Below the pieces are notes generated by a model. The model was not told where the DNA came from, made no database searches, and saw only the letters and a list, made by a program, of their open reading frames with translations. A DNA stretch of 64,000 nucleotides from Candidatus Zixiibacteriota bacterium (GTDB lineage Bacteria; UBP14; UBA6098; JBKHBT01): positions 13,442 through 77,441 of the forward strand of contig JBKHBT010000004.1 of assembly GCA_046542255.1 (NCBI GenBank), written 5' to 3'. Shown one piece after another: positions 1-64,000 of this stretch. Made by a program: the position numbers and the translations under genes. Positions within the stretch are counted from its first letter, which is position 1; each line of letters starts with the position of its first letter.

Positions 1-1368
1 AATCATAAGATAAAGAATAAAAGCAGTTTTATCATAGAATATTTTATCAGAGTCAATAATCGTTGAGGACATAATCTTATGTGTCTCGAAAATATCTAAT
101 AGAAACTCGGCTTTCTTATCGTCCTGAAGATTCTGAATCAGTGATTTGATCGAGCTTTTTAGAAATGAATTGAAAAAAGCAATACGTTTGATGTAAGTAT
201 TCTGCTGTTTTCTAAGATTGGCCAATTCATTAGCCATCATATCGAAAGCTTCGCCAGAATGGTCCTCATAAGGCTTTTTGCCAATAATATTGCTGATACT
301 ATGAACAATTGTTTTTTTCTCTGTGGGGATGCTGATAGAATTGCAATTCTGTAAATTCTTCGATGAAATATCTGAGATATTTTTAAACTCCTTGTAATAT
401 TCCAATGCTTTTTCGAAGTCGCCTATATTCTCATAGAGATTAGATTGGCTAAGGAATAGCACACCCTTAAGATGACATAATTCTTCTCTTTTGATTGTTT
501 CCCAGGCAAGGTCGAGTTTTTCTTTTGCAATCTCAAATTCGCCTTTTTGAGTATTTACATTGGCAGTATTTATGAGCATAACTATTTTGCCCTCATTAGA
601 GTCGCTATCCAGACAAATCTCACCGGCTTTTTTTAGATATTTGAGAGCTTTATCGTAATTTCCCTGACATTTGTAAACAAGGCCGATATTATTAAGTGAA
701 GTTGCTGTTTTCTTATTGTCATCGATAGGTTTTATGACTTCTAAAGATTTATTGTAGTATTCGAGCGCTTCATGATAATGCTTCAGCTTTAGATGTATAT
801 TGCCAATATTATTCAAAATAGATGCGATTTGTTTTTTGTTCTGAATATTTTGGGCTAATTCCAGTCCGTAACGGTATTTGGAAATAGCATCATCCCACCT
901 CTCCAGTTTTTTATAAACATTGCCAATGTTAATCAACAATGAGATATATAATTCAGAATCATCCAATTTTTCGACTATTTCTATCGCAGTGGTGAAAAGT
1001 TCTAATGCATAATGATAATTTTGAACAGTGAATGCTAATTTTCCGCGAATCAATATAGTGCGAGCTTTTTCGACAGAAAGTTCCAAATCCTGGGCAGATT
1101 CCATAGCTTGATTAGAAAACTCGATAGCAATATTTATTCGTCCCTTTTGTAGAAAATCATTGGCAAGGACATTGAGGCTAAAGACTAACTTTTCGCCGTT
1201 TTCGGCCTTTTGCAACTTATCTATTGCGTAATGAGTCTGTTCTATGCTTCTATGGATATTAGTATCGAGATTGTAGGCAGTAAAAAGTTCTTCGATTGCC
1301 TTCTTGTCCGTAGAATGTGTAACTTCGCCAAATTCCTGACGTATTATGTCAATATCTTCTGGTTTCAT
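1..1368 (-). CDS. TPR-repeat protein, N-terminus complete at 1368, 3' end lies beyond window start
   Basis: Reverse-strand ATG at 1366-1368 translates as MKPEDIDIIRQEFGEV. Open frame continues to position 1 with no stop. Repeated Ala/Tyr/Leu-rich 34-aa-like units (IGNVYKKLERWDDAISKY, IGLVYKCQGNYDKALKYL). Absent from the ORF track because it has no in-window stop. Confidence 0.55.
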   Translation of the reverse strand, partial: MKPEDIDIIRQEFGEVTHSTDKKAIEELFTAYNLDTNIHRSIEQTHYAIDKLQKAENGEKLVFSLNVLANDFLQKGRINIAIEFSNQAMESAQDLELSVEKARTILIRGKLAFTVQNYHYALELFTTAIEIVEKLDDSELYISLLINIGNVYKKLERWDDAISKYRYGLELAQNIQNKKQIASILNNIGNIHLKLKHYHEALEYYNKSLEVIKPIDDNKKTATSLNNIGLVYKCQGNYDKALKYLKKAGEICLDSDSNEGKIVMLINTANVNTQKGEFEIAKEKLDLAWETIKREELCHLKGVLFLSQSNLYENIGDFEKALEYYKEFKNISDISSKNLQNCNSISIPTEKKTIVHSISNIIGKKPYEDHSGEAFDMMANELANLRKQQNTYIKRIAFFNSFLKSSIKSLIQNLQDDKKAEFLLDIFETHKIMSSTIIDSDKIFYDKTAFILYLMI

Positions 1369-1667
1369 TTTTCTTAAAGATTAACTCCTTAATGTTGCAT
1401 CGTTTTTATTATAAATATTAAACCCAAATTTCACAAGCATTTTTTAAGATTTAAATATTTTTAACTTGACTCAATAGAATAATTAATAAATACAAGGAAA
1501 CAATAAAAAAACCGAGAAGTGCATGATATAGAGTGATATAGCAAAGTTGTTTTTACGGTGAACGGAATAGCAAGATAATTAAGGAAATAATAAATTAATT
1601 TAGTTCATTTTATTAAGTCCAAAAAAGTCCATATTTATATGTATTTTATTGGATATTGGATAAAATC

Positions 1668-2912
1668 TTATTCAAAATGGTCATCGATATAGCCGATAGC
1701 TTCTTTGGTTTTAAGCTGTCTTGTGCTATTGCCTGTCCTGACATAGAATGCCTGATCCATCTTGTCGATGAATATTGGCTTGTCAGATGGGTTTACTCGA
1801 AGGCTGCAGACCTCTTTGCCAGACATCTCAACAAAGCTCACATCGATTCGGCTGACAAATTCAACGCCAATATATTTTGAAACAAGGCCAATAAGGAATA
1901 GCTCGAAACCATCGGCATCCTTTTTCTGCAATGATCCGAAATCTTTTTCCAGGCCGAGTACTTCGCCTTTATCGTTGACACCTATAAACAATATGCCGCC
2001 TTCGGAATTCAAGAATCCGGCTATTGTCTTGACGATGACTTTTTCGAGAGCCTTATTGGTTTTATTCTGATGATAATCCCATCTTGCACTCGATTTGAAT
2101 TCAAGATGTTGGCTTTCGGGCTTAAGGAGCAGCTTTTGGAGAGCTTTAAGCTCTTCCTCTTTATTTGATAGTGCGCGGCTTGTGATAAATGCTTTGATAT
2201 ATGATTGAAGATTTGCTGCCCGGAAAATGAAAGCCATCATACCAAAAATGAGATATTGCAAAATATGCCATGCTACATAAAACCTGCTATTGTTCATCTC
2301 TTCCCAGCGTATATTCATCATCCTAAAATCATTCATCGCCCAGGATGTACCAATCAGCTTTGTTATGCTTTCAAGCCAGGCAGTACCAAAGATTTGATTT
2401 ACAAAAAGCTCGAAACCAATAAAATACACCGCAGAACTAAATAATCCAGCCACCAATGCAAATACCGGACGATATGGCATGAAAATCAGCCCAAAGAAAA
2501 TACCGATCACATATAAAAAGCCATAGGCATTAAATTCAAGCCCAAAATTAGCAATATCTTTGGTAACCCCCCACCAAAGTACAAAAAAAACAGTAATACG
2601 AAGCAAAGCAAAATCCCATTTTGCATTGTCTTTTAGCTTATGAAGGCCGAAAATAATAATAAAAAAAACAAGAAGAATAAAAAGGCTCCTGACAAGCTGC
2701 AATGTACCAATATCAGAAAACAGGCTCAAAAGAAAAATAAACATCGAAAGAGTTATGATTATCGTAAAAACGATCAATAGCGAAGCTCCAGCCTGCTGAT
2801 GTATAACCTTCTGGAATTCGGGGTCGATTTTCTCGAGATTAGGGAAAAAGTAGTTCTTTATCCTATCTTTATCAAAATGCCTTGGTAATATTTTCGATCT
2901 TCCTTGCTCCAT
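1668..2912 (-). CDS. integral membrane protein with C-terminal AlbA_2 (Schlafen-like divergent-AAA / putative DNA-binding) domain
   Basis: 414-aa ORF. N-terminal ~240 aa contain ~6 hydrophobic helices. C-terminal ~170 aa (HLEFKSSARWDYHQNKTNKALEKVIVKTIAGFLNSEGGILFIGVNDKGEVLGLEKDF ... VRTGNSTRQL) match the AlbA_2/Schlafen-type domain pattern. Confidence 0.6.
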   Translation of the reverse strand: MEQGRSKILPRHFDKDRIKNYFFPNLEKIDPEFQKVIHQQAGASLLIVFTIIITLSMFIFLLSLFSDIGTLQLVRSLFILLVFFIIIFGLHKLKDNAKWDFALLRITVFFVLWWGVTKDIANFGLEFNAYGFLYVIGIFFGLIFMPYRPVFALVAGLFSSAVYFIGFELFVNQIFGTAWLESITKLIGTSWAMNDFRMMNIRWEEMNNSRFYVAWHILQYLIFGMMAFIFRAANLQSYIKAFITSRALSNKEEELKALQKLLLKPESQHLEFKSSARWDYHQNKTNKALEKVIVKTIAGFLNSEGGILFIGVNDKGEVLGLEKDFGSLQKKDADGFELFLIGLVSKYIGVEFVSRIDVSFVEMSGKEVCSLRVNPSDKPIFIDKMDQAFYVRTGNSTRQLKTKEAIGYIDDHFE

Positions 2913-2997
2913 AGCAATAAGATATTATATAACACTTTTTGAGGCAAGTATTTCTCTTTTAAAGCCATAAACATATATAATAGCTAATAAATATAAA

Positions 2998-3060
2998 GCA
3001 AAAGGCTTTACTGATGTTTTAGCCTGAAAATTATGACAATGCGGAACAGCGAAATGTCTT
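2998..3060. repeat. ~60-bp intergenic repeat, copy 1 (inverted relative to copy 2 at 22413..22476)
   Basis: GCAAAAGGCTTTACTGATGTTTTAGCCTGAAAATTATGACAATGCGGAACAGCGAAATGTC. Reverse complement of 22413..22476 matches at about 57 of 63 positions by manual alignment. Contains hairpin-forming segments and sits just 3' of the stop of the minus-strand gene 3079..4203. Confidence 0.55.
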
Positions 3061-3078
3061 TTTTCATCATTATTAAAA

Positions 3079-4203
3079 CTATAAACCAGATTCTGAATCA
3101 ACATATTTGAAGTATTCGCGACCCTCTATAAATAATACAATAATCAATAAAATCGATATCGGGATAATCCGATACACAAAAAGCCCATACAAGGAATAGC
3201 GCATTGTAGCTAAAAGGCCAACAATATAGAATCCAAATCTCAAGTATATGTTCTTGACCTTTGATGGATAATATGAAAGAGCGGTAAAAAATGGAAGGAT
3301 ACTTACTGCCCAAAGAAGTGGAGTTGCGATGAGAAATAGTCCGCTAATTAGCGCCCAGCCATTTTTAAGTCCGATATTTTTACGATAGTAAATCATAAAA
3401 ATCAAAAATACTATTGGAATCAATATCCACAAGCTTTGGTATGAAGGTACCGTCATTTCGAAGAGTTTCCTTATTCCAGTATCACCTGTGGAATGAGAAC
3501 TGATAGCAAAAAAGTTACCAAGATAAATTTCCCAGAGCCTAAAACCACTAATTAATATTGTAATCAATATTAATACGATAGAAGACAAAATGGTAAGAAA
3601 AATATCTTTATAGCGTTTATCAAAAAATAGAATCAGAAGAGATGCTGCTGGAATCAGTTTTATCAATATAGAAATCGATAGCAATATCGAAGGAAGTATG
3701 CTTTTTCTGTCCATGAACATCTTAAGAGATACAACCCATAATGAAAAAACGATGATGTTTGATTGTCCCAACGTAAGATTACGTGTTGTGGAGCTTGAAA
3801 GAACTGCTGCGATAAAAATAAAAAGCAGTTTATATGGCTTATTCTTATCATGGTAGATTATCTTGAGATATCGGAAAAAAAGAAAGAGAAATGGAATCAA
3901 AATCACGAAGTAAATCCAATATGCCTTATGTGTTTCAAGCTGCGAGAGTGGGATAAGCATCGTGGCGAAAAATGGCGGATAAAGATATGGATATGCATAT
4001 AAACCGTCCTCTTCTGCCCTCTGATTAAGCTTTTCGGGATCGTAGATGTCCTTTCCATCGCCTTCGGAAATCATCCTGGCAGCATAATGGAAAGAATTGT
4101 AATCGGCATTCCCCTGATCGGAGATAAAAACCAATAAAAGGATAAAAACTATAATAATCAGCTCAAAATACCGATAAAAGAATGTCTTCGCTTTTTCGAC
4201 CAT
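3079..4203 (-). CDS. polytopic membrane protein, GT-C-like glycosyltransferase candidate (DUF2029/GT87-like)
   Basis: 374 aa with more than 10 predicted TM helices. First periplasmic loop carries an acidic/aromatic motif (NADYNSFHYAARMISEGDGKDIYDP) resembling GT-C / DUF2029 mannosyltransferase-like proteins. No soluble domains. Confidence 0.4.
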   Translation of the reverse strand: MVEKAKTFFYRYFELIIIVFILLLVFISDQGNADYNSFHYAARMISEGDGKDIYDPEKLNQRAEEDGLYAYPYLYPPFFATMLIPLSQLETHKAYWIYFVILIPFLFLFFRYLKIIYHDKNKPYKLLFIFIAAVLSSSTTRNLTLGQSNIIVFSLWVVSLKMFMDRKSILPSILLSISILIKLIPAASLLILFFDKRYKDIFLTILSSIVLILITILISGFRLWEIYLGNFFAISSHSTGDTGIRKLFEMTVPSYQSLWILIPIVFLIFMIYYRKNIGLKNGWALISGLFLIATPLLWAVSILPFFTALSYYPSKVKNIYLRFGFYIVGLLATMRYSLYGLFVYRIIPISILLIIVLFIEGREYFKYVDSESGL

Positions 4204-4371
4204 AATTTTTATACCAATTTAATATATATCATTTTTTGTCGATAGAAAATATTAATTATTGCATAAAATGCAAAAGGGAATATTATATATGTTTTTATTG
4301 ACTATGAGTCATAAAATGCTTAATTTGTAATGATATATTTGATTGGAAATTGATAACACGAGGTATAGGAA

Positions 4372-4608
4372 ATGAAAAAAGGAATTCATCCAAAGTATTA
4401 TCAGGCCAAAGTTACATGCACATGCGGTGCAGAATGGACAGTCGGCTCGACCAAAAAAGAAATTCGACTCGATGTCTGCTCATCCTGCCATCCTTTCTTT
4501 ACTGGAAAACAGAAAGTAATGGATACCGAGGGTAGAGTGGAGAGATTCCGCAGGCGTTATGGCATTAAGGATAAGACATCCGAGGCCCTGGAAAAGAATA
4601 AAAAGTAA
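4372..4608 (+). CDS. rpmE: 50S ribosomal protein L31
   Basis: MKKGIHPKYYQAKVTCTCGAEWTVGSTKKEIRLDVCSSCHPFFTGKQK: canonical L31 with a CxC...CxxC zinc ribbon. Confidence 0.95.
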   Translation: MKKGIHPKYYQAKVTCTCGAEWTVGSTKKEIRLDVCSSCHPFFTGKQKVMDTEGRVERFRRRYGIKDKTSEALEKNKK

Positions 4609-4628
4609 TATATTAAGGTATCGCAAAT

Positions 4629-5333
4629 ATGCGCGTAAGCCTGATCAATTATACTCCAAAACCCATCGAGACTGTTTATACAGCAGCACGCACTTGTTAT
4701 AGTAAAAAAACAGCTTCGCAAATATGGGCCAAAAGAGTAACCAGCTTCGAAATGGGCAAATTGCTCGATAGGACTATCGAGTCAGGCCATCATTCGATTT
4801 TGGAGCATATCTCCTTTACATTTGCAATAGAAGGCGTCTCACGAGCAGCCAGCCATCAATTGGTTAGGCACCGTTTGGCCTCTTTTTCTCAGCAAAGCCA
4901 GAGGTATGCAGAACTGGATGATCAGGGCTATATTACACCGAATTCAATAAAATATAGCACCGATGCCAAAATGATTTTCGAAGAGGCCATGGCATCTTGC
5001 AAGCAGGCTTATGAAAAACTTCGAAAAAAAGGCATACCCAAAGAAGATGCCAGGTTTATTATGCCTAATGCTACGAGTACTAATCTGGTTATGACCATGA
5101 ATTTCCGGGAGCTTTGGCATGTTTCCGGTATCAGGCTTTGCAAAAGAGCACAATGGGAAATACGCGAGCTTTTTATAAAGATAAAATCTGAGCTACATAG
5201 TGTTCCGGAGCTTACAGGGTTTGCAGATTACCTTGGGCCAAGGTGCGAAACGCTGGGATACTGCCCGGAATTTCAAAGCTGTGGACTCTATCCCACGCGT
5301 CGGGAAGCTCTCAAAAACGATAAGGAATATTAA
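4629..5333 (+). CDS. thyX: FAD-dependent thymidylate synthase ThyX
   Basis: ThyX signature RHRLASFSQQSQRY (RHRxxxxxxxS motif), HHSILEH motif, ~230 aa. Confidence 0.9.
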   Translation: MRVSLINYTPKPIETVYTAARTCYSKKTASQIWAKRVTSFEMGKLLDRTIESGHHSILEHISFTFAIEGVSRAASHQLVRHRLASFSQQSQRYAELDDQGYITPNSIKYSTDAKMIFEEAMASCKQAYEKLRKKGIPKEDARFIMPNATSTNLVMTMNFRELWHVSGIRLCKRAQWEIRELFIKIKSELHSVPELTGFADYLGPRCETLGYCPEFQSCGLYPTRREALKNDKEY

Positions 5334-6157
5334 TGAATTATTTTGAAAAACTTTCAACAATACAAAAGAAGAACAATTCCTTGCTCTGTATCGGCCTCGA
5401 CCCTGACCCGGAGAAAATGCCATCGTTTTTGAAGCTCTCGCCAGATGTTATTTTTAGCTTTAATAAGGCAATTATCGATGCTACACATGATCTTGTTTGT
5501 GCATATAAGCCCAATATCGGCTTCTATATGGCCGGCGGAGTGCCTGCTCTGAAATCGCTCAAAAGGACAATCGAATACATTCCAGAGGATACTCCAGTGA
5601 TCTTAGATTGCAAAGTTGGAGATGTCAAACATACAGCGGAGTCTTATGCAAAGGGCGTTTTGGATGAATTTGGCGCAGACGCTATCACTATTACTCCATA
5701 TATTGGCTTTGAAAGCCTCGAACCATTTTTCGCCTATGAAGACAGAGGCATCTATATTTTGGTTCTAACTTCTAATCCCGGATATCTTCAGTTTCAGAAT
5801 TTGGAAGTCGATAATTCAAGGCTCTTTCTTAAGGTGGCTTCAGAGATTCGTAAAAGTGAATATAAGAATCTTGGTATGGTTGTTGGAGCGACTCATCCCG
5901 AGGAGGCAGAAGCCGTCCGAAAGGCTGCTCCTGAGACTCCTTTCCTGATTCCTGGAATCGGCGCGCAGGGTGGCGACCTAAAAAGAGCTGTCCAGATAGG
6001 TACTACAAGCGATGGAAAGCCGCCTCTTATGGTTTCCGGACGATCAATAATTTATTCATCCAGGGGCAGAGATTTCGCCGAAGCTGCCCGTCAAAAAGCA
6101 ATCGAAACAAAAACATTCATAAATAAATCCAGAGCAGTAGAGAATAATAATATATAA
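5333..6157 (+). CDS. pyrF: orotidine 5'-phosphate decarboxylase (long, type 2 PyrF)
   Basis: LCIGLDPDPEKMP ... ILDCKVGDVKHT ... LIPGIGAQGGDL are motifs of the type-2 OMP decarboxylase. Start overlaps the thyX stop (TAATG). Confidence 0.9.
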   Translation: MNYFEKLSTIQKKNNSLLCIGLDPDPEKMPSFLKLSPDVIFSFNKAIIDATHDLVCAYKPNIGFYMAGGVPALKSLKRTIEYIPEDTPVILDCKVGDVKHTAESYAKGVLDEFGADAITITPYIGFESLEPFFAYEDRGIYILVLTSNPGYLQFQNLEVDNSRLFLKVASEIRKSEYKNLGMVVGATHPEEAEAVRKAAPETPFLIPGIGAQGGDLKRAVQIGTTSDGKPPLMVSGRSIIYSSRGRDFAEAARQKAIETKTFINKSRAVENNNI

Positions 6158-6209
6158 TTTATATACTAACGATAGTTAGATAATTTAATTTCCAAAACAA
6201 AAGGATGTC

Positions 6210-6776
6210 ATGGATTTATTAGATGAGTTAAAGCGTACAAAAGCATTATTAGAGGGACACTTTGTCCTTTCATCCGGACTTCATAGCGATAGCTATGTCC
6301 AATGCGCAAAGCTGCTTCAATACCCTGTACTAGCTGCAGAAGCAGGGCGCGATATCGGCAAAAAGATCAAAAAATTCTTGCCAACAAAAATCGTTTCACC
6401 GGCAATAGGCGGAATAGTAATCGGGCAGGAAGTTGCAAGGGCGCTTGGATTGCCACATATTTTCATAGAAAAAAAAGATAATGTTCCGCAACTTAGGCGC
6501 GGCTTCGAAATTACCGATAAAGATAATGTGATAATTGTCGAAGATGTCGTAACAACTGGCCTATCGGTTAAAGAAACACGGAAAGTTGTCGAGGAGCATG
6601 GCGGCAATGTTCGAGCAATCAGTTCATTGATAAATAGAAGCGGCAAAGAAAATCCCTTCGATATACCTTATATATCGCTACTGGATTTAAAGTTCGAGGT
6701 ATATAAACCCCGCGATTGCCCATTGTGCGAAGAAGGCATTAAAGCCGTAAAGCCGGGAAGCCGAAAAGATAAATAG
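6210..6776 (+). CDS. pyrE: orotate phosphoribosyltransferase
   Basis: LLEGHFVLSSGLHSDSYVQCAKLLQYP and the PRPP-binding motif IIVEDVVTTGLS. Confidence 0.9.
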   Translation: MDLLDELKRTKALLEGHFVLSSGLHSDSYVQCAKLLQYPVLAAEAGRDIGKKIKKFLPTKIVSPAIGGIVIGQEVARALGLPHIFIEKKDNVPQLRRGFEITDKDNVIIVEDVVTTGLSVKETRKVVEEHGGNVRAISSLINRSGKENPFDIPYISLLDLKFEVYKPRDCPLCEEGIKAVKPGSRKDK

Positions 6777-6918
6777 CGAAATATAAAATACTAAGCATAG
6801 TATGAAGTTTTGTCAAACATAGCTTAGATTGCTGTAAGTAATTAATATATTAGGTATTTACGATAAGCTATAGGATGCATTAGGAAATTAAAAGTTAAAA
6901 ATTTATATAAAAAAAAGA

Positions 6919-6946
6919 CCTGGTTCGCTTGACATTCGCCTTAAAA
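6919..6946 (+). promoter_or_regulatory. sigma70-like promoter upstream of the minor-pilin operon
   Basis: TTGACA (6919-6924), 16-nt spacer, TATACT (6941-6946), about 40 nt upstream of the pilin start codon at 6985. Confidence 0.4.
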
Positions 6947-6984
6947 ATACTATACTGTAAGTAGGGTGTAGAATGGAGACAATA

Positions 6985-7503
6985 ATGAATAAACAAAAAT
7001 ATGGTATGACAATTTTAGAAATCATGACCGTCATTGTCATTGCTGGAATAATTTTTTCTATCGGTTATTTTATAATGGCAAAAAGCGGCGCTGATTTTAG
7101 ATTGAAATCCGGTTCTCGCTCACTTCGGCATGATATCGCGCTTGCCAGGCAATATGCAAAAGAAAGAGGTAGCAATTATGGTATAGCTTTTGATGATGGA
7201 AGCTGGTATGTTTTCACTATCGCTGAAAACGGCGACACCATAATTGAATCTGATTTTGAAATGCCACATGATATACAAATTGGAACAACAAATGATGTCA
7301 ATCAAAAAGTCTCCGGCACTGGCACTTTGCCGGCCGATGGAATCGATTTTCCATCAGATAGAATTGTATTTATGCAAAGAGCCGCGGTGCCAGGTGTGAT
7401 TTATTTGAACAATGGCGAAGACAACAAAGCAGTAGAGGTTAATGTACTGGGCAATACGAGAATTTACACATGGAGAGAGAACTCATGGAACCAGGAAGAC
7501 TAA
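6985..7503 (+). CDS. type IV pilus minor pilin / pseudopilin (FimT/GspH-like), prepilin-type N-terminal domain
   Basis: Leader MNKQKYG then mature MTILEIMTVIVIAGIIF with Glu at +5 (class III signal). RBS GGAGA sits 5 nt upstream of the ATG at 6985. The track ORF begins at 6973, but the upstream in-frame ATG lacks an RBS. Confidence 0.7.
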   Translation: MNKQKYGMTILEIMTVIVIAGIIFSIGYFIMAKSGADFRLKSGSRSLRHDIALARQYAKERGSNYGIAFDDGSWYVFTIAENGDTIIESDFEMPHDIQIGTTNDVNQKVSGTGTLPADGIDFPSDRIVFMQRAAVPGVIYLNNGEDNKAVEVNVLGNTRIYTWRENSWNQED

Positions 7504-7919
7504 GACAAAAGGATGGCTTTACGATTGCCGAGGTGATGATTGCTTTCATTATTCTTGCCATCGGATTCACATCTATGCTTTATCTTTCGCTTTTTGCGAT
7601 AAAGGCCAATATGGAAGGCCAGAGGCTGGGAAGCGCAAGATTTATTGCAGAACAAAGGGCTGAAAATCTGCGCTCGCTCGATTATAGGCATCCGATGCTC
7701 ATCGATGATGGCGATAGCCTCGACCTCGATGATACTGTAACCCCTGATTTCCAAGACTCTTTATCAAGAGATGGAATCGATTATGATATTATGTGGAATA
7801 TCGCAGAAAACATTCCAGAAAACGGCATTAAGACAATAAAAATATTTGTCCTATGGAATGAACAACAGGGACCAAAGGAATTCGAATTTACGACATTTAA
7901 AGGATCGGCGAGCAGATGA
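7485..7919 (+). CDS. type IV minor pilin (PilV-like), prepilin-type N-terminal domain
   Basis: MEPGRLRQKDG then FTIAEVMIAFIILAIGF with Glu at +5. RBS GGAGAGAGA lies upstream of the ATG at 7485. Overlaps the end of the upstream gene (translational coupling). Alternative start at 7470. Confidence 0.65.
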   Translation: MEPGRLRQKDGFTIAEVMIAFIILAIGFTSMLYLSLFAIKANMEGQRLGSARFIAEQRAENLRSLDYRHPMLIDDGDSLDLDDTVTPDFQDSLSRDGIDYDIMWNIAENIPENGIKTIKIFVLWNEQQGPKEFEFTTFKGSASR

Positions 7920-8836
7920 AAAGGGAAAATGGTATAACGATAGTCGAACTATTAGTCTCCATGCTAGTTATTGGCATCTTGCTCTCGCTTGCTACATATA
8001 TCTTCGTCAATTTTATTTCGACAAGTTTCAGCCAGGAAAGACAAACATCGGCGCAAAGTAATGTCCAGTCTGTAATGCAACAGATTAAATGGGATATACT
8101 GATGACCGGCTACTCGGTCTCCGCAGACCAGATAGCAATCGAAGCTGGCAATGGCACAGGGCCTAATAATTCCGATGTATTAACTTTGAAATCTCTATGG
8201 TTTGGAGTCGATGAGGGTGGGCATTGGACTTATGTCCTTGACCCTGTCTCCAATAATACAACTGTCAATGTACGTAAATGGAATGACCCGGACCTCGATA
8301 TCCAGGCCGGCGATGAAATAATTTTTATGACTTCGACAAAAAGGAAACTCGATAATCAAACTTTTGAGGTAGTGAGCAGGGATACTTTTACTCATGTAAG
8401 TGGTGTTTCAGGATTTAAACTCACTTTGAACAATCCAATAAGCACTTCTATGAATTTTCTGTTCAATGTAAATAGCACTGGGACAGATGAACTTCAAGAA
8501 GTTGTCTATCGATTGCAGGATAATGTTCTATTAAGAGACTCGATTCCTCTTATGGACGATGTTACAGATTTCCAGGTAGCATATTGGGTCGATCAGAATG
8601 ACAATCAGATACAGGAGAGTACTGAATGGCATGATGATCTATCAGTTGTGGAAGCGAATCCCAACCTTAGGGACAATATCAGATTAATTCGATTGAATTT
8701 ACTTGTCTCATCCAGAGGTGAGTCAAATTACCACAAAGAAGAGACATTCACATTAGAAGACAATACGATAACGCCAAACCCAAATATGAAACACAAACCG
8801 TGGATGCAATTTGCCAATCCAAGGAATTTAAAATGA
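7916..8836 (+). CDS. type IV minor pilin (PilW-like), prepilin-type N-terminal domain
   Basis: MKRENG then ITIVELLVSMLVIGILLS with Glu at +5. ATGA overlap with the upstream stop. 306 aa, typical PilW size. Confidence 0.65.
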   Translation: MKRENGITIVELLVSMLVIGILLSLATYIFVNFISTSFSQERQTSAQSNVQSVMQQIKWDILMTGYSVSADQIAIEAGNGTGPNNSDVLTLKSLWFGVDEGGHWTYVLDPVSNNTTVNVRKWNDPDLDIQAGDEIIFMTSTKRKLDNQTFEVVSRDTFTHVSGVSGFKLTLNNPISTSMNFLFNVNSTGTDELQEVVYRLQDNVLLRDSIPLMDDVTDFQVAYWVDQNDNQIQESTEWHDDLSVVEANPNLRDNIRLIRLNLLVSSRGESNYHKEETFTLEDNTITPNPNMKHKPWMQFANPRNLK

Positions 8837-9330
8837 GTATAATGAAAAATTTTAGAAAATACATAAGTAATATGCGACATAATAAGGACGGCATTGCCTT
8901 GATTACTGCTATTTTATTTTTAGTATTTATGGTTCTGATAGCTGCCCTTGTTATTTTTGCTGTTACTCGAGGAATTAAAATCTCCGGTTCGACAAGAAGA
9001 GAATTCAGTGCTTTCGAGGCTGCTGAATCAGGTATCGAATGGGGCATGGTCAAGGTCGAGGATATCGCGCGAACTGGTGCCGCACTTGCCAGTGATACAC
9101 TCGATATAGACCAGAAAGATGTCAGCGTGCAGATCAATTATATGTTTGCTTCACCTGTTTCAGGCAGCAATATTGCCTATGGCGCTGGATACGATGGCAT
9201 CGGAAAAGGCCTTAGCGCTGGCGGTGCGCTTATTTCTTACAGAATCATGTCGGATGCAAGAGGCGCAAGCAGAGAGAATGTCGCAGTAGAGATCGCATAC
9301 AGGAAAATTGTTGGTATAGATGCAAGATAA
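8833..9330 (+). CDS. PilX-like minor pilin (PilX N-terminal domain)
   Basis: MSIMKNFRKYISNMRHNKDGIALITAILFLVFMVLIAALVIFAV resembles the PilX_N hydrophobic segment. ATGA overlap with the upstream gene. Sits directly upstream of pilY1, as in characterised fimU-pilVWXY1 operons. Confidence 0.6.
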   Translation: MSIMKNFRKYISNMRHNKDGIALITAILFLVFMVLIAALVIFAVTRGIKISGSTRREFSAFEAAESGIEWGMVKVEDIARTGAALASDTLDIDQKDVSVQINYMFASPVSGSNIAYGAGYDGIGKGLSAGGALISYRIMSDARGASRENVAVEIAYRKIVGIDAR

Positions 9331-9356
9331 TATTTGACAAGTTTTTGGAGGATTCA

Positions 9357-12300
9357 ATGATAATATTTTTTAAACAAATTGGCAAAACGCGCAAGCTAGT
9401 GCTTATAGCATTTATCTTTATTGCGCTACTTAATGTTATTATTGCTGATGACGATGATTTCGATGCGCCATGTGCAAAACCACCATTCCTTACTCAGCAG
9501 ATTATGCCTAATGTCTTATTGATTCTCGATACATCAGGGTCGATGACATATGGATCATACAATGGCCGATCGAATTCTTCCTATGGTTCTTTGAGCTACT
9601 GGAGCAATGAGAACACTCAAGATTATTATGGCTATGCAGATCCAAATGAAACCTATGAATACAATCATGCTGGAGGATATTGGGAAGTTTCATCCAGCTC
9701 TACGCCTGCCTTCGATCCAGTCAATGGCCTGATTAATGGTAATTTTTACAATTACCTTTTTATGAGAAGGATAGATGTAGCCAGAAAGGCACTTATTGGA
9801 GGCAAGGTTCGCGGCGATAGGGAAACCGACCCACATATTCTTGTGTCCCAAGATTATGATGGATACTGGGAAGGCGTTCCACTTGATGGCTCATTCGATG
9901 GCATTTCCTATTATGATAACAATAATTATGCCGAAATGAATATCCAGTGGTGGAATTATGATAATTATCCACATGACTGTAAATGGCTTTTCGAAATGAA
10001 GAACGAGAAAGTATATTGCTATCTACCAGATCATAGCTGGTGTCGCCATCAGGTAACTGGTCATGGCGGTTGTGGATGGCGCTCGTGGCCAGAGGCAGTA
10101 TATAATCTGCATATCTTGCCTTCTCCCGACTATGAAGCTAAAGGCTTTGTTCAGAAAACTGCCGATAGAGTCAAATATGGCCTGATGCTATTCAATGTGT
10201 CTGAAGGTGGCAAAATGGAAGAATACATCGGTTGTCATAAAGATTCTCTCATTAAATCCATCGAGAACTGTCAGATAGGTAGCCAGACTCCACTTACCGA
10301 AGTTCTTTATGAAGCATACCTTATGTTTACAGGCCAGGAATCATGTCATAATTATATTAGGCCAGATGATATGACACTTTGGGAGACTTATTGTGGTAGA
10401 AGTCTCTGGGGCGGAAGATATTGGGTAGATTATGCCAATCACGATCCAATTGTTAACTGGTGCGAGAAGAATTTTGTAATCTATATCTCAGATGGTGCAC
10501 CAACATCGGATGGCACAATCCCAAGCTGGATCAAATATTATGATGGAGAAGGCGGCGCTACTTTAGCCGATGTTTCTTATTATATGCACACCAATGACTT
10601 AAGAAGTGATTTTATCGGTGATCAATCTGTTTATTACTATGGTTTATATATTTTTGGTTCGGATGAAAGTGCAAGAAATACACTTATAGATGCCTGTAAA
10701 AAAGGCGGTTTCGATGATTATAATAATAATAATTGGCCAGATAATCAAATAGAATGGGATAAAGATGAAGATGGCTTACCCGATAATTATTTTGAACCTC
10801 AGGATGGTGACGAACTTGCTATTGCTCTTGAAGCTGCATTTCAGGATATTCTCAAGCGTACATCTTCTGCTTCGGCTGTATCGGTGGTGTCGGCATCAAC
10901 GAAGGGAGAGGGCGCTGTCTATCAAGCGCTTTTTGCACCGGATAAGATGATAGATTTTGTAAATCTTGGATGGGTTGGGACGCTACGCTCATTCTGGATC
11001 GACCAGCAGGGCAATCTTCGCGAAGACACGGACTCGGATGAAGTGCTTCACATGATCGATGATAAGATTATCACTGTATCTTTCGATGGCGACAATACAG
11101 TGGCGACAAGATATCGCGATATTGATGGCGATGGCGTACATGATGGCGAGATTAATACAGTCCAATCAGATTCTGCAAAACCAGTATGGGATGCCGGTAA
11201 TTTGCTTCATAGAAGAGACCCTGGCAATAGGAATATTTACGTCGGAATGCCCATTTCTTCAGGTTCACAAAAGATGGATCCAATGGATTTCGATACCGAT
11301 AATAGAGACACTCTTGAGTTCTACCTCGATGTTTCCGGCGAAAGCGCCGATTCTCTGATAGAATATATCCGTGGAACAGATTACCCCGACTATAGAAACA
11401 GAACAACAGATGGCGATGTATGGAAACTTGGCGATATTATCTATGCCACACCGGTATATGTCGGCCCGCCGACAGATAGATTCGATCTAATATATAATGA
11501 CGATAGCTACCGGCAATTTTTTACTGCTTATTATGATAGGAGAGGCGTTGTCTATCAGGGTGCAAATGATGGGATGCTCCATGCTTTCAATGCCGGTCGG
11601 TACTATGAATCATCAGATGATATCGAGCGTGGATATATCGATGATAAAGGCACTTATGACCTCGGAGAAGAGATGTGGGCATACATACCACATAATATAT
11701 TGCCGCATTTGCAATGGCTTAGAGAACCTATTTACGATGATTGCCATGTATTTTATTTGGACAATGACATAAAGGCTTTCGATTGCAAAATTTGGACATC
11801 ATCATCCAAGCATCCACAGGGATGGGGAACTATGCTGGTTGCTTCGATGAGATTAGGGGGTTCTGATTATGAATTATCAGACGGAAGCACAACACAGAGA
11901 TCATCACTTATTGGTTTCGATGTTACAGACCCGGATGATCCAGAGCTTCTCTGGGAATGGAATGATTCCGATTTGGGCCATACGACAGTATATCCTGCTA
12001 TAGCAACAGTTGATGATCATTGGTACTTATTATATGGTAATGGCCCCGATGATATCGATGGAGATGCGATTGGAAATGGCAAAATCTATATCCACGAATT
12101 AGGATCAGATCAACTCACACAAGAGAAAAAGTTTGATATGGCTGGTAGCGAACATATGGGTGATCCATTGTCATTGGACATCAATGTCGATAAAAATACT
12201 GATGTATTTTATATTGGAAGTACGATTCACGACCATATTTGGCAAAATCTTGGTGGCAAAGTATATCGCGTGAATTTCTTTGACTCGCATGAGCCAGACG

Positions 12301-12992
12301 ATTGGCAGGTTTCGACTTTGATAGATATCGGTAGGCCGGTTGTTTCATCTGGTGGAGCAACGATTGACCCTTTTGGTAATCTCTGGTATTTTGCTGGCAC
12401 TGGCCATTACTTCTCGAATTTTGATGAAGTGGATAAGAATGATAATTATTTCTTTGGTATAAAGGATGAATACGTAAATACTGGCTCTGGCGAGATATAT
12501 CTCTCAGACCTCTACGATGTAACCGATATTGAAGTAATTGTAACAGATACTGGGGCGATTGTCCAGACACCTTCGGGTGACATGACCTTTGGAGAACTAA
12601 AACACGAAATAAAACAACATAAAGGTTGGTATGTGACTTTCACTAGCGGTGAAAGAATCCTTGCTGAACCTTTGGTAATCGGCGAGACCGTATTCTTCAC
12701 AACCTTCTTACCCAATGATGATGTTTGTTCATTCGGAGGGCTTAGCAAGTTATACGGGCTTAATTATATGACAGGGACCGCCAGCCCCGAACTCAATGTA
12801 TTTGGAATAGAAGACCTTACTTATGTTAAAGGAGTCGACCTTGGCGATGGAGTGCCAACCAGTCCTTCGGCACATATTGGAGTCGGCGAGAAGGCAACGA
12901 TATCCACACAGCTATCGACCGGTGAAATCGACCAGCAGAAAGCATCGGTTGCGACAACAAAGAGTGGTCCAATATTCTGGAAAGGCAAATAA
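9357..12992 (+). CDS. pilY1: PilY1-like type IV pilus tip adhesin / assembly protein with N-terminal VWA domain
   Basis: Signal peptide. VWA MIDAS motif VLLILDTSGSMTYGS plus YGLMLFN and VIYISDGAPTSDG. C-terminal PilY1 beta-propeller motifs GANDGMLHAFNAG, EEMWAYIPHNILPHL. RBS GGAGGA sits 4 nt before the ATG at 9357. The track start at 9345 is a TTG. Confidence 0.85.
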   Translation: MIIFFKQIGKTRKLVLIAFIFIALLNVIIADDDDFDAPCAKPPFLTQQIMPNVLLILDTSGSMTYGSYNGRSNSSYGSLSYWSNENTQDYYGYADPNETYEYNHAGGYWEVSSSSTPAFDPVNGLINGNFYNYLFMRRIDVARKALIGGKVRGDRETDPHILVSQDYDGYWEGVPLDGSFDGISYYDNNNYAEMNIQWWNYDNYPHDCKWLFEMKNEKVYCYLPDHSWCRHQVTGHGGCGWRSWPEAVYNLHILPSPDYEAKGFVQKTADRVKYGLMLFNVSEGGKMEEYIGCHKDSLIKSIENCQIGSQTPLTEVLYEAYLMFTGQESCHNYIRPDDMTLWETYCGRSLWGGRYWVDYANHDPIVNWCEKNFVIYISDGAPTSDGTIPSWIKYYDGEGGATLADVSYYMHTNDLRSDFIGDQSVYYYGLYIFGSDESARNTLIDACKKGGFDDYNNNNWPDNQIEWDKDEDGLPDNYFEPQDGDELAIALEAAFQDILKRTSSASAVSVVSASTKGEGAVYQALFAPDKMIDFVNLGWVGTLRSFWIDQQGNLREDTDSDEVLHMIDDKIITVSFDGDNTVATRYRDIDGDGVHDGEINTVQSDSAKPVWDAGNLLHRRDPGNRNIYVGMPISSGSQKMDPMDFDTDNRDTLEFYLDVSGESADSLIEYIRGTDYPDYRNRTTDGDVWKLGDIIYATPVYVGPPTDRFDLIYNDDSYRQFFTAYYDRRGVVYQGANDGMLHAFNAGRYYESSDDIERGYIDDKGTYDLGEEMWAYIPHNILPHLQWLREPIYDDCHVFYLDNDIKAFDCKIWTSSSKHPQGWGTMLVASMRLGGSDYELSDGSTTQRSSLIGFDVTDPDDPELLWEWNDSDLGHTTVYPAIATVDDHWYLLYGNGPDDIDGDAIGNGKIYIHELGSDQLTQEKKFDMAGSEHMGDPLSLDINVDKNTDVFYIGSTIHDHIWQNLGGKVYRVNFFDSHEPDDWQVSTLIDIGRPVVSSGGATIDPFGNLWYFAGTGHYFSNFDEVDKNDNYFFGIKDEYVNTGSGEIYLSDLYDVTDIEVIVTDTGAIVQTPSGDMTFGELKHEIKQHKGWYVTFTSGERILAEPLVIGETVFFTTFLPNDDVCSFGGLSKLYGLNYMTGTASPELNVFGIEDLTYVKGVDLGDGVPTSPSAHIGVGEKATISTQLSTGEIDQQKASVATTKSGPIFWKGK

Positions 12993-13003
12993 AAGGAGTA
13001 AAT

Positions 13004-13567
13004 ATGAAAAAGCTAATTTTGACTTTTCTTTTGATACTAATAGTAATGCCGCAAATAGCCCTGGCAAGAAGAGGCGGTGAAGAAGAATCTCGCATTGTTC
13101 CAAGAGGCAAATACGATTTCAATGTAAGCGGTTATCTTTCGGAAATTCGTGACGATATATTATTCTTTAATGACCATGTAGTAAAAATCAATCCGGGCAA
13201 GATCGAAGCCTTCGACTCTTTGGGAAGGCCGGTTGTATTTTCTTCCATAGAGCCACCTGCTTTTGTGAAGCTTGTTATGACCGAAGACAAGGATGGAAAT
13301 TTATCTGCCAGTGCGATTAAGGTAATGTATTTCCCAAAAGCCGATAGAGAACTGGGAAGAAAGTCCGTCAATAGCCTTAAAAAGCTGCATTCGGCTGCTA
13401 CATACAATTTCAAGGAAAATAGAATCGCTGAATATGGCGAAGAAGAACCCCCTCCAATCAAGGACGAAGATAAAACAAAAGAAGAAGAAGAAGAGAAAAA
13501 AGATCCTGCTGAATCGGACAGAGACAAAAAACGTAGCGGAAGTGGCCTTCAAATAGAGCGCCAGTAG
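13004..13567 (+). CDS. secreted hypothetical protein with a Lys/Glu-rich low-complexity C-terminus
   Basis: Signal peptide MKKLILTFLLILIVMPQIALA. C-terminal EEEPPPIKDEDKTKEEEEEKKDPAESDRDKK. Follows pilY1 by 11 nt. No recognisable domain. Confidence 0.5.
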   Translation: MKKLILTFLLILIVMPQIALARRGGEEESRIVPRGKYDFNVSGYLSEIRDDILFFNDHVVKINPGKIEAFDSLGRPVVFSSIEPPAFVKLVMTEDKDGNLSASAIKVMYFPKADRELGRKSVNSLKKLHSAATYNFKENRIAEYGEEEPPPIKDEDKTKEEEEEKKDPAESDRDKKRSGSGLQIERQ

Positions 13568-13680
13568 GCTAAGTAAATTTTAGTAAGTTTATCGGTATAT
13601 TATTGCAATGCAATTAAATCGCATACTTTTTGATAATTTTCATTGTGTTTTTGACCATGATGCTATAAACTTTAAAGATT

Positions 13681-15051
13681 ATGGTAAGCAATGTAAAGAT
13701 AAAGATTATAATTGTAGAAGATGATGTCGAAGCAAGAGAAACACTACTCGAAGTTCTCAATCGGAAAGAATATTCAATCAAAGGATTCGGAGTTGCCGAG
13801 GATGCCTTCGAATATATTCAGGAAAATGCCGTTGACCTTGTGATTTCTGATCTGGTGCTTCCGGGTAGATTCGATGGTATTGCCCTGCTGGAGAAGATAA
13901 AAGCCAAATATCCGAGCCTTCAGGTCATTATGGTAACCGGCCATGCAACTGTGGACACAGCAATTAAGGCAATGAAGCAGGGCGCATATGATTATCTTAC
14001 AAAGCCAATAGATATCGGAAGACTTCGTATATTGGTCGAGAAGGCTATGGAACATAGGCTTTCAGAGCTTGAGAGCAATGCTCTTGCTAGTGCAATATCG
14101 CAGGGTAAGGGCTTTCAGGGAATGTTTGGCACTTCGGAGAAATTTTTGGCAATAATCCGAAGGATTAATCTTGTTGCGCCGACAGAAAGCAATGTCCTTG
14201 TGCTGGGTGAATCCGGGACTGGTAAAGAACTCACCGCCGATGCAATTCATAATCTGAGCCAGAGAAAAGATGGGCCATTTGTCAAGGTCAATCTTAATGC
14301 TATTCCAGAGAGCTTGATTGAAAGCGAGCTTTTTGGGCATGTCCGGGGCGCATTCACCGGAGCAGATCGAAATAGAAAAGGCAAATTCCAGCAGGCAAAT
14401 GGAGGTACAATTTTACTCGATGAAATTGGCGATATGCCCTATAATCTTCAGGCGAAGCTTCTTCGAGTGATAGAAAATAAAAAAGTAACTCCGGTCGGCT
14501 CCGAAAAAGACGAAGACCTATCGATGAGAATAATCGCTTCGACAAATAGAGATCTACATAAACTAATCGATGAGGGCCAGTTCCGTAGCGATCTATTTTT
14601 CAGGCTTAGTGCTTTCACAATCAAGCTTCCGCCGCTCAGAGAGAGAAAAGAAGATATACCAATACTTGCCGACCACTTCATACAGGAAATTAATAAAAAG
14701 CTGGATAAAAATATTGCAGGAATATCAAAAGATGCTATGAAAGCTCTCGAAAGCTATTCATGGCCGGGTAATATCCGTCAGCTAGCCAGCGCAATAGATG
14801 AGATGGCGCTTTTATCCGAAAACAAAATCCTCGAAAAGCCACCTGCTTATGTAGAAGCCGAAACAAAAGAAGATGAAGCTACTGAAATAAAAATCGAAGG
14901 GCCTGTATCGCTTTCTGAAATGGAAAAAGAAGCGATTCTTTCAGCCATGGATAAAACCGGTGGAAATAAGAAAAAAGCCGCTGAAATCTTAGGAATCGGA
15001 TTAAGAACTCTTTATAGAAAACTAAAAAAATATGATTTAGAAGATTTATGA
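13681..15051 (+). CDS. sigma-54-dependent two-component response regulator (NtrC/PilR family)
   Basis: REC domain (VISDLVLPG ... YLTKP). Sigma-54 activator AAA+ motifs [23 protein letters not shown]-terminal Fis-type HTH ([23 protein letters not shown]). Confidence 0.85.
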
Positions 15052-15107
15052 AGCTTTTTTGGGTAAAATATATTATTTTTGGACAAAATAACCGTTAGGG
15101 CATAGAT

Positions 15108-15488
15108 ATGGATAAAAAAATAAAAATTCTTGCAGTCGATGATGATTCGCATATTCGGGATATAATCTTTGTATATCTCGATAGTCTTGGATATGAAGTC
15201 GATATTGCTGTTTCCGGTGAAGAGGCTCTCGAATTATTCGATGAGAATGAATATGATCTTGTGATCACCGATATTAAAATGCCGGGGATGAGCGGTGTGG
15301 ACCTTGCCGATGAAATCTTCAAAAGGGATTTTGAAGGCGGTATCATTTTCATGACTGGTTTTTTGGGCGAATATTCAGAGGAGATGGTACTCTCTTTAGG
15401 AATCGATGCATACTTGAAAAAACCTTTTGGGATGGAATTACTTGGCAAGATTACAAATTCTGTTCTGAAAAAGAAGAACTTGGTCTAG
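15108..15488 (+). CDS. single-domain response regulator (CheY-like receiver)
   Basis: ILAVDDDSHIRD ... DLVITDIKMPGMSG ... AYLKKPF are receiver-domain motifs. 126 aa. Confidence 0.8.
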   Translation: MDKKIKILAVDDDSHIRDIIFVYLDSLGYEVDIAVSGEEALELFDENEYDLVITDIKMPGMSGVDLADEIFKRDFEGGIIFMTGFLGEYSEEMVLSLGIDAYLKKPFGMELLGKITNSVLKKKNLV

Positions 15489-15533
15489 TATAGAATCATT
15501 CTTTGCCAATAAACTAATCCCATAAATAAGAGA

Positions 15534-17315
15534 TTGGTGCTTATGTTTCTTCCAGCTTTGAAAAAAATTCCACTGGCGGTTAAAATCTTTGCGGGCTTTG
15601 TTGCTGTTCTGGCACTTGTTACTATTGGAAATATTATTTTCTATTATCAATTTTCGAAGGTTAGCGATATAAATCGAGAAAGCGCTAATACCTTCTATAG
15701 AATGTCTCAAGCCAAAAATATCAGAGAACAGATGGATGAAATGATTACCTATTTTCGCCTTTTAACCACTATGGATCTTTCAAGTATCGATGAAGAAAAG
15801 CAAAGAACAGCAAAGATAGTAGATGATTTAATAGCTAAAAGCATCAAAGCAAAGAAGAAATCCAATGATAGCAAATTGGATAATCTCGAAAATGCAATTA
15901 AAGATTTTGATGATAATAGGAAAAACTATTATGAAAAGCTCGATAATCAAAGACTCAAGCTTGCCTATAGAATTCTAAACTCCGAGATTCTAAAAGAACA
16001 ATACACCTATATTCGAAGTCTGATTAAAAGGATACCAAATGAAAAAATCTCCCAGCATGAATACTATGTCGATGACCTCCAAAGGCTAATGAAGCAAAGC
16101 TATTATATTGCCAGAATCGAGAAGCCACAGAATATGATTCCGCATGTCTGGGACAGTATTTACTCGATTCGTCCAAGGGGCGATGATGCCGAAGAGCTAT
16201 TTCTTGATATCGACCATCAGCTCGATACATTGAGATTATGGGATATACCAAAAATGTTAGCAAAGAGCGACAATGAAGATAGTCTCATTGCATATATGAT
16301 CGATTTTATCGATGAAATCGACAGTACCTTCTCGATTTTAGCTTCCGAGGAGAGGCAGATAATGGCCAGTCTCATCTCCGAGACCAGTTACAGGCAAAAA
16401 AAGACTGGGAAATTTATTATCTATGGTAGCATTGCATTTACTCTTCTATCGTTAATTGTTGCAATTTATCTTGCCAATAGGATAGCATCTCCTCTTCAAA
16501 GGCTCAGAAGCGCCACGTACCGAGCTTCACTGGGCAAATACCACCAGAGCCTCGAGATAACCACGCGAGATGAGATAGGCGGCCTCGTCGAAGATTTCAA
16601 TTCTATGATGGAGGCACTTTCGAGGCTGGATGAGATGAAAAGCCATTTTATGGCTTCGATTACACATGACCTAAAAAGCCCATTAAACAGGATAAAACAA
16701 AGAATGGCTAATATTGAAGATGGCATGTATGGGGATGTTCCCAAATGGCTCTTCGAACAGATTCAGCTATTTTTGAAAGATGTGGATACATTGTTTAATC
16801 TTGTTCACAATCATCTCGATATACAAAAAATTGAAAGCGGTAAATTCGTATTGAATATTCAACCCAATGAGATAAAGCCATTTCTGAGGCAGAGCGTTTC
16901 CAAGCATATTGTATCCTATCAGGCCAAAGGCGTTGGCCTATACCTCAAAATAGACCTGGATGAGCAGAGTGTTTTATTCGACAGTGAGCATATGTCTCGA
17001 GTTTTCGATAACCTTTTGACCAATTGTCTTAAGTATTCTACACGTGGCGACACTGTCCGGGTCATCGCAAGCATGGAGAAAGATATGATAATTATTTCTA
17101 TATCAGATGAAGGCCCAGGAATTCCAGATTCTATGAAGCCATATATTTTTGATAAATTCTATCAGGTGCCCGGTGAAAAGAAAAAGGGCAGTGGCCTGGG
17201 ATTGACCATTACAAAACAGATTATAGAAGAACACGGCGGTTGGATAAAAGTGATGGATAATAAGCCAAAAGGTTCAAAATTTCTTTTTACTATTCCTGTG
17301 AATCATAATGAATGA
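15534..17315 (+). CDS. sensor histidine kinase with two TM helices, periplasmic sensor region, HAMP, HisKA and HATPase_c
   Basis: TM1 LAVKIFAGFVAVLALVTIGNIIF and TM2 FIIYGSIAFTLLSLIVAIYLA. HAMP (IASPLQRLRSAT ... GGLVEDFNSMMEAL). H-box MASITHDLKSPLN. G-box GSGLGLTITKQIIEEHGG. Confidence 0.85.
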   Translation: MVLMFLPALKKIPLAVKIFAGFVAVLALVTIGNIIFYYQFSKVSDINRESANTFYRMSQAKNIREQMDEMITYFRLLTTMDLSSIDEEKQRTAKIVDDLIAKSIKAKKKSNDSKLDNLENAIKDFDDNRKNYYEKLDNQRLKLAYRILNSEILKEQYTYIRSLIKRIPNEKISQHEYYVDDLQRLMKQSYYIARIEKPQNMIPHVWDSIYSIRPRGDDAEELFLDIDHQLDTLRLWDIPKMLAKSDNEDSLIAYMIDFIDEIDSTFSILASEERQIMASLISETSYRQKKTGKFIIYGSIAFTLLSLIVAIYLANRIASPLQRLRSATYRASLGKYHQSLEITTRDEIGGLVEDFNSMMEALSRLDEMKSHFMASITHDLKSPLNRIKQRMANIEDGMYGDVPKWLFEQIQLFLKDVDTLFNLVHNHLDIQKIESGKFVLNIQPNEIKPFLRQSVSKHIVSYQAKGVGLYLKIDLDEQSVLFDSEHMSRVFDNLLTNCLKYSTRGDTVRVIASMEKDMIIISISDEGPGIPDSMKPYIFDKFYQVPGEKKKGSGLGLTITKQIIEEHGGWIKVMDNKPKGSKFLFTIPVNHNE

Positions 17316-18672
17316 GAATTTATCTCCAACAGAACCATATGCACAAACAAATCTTGACGAAGCTCAAGAAAGAATTTTATCCCTTGTCGATGATGGCAAA
17401 TATATTGAAGCCTGTGAGCTTCTTGTTCTTTATCCTCCAGCCTTTTGCGCTCAAATAATCGAAAATCTTAATTCTGATGAAAAAGATGAGGTATTCTTTC
17501 GTCTTCCTATTGAAAATGCGGCTGATATTCTCATGGAACTCACAGAAGACAGCCTACATGAGCTTATCGATAAGATCTATGATGATACATTGATTAAACT
17601 GCTGAAAGAACTTGAAACCGATGATGCCGTCGATATTTTGCAGATGGTTCCCGAGGAGCAAGCTCAAAGAGTCCTTGAGATATTACCAAATGAATTCACA
17701 CGTTTATTCCTTTTGCCAGAAGATACTGCCGGCGGTATCATGGAATCAGAATATGCTAGCCTGCCGGGAGATATGACAATCGGTAGGGCTGTTCTGGTGC
17801 TGAAAAAATTTACCGAAAGAATCGATGAGATATTCCAGATTTTTTTGGTCGATAAAAAAAATAGATTGATAGGCATCCTTCCTGTACAACGGCTTTTGAT
17901 AAATGATAGACTGCAAAGACTCGATTCAATAGCCGATAGGCCAGATTTTGTCATCACTGTCGATCAGGACCAGGAAGAAGCAGCAAAGATGTTTAGGCAG
18001 AATGACCTGATTAGTGCGCCTGTTGTAGATGAAGATGGTAAACTCATCGGAAGAATCACCATCGATGATATCATCGATGTTTTGGATGAAGAGGCGACCG
18101 AAGATAGCTATCGTATGGTAGGTATCGGCGGCGAAGAATATTCGCCTTCGAGTTTTCACCTTATAAAAGGCCGCTTGCCCTGGTTGGTGATGAGCCTCGG
18201 CGCTGAAATTATATCCGGTTTGGTGATTACGCACTTCGATGCAACATTGCGTGAATTTGTGATTCTTGCCAGTTTTATTCCACTGATTATGGCGATGGGT
18301 GGAAATGTTGGAGTACAGTCGGCTACTGTTGTTATCAGGCGAATTGCATTGGACACTTTTCAAGGTATAAATCGTAGAAGGCTTATATTCAAAGAAATTA
18401 GTGCAGGAATGATCCTTGGTCTGATTTTTGCAATTGTTTTGACTTTTGTAGGCCTTAGTTGGGGAAATATCAAAGCTGGCATGGTTGCGGGAATTGCTAT
18501 CTTCACAGCAATGACTATTTCTTGCACGGTTGGATGCTTTTTCCCGATTATTTTAAAGAGATTTGGACAGGACCCCGCTTCTGCAACTGGCCCATTTATT
18601 ACGGCTTTCAATGATGTTTTAGGACTTTTTATTTACTTCTTGATTGCAACGGCTCTACTAGTTAAATTATAG
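17308..18672 (+). CDS. mgtE: magnesium transporter MgtE
   Basis: MgtE N-domain, tandem CBS (ESEYASLPGDMTIGRAV; LISAPVVDEDGKLIGRITIDDIIDVL), and C-terminal 5-TM MgtE channel domain. Start overlaps the HK stop by 8 nt. Confidence 0.9.
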   Translation: MNENLSPTEPYAQTNLDEAQERILSLVDDGKYIEACELLVLYPPAFCAQIIENLNSDEKDEVFFRLPIENAADILMELTEDSLHELIDKIYDDTLIKLLKELETDDAVDILQMVPEEQAQRVLEILPNEFTRLFLLPEDTAGGIMESEYASLPGDMTIGRAVLVLKKFTERIDEIFQIFLVDKKNRLIGILPVQRLLINDRLQRLDSIADRPDFVITVDQDQEEAAKMFRQNDLISAPVVDEDGKLIGRITIDDIIDVLDEEATEDSYRMVGIGGEEYSPSSFHLIKGRLPWLVMSLGAEIISGLVITHFDATLREFVILASFIPLIMAMGGNVGVQSATVVIRRIALDTFQGINRRRLIFKEISAGMILGLIFAIVLTFVGLSWGNIKAGMVAGIAIFTAMTISCTVGCFFPIILKRFGQDPASATGPFITAFNDVLGLFIYFLIATALLVKL

Positions 18673-18677
18673 GCAAT

Positions 18678-19613
18678 ATGAATAGAGACAAAATATTAAT
18701 AATCGATGATGAAATTGAAAACCTTAGCATATTAAAAGTCAGATTGGAATCGAGCGATTTTGACGTTGTAACAGCCGACAATCCGAGATTTGGAATAAAT
18801 CTTGCCAAAAAGGAAAATCCCGACTTGATTCTGCTGGATTTGAATATGCCAGAGATGGATGGCTATGAAGTTTGCAAACATCTTAAGAATGATTTTGTGA
18901 CTTCGAATATACCTATTATAATGCTTACCTGTATGGATTCCCTCGATCATAAACTAAATGGCCTCGAAGGCGGAGCAGATGATTATCTGGTCAAAGACAA
19001 AATCGAATATCGAGAAATTGCAGCCCGAGTCCGCAGCCATCTTCGCAGAAATAGAACCAATATGTCAGCAAGCCCTCTGACCAAGCTGCCCGGAAATGTC
19101 GCAATCGAAAGAAAAGCCAAAGAGATTATCGCAAATAAAGAGCCATTTGTACTTGGTTATCTGGATATTGACAATTTTAAGGCCTATAATGATTATTATA
19201 GTTTTGAACAGGGTGATAAGATTATCCAATTTATCGCAAAAAGCCTTGTTAAGGTAGTTAGAAAGCTTGGTAGGCAGGGAGATTTTGTCGGCCATATTGG
19301 TGGTGATGATTTTGTTTTCATTACAGTACCCGAAAAGGCAGAAGAGATCGCCGATGCCACTGTCAGATGGATAGATAAGGTCGCACCCCAGCTATATAAT
19401 GAACATGACAGAGAAAATGGATGTATAACAGCTAAAGATCGCGAAGGAAATCTAAAGAAATTTGGCTTCATTGGCGTAACCATTGCTCTTGTCGAATATA
19501 ATCCAGACTATACATTGCTTTCTGAGTACTCCGAAGATGCATCCAGGATAAAGAAAATGCTCAAAAATGAAGGTGGCTCGAGATATGCTACGAGCCAGAT
19601 TCTTAAAAGGTAG
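18678..19613 (+). CDS. response regulator with receiver plus GGDEF-like domain carrying a GGDDF variant motif
   Basis: REC (ILIIDDEIENL ... LILLDLNMPEMDG ... DYLVKD). GGDEF-domain landmarks SPLTKLPGN, LDIDNFKAYND, HIGGDDF. Starts 6 nt after mgtE. Confidence 0.8.
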   Translation: MNRDKILIIDDEIENLSILKVRLESSDFDVVTADNPRFGINLAKKENPDLILLDLNMPEMDGYEVCKHLKNDFVTSNIPIIMLTCMDSLDHKLNGLEGGADDYLVKDKIEYREIAARVRSHLRRNRTNMSASPLTKLPGNVAIERKAKEIIANKEPFVLGYLDIDNFKAYNDYYSFEQGDKIIQFIAKSLVKVVRKLGRQGDFVGHIGGDDFVFITVPEKAEEIADATVRWIDKVAPQLYNEHDRENGCITAKDREGNLKKFGFIGVTIALVEYNPDYTLLSEYSEDASRIKKMLKNEGGSRYATSQILKR

Positions 19614-19634
19614 ATAATCGAGGAGTATCGACTG

Positions 19635-20150
19635 ATGAAATGTGGCCGCTTTTACATATTTTCTATATTATTATTGTTGAGCATCGCTTTTTTTTCTTGT
19701 ACACAGATAAAAGAGCAGAAAGAAATTAAAAGCGTCAGCGACGAATTGATTGAAAGCGCCCAAAATAATCTAGCAAGCCAAAGATTAAATGAAGCTGCAT
19801 ACGAATACTCAAAATTTATGGAGTTTTATCCCGAAGATGATAGATATTCAGAAGCTCTTTATCGATTGGCATATATTCAGGTTGTCCAGAGCGAATATGA
19901 TAGTGCGCGAACGCTTTTTGGCAACCTTTTAGAGCAATTCCCTGATAATAAATGGCGTTTTTCTGCCAAAACATGGAAGCAAACACTCGATAACCTTGTT
20001 GAAGCAAAAGCCAAAACAAAAACCAAAAAGGTCTATATCGAAAAAAATAATAAGGAAACGGCCGTATTACTCAATAAATGCGAAGAAGAAAAAAACGAGC
20101 TTCGTTCAAGGATCAAAAAATTAGAAAGTATCATAGAAGGAGAGCCATAA
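19635..20150 (+). CDS. lipoprotein with TPR-like segment and C-terminal coiled coil (YbgF-like architecture)
   Basis: Lipobox LSIAFFSC. TPR-like AAYEYSKFMEFYPEDDRYSEALYRLAYIQ. C-terminal KCEEEKNELRSRIKKLESII. Confidence 0.5.
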   Translation: MKCGRFYIFSILLLLSIAFFSCTQIKEQKEIKSVSDELIESAQNNLASQRLNEAAYEYSKFMEFYPEDDRYSEALYRLAYIQVVQSEYDSARTLFGNLLEQFPDNKWRFSAKTWKQTLDNLVEAKAKTKTKKVYIEKNNKETAVLLNKCEEEKNELRSRIKKLESIIEGEP

Positions 20151-20485
20151 TGCGCATTATGCATCAAACCAATGTCGATGCTAAAAAAGTAGAAATGGAA
20201 GGCGCCAAAAATGTTACTATACAGTGGCTAATTAGCCAGGATCACGGCGCTCCTAATTTTGCCATGAGAAGATTTGTTATTTCCAAAGACGGACACACGC
20301 CTTATCACAATCATCGATGGGAACATGAGGTTTATATCATCGAGGGAAAAGGTACTCTTACTCTCGAAGGCGAAAAACATCAGCTGGTCGAAGGTAGCTT
20401 TGCTTTTGTTCCACCAAACGCGAAACATAATTTTTCCACTGAAACCAGGATGGTGTTTTTGTGCATGATTCCGAATCCTGAATAA
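20150..20485 (+). CDS. cupin-domain protein
   Basis: MRIMHQTN ... HNHRWEHEVYIIEGKGTL ... SFAFVPPNAKHNF has cupin motif 1/2 spacing. RBS GGAGAG lies upstream. The ATG at 20150 overlaps the upstream TAA. The track's longer 20078 start would overlap the upstream gene. Confidence 0.7.
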   Translation: MRIMHQTNVDAKKVEMEGAKNVTIQWLISQDHGAPNFAMRRFVISKDGHTPYHNHRWEHEVYIIEGKGTLTLEGEKHQLVEGSFAFVPPNAKHNFSTETRMVFLCMIPNPE

Positions 20486-20487
20486 CC

Positions 20488-22347
20488 ATGGAAAACAATA
20501 GCCTAATTAATCTTGATATTCTCAAAAGTGTAGATTTACCGATTCTTATATTGAATTCAGAGTTTCAAATCTCATGGATTTCAGATAATTCATTAAAATA
20601 TATTAATCTACATAGAAATCCTGGCGAACAGCCTTTCTGCGCTCTTTTTGCCGAATATGAAAGGTATGAGGATTGTCCATTCCGGCAGATTCTTGAATCT
20701 TCAAGTGCCAGGACCTCCAGCAAGAATAAAATTGCCCAGAAGCTTAATCTTAGAAAAGGCTATAAAATTACCGCCCAATCGATTCCAGATGATAAGAATC
20801 ATAAGGGCTGGTTTATCAGGATAAAGAGTGAAAAGCGCAAAAAAGAGCTGGAAGATTTTGTATATAAAACACATAATCGATTCAAGGCAGTATTCGAGGC
20901 TTATCCCCATGCTCTTTTGGTGATAGATGGAGATAAGAAAATTATCTATTGTAATGGCAAAGGCATCGATATGTGCGAGCTTGTGCCAAGTTCGTATTTT
21001 GGCATAAAAATCGATAATATCGATATCATAAATAAGATTGGTCAATTCCATAAGAGCCTTGAAAAAGTAATAAATGAACAGAAGAGTTCTTCTTTTGTCG
21101 ATTATGTAGATGATGCTATGCCGCTTAAGGTCGAGATATTCCCGCTCGAGAAGAATATCTCGGACTATCATCAGGAGTATTGTATATCGATAGCTGATAT
21201 ATCAAAAGAAAAACATATGCAAAAGCGTGTCAAATTGCTTTTCAAGGCAATAGATAGCAGCAAAGAAGGCATCGCAATTCTCGATGATGATTTTGTCGTA
21301 GTCTATTCGAATAAAGCTTTCTGCAAAGTAATAGGTGATCCTGATAGCTCCGATTCATATAAAATAAAATTGATGGATGTCTTTATGAAGGATGAGCGAT
21401 TTCAGGCATTCTGGGAATCGATGGAAAGAAGTATTATCACAAATCGCAGTTTCTCGAGCGAAATTGTATGGAATAATGATGGCCAGAGCGGTGTTTTCGA
21501 TCTTTTCCTATCGCGAATTGTATTGCCCGGCCACAATTTCAGCGGATTCGTCTGCTCGATTAGAGATATTTCTGTGCAGAAAATCTACGAATCCCGTCTG
21601 GCAGAATCTCAGAAACTCGAAAGCCTCGGCAATCTCACTCGTAGTTTTGTACATGATTTTAATAATATATTGGCGAGTATTTCCGGTTCGGCAAGCCTCA
21701 TCAAAAGAAAACTGGATACAAATGAAGTAGAAGGGATTTATAAATATATTGAAATCATTAATCGCTCCACAGATGCATCATTAAAAATGCTCATGAATCT
21801 TCTGCATTTTACCAGGTCGGGTTTTTCCGAGCATACCGAGGTTTCGATTCGGGATATTATAAATCAGGCCGTCGATATCGTGTCTCCATCGATGCAAGAG
21901 TCAGTGAAATTTAATCTACTACTATCCAAAAAGCTACCCCGAATTCTTGGCGATGAGGTCAAATTGGTAGAGATTTTTGTGAATCTTTTTATTAATGCTA
22001 ATGATGCAATGCCGAATGGTGGCGAAATCTCGATCAAAACCAGTGATTTTATTATCGATAAGGATAATATCTGGGAATTCCCGGAAGCCTGCAAATGCAA
22101 ATATCTAAGAATCGATGTCAAAGATACTGGTATTGGAATACCAGAGAATATGCAGGAGCGAATTTTCGAGCCGTTCTTCTCCACAAAAGATTCAAAACCG
22201 GTGGCCGGATTGGGGCTTTCAATAGTCAAAGAGATGATTAGAAAACACAATGGCATGGTAACAGTAGAAAGTAAAATGCAAAAAGGAACCATTTTTAGCA
22301 TATTTATTCCGGTATTCGAAGATGAAGATGCTGTTTTCGAAGACTGA
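20488..22347 (+). CDS. cytoplasmic multi-PAS sensor histidine kinase
   Basis: No TM segments. PAS-like blocks. H-box LTRSFVHDFNNIL. HATPase motifs NLFINANDAMPNGG, DTGIGIP, GLGLSIVKEMIRKHNG. Confidence 0.85.
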   Translation: MENNSLINLDILKSVDLPILILNSEFQISWISDNSLKYINLHRNPGEQPFCALFAEYERYEDCPFRQILESSSARTSSKNKIAQKLNLRKGYKITAQSIPDDKNHKGWFIRIKSEKRKKELEDFVYKTHNRFKAVFEAYPHALLVIDGDKKIIYCNGKGIDMCELVPSSYFGIKIDNIDIINKIGQFHKSLEKVINEQKSSSFVDYVDDAMPLKVEIFPLEKNISDYHQEYCISIADISKEKHMQKRVKLLFKAIDSSKEGIAILDDDFVVVYSNKAFCKVIGDPDSSDSYKIKLMDVFMKDERFQAFWESMERSIITNRSFSSEIVWNNDGQSGVFDLFLSRIVLPGHNFSGFVCSIRDISVQKIYESRLAESQKLESLGNLTRSFVHDFNNILASISGSASLIKRKLDTNEVEGIYKYIEIINRSTDASLKMLMNLLHFTRSGFSEHTEVSIRDIINQAVDIVSPSMQESVKFNLLLSKKLPRILGDEVKLVEIFVNLFINANDAMPNGGEISIKTSDFIIDKDNIWEFPEACKCKYLRIDVKDTGIGIPENMQERIFEPFFSTKDSKPVAGLGLSIVKEMIRKHNGMVTVESKMQKGTIFSIFIPVFEDEDAVFED

Positions 22348-22412
22348 ATCGATACAGGCCATATTTCATCGACTCAAATAAAACTACATAGACCATTAAG
22401 GATAGGCACAAT

Positions 22413-22476
22413 CAGACAATGCGCTACTCCGCATTGTCATACTTTTCAGGCTAAAACATCAGTAAAGGCTTTTGCT
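22413..22476. repeat. ~60-bp intergenic repeat, copy 2 (inverted relative to 2998..3060)
   Basis: CAGACAATGCGCTACTCCGCATTGTCATACTTTTCAGGCTAAAACATCAGTAAAGGCTTTTGC. About 90% identical to the reverse complement of copy 1. Located immediately 3' of the PAS kinase gene. Confidence 0.55.
22415..22448 (+). terminator. hairpin with weak T-tract downstream of the PAS kinase gene (within repeat copy 2)
   Basis: Stem GACAATGCG (22415-22423), loop CTACTC, stem CGCATTGTC (22430-22438), followed by ATACTTTTC. Confidence 0.4.
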
Positions 22477-22545
22477 ATATATTAAGTATTATATATATGC
22501 TATATATATGGCTTTAAAAGAGTTTTTACAATCATGGCTGAGATA

Positions 22546-23913
22546 CTATTTCCCGATACAAAAGCTGGCAAATATATCATCAAGCACATCTTTTGTGAAT
22601 TCTTGCCCAAACATCCGATTTAATGTCTCTATCGCATTTTCGATCTGGACACATAGAACATCATATAGCCCATCAGAGATTGCTTTCAGGCCATTCTCAG
22701 CGGATTGATGGAGACTATTGAGATGCTCCCGATTGCGGCTGGAAAGAATCAGCTCATCTTCATGGGATTTATTGTCGATTATTTCCTTTATCCTATCGAG
22801 AAGCTTGTTTATTCCCAGATTATCGATGGCCGAAGTTGGTATGAAATCGAAATCGAGATTATTATGAATGCAAGAGGAGGGAAGGTCGATCTTATTTAGG
22901 ACATAGATGATTGATTTTCCACTATCGAAGCCGGGAATTCTATAGGTTTTATCTGTGGAATCTATTACCAATACAATAATTTCGGCCTTTTCGACAAGTT
23001 TTCTGGTTCGCTCGATGCCATCTTTTTCTACGCTTTTGGCATCTAAATTGAATCCGGCAGTATCGTATAGAATAAATGATGTGCCTTTATAGCGAATCCT
23101 ATTGTCCAGATAATCTCTAGTGGTTCCGGGTTTGTGATGGACTATCGCGCGGTTTTCTTTGATAATGGCATTGAAAATGCTCGATTTGCCAGCATTAGGA
23201 AATCCATAGAGGACAACATCTATGCCTTTTGATAGCAGACTACTCCGCTCGGATCGAATCAAAAGGTCATTGGATATATTTTTCAGGTCGCAAATAGCCT
23301 TCTCAAGAGCATTCACCGGAAGATTATCGTCCACATCATCGGGGAATTCAAGATTTGCGACAAGCTCTATTCGTAGTTTTTCGAGTTTTTTTGCTATTTC
23401 TTTCAGATTTGCCAGTTCATTGTTTTCCAGAACCCTTTCGGTAGCGATCAAAGCGCTGCGATTATTGGCTTTTATGATATTATCGATTGCCTCGGCCTCG
23501 ATAAGGTCCATTTTGCCATTTATGAAAGCTCTTTGGGTAAATTCGCCATTTCTTGCGATTCTTGCGCCATGTTTTTCGAGAAGCTCCATGATTGATTCGA
23601 TAATTATCTCGCCGCCATGCACAAAAAGCTCGAGCATATTATCGCCAGTATAGCTATTGGGAGCATGATAGGTCGTAAAGAGAATCTTATCGAGGACATT
23701 GCCATCACTATCGATAAGATTGCCCATCTGCATTTTCCAGCTTTTGCTTTTTGAAGGCAGGATTTTTGATTTTATTACTTTGTCTGCAATATCAAAAACC
23801 CCGGCACCGCTCAGGCGGATAATTGCCAGAGCAGCATTATTTGTGTAATTCGTAGCCGGCGCAAAGATTACATCATCATTGAATAGCTCATCACGATCAA
23901 TCATGGTCGGCAC
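22546..23913 (-). CDS. mnmE: tRNA modification GTPase MnmE
   Basis: N-terminal FAPATNYTNNAALAIIRLSG. G-domain GFPNAGKSSIFN, DTAG. C-terminal CIGK motif. Confidence 0.9.
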   Translation of the reverse strand: MPTMIDRDELFNDDVIFAPATNYTNNAALAIIRLSGAGVFDIADKVIKSKILPSKSKSWKMQMGNLIDSDGNVLDKILFTTYHAPNSYTGDNMLELFVHGGEIIIESIMELLEKHGARIARNGEFTQRAFINGKMDLIEAEAIDNIIKANNRSALIATERVLENNELANLKEIAKKLEKLRIELVANLEFPDDVDDNLPVNALEKAICDLKNISNDLLIRSERSSLLSKGIDVVLYGFPNAGKSSIFNAIIKENRAIVHHKPGTTRDYLDNRIRYKGTSFILYDTAGFNLDAKSVEKDGIERTRKLVEKAEIIVLVIDSTDKTYRIPGFDSGKSIIYVLNKIDLPSSCIHNNLDFDFIPTSAIDNLGINKLLDRIKEIIDNKSHEDELILSSRNREHLNSLHQSAENGLKAISDGLYDVLCVQIENAIETLNRMFGQEFTKDVLDDIFASFCIGK

Positions 23914-23916
23914 CGA

Positions 23917-25641
23917 TCATGATTCATCATCGGCACCGATAGGTTCCGGATCTTTGGTTATGAAATTGTGGATTACTGTGAGAATATTGAAGAATGTCCA
24001 ATACAGAACCAGTCCAGCGGGCATATTTCGGAAGATGAATAGAAAGAAAATCGGGAATATGTAAACCATCATCTTCTGCTTGGGGTCTTTGACCGTCATT
24101 TTCTGCTGCACGAACATAGTAACCGCCATAATTATCGGAAGCACATAGTATGGATCGGGACTCGATAAATCCTGAAGCCATAGCCCAAAGGTGGCCTGCC
24201 GGAATTGAAAACCAAGCGATAGTGCACGATAAAGCGCAAAGAAAATCGGCATCTGGACAATCATCGGCAGGCAACCGCCGAGAGGATTGACATTATGCTT
24301 CTTGTAAAGCGCCATCGTGGCCTTATTAAGCTTCTCGGGATTATCACGATACTGTTCCTGAAGTTCCTTGAGCTTCGGCTGTATCTTCTGCATCTCTTTC
24401 ATACTCTTGATTTGTTTGCTGGCGAGCGGAAGAAGCAGAAGCTTCATAAGCAGCGTAAAAATAAGAATAACAAATCCATAATTTGGTAAGAATTGGTAAA
24501 TTTTATCAAAAAGCCAGAGTATCAGCTTGGTGATTGGCAGAAGCCATCGCCAGCCAAGGTCGATTGCATCTTCAAGCCCCTGCTTACAACTTTCTAAAAG
24601 CTTATAATCTGCTGGCGATGCGATTAGAAGGTGTTCACGGCTAATTATCTCTTCGGTATTTCTAAAAAGTAAAGCAATGCCGATAGCAGGAACCTGATTA
24701 ATATTATCATTATAGAGATAATCACGGAATTTTCCATCGCAATACACGCCATCGGCCTTGCCGTTGGAAGGAGCCAGGATAAGTGTAAAATATTTCGATT
24801 GTGTCGAAGCAAAATCGATTGAGCCAGTATTTGAAAATTCAACTGGATTGCCCTTTTTGAATTTTTCCTTCTCGACATCATCTGCGATTTTATATGTGAG
24901 CTTGAACATATTGAGTTCTGCTGCAACCTTCTCTTCGGTGGGTAGAAGGCCTCTTCTCCACCAGAGTTTATACTGGTCGAAAGGCTCACGATTGCACTCG
25001 ACAAGAAGCTTATGTCGAATCATATAACCATTGGCATAAAATTCCAGTCTTCTTCTTATAAGCGAGCTATCGGGTAATTGGCCGGTAAAGGTTATCGCAC
25101 CCACCGAATCGGCATTATCGAGTAGCAATGTATCTTTATCGCTTCTGAAAATTGTATTAGCGATTGTATATGTCTTACTTCCAGATGATAATTCGATATC
25201 GAGATTAGGCATATCCAGATCCTGCGGAACCATCTGGATAAGCTCGCCATTGCCGTAGGTATGGTCCAAAAGCTTCAGACTTATAATATCAGCGCCACGG
25301 GTTGACATTATAATCCGCATGTCATTTGTTTCGATGAATATTTCTTTGGCATCGAGGGAATCCGATAGGGTATCGATTGCAAGGGGACTCGAGTCTCTCG
25401 AAAAGGCATCTGGCTTTTGCAATTTTGCTGAAGAAAGGTCAGATGTTTTGGAATTACTCAAAGTATCTATGTGGCTGTCTTGATATGATAATGAACTTTC
25501 ATCATCTGTATTGCTATCGTTTGTTGCGGTTTGCTTTAATGCGCTTTCCTCGGAGGGTGGATTGACAAGTTTATTATAAACAGGCATGAGAAAAAGTATA
25601 GCAGCAATTAAAATAATTCCAATAATGGTCTTTTTGTCCAT
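23917..25641 (-). CDS. yidC: membrane protein insertase YidC
   Basis: Large periplasmic domain followed by the conserved 5-TM insertase core (LPLASKQIKSMKEMQKIQPKLKELQEQY, GGCLPMIVQMPIFFALY). Start placed at MDKKTIIGIIL (25641), 1 nt after the yidD stop. The track's extended start is 25677. Confidence 0.9.
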   Translation of the reverse strand: MDKKTIIGIILIAAILFLMPVYNKLVNPPSEESALKQTATNDSNTDDESSLSYQDSHIDTLSNSKTSDLSSAKLQKPDAFSRDSSPLAIDTLSDSLDAKEIFIETNDMRIIMSTRGADIISLKLLDHTYGNGELIQMVPQDLDMPNLDIELSSGSKTYTIANTIFRSDKDTLLLDNADSVGAITFTGQLPDSSLIRRRLEFYANGYMIRHKLLVECNREPFDQYKLWWRRGLLPTEEKVAAELNMFKLTYKIADDVEKEKFKKGNPVEFSNTGSIDFASTQSKYFTLILAPSNGKADGVYCDGKFRDYLYNDNINQVPAIGIALLFRNTEEIISREHLLIASPADYKLLESCKQGLEDAIDLGWRWLLPITKLILWLFDKIYQFLPNYGFVILIFTLLMKLLLLPLASKQIKSMKEMQKIQPKLKELQEQYRDNPEKLNKATMALYKKHNVNPLGGCLPMIVQMPIFFALYRALSLGFQFRQATFGLWLQDLSSPDPYYVLPIIMAVTMFVQQKMTVKDPKQKMMVYIFPIFFLFIFRNMPAGLVLYWTFFNILTVIHNFITKDPEPIGADDES

Positions 25642-25642
25642 C

Positions 25643-25891
25643 TTATTCACTTTCTTTTCTGTAATATTTGAAGGCATCTTTCAACGGGACATTCTGTGGT
25701 GGAACTTCATCTATACCACCTTTTGAAATAGGATTGCATCGCAAGATCCGCCACGATGAAAGGATTGTCCCCTTTATTAGTCCATGTTTGTGTAATGATT
25801 CGATCGAATAATGAGAACAACTGGGATAATACCTGCACGTTGGAGGCAGAAGAGGCGAGATCAGCCTCTGATAAGCTTTGATAATAATCAC
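25643..25891 (-). CDS. yidD: membrane protein insertion efficiency factor YidD
   Basis: [37 protein letters not shown] is the canonical YidD (DUF37) motif. Confidence 0.85.
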
Positions 25892-25941
25892 AAATGGCCA
25901 AACAAAAGCGAATTTGATTTTATCCAGATAGCTTTTATTTC

Positions 25942-26280
25942 CTAAAGCGTGAATCCAAACCTCCTCGAAAGGTCTTCTCTTAGTTCCTTCGATAAAGCTC
26001 TATTAGACAGCTCTTTTGTAAATGCACGAGGGATAATTAGATAATGGCAATCCGGCCTGATATGCGCTATATTTTGTCTTAGAGTTTCTCTAATTATACG
26101 CCTTATTCTATTTCTCCGCACAGCATTTCCTATTTTGCGGGATATACGTATTCCCAGTTTAGGATTCTCTATGTCTTTTTTCAAAGACAATATCACCAGA
26201 TATTTGCCGTGATATTTATGAGTCTTAGTAGTTCTAAATTCCTCAAAATGCTTTCGCAATTTCAAGGATTCAAGCTTCAT
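25942..26280 (-). CDS. rnpA: ribonuclease P protein component
   Basis: Basic 112-aa protein ([22 protein letters not shown]). Position between rpmH and yidD is the conserved rpmH-rnpA-yidD-yidC-mnmE order. Confidence 0.85.
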
Positions 26281-26429
26281 TTCTTCGGATGTTTCTTAGA
26301 AACGGATAAGGACTTTCTGCCTTTTCTACGCCTTCTATTAATAAGTTTCCGTCCGCTTTTTGTTTTCATCCTGGCTCTGAAACCGTGTTTTCTTTTTCTC
26401 TTTGTATTACTTCTTTTTTTAATTAGCAT
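26277..26429 (-). CDS. rpmH: 50S ribosomal protein L34
   Basis: Not in the ORF track (50 aa). Reverse-strand ATG at 26427-26429 with RBS GGAGAT. Translates [43 protein letters not shown]. Stop overlaps the rnpA start. Confidence 0.8.
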
Positions 26430-26449
26430 AATTTATCTCCCTTTTCAAA

Positions 26450-26758
26450 TTAGAAATTAGTTGGTAATCCAAGTCCGCCGGTTACCTCGGCGAGTTGTTC
26501 TTGCATCAGTTCATTAGATCTTTGCATTGCGCCATTTATGGCAGAGATGATAAGGTCTTGCAGCATCTCGATGTCTTCCGGGTCAACGACATCTTTTGCA
26601 ATCGAAAGCTCGAGTAGCTCTTGCCGGCCATTCACAATAGCCTTAACAACTCCACCACCGGAAGAGAATTCGACTCTTTCATCGGCAAGCTCTTCCTGCT
26701 TCCTTTCGATTTCCTTCTGCATCTTTTGTGCTTGTTTCATCATTTTTTGTATATTCAT
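26450..26758 (-). CDS. ybaB: nucleoid-associated protein YbaB/EbfC
   Basis: MNIQKMMKQAQKMQKEIERKQEELA ... GGGVVKAIVNGRQELLELSI is the canonical YbaB family. Immediately downstream of dnaX. Confidence 0.85.
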   Translation of the reverse strand: MNIQKMMKQAQKMQKEIERKQEELADERVEFSSGGGVVKAIVNGRQELLELSIAKDVVDPEDIEMLQDLIISAINGAMQRSNELMQEQLAEVTGGLGLPTNF

Positions 26759-26774
26759 TTATCCTCCATATGAA

Positions 26775-28370
26775 CTAATCGAGTGGTTTTGCATCGAATA
26801 GATCAAAAATATCTTCCATTTCAGAATCTTTTTCATCTGGTTCATTCGCATTTGATTTATTAACAGGTTCTTCAGTCCCAGATGAAGAATTATCGCTCTC
26901 TTTTGTCTGTGCAATACTGGGTAAATCAAAAGATAACTTATAATGCTGGCCATATACATCGGAAATCATTTCAGAAAGCAATTCTTGATTTTCAATAATT
27001 AGCCTTTTTTCTGCTTTTTCTTTGATATCATCAGGAATAATGACTGTAATTTGTTTATCATTTTCCTGAATTTCGCATTTTTGAAGAATCTGGCAGAGTG
27101 CATGATTGTTTTGATTTAGCAAATCATATAGCACCTGAATTTTAGGCTTTGTCGTTTCGGGATTTTGGGCAGAAGGTGCTTCGGTTTTGGGTAGATTATT
27201 TGCGAAAGCTGGCTTATATCCTTCGGGAATGATAACTTTAACCGGCTCAGGCTGTTTGACATCGATATCGGGCAATTGCTTTAGTATGCTTTTTAATTCG
27301 GTAGTATTTTGCATCATACCGATATATAATAGAATTTCTTCGAGAAGATAGGATGGCCTTTTGGAATATTTCATCTTCTGGACAGTTTCTGAAAGCAGCC
27401 TAATAATCCTCGTGAAATCTTCTATATCGTATCTTTTTATTATTTCGAGTGTTTCTGGCTGGTTTTCCTCTTTTAGCTTGTCTATCATAGTCTCTCGATA
27501 GCCATCTATCAAGCCTTCGATTAGATTGCTGGGCGATATTCCGGTTTGTATTGTGGCTTGAAGTTTTTCCAGCATTTCCTTGAGATTGCCTGTCGATGCT
27601 AATGTTGCAAGTTCGATAAATACCATTCTGGGTAGTACGCCAAGGATCTGGGCAGCCGTTTGCCTGTCTATTTCTTCGTCTTTTGCATATGCAATTATCT
27701 GGTCGAAAAGCGAAAGCCCATCTCGCAAAGCGCCATCGGCTTTAAGAGCGATAAGTTCTGCTGCTTCTTCGGAGAGGTTTATACTTTCAGGTTCTGCAAG
27801 GTCCAATAATCGTTGCTTTATCTTTTCGGTTGGGATTCTTTTGAAATCATGGCGCTGGCATCTGGATATTATAGTCGCTGGTATTTTCTCCGGTTCTGTT
27901 GTGGCAAAGATGAAAACCACATTGGGTGGCGGCTCTTCTAATGTCTTAAGGAGTGCATTAAATGCGTGATTTGTTAGCATATGGACTTCATCGATGATGA
28001 TAACTTTATAGCGATTCTGGGGTGCATATTGCACGCTCTCGCGTATCGGCTGAATATCATCGACAGATCGATTTGATGCGCCGTCCATTTCCAGTACATC
28101 AGGCGAGCGTGTTTCTGTGATTTCGATGCATGATGAGCATTTATTGCAGGGCGTAGGCGTGGGGCTATCGGCATTCTGGCAATTCAATGCCTTTGCCAAA
28201 ATACGCGCAGTAGTAGTCTTGCCGACACCTCTTGGCCCTGAAAATAGATATGAATGAGATATTCTCTCATTTGATATCGCATTCTTCAGCGTATCTGTTA
28301 TCAGCTTCTGCGATAGAACATCATCGAATGTTTGCGGCCGCCATTTGCGCGCCAGAACTAAATATGACAT
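26775..28370 (-). CDS. dnaX: DNA polymerase III subunits gamma/tau
   Basis: Walker A GPRGVGKTTTARILAKALNC. Zinc module CNKCSSCIEI. DEVHML and SRCQRHDF motifs. Confidence 0.9.
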   Translation of the reverse strand: MSYLVLARKWRPQTFDDVLSQKLITDTLKNAISNERISHSYLFSGPRGVGKTTTARILAKALNCQNADSPTPTPCNKCSSCIEITETRSPDVLEMDGASNRSVDDIQPIRESVQYAPQNRYKVIIIDEVHMLTNHAFNALLKTLEEPPPNVVFIFATTEPEKIPATIISRCQRHDFKRIPTEKIKQRLLDLAEPESINLSEEAAELIALKADGALRDGLSLFDQIIAYAKDEEIDRQTAAQILGVLPRMVFIELATLASTGNLKEMLEKLQATIQTGISPSNLIEGLIDGYRETMIDKLKEENQPETLEIIKRYDIEDFTRIIRLLSETVQKMKYSKRPSYLLEEILLYIGMMQNTTELKSILKQLPDIDVKQPEPVKVIIPEGYKPAFANNLPKTEAPSAQNPETTKPKIQVLYDLLNQNNHALCQILQKCEIQENDKQITVIIPDDIKEKAEKRLIIENQELLSEMISDVYGQHYKLSFDLPSIAQTKESDNSSSGTEEPVNKSNANEPDEKDSEMEDIFDLFDAKPLD

Positions 28371-28498
28371 CTGTACTCCTTGACAAACTCACATAAACAA
28401 TAAAATTTATTCAAATTTCGATTTCAATGCAAGCATTATCTCTAATTATCATTTTTTCAAGGAAACTAATGTCCAAGATATGAATTTAACAGGCTTAG

Positions 28499-29755
28499 TC
28501 AAATGAAAATAATAGTGAACTTTGTGCCCTTGCCTTTTTGAGATTGCACATTGATTTTAGCGCCATGGTCTTCGAGAATTCTTTTGACAACGCTCATGCC
28601 GATACCTGTCCCGCCTTTTTTGGTGGTATAGAAAGGCATGAAAATTTTTTGCAGGCTTTCTTTGGAAATTCCCGAGCCGGTGTCTCGAATTGAAAGCTGA
28701 ACTTCGCCGCTTTTCTTTGCAGTAGAAACAGTTATATGCCCGCCTTTTTTGGTTGCTTCCTTAGCATTTAAGAGCAAATTAAGAAGCATCTGCTTTATTT
28801 GCTTCTCATCGGCCTTGATATAAACTGGGTTTTCCCAGAGATCGGTCATAATCGTAATGCCGGCCGAGACACATTCCGGTGCAAAGAAACGAACCACCTG
28901 CAAGACCGTCTCATTAAGATCGAATCGGGATATCTGCATCGCGGGTGTTCGAGCAAAACGAAGATAGTTTGCAAGATAATTCGTCAGGCGATTTAGCTCA
29001 CGGTCGATGCGATCGATTTTTTTCATGAGGGCGGTGTTTTCCTGGAAATCAGTATTCTCCTGAATCAGTTGAATATTCATCTTCACAGTATTAAGGGGAT
29101 TCTTCAACTCATGGGCAAAATCACTGGAAATCTCACCCAAATATGCCTTGCTCTTATATTCTGCAATCTCGCCCTTCATGCGATAAATATTAAGATATGT
29201 AAAAATACTCATCACAAGCAGCAAAATGATAAGCACTCCGCCCGGTAGAAGCATAATAAGAAAGGATCTTCGTACCCTAAGAGGGACCACAGGAAGTCGG
29301 GTATTTCTAGGAAAAGCGATCTGTAATGAATGGTGATTATCGATAGGTATGGCAATATCCGCAACATGAATGGTGACTCTTTTCAGGTCGATTTCATTGC
29401 CGACAATAGATAGCTCATTTTGATATGGCCTTGCTAACTCGCGACCGACACCATAAGATGCCTGAACGATTTTACCATCTTTCCTTATAATAAACCAATA
29501 TATAATATTCCGCCGCTTCAGGGAACGTTCCAGTTCCAGAATAGTGCCGGCAGGCAATACGCCATCGATTATTGCGCCATCGAGCCATTCGGATATCTGT
29601 TCTGCATATTCGATTTCATCGGCCAGCTCGAGTTTCAAAAATTCCCATTGCATCCTTCGCGAGAACATTCGATAGCCAATCAAAGATGTAGTCGCAAAAA
29701 TAATTATGATTATAATAGAAAGTATCAACGGCCTTTTATATGGTATTCTCTGCAT
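28499..29755 (-). CDS. membrane sensor histidine kinase (orphan)
   Basis: Two N-terminal TM helices. H-box SDFAHELKNPLN. HATPase motifs LLNLLLNAKEA, DTGSGI, GGTGIGMSVVKRILEDHG. Confidence 0.8.
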   Translation of the reverse strand: MQRIPYKRPLILSIIIIIIFATTSLIGYRMFSRRMQWEFLKLELADEIEYAEQISEWLDGAIIDGVLPAGTILELERSLKRRNIIYWFIIRKDGKIVQASYGVGRELARPYQNELSIVGNEIDLKRVTIHVADIAIPIDNHHSLQIAFPRNTRLPVVPLRVRRSFLIMLLPGGVLIILLLVMSIFTYLNIYRMKGEIAEYKSKAYLGEISSDFAHELKNPLNTVKMNIQLIQENTDFQENTALMKKIDRIDRELNRLTNYLANYLRFARTPAMQISRFDLNETVLQVVRFFAPECVSAGITIMTDLWENPVYIKADEKQIKQMLLNLLLNAKEATKKGGHITVSTAKKSGEVQLSIRDTGSGISKESLQKIFMPFYTTKKGGTGIGMSVVKRILEDHGAKINVQSQKGKGTKFTIIFI

Positions 29756-29757
29756 TA

Positions 29758-30753
29758 TTAAAAGTGTCTAAACCCCTTGAATCTGTCATTATTAATCATC
29801 TCACCTTTGTAAAAAACTTCATAACCGGAATCAATAATTTGTCCAATTGGCCAGATATTCCCGTATATTGCCTTTTGTGCCTTCTGGAGATTCTTCTCGG
29901 ACATCGTCATTATAAGTTCGAATTCCTCGCCGGAATTGGCTGCATCAATATGCATTTTCTTTTTATCTGCATAGAAGTCTTTGATACTCTTGTCGATATT
30001 TATTTTATCTAAATGGATTATTGCGCCTTTATTGGATGCATCTAAGATATGCTTTAGGTCGGCGATGAGTCCATCGGAAATATCAGCCATAGAATGGACA
30101 ATATTAAGTTCGCTAAGAGCCTTTGCAATCTCGAGTCTGGGTTTTGGACAAATGAATTTTTCTAATATTCTATTTGAGCTGATAACATCATCGGTCAGCA
30201 ATTTATTCAAGGCAAAGCCACTTCTTCCGATATCGCCAGTTATGCAAATTATGTCGTCAGTCCGGGCTTGGGAGCGTTTTATCGGATAATCGACATAGCC
30301 CACAGCAGTGGTAACAATCTTAATCCCATTGGTAGATTTGGCAATATTGCCACCTTTTAGTTCGATATCGAATTCATCTGTGAATCGTGCGATTCCTTTA
30401 TATATCTCAAGAATATGGCTTTCTTCGAGGTTATCGGGAATTGCAATAGCGGTAAGGATTGCCCCGGATGATGCACCGCAGGCCGCCAAATCGGAAACAG
30501 CAGCAGAAACAGCACGATAGCCTATCTGTATAAAATCCAGCCAATTTCTTCTATAATGAATATCTTCCGACATCTCATCACATGTCAAGACGATATAGCC
30601 ATTCCCTGATGGAATAAATGCAGCATCATCGCTTGAGTCTAAAGCTGAAAATAGCGAAGAAATTTTATCTATTAATTCAAACTCACCATATTTCATATTA
30701 TAAATATAAGATTCGAATGCAAAAGAGAAAGGATAAAATAATAATGGAATCAA
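29758..30753 (-). CDS. thiL: thiamine-monophosphate kinase
   Basis: AIR-synthase-related fold. DDAAFIPSGNGYIVLTCDEMSEDIHY and ISDGLIADL motifs. 331 aa. Confidence 0.8.
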   Translation of the reverse strand: MIPLLFYPFSFAFESYIYNMKYGEFELIDKISSLFSALDSSDDAAFIPSGNGYIVLTCDEMSEDIHYRRNWLDFIQIGYRAVSAAVSDLAACGASSGAILTAIAIPDNLEESHILEIYKGIARFTDEFDIELKGGNIAKSTNGIKIVTTAVGYVDYPIKRSQARTDDIICITGDIGRSGFALNKLLTDDVISSNRILEKFICPKPRLEIAKALSELNIVHSMADISDGLIADLKHILDASNKGAIIHLDKINIDKSIKDFYADKKKMHIDAANSGEEFELIMTMSEKNLQKAQKAIYGNIWPIGQIIDSGYEVFYKGEMINNDRFKGFRHF

Positions 30754-30759
30754 TCGATT

Positions 30760-31380
30760 TTATCTATCATGGGGTGCAAGATTCGGCTCGGGAATTAGCA
30801 TTCCAGAATAATGCTTGGCAAACTCTTCAGAAGCACCTGGTCCATTAGCGGTTATAATATTTTTATATACGACAACTGTCTTGTCCACATACATCGCATC
30901 GCATTTTTTTAGCTCATCGCTTGCGCTTTTGTATGCTGTGGCCGCAGTGTTTTCGAGTAAACCAGCCCTTGCCAAAATCACAGGTGCCAGGCAGATTGCA
31001 CCGAGCGGTTTCTCGGCCTGATTGAATTCTTTAGCAAGAGACTGAGCATTCTTATTATCCCAAAGGCTTTGTGCTCCGACACCACCTACAAAGATAATGC
31101 CATCGAAACTACCAGGGTTTATATTTTCAATCAAGATATCGGGTTTTGCTTTTCCGCCTTTCATGCCAGTGGCTTCATCGAGTGTAGTGGAAGCGATCGT
31201 AACCTTAGCTCCATTGCTTTCGAGGACTTTTTTGGGTATATCGAGCTCTTCGTCCCGATAGTTCTTTTCGGAAATCACTATGACAACCTTTTTGCCGTTC
31301 AATGGTGTATTCTCAGCTAACATACTAAAAACTAGTATGACAAACAGTACAAAAGATAGCTTCTTCATTTTATCCTCCAT
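30760..31380 (-). CDS. exported DJ-1/PfpI family protein
   Basis: Signal peptide MKKLSFVLFVILVFSMLA. DJ-1/PfpI core with nucleophile-elbow Cys in PLGAICLAPVILARAG. DGIIFVGGVG motif. Confidence 0.75.
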   Translation of the reverse strand: MEDKMKKLSFVLFVILVFSMLAENTPLNGKKVVIVISEKNYRDEELDIPKKVLESNGAKVTIASTTLDEATGMKGGKAKPDILIENINPGSFDGIIFVGGVGAQSLWDNKNAQSLAKEFNQAEKPLGAICLAPVILARAGLLENTAATAYKSASDELKKCDAMYVDKTVVVYKNIITANGPGASEEFAKHYSGMLIPEPNLAPHDR

Positions 31381-31440
31381 GTATTTAACTCTAATCTATA
31401 TATTAAGATAGCTAATAGAAAGCCTAATAGCAAATATATA

Positions 31441-31471
31441 ATAAAAAAAGGCCGCCAAAAAAGACGGCCTT
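31441..31471 (-). terminator. rho-independent terminator downstream of the TonB-dependent receptor gene
   Basis: On the minus strand: stem AAGGCCG, 10-nt loop, stem CGGCCTT, then a run of 9 U (plus-strand A-run 31441-31449). Confidence 0.7.
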
Positions 31472-31493
31472 GAAAACTTTATTATTATTGGAT

Positions 31494-33707
31494 TTAGATA
31501 TCCATACCTGCGCTAATAACGAAATTCCTGATAGGCGCAATGCCCTTCTCGACTTCAGAGTAATGGTACTGAAAGACATTATTGACTTTCAATGTAACAT
31601 AATAATCGCCAAAATCGAAATTATGGCCAATGTCGAGAACCTTCTCGGGAACCGATGGCGAATTCGGATAGAGTTCGAAAGTCCTATCGCTTTTGTATCT
31701 CCATGCAGCGGTAAGTGATAAGTTTTCTGTATATTTTAACCTACCGGAAATATTGACATTATGATCAGGCCTATATGAAAGCTTCTCGCCGGTATCGATA
31801 TCTTTTGAATCAGTATAGAGATAATTGGCAGATAAAGAACCGAATTTGGCCTGAAGGTTAAGAGTTATCTCGGTGCCCATAACTCTAGACCGGTCGAGAT
31901 TTACAAATCTTGCAGTTGTAGTTCCTTCATCGGCTTTTGGTTCGATCATGTCATCGTACCATGTCGAGAAAAGGGCTACATCGAAAGTTGACCACGGTAG
32001 CAAAATATTTCCACCGATCTCTGCGGAATATGATGTCTCTGCTTCCAGTTCGGGATTAGGGCGAATTTCAGCAGCCGAAACTGTTACCTGTGTGAAAAGC
32101 TCTGCCATTGTAGGTACCCTATACCCAGTGCCAAAGCTCGATCTAAAAGCGATATTATCTGCTGCCTGATATACAAGGCCGGCTTTGGGATTGAGCATAT
32201 AGTATGTTTTTCCTGTAGGAACATCGAAGAAATCACCTCTTGCACCAATAGATAGCTTGAATGGATCAAAAGCCTTGATCTCATCCTGTGCAAATAATGC
32301 AGCACCATAGCCAATACGCTCGCCGTATAAAATCGATTCTACTGTGGATAAATTCAAATCGCCACCAACTGTGAAGTGATGCTCATCGGAAGAATTATAG
32401 CTAATCTGCGAGCTGATGCCTGATTTGCTACTGGATGCATAGAGCCTTTCAAGATTATTTTCCGCATCTGCGGCATACTGACGGGAATCCCAATCATCGA
32501 TAAAGCTGTGTGCTTTAACTGTGATAAATCGCTTTTTGTCGATGTTTCTGTCATTGTAGATCGCATTTACATTAAGTCTTCGTGAGAAAATACGGTCATC
32601 GCGTTCTTCTTCCGGGACACTCAAAGCCTCTACAACATTTTTCCAGTCGAGATATTGTCCATGGTCATTATATGAGCCATTTGCAGAGAAAGTAAAGTCT
32701 GAAGATGCATCTGGTGCGTATTTGACCTTTCCAAATAGCGATGCTCTTTTAGAATAATCGATCATTCTGTAGCTATCATCCATTTTTTCGGATAAGCTAA
32801 AGACAGATGACCATTTATCATTCCATGTATTGGTATGTTTAATATTAATCGAGTGAAAAAGTCTCGTCTCATCTGACCAGCGCCACTGTTCATAGTAAGG
32901 TTTGTCCCATACTCCCACATCAGTGCTGACGTGGAAATGTGAACCATTTTTCGGCTCTTCTGTAATTATATTGATAACACCGCCAAGCGCTCCGGAGCCA
33001 TAAAGTGCGCTTCCGGCATTTTTAACCATTTCGATTTGCTTGATATGCGTTAGTCCGAGCGCATCCCATTTGATCTGCCCAGAATCGCCGGCGAGCATAG
33101 GAACACCATCGACCATAAGCAAAACTCTCGAGCCAACTCCATAGGAGAAGCCCGAGCAATTTCTAAGAGCGATAGATTCTTGGCTCATTGTAACACCGGG
33201 TGCATTTTTCATAACATCTTTGACATCATAAGCCTTAGCATCATCGACAGCCGTCTTGTCCAAAACAGTAACAGTTACAGGCGAGTCCTGTAGGTTCTGC
33301 TTGGTACGATTTGCGGTAACAATGACTGGTTGCATAGTCTGTGCATGGCTCTCTAGCTTGATTTTATGGAACACATCATCTGGAATACTTATTATTACAG
33401 TATCGGATTTATATCCAACTCTGGAGATAATCATCGTATATGTTCCTTCTTCTAAGTTAGATATAAAGAAATTACCATCGAAATCGCATGAAGCGCCTTT
33501 GCCTTCGCCAACAATCACAATATTAGCCCCGGCCAGAGGCTCGCCGCTATCTTCTTCTACCACATTACCTGTAAAGGTATGGGACATAAGTGAAGTTATG
33601 CCGAACAAACAAAACATCAAAATCACATAATTCTTTGCAATTTTCATTTTCTGTCTCTTGTTTATAATTATTTTTTCATAATCGAAATTAAATCTATAGA
33701 CTGTCAT
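31494..33707 (-). CDS. TonB-dependent outer membrane receptor with N-terminal CarboxypepD_reg-like domain
   Basis: N-terminal GNVVEEDSGEPLAGANIVIVGEGKGASCDFDGNFFISNLEEGTYTMIISRVGYKSD (carboxypeptidase-regulatory-like). Plug and 22-strand barrel. C-terminal aromatic end (AGMDI). Likely true start at MKIAKNY (33647). Confidence 0.85.
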   Translation of the reverse strand: MTVYRFNFDYEKIIINKRQKMKIAKNYVILMFCLFGITSLMSHTFTGNVVEEDSGEPLAGANIVIVGEGKGASCDFDGNFFISNLEEGTYTMIISRVGYKSDTVIISIPDDVFHKIKLESHAQTMQPVIVTANRTKQNLQDSPVTVTVLDKTAVDDAKAYDVKDVMKNAPGVTMSQESIALRNCSGFSYGVGSRVLLMVDGVPMLAGDSGQIKWDALGLTHIKQIEMVKNAGSALYGSGALGGVINIITEEPKNGSHFHVSTDVGVWDKPYYEQWRWSDETRLFHSINIKHTNTWNDKWSSVFSLSEKMDDSYRMIDYSKRASLFGKVKYAPDASSDFTFSANGSYNDHGQYLDWKNVVEALSVPEEERDDRIFSRRLNVNAIYNDRNIDKKRFITVKAHSFIDDWDSRQYAADAENNLERLYASSSKSGISSQISYNSSDEHHFTVGGDLNLSTVESILYGERIGYGAALFAQDEIKAFDPFKLSIGARGDFFDVPTGKTYYMLNPKAGLVYQAADNIAFRSSFGTGYRVPTMAELFTQVTVSAAEIRPNPELEAETSYSAEIGGNILLPWSTFDVALFSTWYDDMIEPKADEGTTTARFVNLDRSRVMGTEITLNLQAKFGSLSANYLYTDSKDIDTGEKLSYRPDHNVNISGRLKYTENLSLTAAWRYKSDRTFELYPNSPSVPEKVLDIGHNFDFGDYYVTLKVNNVFQYHYSEVEKGIAPIRNFVISAGMDI

Positions 33708-34165
33708 GGTATATACACCTCGTCAAAGTTTACGTATAAAGTACCTGCATAGAAGTTATCATTTTCGATGACAACCTGGCCGGCTTCATCGGGGTCGTCA
33801 GGCTCGGTATATTGGGTCAATACATTTCTTTGATCGACTGAATCAGCATTACCAATTGCAGCCACAAAAAGCCAGTTGTATCTTCCTCTTTCATCAGGTT
33901 GAATTTCATAATCATAGGAAACAGGTTCTTCTTCGAAAGGAATGTTTTCAAAAGCAACAAGATAGCTCAAATCTAATGCATCATCTGGTGGCCGGTCTTT
34001 AGCCAATACGACAAAAGCATTGGTTATATTATCTGGCCATTCGCCTTCGAAAACTACAGTACCATAGACGGTCGAGCCTAAAGGTTCTATCCCATGGTCC
34101 TTACAACCTGCAATCAAAATTAAAAATATAAAGAGAGTCAAAGGAACTATATTTTTTCTATTCAT
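33704..34165 (-). CDS. small lipoprotein co-oriented with the TonB-dependent receptor
   Basis: Lipobox LILIAGCKDHG. 153 aa. No recognisable domain. Confidence 0.5.
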   Translation of the reverse strand: MNRKNIVPLTLFIFLILIAGCKDHGIEPLGSTVYGTVVFEGEWPDNITNAFVVLAKDRPPDDALDLSYLVAFENIPFEEEPVSYDYEIQPDERGRYNWLFVAAIGNADSVDQRNVLTQYTEPDDPDEAGQVVIENDNFYAGTLYVNFDEVYIP

Positions 34166-34302
34166 ATTTATCTCCCTACCGTTTCAAAGAATATAAACTA
34201 TACTCCAGTTTTCAATTCGTCAAGAATTAATTCAAATGTATGCTCACAAATTTTTCTTTTTTTGGTTAAGCTAATTTTCACTAAATTTCTTTTTTTACTA
34301 AC

Positions 34303-34331
34303 TTGACTTTGTGAGCTATGGCATATAAATT
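34303..34331 (+). promoter_or_regulatory. candidate sigma70-like promoter for the acyltransferase-waaA-lpxK operon
   Basis: TTGACT (34303-34308), 15-17 nt spacer, TATAAAT (34324-34330). Only ~10 nt before the ATG at 34343, implying a very short leader. Weak call. Confidence 0.25.
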
Positions 34332-34342
34332 AGCCGATTGAT

Positions 34343-34939
34343 ATGAAAGAGAAGATATATGCATTCATCATACGTTCTTTGTTAAGGTGTATTGGTTTCA
34401 CCTGGCGGGTAAAATTTGAGCTGTCACATTTGCCCTTGAATAAAAGGTTTATCTATATATTTTGGCACAGGTATATTCTTCCGCTCGCATACTTATATAG
34501 AAATCAGGATATTGGCATAATTGTCAGCGAGAGCAAGGATGGCGAGATAATTAGCCAGGTCATTCTGAAGATGGGTTATACGCCAATTCGCGGCTCCAGT
34601 TCCAGAGGAGGAAGTAAAGCACTCCGTAAATCGGTTAAATTTCTACGGAATGACGGAGTGCTGGCAATTACGCCGGATGGCCCAAGAGGCCCACTTTATA
34701 AAGCACAAAAAGGTTTCGAAATCGCCGCAAAGATGGCAAAAGTCAAGATTGTGCCGATTTGTGTCGAAGCAAAACCTGCCTGGCGACTTAAAACATGGGA
34801 TAAGATGCTTATACCAATGCCATTTGCGAAAATCACTGTAAGAAGCAAGCAGCCAATAGATGGAAGTGCCGAGTCGGTATATCAGGATGTCTCCGATGCT
34901 CTGATGGGCCTCGAAAAATGGGAAGATGAAATTGAATAG
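34343..34939 (+). CDS. lysophospholipid acyltransferase-like protein (DUF374 family, commonly linked to waaA)
   Basis: 198 aa, ...WHRYILPLAYLY ... TPDGPRGPLYKAQKGFEIAAKMAKVKIVPI. Overlaps the waaA start by 14 nt. Confidence 0.65.
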   Translation: MKEKIYAFIIRSLLRCIGFTWRVKFELSHLPLNKRFIYIFWHRYILPLAYLYRNQDIGIIVSESKDGEIISQVILKMGYTPIRGSSSRGGSKALRKSVKFLRNDGVLAITPDGPRGPLYKAQKGFEIAAKMAKVKIVPICVEAKPAWRLKTWDKMLIPMPFAKITVRSKQPIDGSAESVYQDVSDALMGLEKWEDEIE

Positions 34940-36179
34940 ACTATTGAGAATAATAATGAATACTCTAATAACGCTGGTTCTTGTGGTATTTTGGCCAATT
35001 CTAATAATCATATCGATTATTGCAAGAGATAAGCTCTCTCACAGGCTAGGAATCTGGGGAGATTTACCCGATGATTTTTATTGGATACATGCTGCATCTA
35101 TGGGTGAGACCAAAGTGGCTCTTATCTTCGCAAGCATGATAAGGAGATATGACAGCGAAACCGAAATACTATTTACCGTTACAACGCCTACTGGATATCG
35201 TTTTCTTAAAGAAAGTCTTCCAGAAAAAGCACAGGTCAGGATTCTTCCGGTCGATTATCCTCTATTTGTGAAAATTGCATTAGGCCAAACTGGAAATATA
35301 AAAGGCTTTTTTATGGTTGAGACAGAATATTGGTTCAATCTTATGAGTGAATTAAAAAAAAGGCATGTACCAATTTATGTAATAAACGGCCGATTATCTG
35401 ATTCGACTATGAGATTTGTGAAGTTTTTAGGCCAAGATTTAGTTAAGAATATTCAATGTTTTTGCGTGACAGGTAGGGAAGTTGAAGTCAATCTTCGGAA
35501 GCTGGGAATCCAGCCAGAAAAGATTAGAATATGCGGCAATCTTAAGTCTTCGATCGATGTCCCCAGCGAAATCGATTCCGATTTCGAATTTCTCGATAAA
35601 GACGATTTCATCGTTTGCGGAAGCACAAGGCCGGGGGAAGAAGAGATCATTCTCGATTCTTTTAGCAGGATAAAAGAAAAATTCCCAGAAATAAAAATGA
35701 TAATTGCCCCCAGACATCTAAGAAGGATTTCCACAATAGAAAAAATATTAGATGACAGGAATATGTCTTTTGCGAAGCTATCCGAAATGAAAATCGATGA
35801 TATCATATTGCTCGACTCCATGGGAGTTTTGCAACAAATCTATCAAAAAGCCAGGATTGCCTTTATAGGTGGCACTCTAATTGATTTCGGCGGGCATAAC
35901 CCTTTGGAAGCTGCTGTTTTCGCCAGGCCGGTTCTATTTGGCCCTTATTATAGCTCTGCAAAAGATTCCTACGAAACGCTGCTCGACACAAAAGGCGGTT
36001 TCTTAATTCGAAATAGCGATGAATTTGCCAGAATCAGCGAAAAACTCCTGAGCGATGATAGTCTATGGAATAATTCTGGTAAAAATGCCAAAAAGGCTGT
36101 TGATAGGCTTTCCAATGGCAATAGAAATTACTATGATTTTATAAAAGAACTTGTTTATTCAGAATTAGAGGCGATATGA
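34926..36179 (+). CDS. waaA: 3-deoxy-D-manno-octulosonic acid (Kdo) transferase
   Basis: N-terminal membrane anchor. IHAASMGE motif (WaaA HxxSxGE). GT-B fold C-terminal half (LEAAVFARPVLFGP). Confidence 0.85.
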   Translation: MKLNRLLRIIMNTLITLVLVVFWPILIIISIIARDKLSHRLGIWGDLPDDFYWIHAASMGETKVALIFASMIRRYDSETEILFTVTTPTGYRFLKESLPEKAQVRILPVDYPLFVKIALGQTGNIKGFFMVETEYWFNLMSELKKRHVPIYVINGRLSDSTMRFVKFLGQDLVKNIQCFCVTGREVEVNLRKLGIQPEKIRICGNLKSSIDVPSEIDSDFEFLDKDDFIVCGSTRPGEEEIILDSFSRIKEKFPEIKMIIAPRHLRRISTIEKILDDRNMSFAKLSEMKIDDIILLDSMGVLQQIYQKARIAFIGGTLIDFGGHNPLEAAVFARPVLFGPYYSSAKDSYETLLDTKGGFLIRNSDEFARISEKLLSDDSLWNNSGKNAKKAVDRLSNGNRNYYDFIKELVYSELEAI

Positions 36180-37171
36180 TTTTTAGGTGGATTGTTTCTA
36201 AAATCTATTTTATGTTTATCCGGATTCGCCAATTTATATATAGTAAAGGCATCAAAAAGCGATACGAATCTCGATTACCGGTTGCCTCGATCGGCAGTAT
36301 CGAATTTGGCGGTACAGGGAAGACACCTATGGCGTATTATATCATCGAATATTTACAAAAGATGGGTTTTACGCCAATTTTGCTTAGTCGCGGTTATGGC
36401 CGCATGAAATCCGAGCAGGTGATAGCAAGAGGGCGCATTAAAAACGGAAGCCACAAAGATTTCGGTGATGAACCATATATGATAAATCAAAAGACGGCCT
36501 GTGATATGATAATCCATAAAGACCGCGCCGCATCGGCAAAAATTGCAGAAACGATGAATATAGAAAAGCCGGTATTGGTTCTCGATGATGGCTTTCAATA
36601 CATGAAACTAATCGCTGATATCGACATAATTCTTTTGACAGGCGGGACAAGTATTAAAGAACGTAAGATGTTTCCATTCAAGGATAAAGAGGGATATTCC
36701 ATGACATTTCGAGATAGCCCTAATCGGCTTAAGGAAGCCGATTTTATATTCATGAAGGATGAGAGAATCGATGATATAGATGATTTCTCTGATGCGGCAA
36801 AATATATTTTTAGCTATCGGGTGAATAACGATGCCGCATTTGATAAGGTTGTCCTTCTTTCTGCGATAGCTCGGAATGAACGTTTTTACGAAACGGCCAG
36901 CCAGTTTGATTGCGAGATCATCGAGCACTTTAAATTCAAGGATCATCATAATTATGAGCCAGGTGAACTTTCTTCGATCATTGCTTTTGCTTCGGGCCAT
37001 AATTGCGATGCAATTTTGACTACCGAAAAGGATTATTATAGAATACCTACCGAATTCCTTACCAAATTCAAGTTTATTCCGATAAGGATTGTCATCGAAA
37101 TCGAAAATGAGAATGATTTCATCGATAAATTTACCAAAAAGCTTGAGGGAAATTTGGAGATACTGTTTTGA
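36176..37171 (+). CDS. lpxK: tetraacyldisaccharide 4'-kinase
   Basis: P-loop SIGSIEFGGTGKTP. LLSRGYGR motif. ATGA overlap with waaA. Confidence 0.85.
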   Translation: MIFRWIVSKIYFMFIRIRQFIYSKGIKKRYESRLPVASIGSIEFGGTGKTPMAYYIIEYLQKMGFTPILLSRGYGRMKSEQVIARGRIKNGSHKDFGDEPYMINQKTACDMIIHKDRAASAKIAETMNIEKPVLVLDDGFQYMKLIADIDIILLTGGTSIKERKMFPFKDKEGYSMTFRDSPNRLKEADFIFMKDERIDDIDDFSDAAKYIFSYRVNNDAAFDKVVLLSAIARNERFYETASQFDCEIIEHFKFKDHHNYEPGELSSIIAFASGHNCDAILTTEKDYYRIPTEFLTKFKFIPIRIVIEIENENDFIDKFTKKLEGNLEILF

Positions 37172-38388
37172 GAATTCTTTTTGCAAATACCTTGCATTTC
37201 CGACATGGCGGGCCTTCGGTGCATACATTCGACCTTGTGGAGCTTTTAAGAAATGCGGGGCATTCGGCTGAGATATTCTCTATGAAGCATGAAAGAAACC
37301 TGGAATCTGAGATCGCTGAATATTTTCCGAGCAAGATAGACTATCCAGCATTACTCGAGGAAGGTGGCCTGAAGAATTCTCTGAAAGTACTATCCAGAAC
37401 TTTTTATAGCCGTGAATCTCAAAAAAACTTTGAAGCATTACTAGATCATTATAAACCCGATATCGTACATTTGCAAAACTATCTTCATCATCTTACGCCA
37501 TCTATTATCCGGCCTGCCAGAAAACGGGGCATTCCGGTATTCTGGACATTGCATGATTCTGTTCTTGTCTGTCCAAATACTAATCTTTTCAATGATCGCC
37601 TTCATGGGCCATGCACCAAATGCGATTCAACTTTCAAAAGGCTGATTAATCCAATAATCAATAAATGCAAAAAAGATTCTCGGGCAGCATCTTTCATAGC
37701 TTCATTAGAAGCATTGTCTTTTCAAATAATCGGACTTGAGAAAATGATTGATTTTTTTATATCACCCAGTAAATTTCTAATAGGCCAGTTAAATAAGATG
37801 GGTTTTCAGCGCAGGAATATTTATTATATTCCAAATTTTTCTAATTTCCCATCAAAAGATACACCGATTGGAGATTATGTCCTCTATTTTGGCCGAATTG
37901 AAAATGCAAAGGGTATTTTTGACCTTATTGAAGCTGTGGAGAGTATTCAGAATGATATCTCTCTTATAATTGCAGGTGGCGGCTCGAAGCAAGGAGAAAT
38001 TATCGAATCTGATAGAATACATTATATTGGGCATCTTGGCAAAGATGAATTAATCGATGCAATATCGAATTCGAGATTTACTGTGATGCCATCCATTTGC
38101 TATGAAAATGCACCGCTTACAGTGGCTGAATCGATGCTTCTTTCCAAGCCGGTAATAGGTTCTGATATCGGTGGTATTCCCGAGCTTATATCTCATGGTG
38201 AAACGGGATATATTTTCGAGCCAGGTAATACAAAAGAGCTTTCTGGATATATCAAAAAACTCTGGAATAGCCCGAATTTGGTTAAAAGAATGGGAAAGCG
38301 GGGAAGGACTATCGCGTCAGTGAGACATTCGCCACAAAAATATCTGAATGAATTAATGAAATTATATAAAAATTCGAGGGAGAAATAG
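37168..38388 (+). CDS. glycosyltransferase family 4 (GT-B) protein
   Basis: GT4 C-terminal motifs FGRIENAKG ... MPSICYENAPLTVAESMLLSKPVIGSDIGGIPELI ... GETGYIF (E-x7-E). Confidence 0.8.
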   Translation: MRILFANTLHFRHGGPSVHTFDLVELLRNAGHSAEIFSMKHERNLESEIAEYFPSKIDYPALLEEGGLKNSLKVLSRTFYSRESQKNFEALLDHYKPDIVHLQNYLHHLTPSIIRPARKRGIPVFWTLHDSVLVCPNTNLFNDRLHGPCTKCDSTFKRLINPIINKCKKDSRAASFIASLEALSFQIIGLEKMIDFFISPSKFLIGQLNKMGFQRRNIYYIPNFSNFPSKDTPIGDYVLYFGRIENAKGIFDLIEAVESIQNDISLIIAGGGSKQGEIIESDRIHYIGHLGKDELIDAISNSRFTVMPSICYENAPLTVAESMLLSKPVIGSDIGGIPELISHGETGYIFEPGNTKELSGYIKKLWNSPNLVKRMGKRGRTIASVRHSPQKYLNELMKLYKNSREK

Positions 38389-39242
38389 TGAAAATACTAA
38401 TGACTGGCTCGGAAGGAATGCTGGGCTCGGATATAATCGAAATATTGAAAAAAGAACATCAGGTAATCGGATTTGATAAAGAGCAATTGGATATAACTGA
38501 TCGCTCAGCTTTGGAAGCGGCTTTCAATATGCATCAGCCAGAACTGGTACTACACCTTGCAGCCCTTACTGATTTGGATTATTGCGAGCGCAATCCAGTC
38601 GATGCTTTCAAAGTCAATACCGAGGCAACTGCCGATATTGCCGAGCTTTGCGCACTTCATGGCAGCAATATGATATATATAAGCACAAGCGGAGTCTTTC
38701 AGGGTAATCGCAAAAAGCCTTATTCCGAAGATGATATACCAAACCCGGTGAGTATTTATGGGCAGAGTAAATATAATGGCGAAAAAGAGGTCAGGCGATT
38801 TCTCGATGACGACTCATGGCTTATTCTAAGAGCTGGCTGGCTCTTTGGAGGCGGCAATCGAGATAAAAAATTCGTTGGTAAAATGTATAAGCTTATGAAA
38901 AAACTCGATGAAGTAAAAGTAGTCGATGATATATATGGAAGCCCTGTCTATACTAAAGATTTTGGTGAAACGATACAATTTTTGATTGCGAAAAAGGCTT
39001 CTGGTCTTTATCATATAGTCAATGAGGGAATCGTTTCAAGATATGAAATCGCCCTCGAGATGAAAAGTATTGTAGGCTTCGATACTAAGACGCAAAGAGC
39101 ATCAGCGGACGAATTCCCTGCCGTTGCTCCAAGGCCTCCTATGGAAGGAATCGTCAGCCATAACCTGAAGGAAAGGTATGAATACAGGCTTCGAAACTGG
39201 AAAGAAGCACTCGGAGAATATTTAAAAAGACTGGATAAATAA
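38388..39242 (+). CDS. dTDP-4-dehydrorhamnose reductase-like NAD(P)-dependent sugar-nucleotide reductase (RmlD-type)
   Basis: Rossmann motif MKILMTGSEGMLG. YGQSKYNGE catalytic YxxxK. RmlD-like substrate-binding C-terminal region. Confidence 0.7.
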   Translation: MKILMTGSEGMLGSDIIEILKKEHQVIGFDKEQLDITDRSALEAAFNMHQPELVLHLAALTDLDYCERNPVDAFKVNTEATADIAELCALHGSNMIYISTSGVFQGNRKKPYSEDDIPNPVSIYGQSKYNGEKEVRRFLDDDSWLILRAGWLFGGGNRDKKFVGKMYKLMKKLDEVKVVDDIYGSPVYTKDFGETIQFLIAKKASGLYHIVNEGIVSRYEIALEMKSIVGFDTKTQRASADEFPAVAPRPPMEGIVSHNLKERYEYRLRNWKEALGEYLKRLDK

Positions 39243-39245
39243 TTT

Positions 39246-40760
39246 ATGAAAAATAATATTATCAATTCTGTACTTTTGATATTAATAATTTCTATTGCTA
39301 TTTCAAGCGACAATGAAGGATTGACTTTTATGCAGAATAGCATTGTTAATCGGCTATCCCATCAATTTGAAATTCGTTCTGATATATTTCGCCCTACCGA
39401 TGAGCCTGCTCCTTTCGAAGAGATTGAAAAAAACATTGAAGCTATGGACTCTATCGACGATAATAATCGAATGTGGTTGGATTTTGCGAAAGAAAAGATG
39501 AATATTTACCCAAATAAGGATGATGAAATGGCAATCTGGCTGGAACCGGGTTTTTGGGGAGTGGCCAATGATAAAGATAGGAAGGATACATATTTCTGGG
39601 GCCGATTCGGAAGCGCATTTCAAAAAGGTATGGTAACAATGCAAGGCGTGTATGATGTCGATTTTGGCCTAATCGATGATTCTACTTATACAGGTTTCAA
39701 ATGGGATGGCAAATCCGGAAGCCTGGGGCAGAGCTATATTGCTTTCTCAAAACCAGAATGGCGTTTTTTATTAGGCAATGATTATATTCATTGGGGTAGA
39801 GGCCTTCTTTTTAATAAGAATATGAAAACGATGCCAATGCTGCAGTACAGAATAGATTTTTGGGATAGGCTAAGAATCAGCTATATGCATGGTAAACTGG
39901 ATAGGTTTATATTTCCAAAGCCCTATATAGATCCAGGTGTGCATAATACAATATATATAGAACGTTATCTTGCCGGCCATAAAGCCGAATTATATTTCGA
40001 TAAGTTTTCTTTGTATTTTATCGAGAGTGTTGTCTATGGTGGTGAATCTCGCCCACCAGAGCCCCATTACATTCTTCCTATAACATGGATGCACGGCGAA
40101 CAGCTTAATAGTGGTATCGATGATAATACTTTTATTTCTGCCGGTGGCAAGCTTAATTTGAATAATTTTCTTTTCGAGGCCGAGTTTATGATCGATGATT
40201 ATCAATACGAGAAAGAGTCTATCGGCGACCAGGAGCCCAACGAACTGGGCTTAAGTGTTTATGGCGAATATGCTGATGAACTTTTTGGAAAGTGGATAAA
40301 TTATTCTGTTTTATACGAAGGCATTACTAATCGAACCTACAATCAAAGATTTGAAACAAATCGCTATCTTTATAAAAATAAACCGATCGGTTCTCAGATC
40401 GGAAACGATGCAGACATTATAAGAATTAGAGTCGATTATTGGTATAGTCCATTTTGTATATTTTCCTTGACAGAAGAGTTTGGCCGTCAAGGAGAAGGCG
40501 GTATATATAATGACTGGGATAGCCCCTGGGATACAGATTCATCTATGACATATACAGAGCCATTTCCGACGGGTATTATTGAAAAGCGTCAGACAACAAG
40601 ACTCGATATATTCGGATTCTGGAATAATCATCTCAATTACAATCTTTTTTTCTCATATTCCGACTTTAAAAATTTTAATAATATAAAAAATAAAAAAGAT
40701 TCAAACTGGGAAATTGGATTTGATATAAAATACAATTTTCACTATGGTTACGGCGGTTAA
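39246..40760 (+). CDS. secreted/outer-membrane hypothetical protein (possible Wzi-like OM protein, weak)
   Basis: Signal peptide MKNNIINSVLLILIISIAIS. Aromatic/Gly-rich 504 aa ending in HYGYGG. Last gene of the LPS cluster. Confidence 0.45.
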   Translation: MKNNIINSVLLILIISIAISSDNEGLTFMQNSIVNRLSHQFEIRSDIFRPTDEPAPFEEIEKNIEAMDSIDDNNRMWLDFAKEKMNIYPNKDDEMAIWLEPGFWGVANDKDRKDTYFWGRFGSAFQKGMVTMQGVYDVDFGLIDDSTYTGFKWDGKSGSLGQSYIAFSKPEWRFLLGNDYIHWGRGLLFNKNMKTMPMLQYRIDFWDRLRISYMHGKLDRFIFPKPYIDPGVHNTIYIERYLAGHKAELYFDKFSLYFIESVVYGGESRPPEPHYILPITWMHGEQLNSGIDDNTFISAGGKLNLNNFLFEAEFMIDDYQYEKESIGDQEPNELGLSVYGEYADELFGKWINYSVLYEGITNRTYNQRFETNRYLYKNKPIGSQIGNDADIIRIRVDYWYSPFCIFSLTEEFGRQGEGGIYNDWDSPWDTDSSMTYTEPFPTGIIEKRQTTRLDIFGFWNNHLNYNLFFSYSDFKNFNNIKNKKDSNWEIGFDIKYNFHYGYGG

Positions 40761-40826
40761 TCATGATAATTTTTATCCAAAATGACAGAAAAATTACTCT
40801 TTATGCCTATATAACAAGGATTTTAG

Positions 40827-40854
40827 TTGACAAAGCTTAATATATCAATATAAT
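40827..40854 (+). promoter_or_regulatory. sigma70-like promoter upstream of the first giant T9SS cargo gene
   Basis: TTGACA (40827-40832), 16-nt spacer, TATAAT (40849-40854). Lies ~280 nt upstream of the start, implying a long leader. A second weaker TTGACA at 40967. Confidence 0.4.
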
Positions 40855-41131
40855 TAGTTAATGATAAGTTGTTTTTTAACATGTTTTTAGAGCAATTAGA
40901 AAAAGGAGAAAAAATAAAATTGGAGCTTTTTTTGGTATTTGATTTGATATTAAACACAAAAAAGGACTTGACAGAGCAATGAGGCTACTCTATTTTTAGC
41001 CAAACTTTATAGTGTTGGAGCAAAAGAAATGCTTCATTGTGTATTAATGAAAAATGGGTGTGAAAACGAAAAGAACAAAAATAAAGGAGGTTACAAAAGT
41101 GAAACCCAATAGCCGAAAGGAGACAAGCGCT

Positions 41132-44100
41132 ATGGGAAACAGGCTAGTAATAGCTGTTTTGTTAGGGCTTCTGCTTTTTTCTGCCGTATCATTCGGTCAG
41201 GATTGGCAGTACGCTAACGTTTTTAATCTCGTAGAGGAGGGCTATGGACCGTGGATTCCAAGTTGGTATACCACGAGTTACGGACGTGTAGATTCCTACA
41301 CACCGAGTACCCCTAGTCTGCGAACTGCCACAATGCGTACAGCAGATGGCAGAGATGAACGACCTGTTCCTTTGAACCATGATCAGACAGTATTGCGTTT
41401 TGATCTTCTTAGCTCGACTGACGATTTCTTCCTTAAGGGTGTTACAGTCACTCTTATTGGAAGTCCGGATTTCGATCCTAATGAAGATTTGGCACCAATA
41501 CATCCTGATACTGCAAAAACTCTTTTCTGTGTTGATGACACAGTAAAGAGTTTTTATACAGGATTCCAGTTCTATGTAGAAAAAGGTGAACTGGCTGGTT
41601 CAAACGTTGATAGTCTCGATACAGTAGATATCGAAGACATGCCGACACCATTACAGTTTATCGATGATACTCTGATGGCCGGCACACCGCCTACAGAAAG
41701 AATATATCCAGCAGCACAAAGCTGGGAAGATGTTACCGGTACATTTGCTGGTACCTATCCAGCAGGCTGGAAAGTCTGGCAGGCACAAATTAACTTCAGA
41801 AGACACATTGAGATCAGGAATGAAGCTGATATCGATCCTGCTTATGGATTACCATTCCTTAGAATGTGGGTTTTGATGAAACCCATAGGCTGCCACGAAT
41901 GTATTCCGAGCAGCAATGATGGTGGATTCATAGAGGGTCTTTCAAATCGGGACTCATTCTATGTTCAAATTCATGAAACAAATGATCTTCATGTATACGA
42001 TGTTCTCGGCGTTGATGATGCATCTGGTTTAGAGATCATCAGAGATGTTGAGCTTCCAATTGGAAGAACTGAAGTACGATGGGATACACCAGATCCTGAT
42101 CCAGCAGATGCATCTCGTTGGGCATCATCTGGAATGCTTATTGGTGGAGATACAATTCCGCCATTCATTACAGACCTAATTCCACGTAATGAAAACCCGA
42201 CTAATGGCGATGAAACCGATCAAGGTGGACTCACCGGTTGTGATGAGATTGGCGATGAGATCTGGACTGCAGACTCTACGCAGCCAATTTCCTTCGTAGC
42301 TTATGACAAATCGACATGTATCGATTCAGTATTTGTCGAGTTAAGGCATATTAATGACGGCATCCCGACTTATTTCCCAAGAAGAGTCGACTCTATATAC
42401 TTCCGCAGTCAGCTTGCATCATCTGCCGATATTGAAAACGGCGGAGCAGGCCAGCCATGGGAAGTTAGTGTCAGGCCTTATGGTGGCTCATGGTCCCCAT
42501 GGGAAGAAGTTTTTGATGTTGCCAGCGAATTCGAAGTAGTGCAATCAGGCATGTGTGCAGATGGCTATTGTGGTCATGATACTTTCTTTATCGATGTTGG
42601 AAGAGATATTGACAATCATTATCTTCCTCCGTTTATCGATGGTGCACATATCGAGGTAACTGTCAGAGCATTCAATAGAAACTACAATGTTGGTAGCTCC
42701 TGGGCACATAGTGAGCCTTATGCTTATGATGCCTATCAGGATACCACCTGGGATTTCTATGTAGATCTTTCTGGCCCGAATGCTGAGCTTGTTTGTCCGG
42801 GTACATCCGATGACAATCTCACCGAAGAATTCTACGGTGGCGCAGCAGGCTGGAGACAGGATTATATCGAAGGCGAGAATATCGACTGGAGATGGATATC
42901 CGATAGTTTACCATTAGTTCAAGTACATTTATATGATGACTATGAAAATGTCCATGACGAAACAAATCATGGTGATGCTTTCCCATATTGGACAGGAGCA
43001 GAAGGCGGATGTGGAATCAATGAAAGAGATTTCGAATTTGCTTTCGTCGTTAATCGTCTAGTATGTGATGACATTAGTCATTCTTATATAACAGATACCT
43101 TTGTCGTTGACCAGACCGATTTGAACCAGGGTTGCTGGTTTGATGAGCATGTCAATGGCGAAGAAGGTCATATGTGGATAAATTTCGAAGATCTCGAAAC
43201 ATATAGGACCGACCTCACCGGCACAATGCTCGATGGAGATCCAATTCTTCCATTTAGAAGCGGTGACGTTCTTGAAATCCACCAGACAGAGCTATTTGAT
43301 GATCCCGACTATGGTCAGGGAACATTCAGATATGATGTTTATGGTTGGTTCCATACAGGCCCAGCCGACTTAGAAGTTGGCGGAAGCTATGGAATTGCAG
43401 AAGCACCAGATCCAAACTATGGTGTACAGAATAGAAGAGAAGTACAGGGCGATAGGCATATTCCTGTCGATGACCAAGCTGCTGCTATTTATGGCGTAAC
43501 AGCTAGAAGAGATACCCTTGGTATCCTAAGAATCGACCTCGAAGGCCCGGTTGCTCCAGATACATTCTTCTACCCACCGCATGGTTGGGTTACTTCTGAT
43601 ACGCTTCAGGTAATCACAGTCGATCTTTATGATCAAATTGGTTGCCCTTTAATCGATCAGAATCTTTCTGATGAAACAGACCATATACTTGACCAGTATG
43701 TTTCTGGTATTTATGGCGCAAGCTCCGATGAAAACTCCAGACTCGCAATTAACCTGGTGGTTAAGAGCGCATCTGGCGATCACCATCCAGAATATGTCGA
43801 ATTCCCGGGAAGGCCTTGGGAAGGACGTACATGGTATGTTCCTGGTTGGACAACAAATTGCTTGAGTCAGCCACATCATATCGAGAAGATTAATGAACGC
43901 TGGGGAACAAGGCTAACGTTTGCTCCGAGACAGCATGCGCCTTTCCGCAGTGGTGATAAGGTCTGTGTTACAGTTTATGCATGGGACAATGCAGTTACAG
44001 ACTGTGACTACGACACTATGTTTACTACAGACTTAACATGCGCAGACGGATCAACCTGGCATACAGTTGAGAACTGGATTCCAGGCCGCAACTGGGCTGA

Positions 44101-47100
44101 TGACGATTGGACTACCGACCCACTAGAGAGGACTCATGACGAAGTCGCGAGATTCTGCTTCTATGTCGATATTACTCCACCGAAATTAGTCGATAGCAAG
44201 ATTTATCCGCTTTGCGATGATACAATGACCTTCACCATCCGCGATACATCCGAAGTTATCAGCACAACATTCTGCGATGAATGGATTGCTGGTATCGGCG
44301 CAGCCGACCTTCGTATGTGGGTTTATGATGATGAAGATACAATGCCAGGCATCCATGACGATTTCTTATTCTTCAATGACTTAGTACCGGCCGTTCCGAC
44401 TGGTGCTGTCCAGGTAGACACGACTCACAATATTGTTGGCCGTGAAAATCGTTATATGTATGCCCGTATGGACTTTGGTGCCGATCCTGCACGTGAAGGA
44501 ATCATCAAAGTATGGAAAGATTGTAATGCTAACTCCTGCCACGTACTCGAGCCAGATGACAGCGTAGTCGTTGAGATCTGGGCCGGCGATAATCCGAATG
44601 TACCTTGGTATGCAGCAACTCAGAGACCTGAGTCCGAAGCTGGTTATCATGCAAGGAATACACATTCCACAGCGCCGACACAGTACTGGTGGTGGCATTA
44701 TTATGTACCTGGATTCCCGATCTCTGCAGGAGACGAATACTGGATTCCATGTCCAGCAACTTCCTGGAGACGCGGAAACCACGCTTATACCGACCTCGAC
44801 CACACAGAAGATGGCCTTGGCTGGGAAAACCATGTTTACTACAACTGGGAAAACCCGAACTGGGATAAGATTCACCAGGAAGAGTTTATTGTCCAGTCCG
44901 AAGTATGGTTAAAACAGGTACAGTGGTTTAATGACAGTGCCTGGATGAAATATCGTTCTGCATTGCAGTACAATTATCCTCCAGACCTTCATGGTAAATA
45001 TACCACATTATGGGCAATTCCTGACACAACAGAAGCAGCAGACTTCTATAGTGAGATGGAATCCATGGATCCATATCTTGGAACCTATGCACGTGATCTT
45101 CAGTTCATCGAAGCTGAAATCTATACATGCACAGACAGCATCATCTGGGAAGCTTTCTGGGAGAGCACGCCTCATGACGATACAATCACCTGGAGAACCC
45201 CGAGAGTCGAACTTAAGCTCTGGGATTCCGAAGGCGAACTCGTATGGGAATACGTCCACCATGAAGACTATGACTTCATAGGCGGCGAACATTGCGATCC
45301 TTGCTTCCTCGAATACGAAGCCACAAGAGACTGCTGCAAAGACGGCGGAATCATGAGAATCGGACCTATCGAGATGATTCATCCGTGGCTTGAAGAAGTT
45401 CGCCAGGACTCCGTACCAGAGAGTGAACTTCACCCAGACAATGAAGCCTATGTCATTACAGATGGCGAAGGCGAACCTGTCACAGATGACGAAGGCGAAA
45501 TACTTTACACAGTTTATGGTTACCAGCACGGTGACCAGCTAGAAGTAACATTCGGCTTCGCATCAAGAACACCAAATATGTTCACAGATTCTTCTGATAT
45601 TCATAATTATAATGAGTATCACTGGTTCTATGATATAGATATGCAGGCACCGACTGCAAGATTCCGCAGACTCGAAGGAACACGTGGATATGCAGAAGTT
45701 GACTGTGAAATGATGCATGTGGATAATAATGAAGTCCGCATCAGACTCGAAGACATTGCAGACGGCGATGTTGGCCTACATCCAGGCGGCACAGATGCTG
45801 ACTGGGCAAGCACCTATCCTATCCCGATACTCAAAGAAGGTACCGACCTTGTTAAGTATATGTGGGGAACAGGTGATGATGAGCCTGCAGGACTCGAATA
45901 TGCAACTTCGACACATTATATCTATCAGAATGAGTCTCACGTTGTTCAGAACTGTGCAGAGGAAGATTCACTTGCAAGAGCTTATACTTTTGCAACACCG
46001 ATCACCATGTACAGTGGCCTTGAAGACGGAGATCCTCCAACTGTTTTAGATAGAACAATCGAACAAGACAGTATCATGATTGCTGATTCGCTTTATGTCG
46101 AAGCAGTTATTCAGGACCGTCTTGGTAATGAACAATATCTCAGGTCCAATAATCTTGGACTCGACAATGGCTTACCAGAAGTCAAGGGCTTTGCCTTTGC
46201 ATCCTTCGATCCTGAACTCGATGAGTTCAATAACTGGGATGAAGACTTTGCACTCTTACCATGGGAAGTCCCTGATCAGGAATCGCTCGTAGGTGTTTAT
46301 AACTTCGGCGAAGTCTGCACAGTATTTGTCAGAATATGGTTCAATGACAATATGGACATGCGTCTTGCAGATACACATACCGGCCATATCGTTAGATTCC
46401 AGCCAGATGGTTGGACTCACTGGTTCCCGGTAATTCCGATAGACACAGAACTACATCCTTCTCTCGGAATGTATCCGCTTGCACAGAGATATGTTGATTA
46501 TGCTTATGGCGATGACTATGGTGCTGGCACACTTCTCAGATCTGTTGATGGAGAAGATGGTGAGATCACCGAAGCTGGCGAAGCTGAAATGCTCGACAAT
46601 GGTTGGAACTCCGACCGCGAGTGGATTGGTTATATGGTTATTGCTGGCGATGACATGATGGATGGTATTGGCAAAATCAGAGTCCAAGGCTTTGATGACA
46701 ATGCTGGTAACACCATGCTCGCACGTGACTTCAACTTCAGAATTGAATCTCAGTATATCGATCCTTGCATGATCTGGCCAGACATGGACAGACTCGACAC
46801 CGAGCCTATCGATCCATGGACAGGCGAAACAGATGATGAGCTTGTTGTAACAGGTTATGATATAGGTGATTACTTCTGCAGCTATGAGCCGCATGAAGAT
46901 TGCTATCCTATCGTTTCCGACTGCTTCGATCGTACAATCACCGACAGTGTCGTATTCGAATTCTGGTGGGATGATTCTATGATGACCGTAGAAGACATGT
47001 ACGAGAGAATCGATACTATTGAAATAGATCCCGATTCAACAGTACATGATACAGTTTGGGTCGATGCCGACTTCCATCATGAAATTGATGATATGCGATC

Positions 47101-50100
47101 AGAAGATATCTGGACAGAAGATGGCGAAGAATGGTATGCCCAGACAACATGCGATGTTCTCGACATTCTCCACGAATGGTATGAGGACGGCGTTATGCAT
47201 GATGGCCGCTTCGACAAGTACGTGACCATCCGCTTCAGAGTCTATTCAAGATTCTATCCGGAAGAGTATGTTGAGTCTTACACATGGAACCTCCGTGTAG
47301 ATAATGAAAAGACCTATCCAGATCTCACAGAAATCGGCGGCGGAGAATTGCCACCGGGAACTGCAATGCACGTAATTCCTGCAGTTACTGAAGAGATCAA
47401 GATTTGTATCACCTCTGATGAGATTGATCAGATCGACTATATCAACTTCACATTGACAGACATGGTAACAGATGTCGTTTATGGAATCACCGATACCATT
47501 GGTGACCCAGAAGATTCATTCCTCCAGGTCGGCGATGCTTCCTATGAAGCAACCTACGATCCTGAAGATGATGTAATCTGCTATACATGGGAAACTCCAG
47601 AAGGCCTTACACCTGGCCTATGGAAGTTCTGTGCTGAAGGTTATGATGAGATCCATATCGTAACCGATGAAGAAGACGGCGAAATAACAGGATATAATAC
47701 CTATATGCATACATTCTGCTTCTGCCGCGACAGCATCCTTGTACCGAATGAAGCATTCCTTGCAAGGGGCGACCACTATGAAGACGCTATCGCAACAATC
47801 TGCGAGAACTATCCTGCAGAACCAAATTGCGACAGCATCTATCCATGGGATATCGAGAATATCTATCCAGATTGGCCAGCATGGTCACATATAGATGGCT
47901 CGATTATTGAAGGCTACGACCATGTCAACAGATTCCAGATTACCACTTTCAATAATCCTGATTGGACAGAATCTGATGTTCTAATGAGAGATTATGTTGA
48001 AACCGGTGGATATCCTGGAGACTCTGTCTTTGTCATGTTCAGAGCTGGAGATGCACTTTGGGTCGATATGCATATTGAAGACGAGTACGGTGGAAATATC
48101 TCAGGCTCCAACCTCGAGATTATTCATCCGCTCGATTCTACCGATATCAGAGACTACATGGGTGCAGACTACTATGTCTATCCATGGGTAATAGACGATC
48201 AGGAAAACCGCTATGACGGCCCTGTCCGTGTTACATTCACAACATACAGAGAAAACTTCGCAGGCGATACAATCGCAACAGATCATGTTACATTCGTATA
48301 CCTGGATACTTATGATCCAGAATACAAAGTTAGCATGACAAGAATGGATGAAAGTCCATTACGTAGCTGTGTTAGCGATGAATATCCGCTCGAAGAAGCT
48401 ATCTGGTGTACAAACGATGATACAGTCTTTATTAAAATCGATTGGTATCAGACAGTATTTGACCAGACAGAAGATGTTTCTGGCTATACTGCCTACGATG
48501 AAGAATTCAATAGCCGTGTTTGGGAACATCTCAGACTATCTATTGATGGCCAGCCACACATGGGCTTCCATGTCGATGATCCTAATGACCTTCTCCAGTC
48601 CAGACTCTGGCAGAGAGATATCATAGGGCCAGTCGATGGTTATATCCCATTCTGGCTCTCACCGATCGATGATGGACCAATGCCTTGGGATGACTTTGGC
48701 GACGATAACTATGAATATCGTTGGCATGTCTCCGATGACCTTCGCGGTCAGGGTATCGCAGACATCTTAGTCAAGGGTCGCGATGCTGCAGGTAATATCC
48801 TTACATATGAAGAAGCAAGAATATCTAATTCATACGGTAAGAAAGTTCTTATCGATGTTGAAGATCCTACAATCGATCCGGAATTGGTCCACCTCACCGC
48901 CGAAGAGATGGAAGCCGATCCGGAAGCATTCGATGACAACTACCTTGGCGAAGGATTTGAAGACCCTGTATCCGGTGGATATGTATTCATCGAGATCTGG
49001 GACCTTGACGAGACAGTCATGCTCGGAGACGATATCTGGGTTAATGATGATGGCTCTGTCGATCCTGCCATTGTAGACCTTATTTCCGGCGATTCAGTTC
49101 TCGTATGCGCAGTTGACTTAGCTGGCAACCGCACCTGCGAGCCTGTTGAAGTAATGCCACATGTTGAGTGCTGCTCATATCATCTCTATCCTGGATTCAA
49201 TATGGTCGGTATCTCCGTCCATCCAGAAGACTCAACCGACCTTCTCGTCGAAAATGTCTTCCCAGGACTCGATGTTTACACACTCGACGGTGGTGTATAT
49301 AATGAAGTACCTGACGGCACATACCTCAACCACAGCGAGGGATACCTTGTTATGGCTGAAGTCGAGACAGACATTGTCCTTTGCGGCGATCCTGTCGAGT
49401 CATTCGAAGCCACAGGACTTCTCCCGGGCTGGAACCTTATTGGTGGTCCGTGGACAACAGTTAGAACAGTTGACGCTGGCGTCGATCCAGCCGATGCTAT
49501 CGACCTCGAAGCAGTCAATGTATATGATGGTGAAACCGGTTCTTATGTACCGACCACCGAATTTGCACACTGCCGTGGCCATCTCGTAATGGTCAGAACA
49601 ACTGATACAGCAACAGTTACTATCCCAGATGATACTCCAGGAGCAAAATATGTCTATACAGGCAAAGAAGCTTCTGAGCTCTGGAATGGTATAATCGATG
49701 TCAAATATGACGATGCAATGCGCAGCCTCACCTTTGGTGTTGCAAGCGGTGCAACCGATGGTATCGATGCTAATGACGTTGCTCTCTTCCCAACACTTCC
49801 AGGCGAAACAGATGCTTATCTCGATAATCATCTCGCCAAGAGTGTGGTAGCCAATGACTATCAGATCGAATGGGACCTCGTTCTACATCAGGATGCAGCT
49901 ATCTCACCGAATGTCGCTGGCGTACCAGAAAATTGGGAAATCACTATCGATGGTATCAATCTCAGAGATGTTGAGAACCTCGACCTCGAAGCAGGAACCT
50001 ATAAGATTTCTGCCAATGTCGCCGAGATTCCAACAAACTTCGAGCTTGCTCAGAATTCCCCGAACCCATTCAACCCGATCACATCGATCAATTACTCGGT

Positions 50101-50311
50101 ACCTTCCGAGTCTCATGTAAACATCGAGATCTTCAATGTTCTTGGTGAAACAGTTACACAGCTGGTTGATGAAGTTCAGGATGCTGGCAAGAGAACCGTC
50201 CGTTGGGATGGAACCGATAGCGAAGGCAATAGCGTAAAATCTGGTGTCTACTTCTATAAGATGACAGCAGATGGCTATAGCCAGACTAGAAAGATGTCAC
50301 TCGTCAAATAA
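41132..50311 (+). CDS. giant (3060-aa) acidic secreted protein with T9SS C-terminal sorting domain (cargo A)
   Basis: Signal peptide MGNRLVIAVLLGLLLFSAVSFG, mature N-terminus QDW. Very D/E/W/Y-rich with no recognisable catalytic motifs. C-terminal ~85 aa (NPFNPITSINYSVPSESHVNIEIFNVLGETV ... SGVYFYKMTADGYSQTRKMSLVK) is a type-A T9SS CTD. RBS AAGGAGACA before the ATG at 41132. Alternative GTG at 41098 or the track start at 41054. Confidence 0.85.
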   Translation: MGNRLVIAVLLGLLLFSAVSFGQDWQYANVFNLVEEGYGPWIPSWYTTSYGRVDSYTPSTPSLRTATMRTADGRDERPVPLNHDQTVLRFDLLSSTDDFFLKGVTVTLIGSPDFDPNEDLAPIHPDTAKTLFCVDDTVKSFYTGFQFYVEKGELAGSNVDSLDTVDIEDMPTPLQFIDDTLMAGTPPTERIYPAAQSWEDVTGTFAGTYPAGWKVWQAQINFRRHIEIRNEADIDPAYGLPFLRMWVLMKPIGCHECIPSSNDGGFIEGLSNRDSFYVQIHETNDLHVYDVLGVDDASGLEIIRDVELPIGRTEVRWDTPDPDPADASRWASSGMLIGGDTIPPFITDLIPRNENPTNGDETDQGGLTGCDEIGDEIWTADSTQPISFVAYDKSTCIDSVFVELRHINDGIPTYFPRRVDSIYFRSQLASSADIENGGAGQPWEVSVRPYGGSWSPWEEVFDVASEFEVVQSGMCADGYCGHDTFFIDVGRDIDNHYLPPFIDGAHIEVTVRAFNRNYNVGSSWAHSEPYAYDAYQDTTWDFYVDLSGPNAELVCPGTSDDNLTEEFYGGAAGWRQDYIEGENIDWRWISDSLPLVQVHLYDDYENVHDETNHGDAFPYWTGAEGGCGINERDFEFAFVVNRLVCDDISHSYITDTFVVDQTDLNQGCWFDEHVNGEEGHMWINFEDLETYRTDLTGTMLDGDPILPFRSGDVLEIHQTELFDDPDYGQGTFRYDVYGWFHTGPADLEVGGSYGIAEAPDPNYGVQNRREVQGDRHIPVDDQAAAIYGVTARRDTLGILRIDLEGPVAPDTFFYPPHGWVTSDTLQVITVDLYDQIGCPLIDQNLSDETDHILDQYVSGIYGASSDENSRLAINLVVKSASGDHHPEYVEFPGRPWEGRTWYVPGWTTNCLSQPHHIEKINERWGTRLTFAPRQHAPFRSGDKVCVTVYAWDNAVTDCDYDTMFTTDLTCADGSTWHTVENWIPGRNWADDDWTTDPLERTHDEVARFCFYVDITPPKLVDSKIYPLCDDTMTFTIRDTSEVISTTFCDEWIAGIGAADLRMWVYDDEDTMPGIHDDFLFFNDLVPAVPTGAVQVDTTHNIVGRENRYMYARMDFGADPAREGIIKVWKDCNANSCHVLEPDDSVVVEIWAGDNPNVPWYAATQRPESEAGYHARNTHSTAPTQYWWWHYYVPGFPISAGDEYWIPCPATSWRRGNHAYTDLDHTEDGLGWENHVYYNWENPNWDKIHQEEFIVQSEVWLKQVQWFNDSAWMKYRSALQYNYPPDLHGKYTTLWAIPDTTEAADFYSEMESMDPYLGTYARDLQFIEAEIYTCTDSIIWEAFWESTPHDDTITWRTPRVELKLWDSEGELVWEYVHHEDYDFIGGEHCDPCFLEYEATRDCCKDGGIMRIGPIEMIHPWLEEVRQDSVPESELHPDNEAYVITDGEGEPVTDDEGEILYTVYGYQHGDQLEVTFGFASRTPNMFTDSSDIHNYNEYHWFYDIDMQAPTARFRRLEGTRGYAEVDCEMMHVDNNEVRIRLEDIADGDVGLHPGGTDADWASTYPIPILKEGTDLVKYMWGTGDDEPAGLEYATSTHYIYQNESHVVQNCAEEDSLARAYTFATPITMYSGLEDGDPPTVLDRTIEQDSIMIADSLYVEAVIQDRLGNEQYLRSNNLGLDNGLPEVKGFAFASFDPELDEFNNWDEDFALLPWEVPDQESLVGVYNFGEVCTVFVRIWFNDNMDMRLADTHTGHIVRFQPDGWTHWFPVIPIDTELHPSLGMYPLAQRYVDYAYGDDYGAGTLLRSVDGEDGEITEAGEAEMLDNGWNSDREWIGYMVIAGDDMMDGIGKIRVQGFDDNAGNTMLARDFNFRIESQYIDPCMIWPDMDRLDTEPIDPWTGETDDELVVTGYDIGDYFCSYEPHEDCYPIVSDCFDRTITDSVVFEFWWDDSMMTVEDMYERIDTIEIDPDSTVHDTVWVDADFHHEIDDMRSEDIWTEDGEEWYAQTTCDVLDILHEWYEDGVMHDGRFDKYVTIRFRVYSRFYPEEYVESYTWNLRVDNEKTYPDLTEIGGGELPPGTAMHVIPAVTEEIKICITSDEIDQIDYINFTLTDMVTDVVYGITDTIGDPEDSFLQVGDASYEATYDPEDDVICYTWETPEGLTPGLWKFCAEGYDEIHIVTDEEDGEITGYNTYMHTFCFCRDSILVPNEAFLARGDHYEDAIATICENYPAEPNCDSIYPWDIENIYPDWPAWSHIDGSIIEGYDHVNRFQITTFNNPDWTESDVLMRDYVETGGYPGDSVFVMFRAGDALWVDMHIEDEYGGNISGSNLEIIHPLDSTDIRDYMGADYYVYPWVIDDQENRYDGPVRVTFTTYRENFAGDTIATDHVTFVYLDTYDPEYKVSMTRMDESPLRSCVSDEYPLEEAIWCTNDDTVFIKIDWYQTVFDQTEDVSGYTAYDEEFNSRVWEHLRLSIDGQPHMGFHVDDPNDLLQSRLWQRDIIGPVDGYIPFWLSPIDDGPMPWDDFGDDNYEYRWHVSDDLRGQGIADILVKGRDAAGNILTYEEARISNSYGKKVLIDVEDPTIDPELVHLTAEEMEADPEAFDDNYLGEGFEDPVSGGYVFIEIWDLDETVMLGDDIWVNDDGSVDPAIVDLISGDSVLVCAVDLAGNRTCEPVEVMPHVECCSYHLYPGFNMVGISVHPEDSTDLLVENVFPGLDVYTLDGGVYNEVPDGTYLNHSEGYLVMAEVETDIVLCGDPVESFEATGLLPGWNLIGGPWTTVRTVDAGVDPADAIDLEAVNVYDGETGSYVPTTEFAHCRGHLVMVRTTDTATVTIPDDTPGAKYVYTGKEASELWNGIIDVKYDDAMRSLTFGVASGATDGIDANDVALFPTLPGETDAYLDNHLAKSVVANDYQIEWDLVLHQDAAISPNVAGVPENWEITIDGINLRDVENLDLEAGTYKISANVAEIPTNFELAQNSPNPFNPITSINYSVPSESHVNIEIFNVLGETVTQLVDEVQDAGKRTVRWDGTDSEGNSVKSGVYFYKMTADGYSQTRKMSLVK

Positions 50312-50325
50312 CGATACATCTGGTT

Positions 50326-50355
50326 TTGGGCTCTCCCTTCAATGGGAGGGCCCAA
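50326..50355 (+). terminator. GC-rich hairpin after cargo gene A (terminator-like, no adjacent U-tract)
   Basis: Stem TTGGGCTCTCCC, loop TTCAAT, stem GGGAGGGCCCAA (12 bp with one G-U). T-rich stretch only ~25 nt downstream. Confidence 0.3.
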
Positions 50356-50498
50356 ACCTCTAAGGGAGGTTTAATTGATTTTTATTGAAAACGGTGGTCA
50401 GGCAAGGCAGACAGGCTAACCCGAAAGGGGGAGACAGGAAAAAATGTTATCGATTTGTAAACGAGAAAAAAAAGAACTTATAAAAGGAGGAGACCAAT

Positions 50499-53400
50499 AT
50501 GAGAAAAGTGGGTTTGTCCAGAGGACTTAAGGTCCTGTTCATCCTACTGATTTTCTCGGGAGTTATTTTTGCCCAGGATTGGGCACTTCCGCTGAATTTG
50601 GTTAGTGGTGACGGAGTTGACACTATTACGGTAACACTCGGCGTTCACTATACCGCTACAGACTTATTCGATGAAGGACTGGATATGGCATTTCCGATGG
50701 CGCCACCACCGCCAGTACGTTATGCTTATTTCCCGATAGAAGACCCTGAATATCCGGGTATCAATATGCTCGGTACAGACTTTAGGGATCCAGTATCGGA
50801 ACATGAATGGGTCATTGTACTAGACCGTGACTATACATCCACTGAAAGAGAAGTGTTCTGGGATATGGAAGACCTTCCTTTCCCGGATTCACTAGAAGAT
50901 CTGCTACTTGCAGAAGAGTTGATGATTGGCGCTGCATATCCATCCGAAGAAGTACCAGATACAGCATGGGTAGATATGTCTGAAGTTGAAAGTTTCAATT
51001 TCAGCGCAGGTAAAGTTGTTCATGTCAAATTTATGCCAGAAGGCAGTATCGACATGCACCCACCAACAGTTACTGCATTCTATCCAGAAGATGGAGCTGA
51101 TGGTGTCAGAAGAGTAAGGCCAATAGAATTCAATATCCAGGACGATATTACTGGAGTCGATGAGTCTTCTATTACATTACTAATAAATGATGTCGAAGTA
51201 CCTCACGATGATTTCATTGTTATGGATCCTATTCTTAATGGTTTCCATATCGAATATCTTCCTGAAGATGACTGGCCAGAAATGGAAGATATCTGCGCAA
51301 AAATCATTGCTGCAGACCTGGCCGATCCTGTCCATGTCATGGATACATTCGAATCATGTTTCTCGACACCTTCTGAGCCGCCAGATACATTCCCACCATA
51401 TTATGAGGATCTCTCAATAGAAGACGGAGATACTCTTAATATATGGGAAAGCGTATTTATCAAGCTGCTCGATACGGAACGTGGGGTCGATGAATCTTCG
51501 ATTACTGTTACTGTCAATGGCGTTGAATATACTAATTTTGAGCTTTCTCTATTCACAGAATTCCTATATGATTATAATATAGAAATCATGCCTCCTGCGA
51601 GTGGTTGGAATCCTGGGGAGTACTATGAAGTGGTCGTTCATGGTTGTGATAGAGCAGATGAGCCCAATTGTGTAGATACAACATTTACATTCGTTGCTGG
51701 CGGCATCGAGCCACCACCATTCGAATATTCAATGTATGCTTATTCTATCGAGGGCACAGACACAACCAGAAATATGTTAAGTATCGGAACCGATCCAGAT
51801 GCTACTGAAGGTTATGACAGCGGTTATGATATCGCTTCACCATCACCTGATTTTACAACATTTGGATATTTCCCACTCTCGGATCCGACTTATCCATATG
51901 TAAATAAACTTTCAAAAGATGTTAAAAGAACTGCTCAGAGCGTTACATGGCAGATCGAATTCAATAATCCAGACGATGTCGTTGGCATTGCATGGGATAT
52001 TGATGAACTCGAAGAGATAATCGATACAATCGGTTCGATTAGAATTGGTTATGGAAATAGAGACAGCTTGCGCTGGAGAGACATGCTTCTCTATGACCAC
52101 ATCGATTTTGCTCCAGAGCATAATTGCTATATTCGTTATACGACGGTTACAACAGATACAGCTGCTCCGAGAGTATGGGGACGTGATCCTTATCCGGCAG
52201 AAGTAGATGTTCCACTTTCAACGAATATTCAATTTGATCTGTTAGATCCTGAAAGCGGCGTAGATCCAAGCTCTATCGTGCTTCGTTTCGGTACAATTGG
52301 TGGCTCACTCACAACGGTAGATCCCGAAGATTATACACTCGAAATGTTACCAACAGGCTACAGAGTGGTTTATGATAGACCTGGAATGCTCAACTATAAT
52401 ACAACATACGTAGTTAGAGTTACAGCTTCCGATGAAGCCCCATCAGCAAATTCCGCAACTCATGAATGGCAGTTCACCACAACGACTACTTGTGCTCCTA
52501 TGTTTGAGAGCCCACTTAGCTTGACCGATGGTGAAGATGATATTTCATTAGTTATCGGAACAGATGACGATGCATTGGTTGGCCGCGATGACATGGATGT
52601 ACCAATTCCAGTCGCACCACCAAGCGGATTCTTCGCATATTTCCCAATTGAAGACGATCCTATTTATGACATGCTTTCAACCGATATCAGGCCAAATTGC
52701 GCAGGAGAACAGGTTTGGGAGATCATTAAAGACCGAGCAGACGGCCCAGTTACAATTTCTTGGGATACCGAAGATATCTTTTTCGATGAGGAATGGCAAC
52801 TAAGAGTTGCAGCCGCTGCAATTGGCGAAGAACCAGAACATGCCGATTATGAAACTATAATGACCGAAGTTGACGAATTCACTTTTGCCGCTGGCGAAAA
52901 TGCATTCATCAAACTCGGTATTTGGGACACAACAGAATCTTACTGCATAAATGGAAGCGTTTCTCTATGGGGAAGCGATTCTACGACAATCGTAAATGTC
53001 AGTGTTGCTCCTATTGGCGTAACATACGACTCACCACCAGGCGGCGGCCCATTCGAGGTTTGTCACCTGCCAAATGATACAGAATATACATTAGTGCTCT
53101 CCGCAGAAGGCTATGTACCAGAAACATTGTCTGTTTACATTTCCGGTGAAGACTACATAATTGCCGACCCAATCGAACTCAGGCCTCCGGGAACATTTGT
53201 TCACGGTACGGTTATGGTCGAAGGTGAAGATGCTCCAGGTATAAGCATACTTCTAGGTGAAGATGCTACTGTTACAAGAGCCGATGGTTCCTGGGCAATC
53301 GATAATGTCCTTCCTGATGTAGATATGATATGCTATTCCGGATTTGGTCTTGGATATCCAGATACATGCGAAGAAATCGATGTTACCGGTGAAGACACTG

Positions 53401-55229
53401 TATATGTCGAATTCGATTATGTTGCTCCTTCACTAAGAGTATATGGAACAGTTAGCTTAGATGGCGAACTGACCGAAGGTGTCGATATCTATAGATGCGG
53501 TGAAGATACACCGATTGCAACTTCCGATTCACTCGGAAACTACGAAATCATCGATGTAGAAGTCGGGCCACATTGCCTCGTAGCTCGCTACCCAGGTTAT
53601 GATGACCATGAAGAGAGCTTCTATGTTACCGATAATACCGAAATTGATTTCAACCTTATTCCTGGTGACATCACAATCAGCGGAACAGTCTCAAATGACT
53701 GTAGCGAAGATGTAGCAGGTCTGACTGTTGAAATTTCCGGCCCAGCACCATCTGTCTATCTCGGACCCGATGGTTCCTATGAATTTGAAGGACTCGACTG
53801 GGGCGAATATACAATTTCAGTTATCGGCGAATATCATGCAATGACCGAAACAACAGTTACCACAGAAGGTGATATGGTAGTCGATATTACTGCTCCATGT
53901 CTCCCATGTGTTACAAGTTTCACAGTTGTTGCAGCAGAGCTTGAGCGTCCGCTCGAAGGTGATGAAGAACTTAACAATACAATCACCTGGGCAGCTCCTG
54001 TAACAGATGTTCCAGTAGATCATTATGAACTCTATCGAAATGGAACAATGTATGCAGCAGATATTCCATCTGATACAGAAGAATATATCGATACAGATGT
54101 CGATGCTGATGCAAGATATGACTATTACTTAGTAGTAATCTATGATGTAGAAGGCGAATACAATTACAGCATGGATTGTGCTTCAGGTTCCGGAACACCA
54201 ACCATGACTCCTGATATGAATGCAATTCTTATCATAGACTATGATGGTGAAGCAACACCACTCAGCGATGGCACAGTCGCTACTGAAGTTGCTATGGAGA
54301 ACCTGCTTCTTAGCCCATCGTTAGCTATGGAAGATGTCGGTATCACAATCACCGATCAGAATCCTCCAGACCTCAATGGTTATGAACTTGCCGACTATGA
54401 CTTCGTTATTGTCGAGCTTGGTATCAGAGATTCTGATGATGACCTTATGACTGATGATGTTTGTGAGGACCTCAATGCATATGCAGATATGGATAGGCCA
54501 GGCGGAACAGCTATTTTAGTCGAAGGCCCTGACTTTGGTATGAACTATGGTTCTGCCAGTGGCGTTCAGAGAGACTTCTTCAATAAATTTGGTATCAGCC
54601 ATAGTGCAAGCCACGATGGAAGTGATGAGACCGAAGGTAATGTCGACTCATTATTCATCTCCAGGTCATTTGCACATTTCGAGCCATATGGTACATATGC
54701 TTATCGAACAGAAGCCGACAGATTTGTTGACGACTTCACAGCAGAAACAGCAATTCCATTTGTATATGGAAATGATATGCTCGTTCGTGCAACAGAGAAA
54801 GTTGTCGATGGCAATAATTATAGATTTGCTTCTGCAATCTATACGGCTGCTGTCTCAGGAAGCTATGGCTCAACAGAAATGGCTCATAGAATTATTGGCC
54901 ATTATTTGAACCGTGTAGGCATAGCTAATGAAGCTATCACAGAAGTCGAAGTTACAAAGGCACCTGAATCATTCGAGATTAGCAGAGTCTATCCGAATCC
55001 ATTCAACCCGGCAACAACGATTGAGTTCGATGTTTCTGAAGATGCCAATGTAACTCTCGAAGTTTACGATGTTACCGGTAATCTGGTAAGAACTCTCGTA
55101 GAACAGCACATGACAACCGGCAAATACAATGTTGACTTTAATGCCAGTGGACTGGCATCTGGAACATACTTTGTCAAACTGGATGTTAATGGCAAGACAG
55201 TTACAAATAAACTGATGTTCATGAAATAA
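50499..55229 (+). CDS. giant (1576-aa) acidic T9SS cargo protein B of a modular paralog family
   Basis: Signal peptide ending IFA, then QDW. Three copies of a novel ~140-aa module (cores at 50682-50756, 51825-51899, 52587-52667). Ig-like Big_5/SbsA-type domains. Four carboxypeptidase-regulatory-like domains. FN3-like domain. Alpha/beta module (LIIDYDG ... FVIVELG ... ILVEGPDFG). T9SS CTD (YPNPFNPATTIEFDV ... GTYFVKLDVNGKTVTNKLMFMK). RBS AAGGAGGAG. Confidence 0.9.
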   Translation: MRKVGLSRGLKVLFILLIFSGVIFAQDWALPLNLVSGDGVDTITVTLGVHYTATDLFDEGLDMAFPMAPPPPVRYAYFPIEDPEYPGINMLGTDFRDPVSEHEWVIVLDRDYTSTEREVFWDMEDLPFPDSLEDLLLAEELMIGAAYPSEEVPDTAWVDMSEVESFNFSAGKVVHVKFMPEGSIDMHPPTVTAFYPEDGADGVRRVRPIEFNIQDDITGVDESSITLLINDVEVPHDDFIVMDPILNGFHIEYLPEDDWPEMEDICAKIIAADLADPVHVMDTFESCFSTPSEPPDTFPPYYEDLSIEDGDTLNIWESVFIKLLDTERGVDESSITVTVNGVEYTNFELSLFTEFLYDYNIEIMPPASGWNPGEYYEVVVHGCDRADEPNCVDTTFTFVAGGIEPPPFEYSMYAYSIEGTDTTRNMLSIGTDPDATEGYDSGYDIASPSPDFTTFGYFPLSDPTYPYVNKLSKDVKRTAQSVTWQIEFNNPDDVVGIAWDIDELEEIIDTIGSIRIGYGNRDSLRWRDMLLYDHIDFAPEHNCYIRYTTVTTDTAAPRVWGRDPYPAEVDVPLSTNIQFDLLDPESGVDPSSIVLRFGTIGGSLTTVDPEDYTLEMLPTGYRVVYDRPGMLNYNTTYVVRVTASDEAPSANSATHEWQFTTTTTCAPMFESPLSLTDGEDDISLVIGTDDDALVGRDDMDVPIPVAPPSGFFAYFPIEDDPIYDMLSTDIRPNCAGEQVWEIIKDRADGPVTISWDTEDIFFDEEWQLRVAAAAIGEEPEHADYETIMTEVDEFTFAAGENAFIKLGIWDTTESYCINGSVSLWGSDSTTIVNVSVAPIGVTYDSPPGGGPFEVCHLPNDTEYTLVLSAEGYVPETLSVYISGEDYIIADPIELRPPGTFVHGTVMVEGEDAPGISILLGEDATVTRADGSWAIDNVLPDVDMICYSGFGLGYPDTCEEIDVTGEDTVYVEFDYVAPSLRVYGTVSLDGELTEGVDIYRCGEDTPIATSDSLGNYEIIDVEVGPHCLVARYPGYDDHEESFYVTDNTEIDFNLIPGDITISGTVSNDCSEDVAGLTVEISGPAPSVYLGPDGSYEFEGLDWGEYTISVIGEYHAMTETTVTTEGDMVVDITAPCLPCVTSFTVVAAELERPLEGDEELNNTITWAAPVTDVPVDHYELYRNGTMYAADIPSDTEEYIDTDVDADARYDYYLVVIYDVEGEYNYSMDCASGSGTPTMTPDMNAILIIDYDGEATPLSDGTVATEVAMENLLLSPSLAMEDVGITITDQNPPDLNGYELADYDFVIVELGIRDSDDDLMTDDVCEDLNAYADMDRPGGTAILVEGPDFGMNYGSASGVQRDFFNKFGISHSASHDGSDETEGNVDSLFISRSFAHFEPYGTYAYRTEADRFVDDFTAETAIPFVYGNDMLVRATEKVVDGNNYRFASAIYTAAVSGSYGSTEMAHRIIGHYLNRVGIANEAITEVEVTKAPESFEISRVYPNPFNPATTIEFDVSEDANVTLEVYDVTGNLVRTLVEQHMTTGKYNVDFNASGLASGTYFVKLDVNGKTVTNKLMFMK

Positions 55230-55252
55230 TATCAGTTAAATATACATTTAGA

Positions 55253-55284
55253 AGCCCTCCTCTTAGCAGGAGGGCTTTTTTTTT
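55253..55284 (+). terminator. rho-independent terminator after cargo gene B
   Basis: Stem AGCCCTCCT, loop CTTAGC, stem AGGAGGGCT, followed by 9 T. Confidence 0.8.
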
Positions 55285-55513
55285 GACAAAATACAGAAGA
55301 ATATGAAAAAAAGACTTGCAATAATCATAAAAATGCCTATAAATTAAGCATATGCAGTTGAATATCTGTAGTTAATTCTTATGTGCATCATAGAGAAGTA
55401 AGTAAATAAAGGATTTGGAACGATAAAATTATTGATATGAAAAATAAATTGATATTTGATAAAAAAGGATATATATTACATAAAAATAAACTCTTAATAT
55501 GGAGGGCAGATAG

Positions 55514-58500
55514 ATGATTAGGAAATTAACTTTCTTATCTGTGATTATCTTAGCATTATGTGTTTATGCTCAAGATTGGACTATGCCACTTATGATTTAT
55601 AGCGGTGATATGGCCGATACTGTTACAGTATCCTTTGGCATCGATTACCGTGCAAGTGATAACCATGACACTGGAATCGACCTGGCATTTCCAGTTGCTC
55701 CGCCTTCTGGAATGTATGCCTATTTTCCAGTGTCAGACCCGGACCATCCCGGCATAGACATGCTTGCATCCGATATACGAAGCTCGTATTCGGAATTCGA
55801 AGAATGGGAGCTTCACATAGAACGTGATATGTCTTCAGGAACCAGAATTGTGGTATGGAATGAAGAAGATTTGCCCATAGAAGAAAGTCTCCTTCTCGCA
55901 TGGGCGGATGAGCTTCTTATTGGAAGCGCATATCCCGGCGACTCAGTTGAAGAATGGACAAGTATGCTTTCGGCTTCAATGATTGAACCATTGGCAGGCG
56001 AAATTGTTTGGATTAGAGCAACTATGTCACCAGAATACAATATGCCGCCAGAGATAACTGAATTTATTCCCTATGAAGATGCCGTTGAGATCGGAGTGGA
56101 CGAGCCTATCGAATTCACGATTGTCGATGATACTCTCGATGTCGAGATTACAAGCCTTACTATAATCGTAAATGGCGATTTGGTCGAATACGAAGATTTC
56201 GAATATAGCCCTGTTCTCCATGGATATGAAGTTTCGTATATTCCTGATGAGGGATGGGAACCGGCTACAGAATATTGCATAGATATTGTCGCACAGGATA
56301 TTGCAAGCCCTCCTGCTATTATGGATACTTTTCATAGATGTTTCACCACAGAAGATATGTATCCGGATACATTGGCACCGTATTATCAGAGAGCATCTAT
56401 CGAAGATGGTGCAGAAAATGTCTTTGTCTATCAGCATTTGAATCTCGAAATCCGAGACTTAGAAGCCGGTGTCGATAATGGTTCTATCGATGTTTATGTT
56501 AATGATGAAAGATATACCAATATTATAATTGCCAATATTCCCGGGCATGCACATGATTATAATCTCGATGTGATTCCGCCAGAATATGGTTGGGAACTTT
56601 GCACGCCATACGAGATAACAATCGAAGCATGTGATTTATCCAGCGATATAAATTGCTCGACACATTCCATATCGTTTACAACAACCTGCGACCCAATGGG
56701 AGAATGGACATATCGACTAAAGACCTGGATCGTCAATGATGATGATACATTGCATAATTTTCTTACTATCGGCACAAATTCCGAAGCTACAGAAATGTAT
56801 GACCACGGAATCGATGTCCCCATTACAATGCCCGAGTTTGCAAGCTATGGCTATCTTCCTATCGATGACCCGGAATATCCTATGTATAGAAGACTACAAA
56901 ACGATATTAGAAGAAATGCTGAAAGGATAACCTGGCAAATTAACTATCACAACCCAATCGACAATTGCGGTATCGATTGGAATGTAAGTGAATTATATGA
57001 TCTCGAAGACATTCTCGGCGGCGAATTCAAGATTGGCTATGGAACCGATACGCGACATATTTCATGGTTCGATATGACCCATACAAATCGGCTTACATTC
57101 GACCCGGGCGAAATTGTCCTTATCAAATATGAATATGGAAGCACAGATACCCTGCCACCTGAATTCACCAATATTAGTCCAGAACCTTCTGAACTGGAAC
57201 TGGGAATGCCGGAAATTACCGATTTTTCAGTTGATATTGTCGATGCCGAAAGCGGCGTGGATGCATCGAGTATTGCGATGTATATCAATGATGAGATGGT
57301 CGAGCCGGAATATCTTGCGATGTCGCTTCTTTCTCGTGGTTTCAGAGTAACATATACGCCGCCCGAACCACTCGGTTACGAAGTTTACGATTTCAGAGTA
57401 GAGGCCTGCGACAATAATCGCCCGGCCGGAAATTGTGGCGAATATGAATGGACTTATGACCTTATTCCATGCCTTCCAGAATTTGGCCTTGATTTCCAGG
57501 TATTCGATATAAATACCCATGGCGATACATTGTCGAATGCAACACTGCGTATTGGGATCGATGAGGATGCCCTTGTCGGCCGCGATGATTTCGATTCTCC
57601 GACATTCAGGCCACCAACGGGGACTTTCTTTTATATGCCAATCGATGATGAAGCCTATGATTACCTCGGCGCTGATTTCCGTCCTGCTTGCGATAGCGCA
57701 CAGATATGGCATATCATTAACCAGGGTGTTACGGGCGGAAGAATGCGTATTTCATGGGATCGTGATGAAGTTTTCGAAGACGATAGATGGGAATTAGGTA
57801 TAGTAGCTGGCCCTATTGGCGGCGATGTACCAGAAGATGAAGAATTCATTAGCATGTCGAGTAATGATTACTTTACCTATGCTGCTTCACAGACCGTCTA
57901 TATCAAAACTCTACCTTATATTCCACCGACTTTCTGTCTGACAGGCTCTGTAAGTTTCTGTGCCGATTCGACAACACGGCCAACACTCTATATATCCGAG
58001 CTTGGATATGAAGAGATATTACCTGACGGTGGGGGAGATTTCGAGATATGTAATCTACACAATGGCATCTACGAGGTCATTATCGCTGCTGAAGGATATG
58101 ATTCTGCTACATATATCATTGAGATCGATGGTGATGACTATGCTATGGAAGGCCATCAGTTCTGCAATCGGGTCAATCTAAATGGTAGCCTGAGTTTGGA
58201 TGACGAAGTTATGCCTTATGCGCCTGTTTCATTGGATGGCATAGTTGACACAACAAATGTCGATGGAGAATTCGCTTTCGAAAACATGATTCCTGGAACA
58301 TATGAGATCTGCTTCTCTGCCCTTGGGGTTTGCTATCCAGACACATGTTTCGATATTGTAATAGATTCGGATATGGAATTAGATTTTAACTATGAAAGCC
58401 CATCTTTGAATATTACAGGGCATATTGAATACGATAGCATCCCGGCAGAAGGCGCTATGATATATCTTTGCGATAGCCCCGGAATTGTTGTCGCTGAAAC

Positions 58501-60160
58501 CGATGAATTCGGAAACTATCTCATAGAGGAGATAGCATGTGGTACACAGTGTTTCGAAATCCATTATGAAGATTTCCCAGTGCTGGATACATCGCTGTTC
58601 GTTCATACTGACACTATTGTCGATATCGAATATTTCGGAGATTACAATTACGATATTTCAGGAAGTATCACATTGGACTGCGGATATACGCCATTCGGAA
58701 CTATTATCGAAATTGGCGATGAGTCGGCTGTGGCTGATTCATTCGGTGATTTCGAATTTGAAGATATTCCAATGGGTGAATATGAAATGCAGATAACTCG
58801 TGAATATGCAGCAACGATAGATACAATAATAAACCTTGAAAGCGATACTTCACTGGCATTTATGATGCAATGCCTTCCAGAAGTAGCAGATATCGATGTC
58901 GAAGGTTTCGATATCGAAAGGCCATATGAATCCGGCGAATTCAATATCCATGTATCATGGGAAGCTCCTATAACAGATGTCGAGATAGAGAGCTATAATA
59001 TTTATCGTTCAGAAAGCTACTTTGCAAGGCCAGAGGACGGCACTCTGATAGCCACGCTCGATTCTGTAATCGATTTCTACGATAGGGATATATCTCCTGA
59101 TGTGAGTTATTTCTACGGGATCGAAGTTACATATGCTGTCGAACCATATAATGGTAAATTCTCAGATGTGGAGCACGATATGTCAACGGTTTCACCTGAC
59201 CCCAATGAATTATTGATAATCGACTTCGATGATGGCGCTACGCCAATCGATGGTTCTGGCGCAGAAGCTGCTATGCTGGATCTTATGGAATCACCGGCAC
59301 TCGGCTATGATGGCGGTATAACTATTACATCGCAGAATCCCGAGAACCTCGATGGCTATATGCTGGATGATTATGATATCGTATTCGTCGAACTTGGCAT
59401 CGATGATGACGATAATCCTTTGATGCCTGTCTCGATTGTCGATCAGCTTCTTGATTTCATAGATGGTAGCGGTTTGATTTACGTTGAAGGGCCGGATTTT
59501 GGCAAGCTATATCGAGAAGCTGGCGGCGACTATGAAGAATTCTTCCGCGCATTTGGCATCGGTTGGGCAGCTTCTTCAGATGGTTACGATGAAGGTATTG
59601 GCAATGTCGAATCGATTATTGGCTTCGAATCCTTCTTTGGCGATGAAATATCAGCATCTTATGCTACGCATACTCCTGCCGACCGCTCTGTCGATGAGCT
59701 TAGGCCTATGGAAGCATCCGAAATCATAACATCACAGAATGATTCCAAAACAAGGACTACATACTATCAGGACGGCGGAATGCAGCTTATAGCATCTTCG
59801 ATATACCTGACCGCTGTTCAGGGAAGAGCCACGCAGGCACAGATCATGGGTAGATATCTTGGAATCGATAATATTCAGGAGAATGAGATCGCAGTACCTG
59901 AAGATATAACAGTTGACATTGCGCCAAATCCCTTCAATCCGATTACCAGCATTAATGTCAAATTGGCAAATACTGCCGAGACAGTTTTGGAGATCTATGA
60001 TATCAATGGAAAGAAGATCACTACCATATTTGAAGGCAAATTACCAGCAGGAAACCATATCTTTGACTTCGATGGCAGAGAACTTTCCTCAGGTATCTAT
60101 TTTGCCAATGTCAAAACAAATGAAGATATTATATCCATGAGAATGATACTTATCAAATAG
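55514..60160 (+). CDS. giant (1548-aa) acidic T9SS cargo protein C, paralog of B
   Basis: Signal peptide ending VYA, then QDW. Same domain order as B. Module cores at 55679-55750, 56807-56887, 57587-57664. Alpha/beta module LLIIDFDDG ... IVFVELG ... LIYVEGPDFG. CTD APNPFNPITSINVKL ... SGIYFANVKTNEDIISMRMILIK. Confidence 0.9.
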   Translation: MIRKLTFLSVIILALCVYAQDWTMPLMIYSGDMADTVTVSFGIDYRASDNHDTGIDLAFPVAPPSGMYAYFPVSDPDHPGIDMLASDIRSSYSEFEEWELHIERDMSSGTRIVVWNEEDLPIEESLLLAWADELLIGSAYPGDSVEEWTSMLSASMIEPLAGEIVWIRATMSPEYNMPPEITEFIPYEDAVEIGVDEPIEFTIVDDTLDVEITSLTIIVNGDLVEYEDFEYSPVLHGYEVSYIPDEGWEPATEYCIDIVAQDIASPPAIMDTFHRCFTTEDMYPDTLAPYYQRASIEDGAENVFVYQHLNLEIRDLEAGVDNGSIDVYVNDERYTNIIIANIPGHAHDYNLDVIPPEYGWELCTPYEITIEACDLSSDINCSTHSISFTTTCDPMGEWTYRLKTWIVNDDDTLHNFLTIGTNSEATEMYDHGIDVPITMPEFASYGYLPIDDPEYPMYRRLQNDIRRNAERITWQINYHNPIDNCGIDWNVSELYDLEDILGGEFKIGYGTDTRHISWFDMTHTNRLTFDPGEIVLIKYEYGSTDTLPPEFTNISPEPSELELGMPEITDFSVDIVDAESGVDASSIAMYINDEMVEPEYLAMSLLSRGFRVTYTPPEPLGYEVYDFRVEACDNNRPAGNCGEYEWTYDLIPCLPEFGLDFQVFDINTHGDTLSNATLRIGIDEDALVGRDDFDSPTFRPPTGTFFYMPIDDEAYDYLGADFRPACDSAQIWHIINQGVTGGRMRISWDRDEVFEDDRWELGIVAGPIGGDVPEDEEFISMSSNDYFTYAASQTVYIKTLPYIPPTFCLTGSVSFCADSTTRPTLYISELGYEEILPDGGGDFEICNLHNGIYEVIIAAEGYDSATYIIEIDGDDYAMEGHQFCNRVNLNGSLSLDDEVMPYAPVSLDGIVDTTNVDGEFAFENMIPGTYEICFSALGVCYPDTCFDIVIDSDMELDFNYESPSLNITGHIEYDSIPAEGAMIYLCDSPGIVVAETDEFGNYLIEEIACGTQCFEIHYEDFPVLDTSLFVHTDTIVDIEYFGDYNYDISGSITLDCGYTPFGTIIEIGDESAVADSFGDFEFEDIPMGEYEMQITREYAATIDTIINLESDTSLAFMMQCLPEVADIDVEGFDIERPYESGEFNIHVSWEAPITDVEIESYNIYRSESYFARPEDGTLIATLDSVIDFYDRDISPDVSYFYGIEVTYAVEPYNGKFSDVEHDMSTVSPDPNELLIIDFDDGATPIDGSGAEAAMLDLMESPALGYDGGITITSQNPENLDGYMLDDYDIVFVELGIDDDDNPLMPVSIVDQLLDFIDGSGLIYVEGPDFGKLYREAGGDYEEFFRAFGIGWAASSDGYDEGIGNVESIIGFESFFGDEISASYATHTPADRSVDELRPMEASEIITSQNDSKTRTTYYQDGGMQLIASSIYLTAVQGRATQAQIMGRYLGIDNIQENEIAVPEDITVDIAPNPFNPITSINVKLANTAETVLEIYDINGKKITTIFEGKLPAGNHIFDFDGRELSSGIYFANVKTNEDIISMRMILIK

Positions 60161-60188
60161 CAAAGAATCTTCAAAGAAATCATAAAAA

Positions 60189-60220
60189 GGGTTGCTCTAA
60201 TTGCGAGTAGCCCTTTTTTT
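60189..60220 (+). terminator. rho-independent terminator after cargo gene C
   Basis: Stem GGGTTGCTC, loop TAATTGC, stem GAGTAGCCC (with G-U pairs), then T7. TATAAT-like element at 60224-60229 immediately downstream. Confidence 0.6.
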
Positions 60221-60280
60221 GTATATAATGGCTCTATTGCCATCAAAAAAGAAATTCAATTTATTGCTCTGGAGGGCAAA

Positions 60281-63200
60281 ATGATAAAGAAGTTTGGTTT
60301 GATATTAATTATTCTATTTTCCATCTCACTATTTGGACAGGCATGGGATTTTGATCTTAGGGTCATAAATGAGAGCGGTGAAGAAGCCGACACCACATGG
60401 GAAGTTACACTGGGTACAGATTTTGGTGCAAGCGATGGCTATGATGATGGCATCGATGTTCTTCTTCCTGTTGCGCCTCCGGGAGAGCCATTCATATATT
60501 TCCCACTGGATGACCCAGATTATCCACTTATGACAATGCTTACAGCCGACATACGCTCAACCAGCGAAACATCCTTTGAGTGGAAAATTTCAACTGGAAA
60601 TATTTATTCAGGAAGCAATAGGGCAGAATGGAGCGAGAGAGATTTTCCATTCGATGAGACATCCAGTGCTACGATGCAAATAGGCGGAGCATATCCGGGT
60701 ACAGAGCCTTCATCATGGCAGGATATGTCAAGAACCACCAGCTTCGATTATTCTCTGGGGGAGGTTATCTGGGTAGTGGTCGAGATGGACCCTTCGATCG
60801 ATACACAACCGCCCGAAGTTATATCGACATTTCCCTCTGATGGCGTCACTGGAGTCGATACTATGACGACTACCAGAATCGAACTTATCGACTCAGATTC
60901 CGGGCCGGATAGCACTTCGATACAGATTACATACGAAGGCTCGATTATTCCGCATACTGACCTTGTGATCGATAGAATCGCATCTGGCTATGAGATACGA
61001 TACTTGCCCACAGATGGTTGGCCGGCAGGGGATACAGTCTGCATCGATGTCGATGCTCAGGATAATGCGACACCGCCAAATGTGATGTCAACATACACAT
61101 ACTGTTTTGAGACAAGCGAACCATTCGACCCATCGAGATATCCGCCATATTTCACAGATTTTTCCATTTCGGATGGCGATACTGGAATCGTTGTCTCAGA
61201 GGAAATCACATTTAAGATAAGAGATACTCATGAAGGCGTAGATTCCTCGACAATCGAGATTTTATTTGGCATGTCTCCTTTCGATTTTTACGAGGTCGAA
61301 TCCACTTCCGGCGGCGATTTCGATTATGAAGTAACCCTATTCCCACCGCCGGGTGGCTGGACAGTTGGCAATACATATGATGTAGAGGTTTCGGCATGTG
61401 ATCTCTACAGCCCTGCTAATTGTTCAGATACCACATTTTCTTTCACTGTCGAATCATCTGCTTCGATAACGCCATTTGAACTTCCGATGACCTTCTGGAC
61501 TTCCATGGGTGCAAGCGATACAAGCTATTCAAATATTACAATAAAAACATCGCCACTGGCAACAGATGGCTTTGATCCTGGAATCGATGCTGCATGTGCA
61601 AGCCCGGGTTTCGCTTCTTTCGGATATTTTCCGCTCGATGATCCTGAAGCTCCGATGTATGACAAACTTTCGACTGATGCAAGATTCAATGGCGAAGATA
61701 TTCAATGGGAAGTCGAGAAAAATAGGCCCGATACATATAATGGCATCCGCTGGAGTAGCTCTGATATCGAAGATATCATAGTTTCTACAATGGGCCTTCT
61801 CAGAATCGGCTATGGCCCGGATGAGATGTCTCTGTTCTGGGTCGATATGAGCGAAGAAACCGAAATTGAATTTGACCCGGACGATCTTGTCTTTATAAGA
61901 TTTACAATGGATACCAGTGCTTCTTCCGAACCGATTGTACGGAATATACTGCCCGAAGACGGCGATTCAAATGTATCTATCGATGAATGCATAAGTTTCG
62001 AAGTGATAGATGCCGATGATGGTATCGATTCATTCCACTTATTTCTTGGCATCGAAGGCGGTTCGATGATCGAGATTGCTCCATCGGATATGGATATAAC
62101 GGTAATAAGCGGTGGGTATCATGTGGAATATTGTCCTGATGAGCCATTCGAATATAGCTCGATTTACAATATTCGAGTAGAAGCTAATGATTTTTCCGAT
62201 AATGAAACAATTCGTGAATGGTCTTTCTCGACACAGGTATGGTGCCTCGGTACACCATTTACTACCATGCTCACGCTCTACGATTTCGACAGCGATACCA
62301 CAATCGACAATCTATTTTTCGGAATTGGCGAAGCATCGACAGATAGCATCGACCCTACCGATGTTACACTGCCGCTTCTTCCGCCCGGCGTATCTTTCTA
62401 TTTCCCATGCGAAGCCACAATGGTCGATGCATTCACAACAGACATGCGCTCGATGTGCCCGGAAACAACAATCGTTTGGCAGGTACTCGTCAATTTAGGA
62501 GGAGGCGATTATCGCTGCGAATGGGATCCATCCGAAATAGTCGGCGAAGGCGACTGGAAACTTGCTATCGCAAAGAGTCCCGTTTTCGAAGATCGTCCGG
62601 TTATAGATTCTTTCACTGCAATGACTGAGATAGACCATATCGATTATGAAGATGGTGAAAAGCTATGGATTATCTATACCCCAGAGCATCTTTCGACCGA
62701 ACCGCCGACATACTGCATTTCAGGCAGCGTTGGTTTCTGTGATGATGATGATTTAACCACCGAAGCGACTGTGAATATTCTCGAAATAGCATCGGCTATC
62801 GTTACCGACCCCGGCGGTGGAGATTTCGAGGTATGCGATCTCGATACAGGCTCATATACTCTGGTTTTCACTGCTGAAAGCTATGAATCTGAGACGCTTA
62901 TGGTCGAGCTTATCGATGAGGATGTTTCGCTCGAGCCGATCGAGCTTTGGTCGCCTTCCTGCGAGCCGCTTTCTATTGTCCGTGGAAATGTTAGCTGGGA
63001 AGAAGAGCCAGTAGAAAGCATCACTGTTACATTGGGTTGGGCTTTTGAAACCACCGATGAAGAAGGCTATTATGAATTTGCCGGCATGATTGCAGGCGAT
63101 TACGAAATTTGCTTCAATAGCTTCCCAGCAGAATGCTATAGCGATACATGCTTTGATATATCGATTCCTGAAGGTGGAGATACCATTACAGTCGATTTTG

Positions 63201-64000
63201 ACTACTCGCTCCCGACAATCGACATTACTGGCAACGTGATGCTCGATGGCGAAGCCTTTTCTGATGTCGATATTTATTTCTGCGACTCTTCAGAAGCCAT
63301 CGCTACAACAGACGATATTGGCGAATTCGATGTCACTGGCCTTATGCCTGGAACATATTGCATCGAAATATCTCCAGAAGGATATGAAACAATAAGCCGG
63401 ACAATTTCATCCTGCTCAGATACTTCGATAAGCTTTGAATATTTCACCGATATGGTTACAGCCATAATAGACATTTCCACCGATTGCGGAATGGATGACA
63501 GCATCTTTGTCGAGATTAATGGCGATTTATATTATGGCTCGCATCATGAAATTTCAGTTTCTGCCGGTGATTCATTATTTATTGAAGCCTATGGCGAGAA
63601 TCTTACCGCTATCGATACACTTTTCGCTTCGGTTGGAGAAGACATATCAATAGAACTGGATCTGTATTGTATCCTTTGCGTAGATCGCTTGATTGCAGAA
63701 GGCGTATCTTTGACAAGGCCGCTTATTGATGAAACGATCGCCAATACCTTGAGCTGGGATGCACCTTCGACAGAGCTTGAAATAATTGGTTATATCATAA
63801 ATCGAGATGGCGAAGCAATAGATACGATTTCTGGCACGGAATATATAGATGTAGATATCGAGAGCGATTTGGAATACGAGTATTCGCTGGATATTCTCTA
63901 TGAAGATGGCTATGCAAGATATGATTGTGTTTTAGAGACTGCTATGTCGGTCGTAGCACCTGACCCTAATAGGATACTTATTATTGATTATGACGATGGT
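60281..64000 (+). CDS. giant T9SS-cargo paralog D (5' complete, runs off window end)
   Basis: Not in the ORF track (no in-window stop). RBS GGAGGG plus the ATG at 60281. Signal peptide MIKKFGLILIILFSISLFG, then QAW. Module cores at 60449-60533, 61580-61663, 62360-62452. Carboxypeptidase-regulatory-like and FN3-like domains. Alpha/beta module begins (RILIIDYDDG) at the window end. Confidence 0.85.
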   Translation, partial: MIKKFGLILIILFSISLFGQAWDFDLRVINESGEEADTTWEVTLGTDFGASDGYDDGIDVLLPVAPPGEPFIYFPLDDPDYPLMTMLTADIRSTSETSFEWKISTGNIYSGSNRAEWSERDFPFDETSSATMQIGGAYPGTEPSSWQDMSRTTSFDYSLGEVIWVVVEMDPSIDTQPPEVISTFPSDGVTGVDTMTTTRIELIDSDSGPDSTSIQITYEGSIIPHTDLVIDRIASGYEIRYLPTDGWPAGDTVCIDVDAQDNATPPNVMSTYTYCFETSEPFDPSRYPPYFTDFSISDGDTGIVVSEEITFKIRDTHEGVDSSTIEILFGMSPFDFYEVESTSGGDFDYEVTLFPPPGGWTVGNTYDVEVSACDLYSPANCSDTTFSFTVESSASITPFELPMTFWTSMGASDTSYSNITIKTSPLATDGFDPGIDAACASPGFASFGYFPLDDPEAPMYDKLSTDARFNGEDIQWEVEKNRPDTYNGIRWSSSDIEDIIVSTMGLLRIGYGPDEMSLFWVDMSEETEIEFDPDDLVFIRFTMDTSASSEPIVRNILPEDGDSNVSIDECISFEVIDADDGIDSFHLFLGIEGGSMIEIAPSDMDITVISGGYHVEYCPDEPFEYSSIYNIRVEANDFSDNETIREWSFSTQVWCLGTPFTTMLTLYDFDSDTTIDNLFFGIGEASTDSIDPTDVTLPLLPPGVSFYFPCEATMVDAFTTDMRSMCPETTIVWQVLVNLGGGDYRCEWDPSEIVGEGDWKLAIAKSPVFEDRPVIDSFTAMTEIDHIDYEDGEKLWIIYTPEHLSTEPPTYCISGSVGFCDDDDLTTEATVNILEIASAIVTDPGGGDFEVCDLDTGSYTLVFTAESYESETLMVELIDEDVSLEPIELWSPSCEPLSIVRGNVSWEEEPVESITVTLGWAFETTDEEGYYEFAGMIAGDYEICFNSFPAECYSDTCFDISIPEGGDTITVDFDYSLPTIDITGNVMLDGEAFSDVDIYFCDSSEAIATTDDIGEFDVTGLMPGTYCIEISPEGYETISRTISSCSDTSISFEYFTDMVTAIIDISTDCGMDDSIFVEINGDLYYGSHHEISVSAGDSLFIEAYGENLTAIDTLFASVGEDISIELDLYCILCVDRLIAEGVSLTRPLIDETIANTLSWDAPSTELEIIGYIINRDGEAIDTISGTEYIDVDIESDLEYEYSLDILYEDGYARYDCVLETAMSVVAPDPNRILIIDYDDG

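Follow-up and report, generated by a model that had tools for sequence, protein, structure and literature searches.

A conserved three-gene cassette of Candidatus Zixiibacteriota encodes giant T9SS cargo proteins and possibly a surface coat

What is encoded by a run of genes for giant acidic proteins in a 64,000-nt stretch of DNA from Candidatus Zixiibacteriota bacterium (GCA_046542255.1 JBKHBT010000004.1:13442-77441; hereafter the window), and do these genes belong to one family? A sequence-only reading had described four consecutive genes as a tandem array, and four plus-strand ORFs of the sizes claimed were recovered, encoding proteins of 3059 (A), 1576 (B), 1548 (C) and at least 1239 residues (D). 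The conserved unit begins one gene upstream of the array as originally delimited, at the gene for the Wzi-like protein W. In this genome the region consists of a conserved cassette of three genes, W-A-B, plus two extra B paralogs, C and D. The start of A was placed at 41132 rather than at an ATG at 41054, as the former has AAGGAG 7 nt upstream and fits the aligned N-termini of the orthologs. The genes are as follows:

39246..40760, + strand: W, Wzi-like outer-membrane protein, 504 aa (Pfam PF14052; orthologs upstream of A)
41132..50311, + strand: A, giant acidic T9SS cargo, 3059 aa, non-repetitive (ORF, composition)
50499..55229, + strand: B, T9SS cargo, 1576 aa (Pfam, window-wise hhalign, structure model)
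55514..60160, + strand: C, B paralog, 1548 aa (BLASTP, TIGR04183)
60281..64000, + strand: D, third B-type paralog, reaching the window end at residue 1239 (ORF, Pfam, BLASTP)

The view of one array of four had to be abandoned. When A was compared with B, C and D by BLASTP, only the C-terminal sorting domain (CTD) was found in common, which rules out A as a member of one four-gene family; A is not paralogous to B-D, and what both share is the CTD and one module of ~150 aa. B, C and D in turn are full-length paralogs with 32–36% identity (C-B 36%, D-B 35%, D-C 32%). B is the positional ortholog of the gene 3’ of A in every genome, and in every case the orthologous gene scores better against B than against C or D. 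Amplification of a single lineage-specific family into four equivalent, independently transcribed members is thus highly unlikely: B-D are indeed tandem paralogs and terminators as well as promoter-like sites precede C and D, but A shares so little with them, universal conservation and synteny are limited to A and B, most genomes have just one B, and neither a terminator nor a promoter lies between A and B. The idea of a lineage-specific family of undescribed function is retained insofar as these proteins are lineage-restricted T9SS cargo, whereas A is unique and B-D constitute a separate, second family.

Full-length homologs of A numbered 10 among 5.8 billion proteins, and 19 genome loci were found. 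The collinear order W-A-B on a single strand holds at all 25 loci with an A homolog, as far as flanks are present, with W detected in 23/23 and B in 24/24 readable flanks; 19 species-level genomes, none from a cultured organism, are represented among these loci, and A is 33–41% identical in them. Hence, W, A and B are inherited together. A is one-to-one orthologous in 20 species. The genes around the triad vary between loci, with at least four different contexts. In the window, it is located 3’ of KdtA, LpxK, a GT4 glycosyltransferase and RmlD, and in 7 loci 3’ of Wza, a Wzy_C/ligase gene, an RmlD-like gene and a glycosyltransferase. A horizontally acquired island, to which the climb in G+C at 42 kb (43–47% vs 38–41%) might point, is barely credible: GC3 of A-D (0.33–0.41) is inside the range of the other genes (0.33–0.44), the rise resides in codon positions 1 and 2 and therefore reflects amino-acid composition, and the lineage shows vertical conservation of the cassette.

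All four proteins had been said to end in a type-A CTD for the T9SS, or type IX secretion system. This applies to A (33.1 bits), B (47.0 bits) and C (37.8 bits), which all score above the curated cut-off of 23 bits of TIGR04183, the T9SS type-A sorting domain, while the sequence of D breaks off at residue 1239, where its alpha/beta C-domain begins; the last residues of D, ILIIDYDDG, align to B 1241–1249, and ~310–330 residues including the expected CTD lie beyond the window. The Pfam model Por_Secre_tail (PF18962) is passed by B and C and narrowly missed by A (26.6 vs 27). CHU_C stays below its cut-off (25.8 vs 27). In NCBIfam, A and B match the PorU model and B also the PorZ model, in each case with the cargo CTD aligned to the C-terminal end of the model. 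The CTD of C comprises aa 1469–1545; those of A and B are located as follows:

50060..50296, + strand: type-A CTD of A, aa 2977–3055 (TIGR04183 33.1 bits, FlgD_ig 39.3 bits)
54987..55217, + strand: type-A CTD of B, aa 1497–1573 (TIGR04183 47.0 bits, Por_Secre_tail 51 bits)

At the N-termini of A-D, inspection revealed a hydrophobic segment followed by an A/G-Q site, i.e. a Sec signal peptide, which in A comprises aa 1–22 and is followed by Gln. This is the single hydrophobic segment in each protein, no other TM-like stretch being present, and the earlier assignment as secreted proteins is supported. The CTD scores above curated cut-offs and the signal-peptide-like N-termini together identify A, B and C as T9SS cargo. 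Among the annotated genes of the 64-kb window, no T9SS components were found.

W, the first gene of the triad, encodes a protein with a signal peptide and a marginal match to Caps_assemb_Wzi (PF14052; 34.4 bits vs a gathering cut-off of 30.1, profile positions 63–385 of 392). This is its sole Pfam match; NCBIfam returned none, and neither the single sequence nor a 17-sequence profile matched any PDB chain. W is 25–31% identical to the gene directly 5’ of every A ortholog, and precomputed Wzi annotations of these orthologs are good in loci L001 and L003, weak in L005 and absent from L004 and L006. Several W orthologs have aromatic or hydrophobic C-terminal residues, in which outer-membrane barrels often terminate. 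Wzi functions as a lectin that binds capsule polysaccharide. W resembles Wzi of group 1 capsule systems (E. coli K30, Klebsiella) in passing the Pfam Wzi threshold and in that many W loci likewise close a Wza/Wzy-type polysaccharide cluster, but unlike Wzi it accompanies A and B also at loci that lack polysaccharide genes in the vicinity.

Each of the four genes had been proposed to be independently transcribed, with a strong RBS of its own, a TTGACA-N16-TATAAT promoter 5’ of A and terminators after B and C. The individual signals were confirmed:

40827..40854, + strand: sigma-70-like promoter TTGACA-N16-TATAAT in the 371-nt W-A spacer (12/12 consensus match)
50329..50372, + strand: two GC-rich hairpins after A, no adjacent T-run, not a canonical terminator
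55250..55289, + strand: intrinsic terminator after B (stem of 12 bp, then T9)
60184..60228, + strand: intrinsic terminator after C (stem of 14 bp, then a T-run)

Each start codon has GGAGG or AAGGAG in front of it, terminators are located 3’ of B and C, and A is followed by hairpins only, with no T-tract. The promoter 5’ of A, matching at 12/12 positions, is the best site in a 20-kb scan and as such a consensus match only; promoter-like sites overall are not enriched (59 found vs 52 expected). Independent transcription may apply at best to C and D, which are preceded by a terminator and promoter-like spacer sites, but not to A and B. Since the 187-nt gap between them contains neither a terminator nor a promoter-like match, A and B look co-transcribed, as one transcription unit; in orthologous loci this gap measures 82–180 nt. 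The effective codon number Nc, a weak proxy for expression, is lower for A (45.7) and B (45.1) than for all 20 other genes (48.0–57.7), and average for C and D (51–52). The consensus promoter, the strong Shine-Dalgarno sequences, the terminators after B and C and the low Nc of A and B provide hints on expression.

Protein A is conserved over its full length, with 383 residues invariant among 20 orthologs, among which D, G, P, N and W predominate. Outside the CTD, no Pfam domain was found in any of 11 family members, PDB sequence and profile searches retrieved no relative of known structure, and internal repeats were not detected across ~2,850 aa. With a pLDDT of 43, the structure model of A leaves room for enzyme folds. 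Of its 50 Cys residues 11 are invariant, and invariant His/Asp clusters occur at residues 253–257 (GCHxC) and 608–614 (HDxxxHG); these Cys residues and clusters could be metal or active sites. As claimed before, no catalytic motif is recognizable: HExxH and CxxCH are absent from A-D, and there is no conserved GxSxG. Two domains preceding the CTD were resolved by hhalign:

49166..49651, + strand: double ‘GWN(L/M)(I/V)G’ domain of A, residues 2679–2840 (hhalign)
49664..50017, + strand: shortened copy of module M in A, residues 2845–2962, directly before the CTD (hhalign, A vs B profiles)

In the comparison of the A and B profiles, A 2847–2932 aligned with B 24–127 at a probability of 47%. The GWN domain together with the M copy of A also matches the last 297 aa of an S8 peptidase from Methanosarcinales (hhalign 98.1%, E 1e-13), in which module M occupies the same position as in A.

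B has the architecture M - Ig - Ig - M - Big_5 - M - ~4–5 CarboxypepD_reg - FN3-like - alpha/beta C-domain - CTD. Pfam detects CarboxypepD_reg in all of B-D, and Big_5 in two of them, B and D. The combination of Ig-like and carboxypeptidase-regulatory-like domains anticipated for all four proteins is therefore present in B-D but not in A, which has no Pfam domain outside the CTD, and the FN3 domains also postulated remain below Pfam significance, being hinted at by the structure model alone. This model of B is an array of beta-sandwich domains, whose structural neighbours include SdrD, TIE, pilins, fibronectin and SlaB (8qox_B). The alpha/beta C-domain probably has a ThuA/class-I glutamine-amidotransferase-like fold devoid of the Cys/His catalytic set, and no Cys or His of this domain is conserved in the family; catalytic members of the amidotransferase class have a Cys-His-Glu triad. 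The M copies match one another with hhalign probabilities of 99.4–99.8%:

54201..54968, + strand: alpha/beta C-domain of B, residues 1235–1490
50568..51038, 51702..52142 and 52488..52934, + strand: module M in B (hhalign)
55565..56026, 56687..57133 and 57467..57925, + strand: module M in C (hhalign)
60332..60787, 61454..61906 and 62240..62704, + strand: module M in D (hhalign)

The extreme acidity noted for these proteins was borne out, with a pI of ~4.05 and 19–20% D+E as compared to 13.6% in the 20 other window genes; K+R amounts to 3–5% vs 11.5%, and Lys is very low. Richness in Trp and Tyr turned out to be a matter of Trp in A (3.2% vs 1.0% background), whereas B-D contain 1.2–1.8% Trp and the Tyr excess is small. 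We further searched for the sequon D(S/T)(A/I/L/V/M/T), at which proteins of Bacteroidota are O-glycosylated (PMC8550257). It occurs 41 times in A, where 14.8 are expected (z = 7), and is enriched 2–3.7-fold in 20/20 A orthologs (z 3.5–11), while none of six control tripeptides is. A/I/L/V/M/T comes next in 67% of the D[ST] in the A family, as opposed to 33% for [ST] not preceded by D; 27 of the 41 sites in A show no positional conservation. Enrichment is weaker in the B family (288 vs 193.5 expected, 1.5-fold), and the other window proteins contain 34 sequons vs 30.2 expected. These counts make A a candidate for heavy O-glycosylation. We know of an O-glycosylation system reading this sequon from Bacteroidota only.

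Our preferred reading, to which we assign a probability of roughly 45%, is that W-A-B encodes a T9SS-exported, glycosylated, LPS-anchored two-component surface coat. A and B would cross via Sec and then via the T9SS, whereupon their CTDs would be cut off and the proteins joined to an outer-membrane glycan of the anionic LPS type. There they would form the main protein coat, an S-layer-like two-component layer with A as its large, structurally unique and probably heavily O-glycosylated main building block and B as a stalk or linker in which Ig-like, transthyretin-like and module-M domains are strung together like beads. W may serve as a lectin-type anchor or nucleation site, its Wzi-like barrel linking the coat to surface polysaccharide, and C and D could be diverged spare or variant B subunits with transcription signals of their own. 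The link to an envelope glycan is suggested by the Wzi match of W and by the position of the triad behind lipid A/core or polysaccharide genes; the coat-like character is suggested by the acidity, the low Lys content, the beta-sandwich array of B and the conservation of A over its full length without repeats.

The closest precedent, analogous rather than homologous, is the S-layer of Tannerella forsythia, composed of TfsA and TfsB, two large adjacent CTD proteins whose surface display depends on T9SS (PMC4175972) and which are heavily O-glycosylated at D(S/T)(A/I/L/V/M/T) (PMC8550257). A and B are likewise large CTD proteins encoded side by side and co-inherited in 24/24 loci, and the same sequon shows strong enrichment in A and a mild one in B, as predicted sites only. 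The differences are that A is ~2.5 times the size of TfsA, that no tool detected sequence similarity, that the unit includes the gene for a Wzi-like barrel, and that the host is another, uncultured lineage. Against a coat speaks the lack of sequence or fold similarity to TfsA/TfsB or any known S-layer family, as searches of Pfam, NCBIfam and PDB for S-layer homology gave no match outside the CTD and generic beta-sandwich domains. A subunit of ~3,000 residues would also be exceptionally large for an S-layer, and richness in Cys and invariant His/Asp clusters are unusual for S-layer proteins. The restriction of the known O-glycosylation system to Bacteroidota and the absence of T9SS components from the annotated window genes likewise weigh against this reading. 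With the A-LPS-anchored cargo of Porphyromonas gingivalis (gingipains, via PorU/PorV/PorZ), A, B and C share the type-A CTD and the genes the adjacency to lipid A/core and O-antigen-type genes, but unlike gingipains A, B and C contain no protease or other known functional domain. SlaA/SlaB of Sulfolobus correspond as a concept, i.e. a large acidic all-beta canopy protein and a smaller stalk, with generic beta-sandwich similarity only between SlaB (8qox_B) and the B model; this layer is archaeal, membrane-anchored and made without T9SS.

SprB of Flavobacterium johnsoniae is a giant, highly repetitive gliding adhesin with a type-B CTD, and SprF is the adjacent PorP-like outer-membrane protein. 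The coupling of a giant T9SS cargo gene to an outer-membrane barrel gene next door recalls sprB-sprF, and A and B could accordingly be surface adhesins for particles, minerals or cells, or SprB/RemA-like gliding proteins, with W as outer-membrane partner. Their giant size and beads-on-a-string beta-sandwich regions, the resemblance of the B model to SdrD, TIE, pilins and fibronectin, and the origin of the host MAGs from Guaymas, Auka/Pescadero vent, cold-seep and Zodletone spring metagenomes (per record titles) would fit. We nevertheless consider this unlikely, since the CTD is of type A rather than SprB-like type B (with CHU_C below its cut-off), W matches Wzi and no PorP/SprF-family gene is adjacent, A lacks any repeats, in which known giant adhesins abound, and its one-to-one, full-length conservation in 20 species contrasts with the usual variation of adhesins in copy and repeat number. 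A gliding system of the SprB type was rejected, type-B CTD, PorP/SprF partner and repeats all being absent.

It also appears improbable that A is a giant extracellular or surface enzyme, or a metal-binding protein, which processes a polymer, be it the cell’s own capsule/EPS or environmental polysaccharide or protein, with B as carbohydrate-binding or scaffolding partner and W as polysaccharide-binding barrel. The non-repetitive, fully conserved sequence of A with its invariant Asp, His and Cys clusters, its constant linkage to W and frequent linkage to polysaccharide export and biosynthesis genes, and the putative ThuA/GATase1-like domain of B argue for such a role, as does the presence of module M and GWNxxG domains at the C-termini of enzymes, namely S8 peptidases and a glucose/sorbosone dehydrogenase. 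However, Pfam, NCBIfam and PDB sequence and profile searches revealed no catalytic domain or motif in 11 family members, HExxH, CxxCH and conserved GxSxG are missing, the alpha/beta domain of B is devoid of conserved Cys and His, and the modules shared with enzymes are accessory domains before the CTD rather than catalytic ones.

As regards novelty of the surface coat, it is possible but doubtful that W-A-B represents an undescribed bacterial type from an uncultured lineage of candidate-phylum rank, a T9SS-delivered O-glycosylated two-component layer with a 3,000-residue main subunit, ~2,850 residues of which would have folds without detectable relatives, and a dedicated Wzi-like lectin anchor. 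If so, it would be a second, independent T9SS-built S-layer, coupling a Wzi-type barrel to protein cargo, which to our knowledge has no description for T9SS. Protein O-glycosylation of the Bacteroidota type and the Gln+1 ‘Q-rule’ would then reach well beyond Bacteroidota, and the coat would be the major surface structure of widespread uncultured bacteria of anoxic sediments, vents and seeps and their interface toward minerals, phages and neighbours. The sequon enrichment yields the testable prediction of general protein O-glycosylation beyond Bacteroidota, and the ~2,850 residues of A without recognizable domain are a good target for structure discovery.

Two minor observations concern taxonomy and module M. 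The record label of the window is Ca. Zixiibacteriota, and that of one relative is UBP14. A profile of module M detected 1135 representative proteins at E<=1e-3, and the module is a common domain, unnamed in Pfam, that is often located directly before a T9SS sorting domain.

The sequence-only reading of this region had described a tandem array of four giant, acidic, secreted proteins, each independently transcribed and together forming one family. Its observations were partly confirmed and its interpretation is partly supported. The four consecutive genes on the + strand, designated A to D, have the sizes it had proposed, and the signals surrounding them were recovered:

40827-40854, + strand, promoter consensus TTGACA-N16-TATAAT, 12/12 match
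41132-50311, + strand, A, open reading frame of 3059 aa
50499-55229, + strand, B, open reading frame of 1576 aa
55250-55279, + strand, clean terminator after B
55514-60160, + strand, C, open reading frame of 1548 aa
60184-60218, + strand, clean terminator after C
60281 to the window end, + strand, D, open reading frame of 1239 aa that is still open

As previously described, a GGAGG-type Shine-Dalgarno sequence is present 5' of each of the four genes, and the region 3' of A contains only hairpins lacking a T-run. The spacer between A and B comprises neither a promoter-like site nor a terminator, which argues against independent transcription of these two genes. An in-frame ATG at position 41054 is a less likely start codon for A, because AAGGAG is located 7 nt before position 41132 and all orthologs align from 41132. 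Codon bias is the strongest in the window for A and B (Nc 45.7 and 45.1, respectively, vs 48.0-57.7), a weak hint that they may constitute a highly expressed pair, and average for C and D. The higher G+C content of the A-D block arises at codon positions 1 and 2. A foreign island was rejected, as GC3 stays inside the range of the window. Searching Rfam detected no RNA family across the entire window.

In each of A to D, an N-terminal hydrophobic, signal-peptide-like segment represents the sole TM-like stretch. When the proteins were compared with the NCBIfam model TIGR04183, which detects the type-A C-terminal sorting domain (CTD) of type IX secretion system (T9SS) cargo, A, B and C scored 33.1, 47.0 and 37.8, respectively, at a cut-off of 23, so the type-A CTDs claimed for these three proteins stand. 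Pfam model Por_Secre_tail was passed by B and C and narrowly missed by A (26.6 vs 27). Sequence profiles establish A, B and C as T9SS type-A CTD proteins with predicted signal peptides. The end of D (...ILIIDYDDG) aligns with residues 1241-1249 of B, and hence ~320 residues of D, including any CTD, are missing. A 60-mer taken from the end of the window had no exact match in the JGI metagenomes, the only other contig with B stops 40 nt short of the window end, D was not among the representative proteins retrieved, and C is without a record in the assembly index. Positions 5444-13888 of a Logan contig (L026) are identical to window positions 55514-63958. In the public gene table of L026 a single 2815-aa product crosses the stop codon of C into D; this product is an annotation artefact, since the contig DNA does not differ from that of the window and keeps the stop at codon 1549 of C.

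The predicted signal peptides of A, B, C and D are followed by Gln codons at 41198-41200, 50574-50576, 55571-55573 and 60338-60340 (FGQ, FAQ, YAQ and FGQ, respectively), and a +1 Gln is also predicted in 17/20 orthologs of A and in 17/19 orthologs of B. The Gln+1 'Q-rule' has been reported to be specific to Bacteroidetes rather than to the FCB group as a whole (PMC5837995). The acidic character ascribed to all four proteins was confirmed (pI ~4.05; D+E 19-20% and K+R 3-5%, vs 13.6% and 11.5% in 20 other window genes), whereas the proposed richness in Trp applies to A (3.2% vs 1.0%), but not to B-D.

The four proteins do not form one family. B, C and D are full-length paralogs sharing 32-36% identity in BLASTP, whereas the match of A to B and C is confined to the last ~100 residues, i.e. 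to the CTD. Profile comparison revealed one weak further element common to A and B, a copy of a domain designated module M just before the CTD of A. Likewise, the Ig-like and carboxypeptidase-regulatory-like domains attributed to the array were detected by Pfam in B-D (Big_5 in B and D; CarboxypepD_reg in B, C and D), but not in A. According to window-wise profile comparison combined with Pfam, B begins with the signal peptide, which is followed by module M, two Ig-like domains, a second module M, Big_5 and a third module M. Next come four to five CarboxypepD_reg domains, which are transthyretin-like, then an FN3-like sandwich, an alpha/beta domain of ~250 residues and the CTD. An AlphaFold2 model of B residues 381-1576 (mean pLDDT 59) was reliable in the Ig and transthyretin-like regions but of low confidence in the remainder, and a Foldseek search of this model against the PDB returned generic beta-sandwich arrays only. 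The alpha/beta domain probably adopts a ThuA/class-I amidotransferase-like fold, as judged from modeling. A function as catalytic amidotransferase is unlikely, because no Cys or His of the domain is invariant across 19 orthologs. B is a chain built of beta-sandwich modules. Sequence and profile searches of the PDB using A, B, the A family, the C-terminal alpha/beta domain of B, W (the Wzi-like protein encoded upstream of A), the W family and module M yielded only FlgD-like CTD matches.

Module M comprises ~150 residues with the core motif FG..(D)..ATDG.D.G.D...P..PP....YFP..D...P....L.TDIR...W and occurs in ten copies in the window:

49664-50017, + strand, module M in A
50568-51038, 51702-52142 and 52488-52934, + strand, module M in B
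55565-56026, 56687-57133 and 57467-57925, + strand, module M in C
60332-60787, 61454-61906 and 62240-62704, + strand, module M in D

Among 1.84 billion representative proteins, a profile built from these ten copies matched 1135 at E<=1e-3, and 224 when the limit was set to E<=1e-10. The module was found immediately behind signal peptides, on its own in proteins of 160-280 residues, at the C-terminal end of an archaeal S8 peptidase, and just before T9SS CTDs, where the cargo is unrelated (S8 peptidase, glucose/sorbosone dehydrogenase, CARDB proteins). It has no sequence relative among known structures, and Pfam assigned no family to it, either in the window proteins or in the seven proteins with the module that were analysed in depth. 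Pfam Cohesin matches were obtained in 5/40 module-bearing proteins; identity with cohesin was rejected, as in the one of these proteins that was inspected closely Cohesin and module M occupy separate regions. The most fitting description of module M is that of an accessory or spacer domain, as yet unnamed, in secreted proteins.

A is a unique, non-repetitive giant. Its family comprises 11 clusters among 5.8 billion proteins (36-59% identical, 2971-3387 aa), and searching the same proteins with a family profile added no member beyond these clusters, the remaining matches covering only the CTD or the C-terminal cassette. In GTDB, sampled with one genome per species, 19 A loci were found at 33-41% identity, all in uncultured MAGs, one of which is labelled UBP14; the record of the window itself bears the name Candidatus Zixiibacteriota. 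The record labels of A-carrying MAGs suggest Guaymas, the Auka/Pescadero vent, cold-seep and Zodletone as sources. Among 20 orthologs, 383 of the 3059 positions are invariant and distributed along the full length, being mostly D (72), G (57), P (35), N (31) and W (30), and also including 11 Cys and 6 His. Invariant H/D/C residues lie at 253-257, 608-614 and 723-728. Outside the CTD, Pfam detected no domain in A or in its 10 full-length homologs, and window-wise hhalign of A against itself revealed no internal repeats. On visual inspection of the alignment, xDxxxP and DxAGN motifs recur and are reminiscent of domain boundaries and final strands in bacterial Ig-like domains. The final 290 residues before the CTD are composed of two GWNxxG domains and module M, and a Methanosarcinales S8 peptidase aligns with this stretch through its C-terminus (probability 98%). 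The GWN double domain (49166-49651; conserved motif L..GWN(L/M)(I/V)G.P), which is common to A and the archaeal S8 peptidase, has no Pfam match in A.

A is embedded in a conserved gene triad. It is preceded by W (39246-40760, + strand), which encodes a protein of 504 aa with a signal peptide; this protein matches the Pfam model of Wzi, an outer-membrane protein of capsule assembly, at 34.4 bits (threshold 30.1). We surveyed 25 loci; this number includes a few contigs that were retrieved more than once. Wherever the flank was readable, the order W, A, B on one strand was retained, W being present in 23/23 and B in 24/24 loci. The W-A spacers measure 267-541 nt and the A-B spacers 82-187 nt. The triad is co-inherited as a single block, and the lineage that carries it is distinct and uncultured. 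The upstream neighbourhood is not conserved: seven loci carry a Wza/Wzy_C/RmlD-like/glycosyltransferase cluster, and seven a gene for a YfiO-like TPR protein, which LemA accompanies in some cases; four loci and the window have an RmlD-like gene, alone or together with a GT4 glycosyltransferase, and three lack all of these. Directly before the triad, the window carries lipid A/core and sugar-nucleotide genes (34343-39242: DUF374 acyltransferase-like, KdtA, LpxK, GT4 glycosyltransferase, RmlD), and an RmlD-like gene was seen upstream of W in 13 other loci, counting duplicate retrievals. Most genomes have one copy of B, the window three and a few other loci more than one. Since the orthologous downstream genes always score best against B and never against C or D, the latter are lineage-specific extra copies. 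Literature on type IX secretion or S-layers in Zixibacteria, on Wzi together with T9SS, and on UBP14 contained nothing about this locus.

The general O-glycosylation motif of Bacteroidota is D(S/T)(A/I/L/V/M/T) (PMC8550257). A contains 41 such sequons, as compared to 14.8 +/- 3.7 in composition-preserving shuffles (z = 7), and enrichment was observed in 20/20 orthologs (z 3.5-11, 2-3.7-fold). With h standing for A, I, L, V, M or T, none of the control tripeptides E[ST]h, N[ST]h, G[ST]h, D[AG]h, D[ST][FYW] and D[ST][charged] was enriched, and 21 other window proteins contained 34 sequons vs 30.2 expected. One of these six residues follows D[ST] in 67% of cases in the A family (33% after other [ST]) and in 61% in the B family (42% after other [ST]); in this comparison the effect size rather than the p-value counts, as orthologs are not independent. 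The enrichment in A is real. Of the 41 sites, 27 are sequons in less than half of the orthologs, suggesting turnover at a maintained density. The sequons fit a heavily glycosylated surface protein, although the motif is that of Bacteroidota and the host belongs to another lineage; some conserved DS/DT-hydrophobic triplets may be structural rather than glycosylated.

In Porphyromonas, type-A cargo is exported by the T9SS, loses its CTD and becomes attached to an LPS-type glycan. A and B would likewise be exported via the T9SS, their CTDs would then be removed and the proteins linked to an LPS-type glycan. The pair would form a two-component glycoprotein coat, with W acting as its lectin-like anchor. 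The nearest precedent is the S-layer of Tannerella forsythia, which is built from a neighbouring pair of CTD proteins (TfsA and TfsB) and is missing in T9SS mutants (PMC4175972). The likeness is functional and architectural only; tests of membership placed A and B in no known S-layer family. A and B may instead be adhesins, or A may have an enzymatic or metal-binding role. HExxH, CxxCH and a conserved GxSxG are all absent from A, as the sequence-only reading had noted for catalytic motifs, and a multihaem or metalloprotease role was rejected for lack of CxxCH and HExxH. The enzymatic alternative is kept alive by the failure of structure prediction for A, which had been recommended as a check: an AlphaFold2 model of A residues 24-1215, based on an 11-sequence alignment, was mostly beta, but unusable at a mean pLDDT of 43. 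Large surface proteins delivered by the T9SS are a known kind; what distinguishes the putative coat is the invariant Wzi-like partner, a stretch of 2,850 residues without recognisable domains and the enrichment of a Bacteroidota-type sequon outside the Bacteroidota.

Elsewhere in the window, a type IV pilus minor-pilin set (6973-12992: GspH-like, N-methyl pilin, PilW, PilX and a 1215-aa PilY1-like protein) is followed by genes for a sigma-54 response regulator and a histidine kinase. The left end encodes a Schlafen/AlbA_2-domain protein (1668-2912, - strand) and a GT87-family glycosyltransferase (3079-4203, - strand).

Follow-up and report, generated by a model that had tools for sequence, protein, structure and literature searches.

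A giant predicted surface protein of a Candidatus Zixiibacteriota bacterium and its possible role, with a conserved neighbour, in a T9SS-anchored cell coat

Gene A encodes a giant secreted protein, and its sequence supports display of that protein on the cell surface. It belongs to a small, uncharacterised family that, judged by its homologues, is real and under constraint. Our best explanation, held tentatively and at somewhat under an even chance, is that A is a structural surface-coat protein, anchored through the T9SS and working with the product of the adjacent gene B, and not a classical repeat-built adhesin. An earlier note on this DNA had proposed a giant adhesin or S-layer anchor. The signal peptide and type A CTD agree with a giant secreted surface protein, but the term anchor is not quite right because A itself would be anchored, through its CTD.

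Gene A occupies positions 41132-50311 (+) of the window, the whole 64-kb stretch of DNA analysed. It is a single ORF, 41054 to 50311 (+), of which 9.2 kb are coding from the supported start. The ATG at 41132 is preceded by an RBS (AAGGAG, 41117..41122, +, read from the sequence) 9 nt 5' of it. Start and RBS align with those of homologues, which carry AAAGGAGAA 5' of their start codons, bearing out the single ORF and the start proposed earlier. The proposed length of 3060 aa after the signal peptide was slightly off: the whole protein is 3,059 aa long, of which ~3,037 aa remain once the predicted signal peptide is removed. NCBI lists an identical protein, MFP4458249.1, from a Candidatus Zixiibacteriota MAG.

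An ORF of such unusual size without known domains was at first suspected to be an artefact of chimeric assembly, gene fusion or pseudogene decay. No support for this was found. Full-length, collinear, stop-free homologues are present in ~20 independent assemblies from different projects, which excludes the assembly error or frameshift that the earlier note had warned of. Start codon, RBS and CTD are all conserved, and the protein is evidently under purifying selection from end to end. The homologue set refutes the artefact reading, to which we give a negligible probability.

Two promoter-like sites lie upstream of gene A. The distal site (TTGACA-16-TATAAT, 40827..40854, +) agrees with the sigma-70 consensus at 12 of 12 positions and has an A/T-rich tract upstream; it is a consensus match only. 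Its pattern, TTGAC...TATA(T/A)TT, was kept across 6 aligned loci. The proximal site (TTGACA-17-TATTTT, 40968..40996, +; 10/12 consensus) is preceded by AAAAAAGG, and the block AAAAAAGGxCTTGACAG...TATTTT was invariant across 6 aligned loci. Both sites were kept in five other loci. They predict a leader of ~130-270 nt, in which an Rfam scan found no match, and agree with the gene's own promoter and long leader claimed before. Abundantly expressed surface-layer genes typically have tandem promoters and long leaders. After the stop codon, sequence reading and a terminator scan showed two adjacent hairpins (50328..50372, +). Hairpin 1 (50328-50353, +), read from the sequence, has a 10-bp GC-rich stem; hairpin 2 (50354-50372, +), from the scan, is terminator-like with a T-rich tail. 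No sigma-70-like site was found in the gap between genes A and B.

The family comprised 20 non-redundant full-length sequences of 2,971-3,387 aa, collinear and ~30-60% identical, among which conservation was uniform (0.4-0.8) along the whole length. There were 11 full-length clusters within a collection of 5.8 billion clusters, and species-representative genomes contributed 19 loci. When 1.84 billion proteins were searched exhaustively with a profile, almost nothing outside the family was returned. A distant collinear subfamily was found in a Gemmatimonadota-labelled genome. The N-terminus of A is shared with the distant subfamily of P0048 at 26-31% identity, and the positions invariant in both subfamilies are occupied mainly by D, G, N, W and P, while His, Ser, Cys and Glu candidates are rare among them. 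Against one homologous locus (L001), the N-terminal 500 aa were ~42% identical, compared with 47.5% for RmlD, 31% for the Wzi-like protein and 30.5% for B; this part of A is conserved nearly as well as cytoplasmic RmlD, and better than B or the Wzi-like protein. A literature search on Zixibacteria or UBP14 with T9SS or giant proteins gave nothing on this family. Judged from isolate names, the source MAGs came from sediments and hydrothermal or spring sites, with names suggesting Guaymas, Pescadero and Zodletone-type habitats.

By inspection, A begins with a Sec signal peptide (aa 1-22, 41132..41197, +), MGNRLVIAVLLGLLLFSAVSFG, followed by QDW. The N-termini of all family members are likewise hydrophobic and end in FAQ or FGQ. 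The protein ends in a predicted type A T9SS CTD (aa 2977-3059, which with the stop codon spans 50060..50311, +), as expected of T9SS cargo. TIGR04183 matched aa 2977-3055 with 33.1 bits (NCBIfam cutoff 23), and Pfam FlgD_ig matched the same residues with 39.3 bits (cutoff 27); Por_Secre_tail (PF18962), at 26.6 bits, fell just below its Pfam cutoff of 27. HHalign paired the CTD with those of B and C at 99%, and a CTD match was seen in all 11 family members scanned.

Between these ends lies the mature body (aa 23-2976, 41198..50059, +), which is hyper-acidic, Lys-poor, Trp-rich and predicted all-β. It had no Pfam, NCBIfam or PDB-sequence match. In A, Pfam and NCBIfam matched only aa 2977-3055, and at E<=1 they found nothing besides the C-terminal tail in any of the 11 members, in keeping with the earlier statement that no domain other than the CTD is known. 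A PDB sequence profile search with A gave only FlgD-type matches to the CTD, and one with aa 1503-2680 gave no match. What had been noted by eye also held: HExxH is absent, and no RTX or cadherin model of Pfam or NCBIfam matched any of the 11 members. CxxCH is likewise absent from the protein, and a heme or metalloprotease reading was rejected on these two motifs. The most conserved core (aa 1503-1880, 45638..46771, +) contains WFNDNMDMR, GWTHWFPV, NSDREWIGYM and GFDDNAGN. Its conservation peaks at 0.71-0.81 over aa 1641-1880, and it is also alignable to P0048.

The absence of internal repeats claimed in the earlier note was nearly borne out: a single 19-nt TRF match (score 31) was the only repeat in the DNA, and self-BLAST was empty. 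At the profile level HHalign revealed one exception, a cryptic duplication in tandem of a 'GWN' domain of ~80 aa (aa 2682-2756 and aa 2760-2841; 49175..49654, +), with a probability of 96% and E 3.8e-9 for 20-sequence profiles and 65% with 11 sequences. The claims that A lacks the 'APP-YFP module' and shares nothing with B, C and D beyond the CTD were wrong. One pre-CTD module (aa ~2851-2960, 49682..50011, +), with the pattern W...LTFGvasGATDGiDanD...P..PG...AYL...W.L, is common to A, B and C. It matched the B modules at 28-176, 406-516 and 667-770 with HHalign probabilities of 94.9%, 88.8% and 84.1%, and the C module at 398-537 with 92.4% (E from 5e-8 to 7e-6). At its N-terminus A begins with QDW like B and C, and the shared module is absent there (HHalign <1%).

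Structure prediction gave a partial view of the body. AlphaFold2 modelled aa 24-1012 (11-sequence alignment) with a mean pLDDT of 41.9, too poor for a fold search on that model. The model of aa 1503-2680 had a mean pLDDT of 49.4 and was usable only at aa 2302-2442 and 2572-2680; the conserved core was poorly modelled (pLDDT below 45), and ~1,900 residues in all, the core included, are without a confident model. The first usable part (48035..48457, +) is a β-sandwich region of strands only (pLDDT ~70-77) and falls where A is most similar to the P0048 subfamily (29-31% identity). The second (48845..49171, +), which starts with VLIDVEDPTIDP and ends with AVDLAGN, is a confidently modelled β-sandwich (pLDDT 80-86) of an Ig-like, Big_6-like domain. 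Predicted secondary structure was almost entirely strands in sandwich-sized units. Foldseek returned strings of MG, Ig, FN3, cadherin and BIg domains, including the ice-binding adhesin MpIBP (4p99, E 7e-6; 5irb) and protocadherins, at TM scores normalised to the query of 0.07-0.13, a likeness only at the generic β-sandwich level. The per-segment modelling suggested in the earlier note gave weak all-β models whose best parts are Ig-like. Because both models are of low confidence, a chain of β-sandwiches is solid only for ~250 residues.

Features of Big_5 (PF13205) and Big_6 (PF17936) domains recur along A: a junction motif 'VDxxxP' at domain starts (aa 545, 1013, 2392 and 2575) and 'D-x-A-G-N' near domain ends (aa 1855, 2551 and 2662). 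P0048, a collinear distant homologue, matched Pfam Big_6 (30.8 bits, cutoff 27.6) at a position equivalent to A 2629-2668, within the stretch equivalent to aa 2572-2680, and Big_5 is present in B and D. In A, neither model reached E<=1, nor was that threshold reached in 10 close homologues; the Ig-like domains of A are too divergent for Big_5 or Big_6 membership at curated thresholds.

The composition of A is extreme in Trp and Asp, as the earlier note had stated. The whole protein has 11.5% D, 3.2% W and 1.4% K, with a net charge of ~-418; the mature body has 11.7% D and 1.29% K, with a net charge of -417. The mature bodies of B and C are also poor in Lys (0.82% and 0.49%), whereas the CTDs of A, B and C contain 5.9-7.1% (A: 5.9%), and the contrast between body and CTD holds across the A family. 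In all three proteins it is only the mature body that has an excess of Asp and Trp and a depletion of Lys. Cytoplasmic neighbours have 7-10% K and a normal pI, so the depletion is not a proteome-wide bias, and a 'salt-in' halophile proteome was rejected as the source of the acidity. A Lys-normal CTD on a Lys-poor body is the pattern expected if the tail were removed and only the body faced outside.

The sequon D(S/T)(A/I/L/V/M/T), used for O-glycosylation in Bacteroidota, including Tannerella forsythia (PMC8550257), occurs 41 times in A against 14.5±3.5 expected (2.8-fold, z 7.5). Control motifs were flat, and cytoplasmic neighbours had 16 sequons against 14.7 expected. The enrichment was found in all A family members. 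The excess could instead come from a β-strand motif that recurs in A, such as TADSTQPIS (at 379) and TSDTLQVIT (at 821).

Directly upstream of A lies a gene for a Wzi-like outer-membrane protein of 504 aa (39246..40760, +), which matched Pfam Caps_assemb_Wzi with 34.4 bits (cutoff 30.1). It had no PDB or NCBIfam match, so the Wzi-like assignment is that of Pfam alone. Downstream, gene B (50499..55229, +) encodes 1,576 aa with three shared modules, Big_5, CarboxypepD_reg and a type A CTD (Pfam, NCBIfam). The A homologue has a Wzi-like homologue (30-35% identity) immediately upstream in 18 loci, a B-like gene was downstream of A in every homologous locus with enough flank, and the order Wzi-like, A, B was conserved in 18 loci. 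RmlD or other sugar-nucleotide genes were upstream in many loci, including that of a distant Gemmatimonadota-labelled homologue. Genes for the T9SS machinery (SprA/Sov, PorV, PorU, PorZ, PorK-N) were absent from the 64-kb window.

Several known systems resemble A in part. TfsA and TfsB of T. forsythia are, like A and B, large secreted proteins with T9SS-type CTDs; both are strongly glycosylated and use the T9SS to reach the surface, and their S-layer needs this system (PMC4175972). A likewise lies beside glycan-synthesis genes and is enriched in the sequon of that organism (PMC8550257). TfsA and TfsB are 133 and 151 kDa (PMC4175972) compared with ~330 kDa for A, and the host phylum differs. 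A also differs in being hyper-acidic and Lys-depleted and in having a conserved Wzi-like partner. A and B are encoded by adjacent genes for large proteins with predicted CTDs, as would be expected of a TfsA/TfsB-like pair; tfsA and tfsB are adjacent as well. We know of no solved TfsA or TfsB structure that a PDB search could have matched.

SprB and RemA of Flavobacterium johnsoniae are, like A, giant T9SS-exported surface proteins predicted to be all-β. SprB has many SprB repeats and a type B CTD. In contrast, A has a single 2 x 80-aa duplication and a tail that fits the type A model. Pfam at E<=1 found no SprB repeats (PF13573) or similar tandem repeats in the 11 members, and NCBIfam at E<=1 gave only the type A model and type A cargo CTD regions for A. 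The standard SprB or cadherin-like adhesin that the earlier note had named as counting against its proposal was not found among the Pfam and NCBIfam matches of the 11 members. MpIBP of Marinomonas primoryensis and LapA-type RTX adhesins are, like A, very large, very acidic β-sandwich surface proteins. They use type I secretion with C-terminal RTX repeats, are retained by an N-terminal plug and gain their length from ~100 near-identical BIg repeats. A differs in its Sec signal peptide and T9SS CTD and has neither an RTX motif nor a repeat array; Pfam and NCBIfam gave no match to cadherin, BIg or RTX nonapeptide repeats in A. The C-terminal Ig-like sorting domain of A matches that of type A CTD cargo of Porphyromonas gingivalis such as RgpB (TIGR04183), and mature A would begin with Gln, following the Bacteroidetes Q-rule (PMC5837995). 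In such cargo the CTD is removed and the protein is joined to a glycolipid through a linking sugar (PMC7468200), the mechanism we infer for A. The host of A, however, is outside Bacteroidota, and the body of A is unrelated and about five times larger.

We infer that A is transported by the T9SS, loses its CTD and is anchored, binds cations, is glycosylated and serves in a coat, as follows. A would be made with a Sec signal peptide and cross the inner membrane, and its type A CTD would be recognised by the T9SS for transport across the outer membrane. After removal of the CTD, the newly exposed C-terminus would be attached to an anionic surface glycolipid, so that the 2,950-residue body, with its N-terminus distal, would project from the outer membrane or lie on it. 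The body may consist of some twenty or more Ig-like β-sandwich domains strung together, each different and most of them unrecognisable, with no repeat stalk. As a polyanion almost without lysine, it would be expected to bind divalent cations and is probably O-glycosylated. The Wzi-like protein, A and B would form a three-gene surface module building an S-layer-like coat in which A is of fixed size. A and B may contact each other, or a common partner, via the shared pre-CTD module. The logic of this coat would be that of the T9SS-dependent TfsA/TfsB layer of Tannerella.

The main rival, which we consider possible but doubtful, is that A is a long-reach adhesin with a C-terminal anchor and a Ca2+-stiffened β-sandwich extender, whose conserved N-terminal part (aa 23-545) would attach to a partner cell or to a surface, mineral or polymer. 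The very large size, the C-terminal anchor, the distal N-terminus conserved in the P0048 subfamily and the Foldseek matches to Ca2+-stabilised MpIBP and protocadherins are consistent with it, as are the high acidity and the conserved D/N/G motifs (DDPDYGQG, WFNDNMDMR, VDDQDNRYDGP). Attachment would be useful at the sites suggested by the isolate names. However, known giant adhesins vary in length via tandem near-identical repeats, whereas A is essentially repeat-free and nearly fixed in length over roughly 30-60% identity. Its uniform conservation leaves no fast-evolving tip or stalk, no known adhesin domain was matched, and an autonomous adhesin needs no obligatory pairing with B and a Wzi-like gene. 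A coat partner of B fits better than a repeat-stalk adhesin because of the fixed length, the uniform conservation, the near absence of repeats, the strict pairing with the Wzi-like gene and B, and the conserved tandem promoter-like sites. Against the coat reading, Por_Secre_tail was just under its cutoff and the window contains no T9SS machinery gene; an adhesin could equally well be anchored at its C-terminus and carry a conserved N-terminal domain at the distal end. To our knowledge, a protein of ~330 kDa would also far exceed known S-layer subunits.

Charge might instead outweigh architecture, and A might serve mainly as a polyanionic sink or shield that traps Ca2+, Mg2+ or metal ions, or withstands attack by chemicals or proteases in sulfidic or hydrothermal sediment. 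The net charge and the scarcity of Lys, which are found family-wide but only in the exported bodies of A, B and C, would suit this role, as would the habitats that the MAG names suggest. Charge alone would not, however, keep 3,000 collinear residues, hundreds of them invariant and many of these Trp, Gly and Pro. We consider this unlikely as the main role; it is not really an alternative, since the two readings are compatible and this one probably describes a property of the coat. Very unlikely, in our view, is a surface enzyme or a multi-enzyme or binding scaffold, for example in polysaccharide or protein degradation, with a catalytic domain too divergent for profiles. Many T9SS cargo proteins are hydrolases (PMC10202324, PMC5445135), high Trp and Tyr are common in carbohydrate-binding surfaces, and the residues lacking a confident model leave room for such a domain. 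Searches of Pfam, NCBIfam and PDB sequences nevertheless matched no enzyme family, even at E<=1-10 with any member or profile. The predicted strands in sandwich-sized units, the absence of HExxH and the scarcity of His, Ser, Cys and Glu among invariant residues also argue against an enzyme.

A bolder form of the coat reading, which we regard as rather unlikely, predicts that the Wzi-like protein, A and B constitute an undescribed bacterial surface layer with A as its non-repetitive, hyper-acidic, lysine-free, glycosylated lattice or scaffold subunit of fixed geometry. A would be held by the CTD-derived glycolipid link and a Wzi-type lectin barrel, with divalent-cation bridges. The three genes occur in uncultured candidate phyla of the FCB group (Zixibacteria/UBP14), and MAGs labelled Gemmatimonadota and Delongbacteria carry distant versions. 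At ~330 kDa, A would be much larger than any other subunit of this kind that we know of.

The conservation of ~2,950 consecutive residues in ~20 species-level genomes with no recognised domain marks a gap in domain catalogues, and the family is nearly invisible among 1.84 billion representative proteins. The Lys-poor body with a Lys-normal CTD and the sequon enrichment are simple rules that could help to spot, in further candidate phyla, T9SS cargo that has been processed and proteins that may be glycosylated. Even if A were only another large adhesin, it would be a new family with one shared module and one small duplicated domain annotated. A, B and the Wzi-like protein offer a defined three-gene module for surface studies of lineages known only from metagenomes (Zixibacteria/UBP14 and relatives). 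If the coat reading is true, T9SS-dependent surface-layer assembly would extend well beyond Bacteroidota and to a new size class.

Gene A lies within a single open frame on the + strand of the window (41054-50311). Its start is the ATG at 41132, with AAGGAG 9 nt before it; this ribosome-binding site and the start codon both line up with homologous gene starts, which supports the start chosen in the earlier note. The in-frame stretch 41054-41131 showed no coding behaviour when compared with homologous loci. The product has 3,059 aa, and its N-terminus is a typical signal peptide, MGNRLVIAVLLGLLLFSAVSFG, with cleavage predicted before QDW. Pfam and NCBIfam recognized only the last ~80 residues, a type IX secretion system (T9SS) C-terminal sorting domain (CTD) of type A and of the FlgD-Ig kind (TIGR04183, 33.1 bits, cutoff 23; FlgD_ig, 39.3, cutoff 27). 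The protein contains 11.5% D, 7.6% E, 3.2% W and 1.4% K, carries a net charge of about -418, and lacks HExxH and CxxCH motifs. G+C content was 0.43-0.47 over gene A and the downstream large secreted-protein genes B, C and D (42001-64000) versus 0.34-0.42 elsewhere in the window (1-42000), probably because of Asp/Glu/Gly/Trp-rich, Lys-poor coding.

NCBI lists the identical protein as MFP4458249.1, from a Candidatus Zixiibacteriota MAG, with no annotation beyond 'FlgD immunoglobulin-like domain containing protein'. Ten further clusters (2,971-3,387 aa) matched A over 100% of its length at 36-59% identity, and 20 distinct full-length family sequences were left after duplicate removal. Among the species-representative genomes scanned, 19 A loci were found, including that of UBP14_UBA6098; isolate names of some of the MAGs suggest Guaymas (Guay16), the Auka/Pescadero vent field and Zodletone spring. 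Conservation was even from end to end (0.4-0.8 per 40-residue block), with peaks at aa 801-840, 921-960 and 1641-1880. This even conservation, together with the full-length homologues, excluded a frameshift, a chimeric assembly or gene decay.

The family is sharply isolated. When an 11-member profile was searched against 5.8 billion clusters, the score fell from 4,041 bits for the last member to 116 bits for matches to the CTD only. With the N-terminal 989 residues as query, an exhaustive HMMER search across 1.84 billion representatives returned only 10 proteins, comprising family members, fragments and three outliers. The distant homologue P0048 (2,657 aa) is collinear with A over its entire length at 15-31% identity. 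It has two relatives, one of which, P0051 (2,645 aa), is encoded in a closed Gemmatimonadota-labelled genome of 5.04 Mb (CP070758.1). P0049 is an incomplete protein found in a Delongbacteria MAG. No Pfam family besides the CTD was found in any of 11 A-family members, even at E<=1, and profile searches of all PDB sequences gave FlgD-type matches to the tail of A only. A belongs to an uncharacterized family of predicted T9SS cargo.

AlphaFold2 models of aa 24-1012 (11 sequences) and aa 1503-2680 (12 sequences) had mean pLDDT of 41.9 and 49.4, respectively. Both showed β-strand nearly throughout with short helices, and the only usable parts were aa 2302-2442 (pLDDT ~70-77) and aa 2572-2680 (80-86), the latter being the counterpart of a P0048 stretch that passes the Pfam Big_6 threshold. 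Foldseek matches in the PDB were strings of β-sandwich domains: E. coli α2-macroglobulin (5a42, E 6e-8), complement C3 and C5, the ice-binding adhesin MpIBP (4p99, E 7e-6), protocadherins and the FN3 domains of C5a peptidase, all at low query-normalized TM scores (0.07-0.13). These matches would indicate no more than a string of Ig-like sandwiches that lacks any recognizable enzyme. Junction motifs of bacterial Ig-like domains that recur by eye fit this picture: 'VDxxxP' at aa 545, 1013, 2392 and 2575 (similar at 803 and 1503) and 'D-x-A-G-N' at aa 1855, 2551 and 2662 (variants at 951 and 1662). Since about 1,900 residues are without a reliable model, a divergent binding or catalytic domain may be hidden there.

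The core observation of a giant single ORF of extreme composition, recognizable by its CTD alone, held with two corrections. A had been said to lack the module repeated in B and C, which proved wrong. HHalign comparison of 20-sequence profiles matched A residues ~2851-2960 to B 28-176, 667-770 and 406-516 (94.9%, 88.8% and 84.1%) and to C 398-537 (92.4%), with E-values of 5e-8 to 7e-6; the pattern is W...LTFGVASGATDGIDANDVALFPTLPG...AYL...W.L. The module is absent from the A N-terminus, although A starts with QDW as B and C do. The claim that A has no internal repeats stood at the DNA level and by self-BLAST: TRF gave one 19-nt match (score 31), and there were no direct repeats of at least 30 nt and no self-BLAST match. 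It failed for one cryptic duplication, in which aa 2682-2756 and 2760-2841 align at 96% (E 4e-9; 65% with a shallower profile) and carry the motifs PGFNMVGISV and PGWNLIGGPW. The C-terminal part of A is therefore ordered as an Ig-like domain that reaches to about aa 2575 and has DAAGN at its end, a Big_6-like Ig domain (2572-2680), a GWN domain in two copies (2682-2841), the module common to B and C (~2851-2960) and the CTD at the end of the protein.

The GWN(L/M)(I/V)(S/G) motif of the duplicated domain (window 49175-49654) also occurs in P0016, P0018, P0025, P0027 and P0033, unrelated large proteins from a CTD-dominated search. There it lies towards the C-terminus, between a few hundred and ~1,000 residues before the end; one of the proteins carrying it, an S8 peptidase labelled Methanosarcinales, has two copies. 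The GWN unit looks like a widespread and so far undescribed domain preceding the CTD.

Upstream of A, a perfect sigma-70 consensus match (TTGACA-16-TATAAT) lies at 40827-40854 and a second promoter-like site at 40968-40996. Both blocks are kept in five other loci (L001, L004, L016, L017 and L021) in which identity between the A proteins is only ~40%. Across the long non-coding region 40761-41131 and its counterparts in these loci, the first block, accompanied by an A/T-rich tract, reads TTGAC(A/T)-N-TATA(T/A)TT; the second reads AAAAAAGGxCTTGACAG...TATTTT, followed by AAACCTGCCG in five of the six loci, the window being the exception. Rfam gave no match in the A leader. The stop codon of A is followed by two adjacent hairpins (50328-50353 and 50354-50372), of which the second has a T-rich tail. 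The gap between A and B yielded no sigma-70-like site, suggesting that B may depend on read-through or an unrecognized promoter.

Genes for a Kdo transferase, LpxK, a GT4 glycosyltransferase, RmlD and a Wzi-like outer-membrane protein (39246-40760, +) lie upstream of A. The Wzi-like assignment came from Pfam only (34.4 bits), with no NCBIfam or PDB match. Downstream, B, C and D each have CarboxypepD_reg-type domains, and B and D also Big_5; B and C end in type A CTDs, and D continues past the window end. All 18 homologous loci with sufficient flanking sequence show the order Wzi-like, A, B, the Wzi-like gene lying immediately before A; ten of them have RmlD upstream, and the most divergent A-family locus (L023) retains these three genes only. 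The first 500 aa of A have 42% identity to L001, which puts their conservation close to that of RmlD (47.5%) and above that of B (30.5%) or the Wzi-like protein (31%). P0051 (L024, CP070758.1, 3119044-3146981) lies downstream of genes for UDP-glucose dehydrogenase, an RmlC-like protein and two epimerases, and upstream of a gene for another CTD protein. No Wzi-like gene was called between the epimerase genes and P0051, where ~850 nt are unannotated.

In L023 (4235-7284), the Wzi-like gene and A are immediately preceded by response-regulator-GGDEF and TPR/YfiO-like genes; both gene types also occur in the window (18678-20150), ~20 kb away. This arrangement hints at possible c-di-GMP control. Elsewhere in the window (6973-12992), a type IV pilus minor-pilin cluster (GspH-like, PilW-like) is followed by a 1,215-aa PilY1-like protein with a TTG start that is strongly acidic (10.9% D, pI 4.4).

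A thus combines a Sec-type N-terminus and a type A CTD with a constrained polyanionic body of fixed length, nearly free of repeats and predicted to be all-β; it has one module in common with B and lies in an invariant three-gene neighbourhood beside envelope-glycan genes. From these features we infer that A would be exported by the T9SS, have its tail removed and be attached to surface glycolipid with its N-terminus distal; no T9SS machinery genes were seen within the 64-kb window. The earlier proposal of a giant surface protein, adhesin or S-layer related, is partly supported. Known giant adhesins gain their length from repeat arrays and vary in length. A, in contrast, is a fixed set of unique, evenly conserved domains, was not found without B and the Wzi-like gene in the 18 loci, and has an interaction-type module in common with B; we therefore tentatively favour a coat component, with an adhesin as the somewhat less likely alternative, as judged from sequence. 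A precedent for the proposed A/B coat is the TfsA/TfsB layer of Tannerella, formed by two T9SS-dependent, heavily glycosylated CTD proteins (PMC4175972).

The Bacteroidota O-glycosylation sequon, D-(S/T)-(A/I/L/V/M/T) (PMC8550257), occurs 41 times in A versus 14.5±3.5 expected, a 2.8-fold excess; cytoplasmic neighbours had 16 versus 14.7 expected, and related control tripeptides showed no excess. Enrichment was seen in each family member tested (A, P0002, P0005, P0008, P0010, P0011, P0048 and P0051; z 3-8.8), and nine A sites are kept in at least 15 of 20 homologues. The excess is a lead for putative O-glycosylation, although it may instead reflect a recurrent first-strand motif.

The first mature residue after the predicted signal peptide is Gln in all four large proteins: FG/QDW in A (first codon 41198), FA/QDW in B (50574), YA/QDW in C (55574) and FG/QAW in D (60341). 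This resembles the Bacteroidetes 'Q-rule' and is absent from other exported proteins of the window (Wzi-like, TonB receptor, PilY1-like).

Cytoplasmic neighbours have 7-10% K and ordinary pI, so the acidity and Lys depletion of A are not proteome-wide. The bias is confined to the mature bodies of A, B and C, encoded within 41132-60160 (1.29%, 0.82% and 0.49% Lys), whereas the last 85 residues are normal (5.9%, 5.9% and 7.1%). The ten close homologues of A (P0002-P0011) showed 0.9-1.9% Lys in the body and 5.9-10.6% in the CTD. Selection thus acts differently on tail and body. Such a contrast would be expected if the CTD were cut off after transport, as in the canonical T9SS route (PMC7468200), and lends this indirect support, not proof. 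A Lys-poor body joined to a Lys-normal CTD could mark processed cargo.
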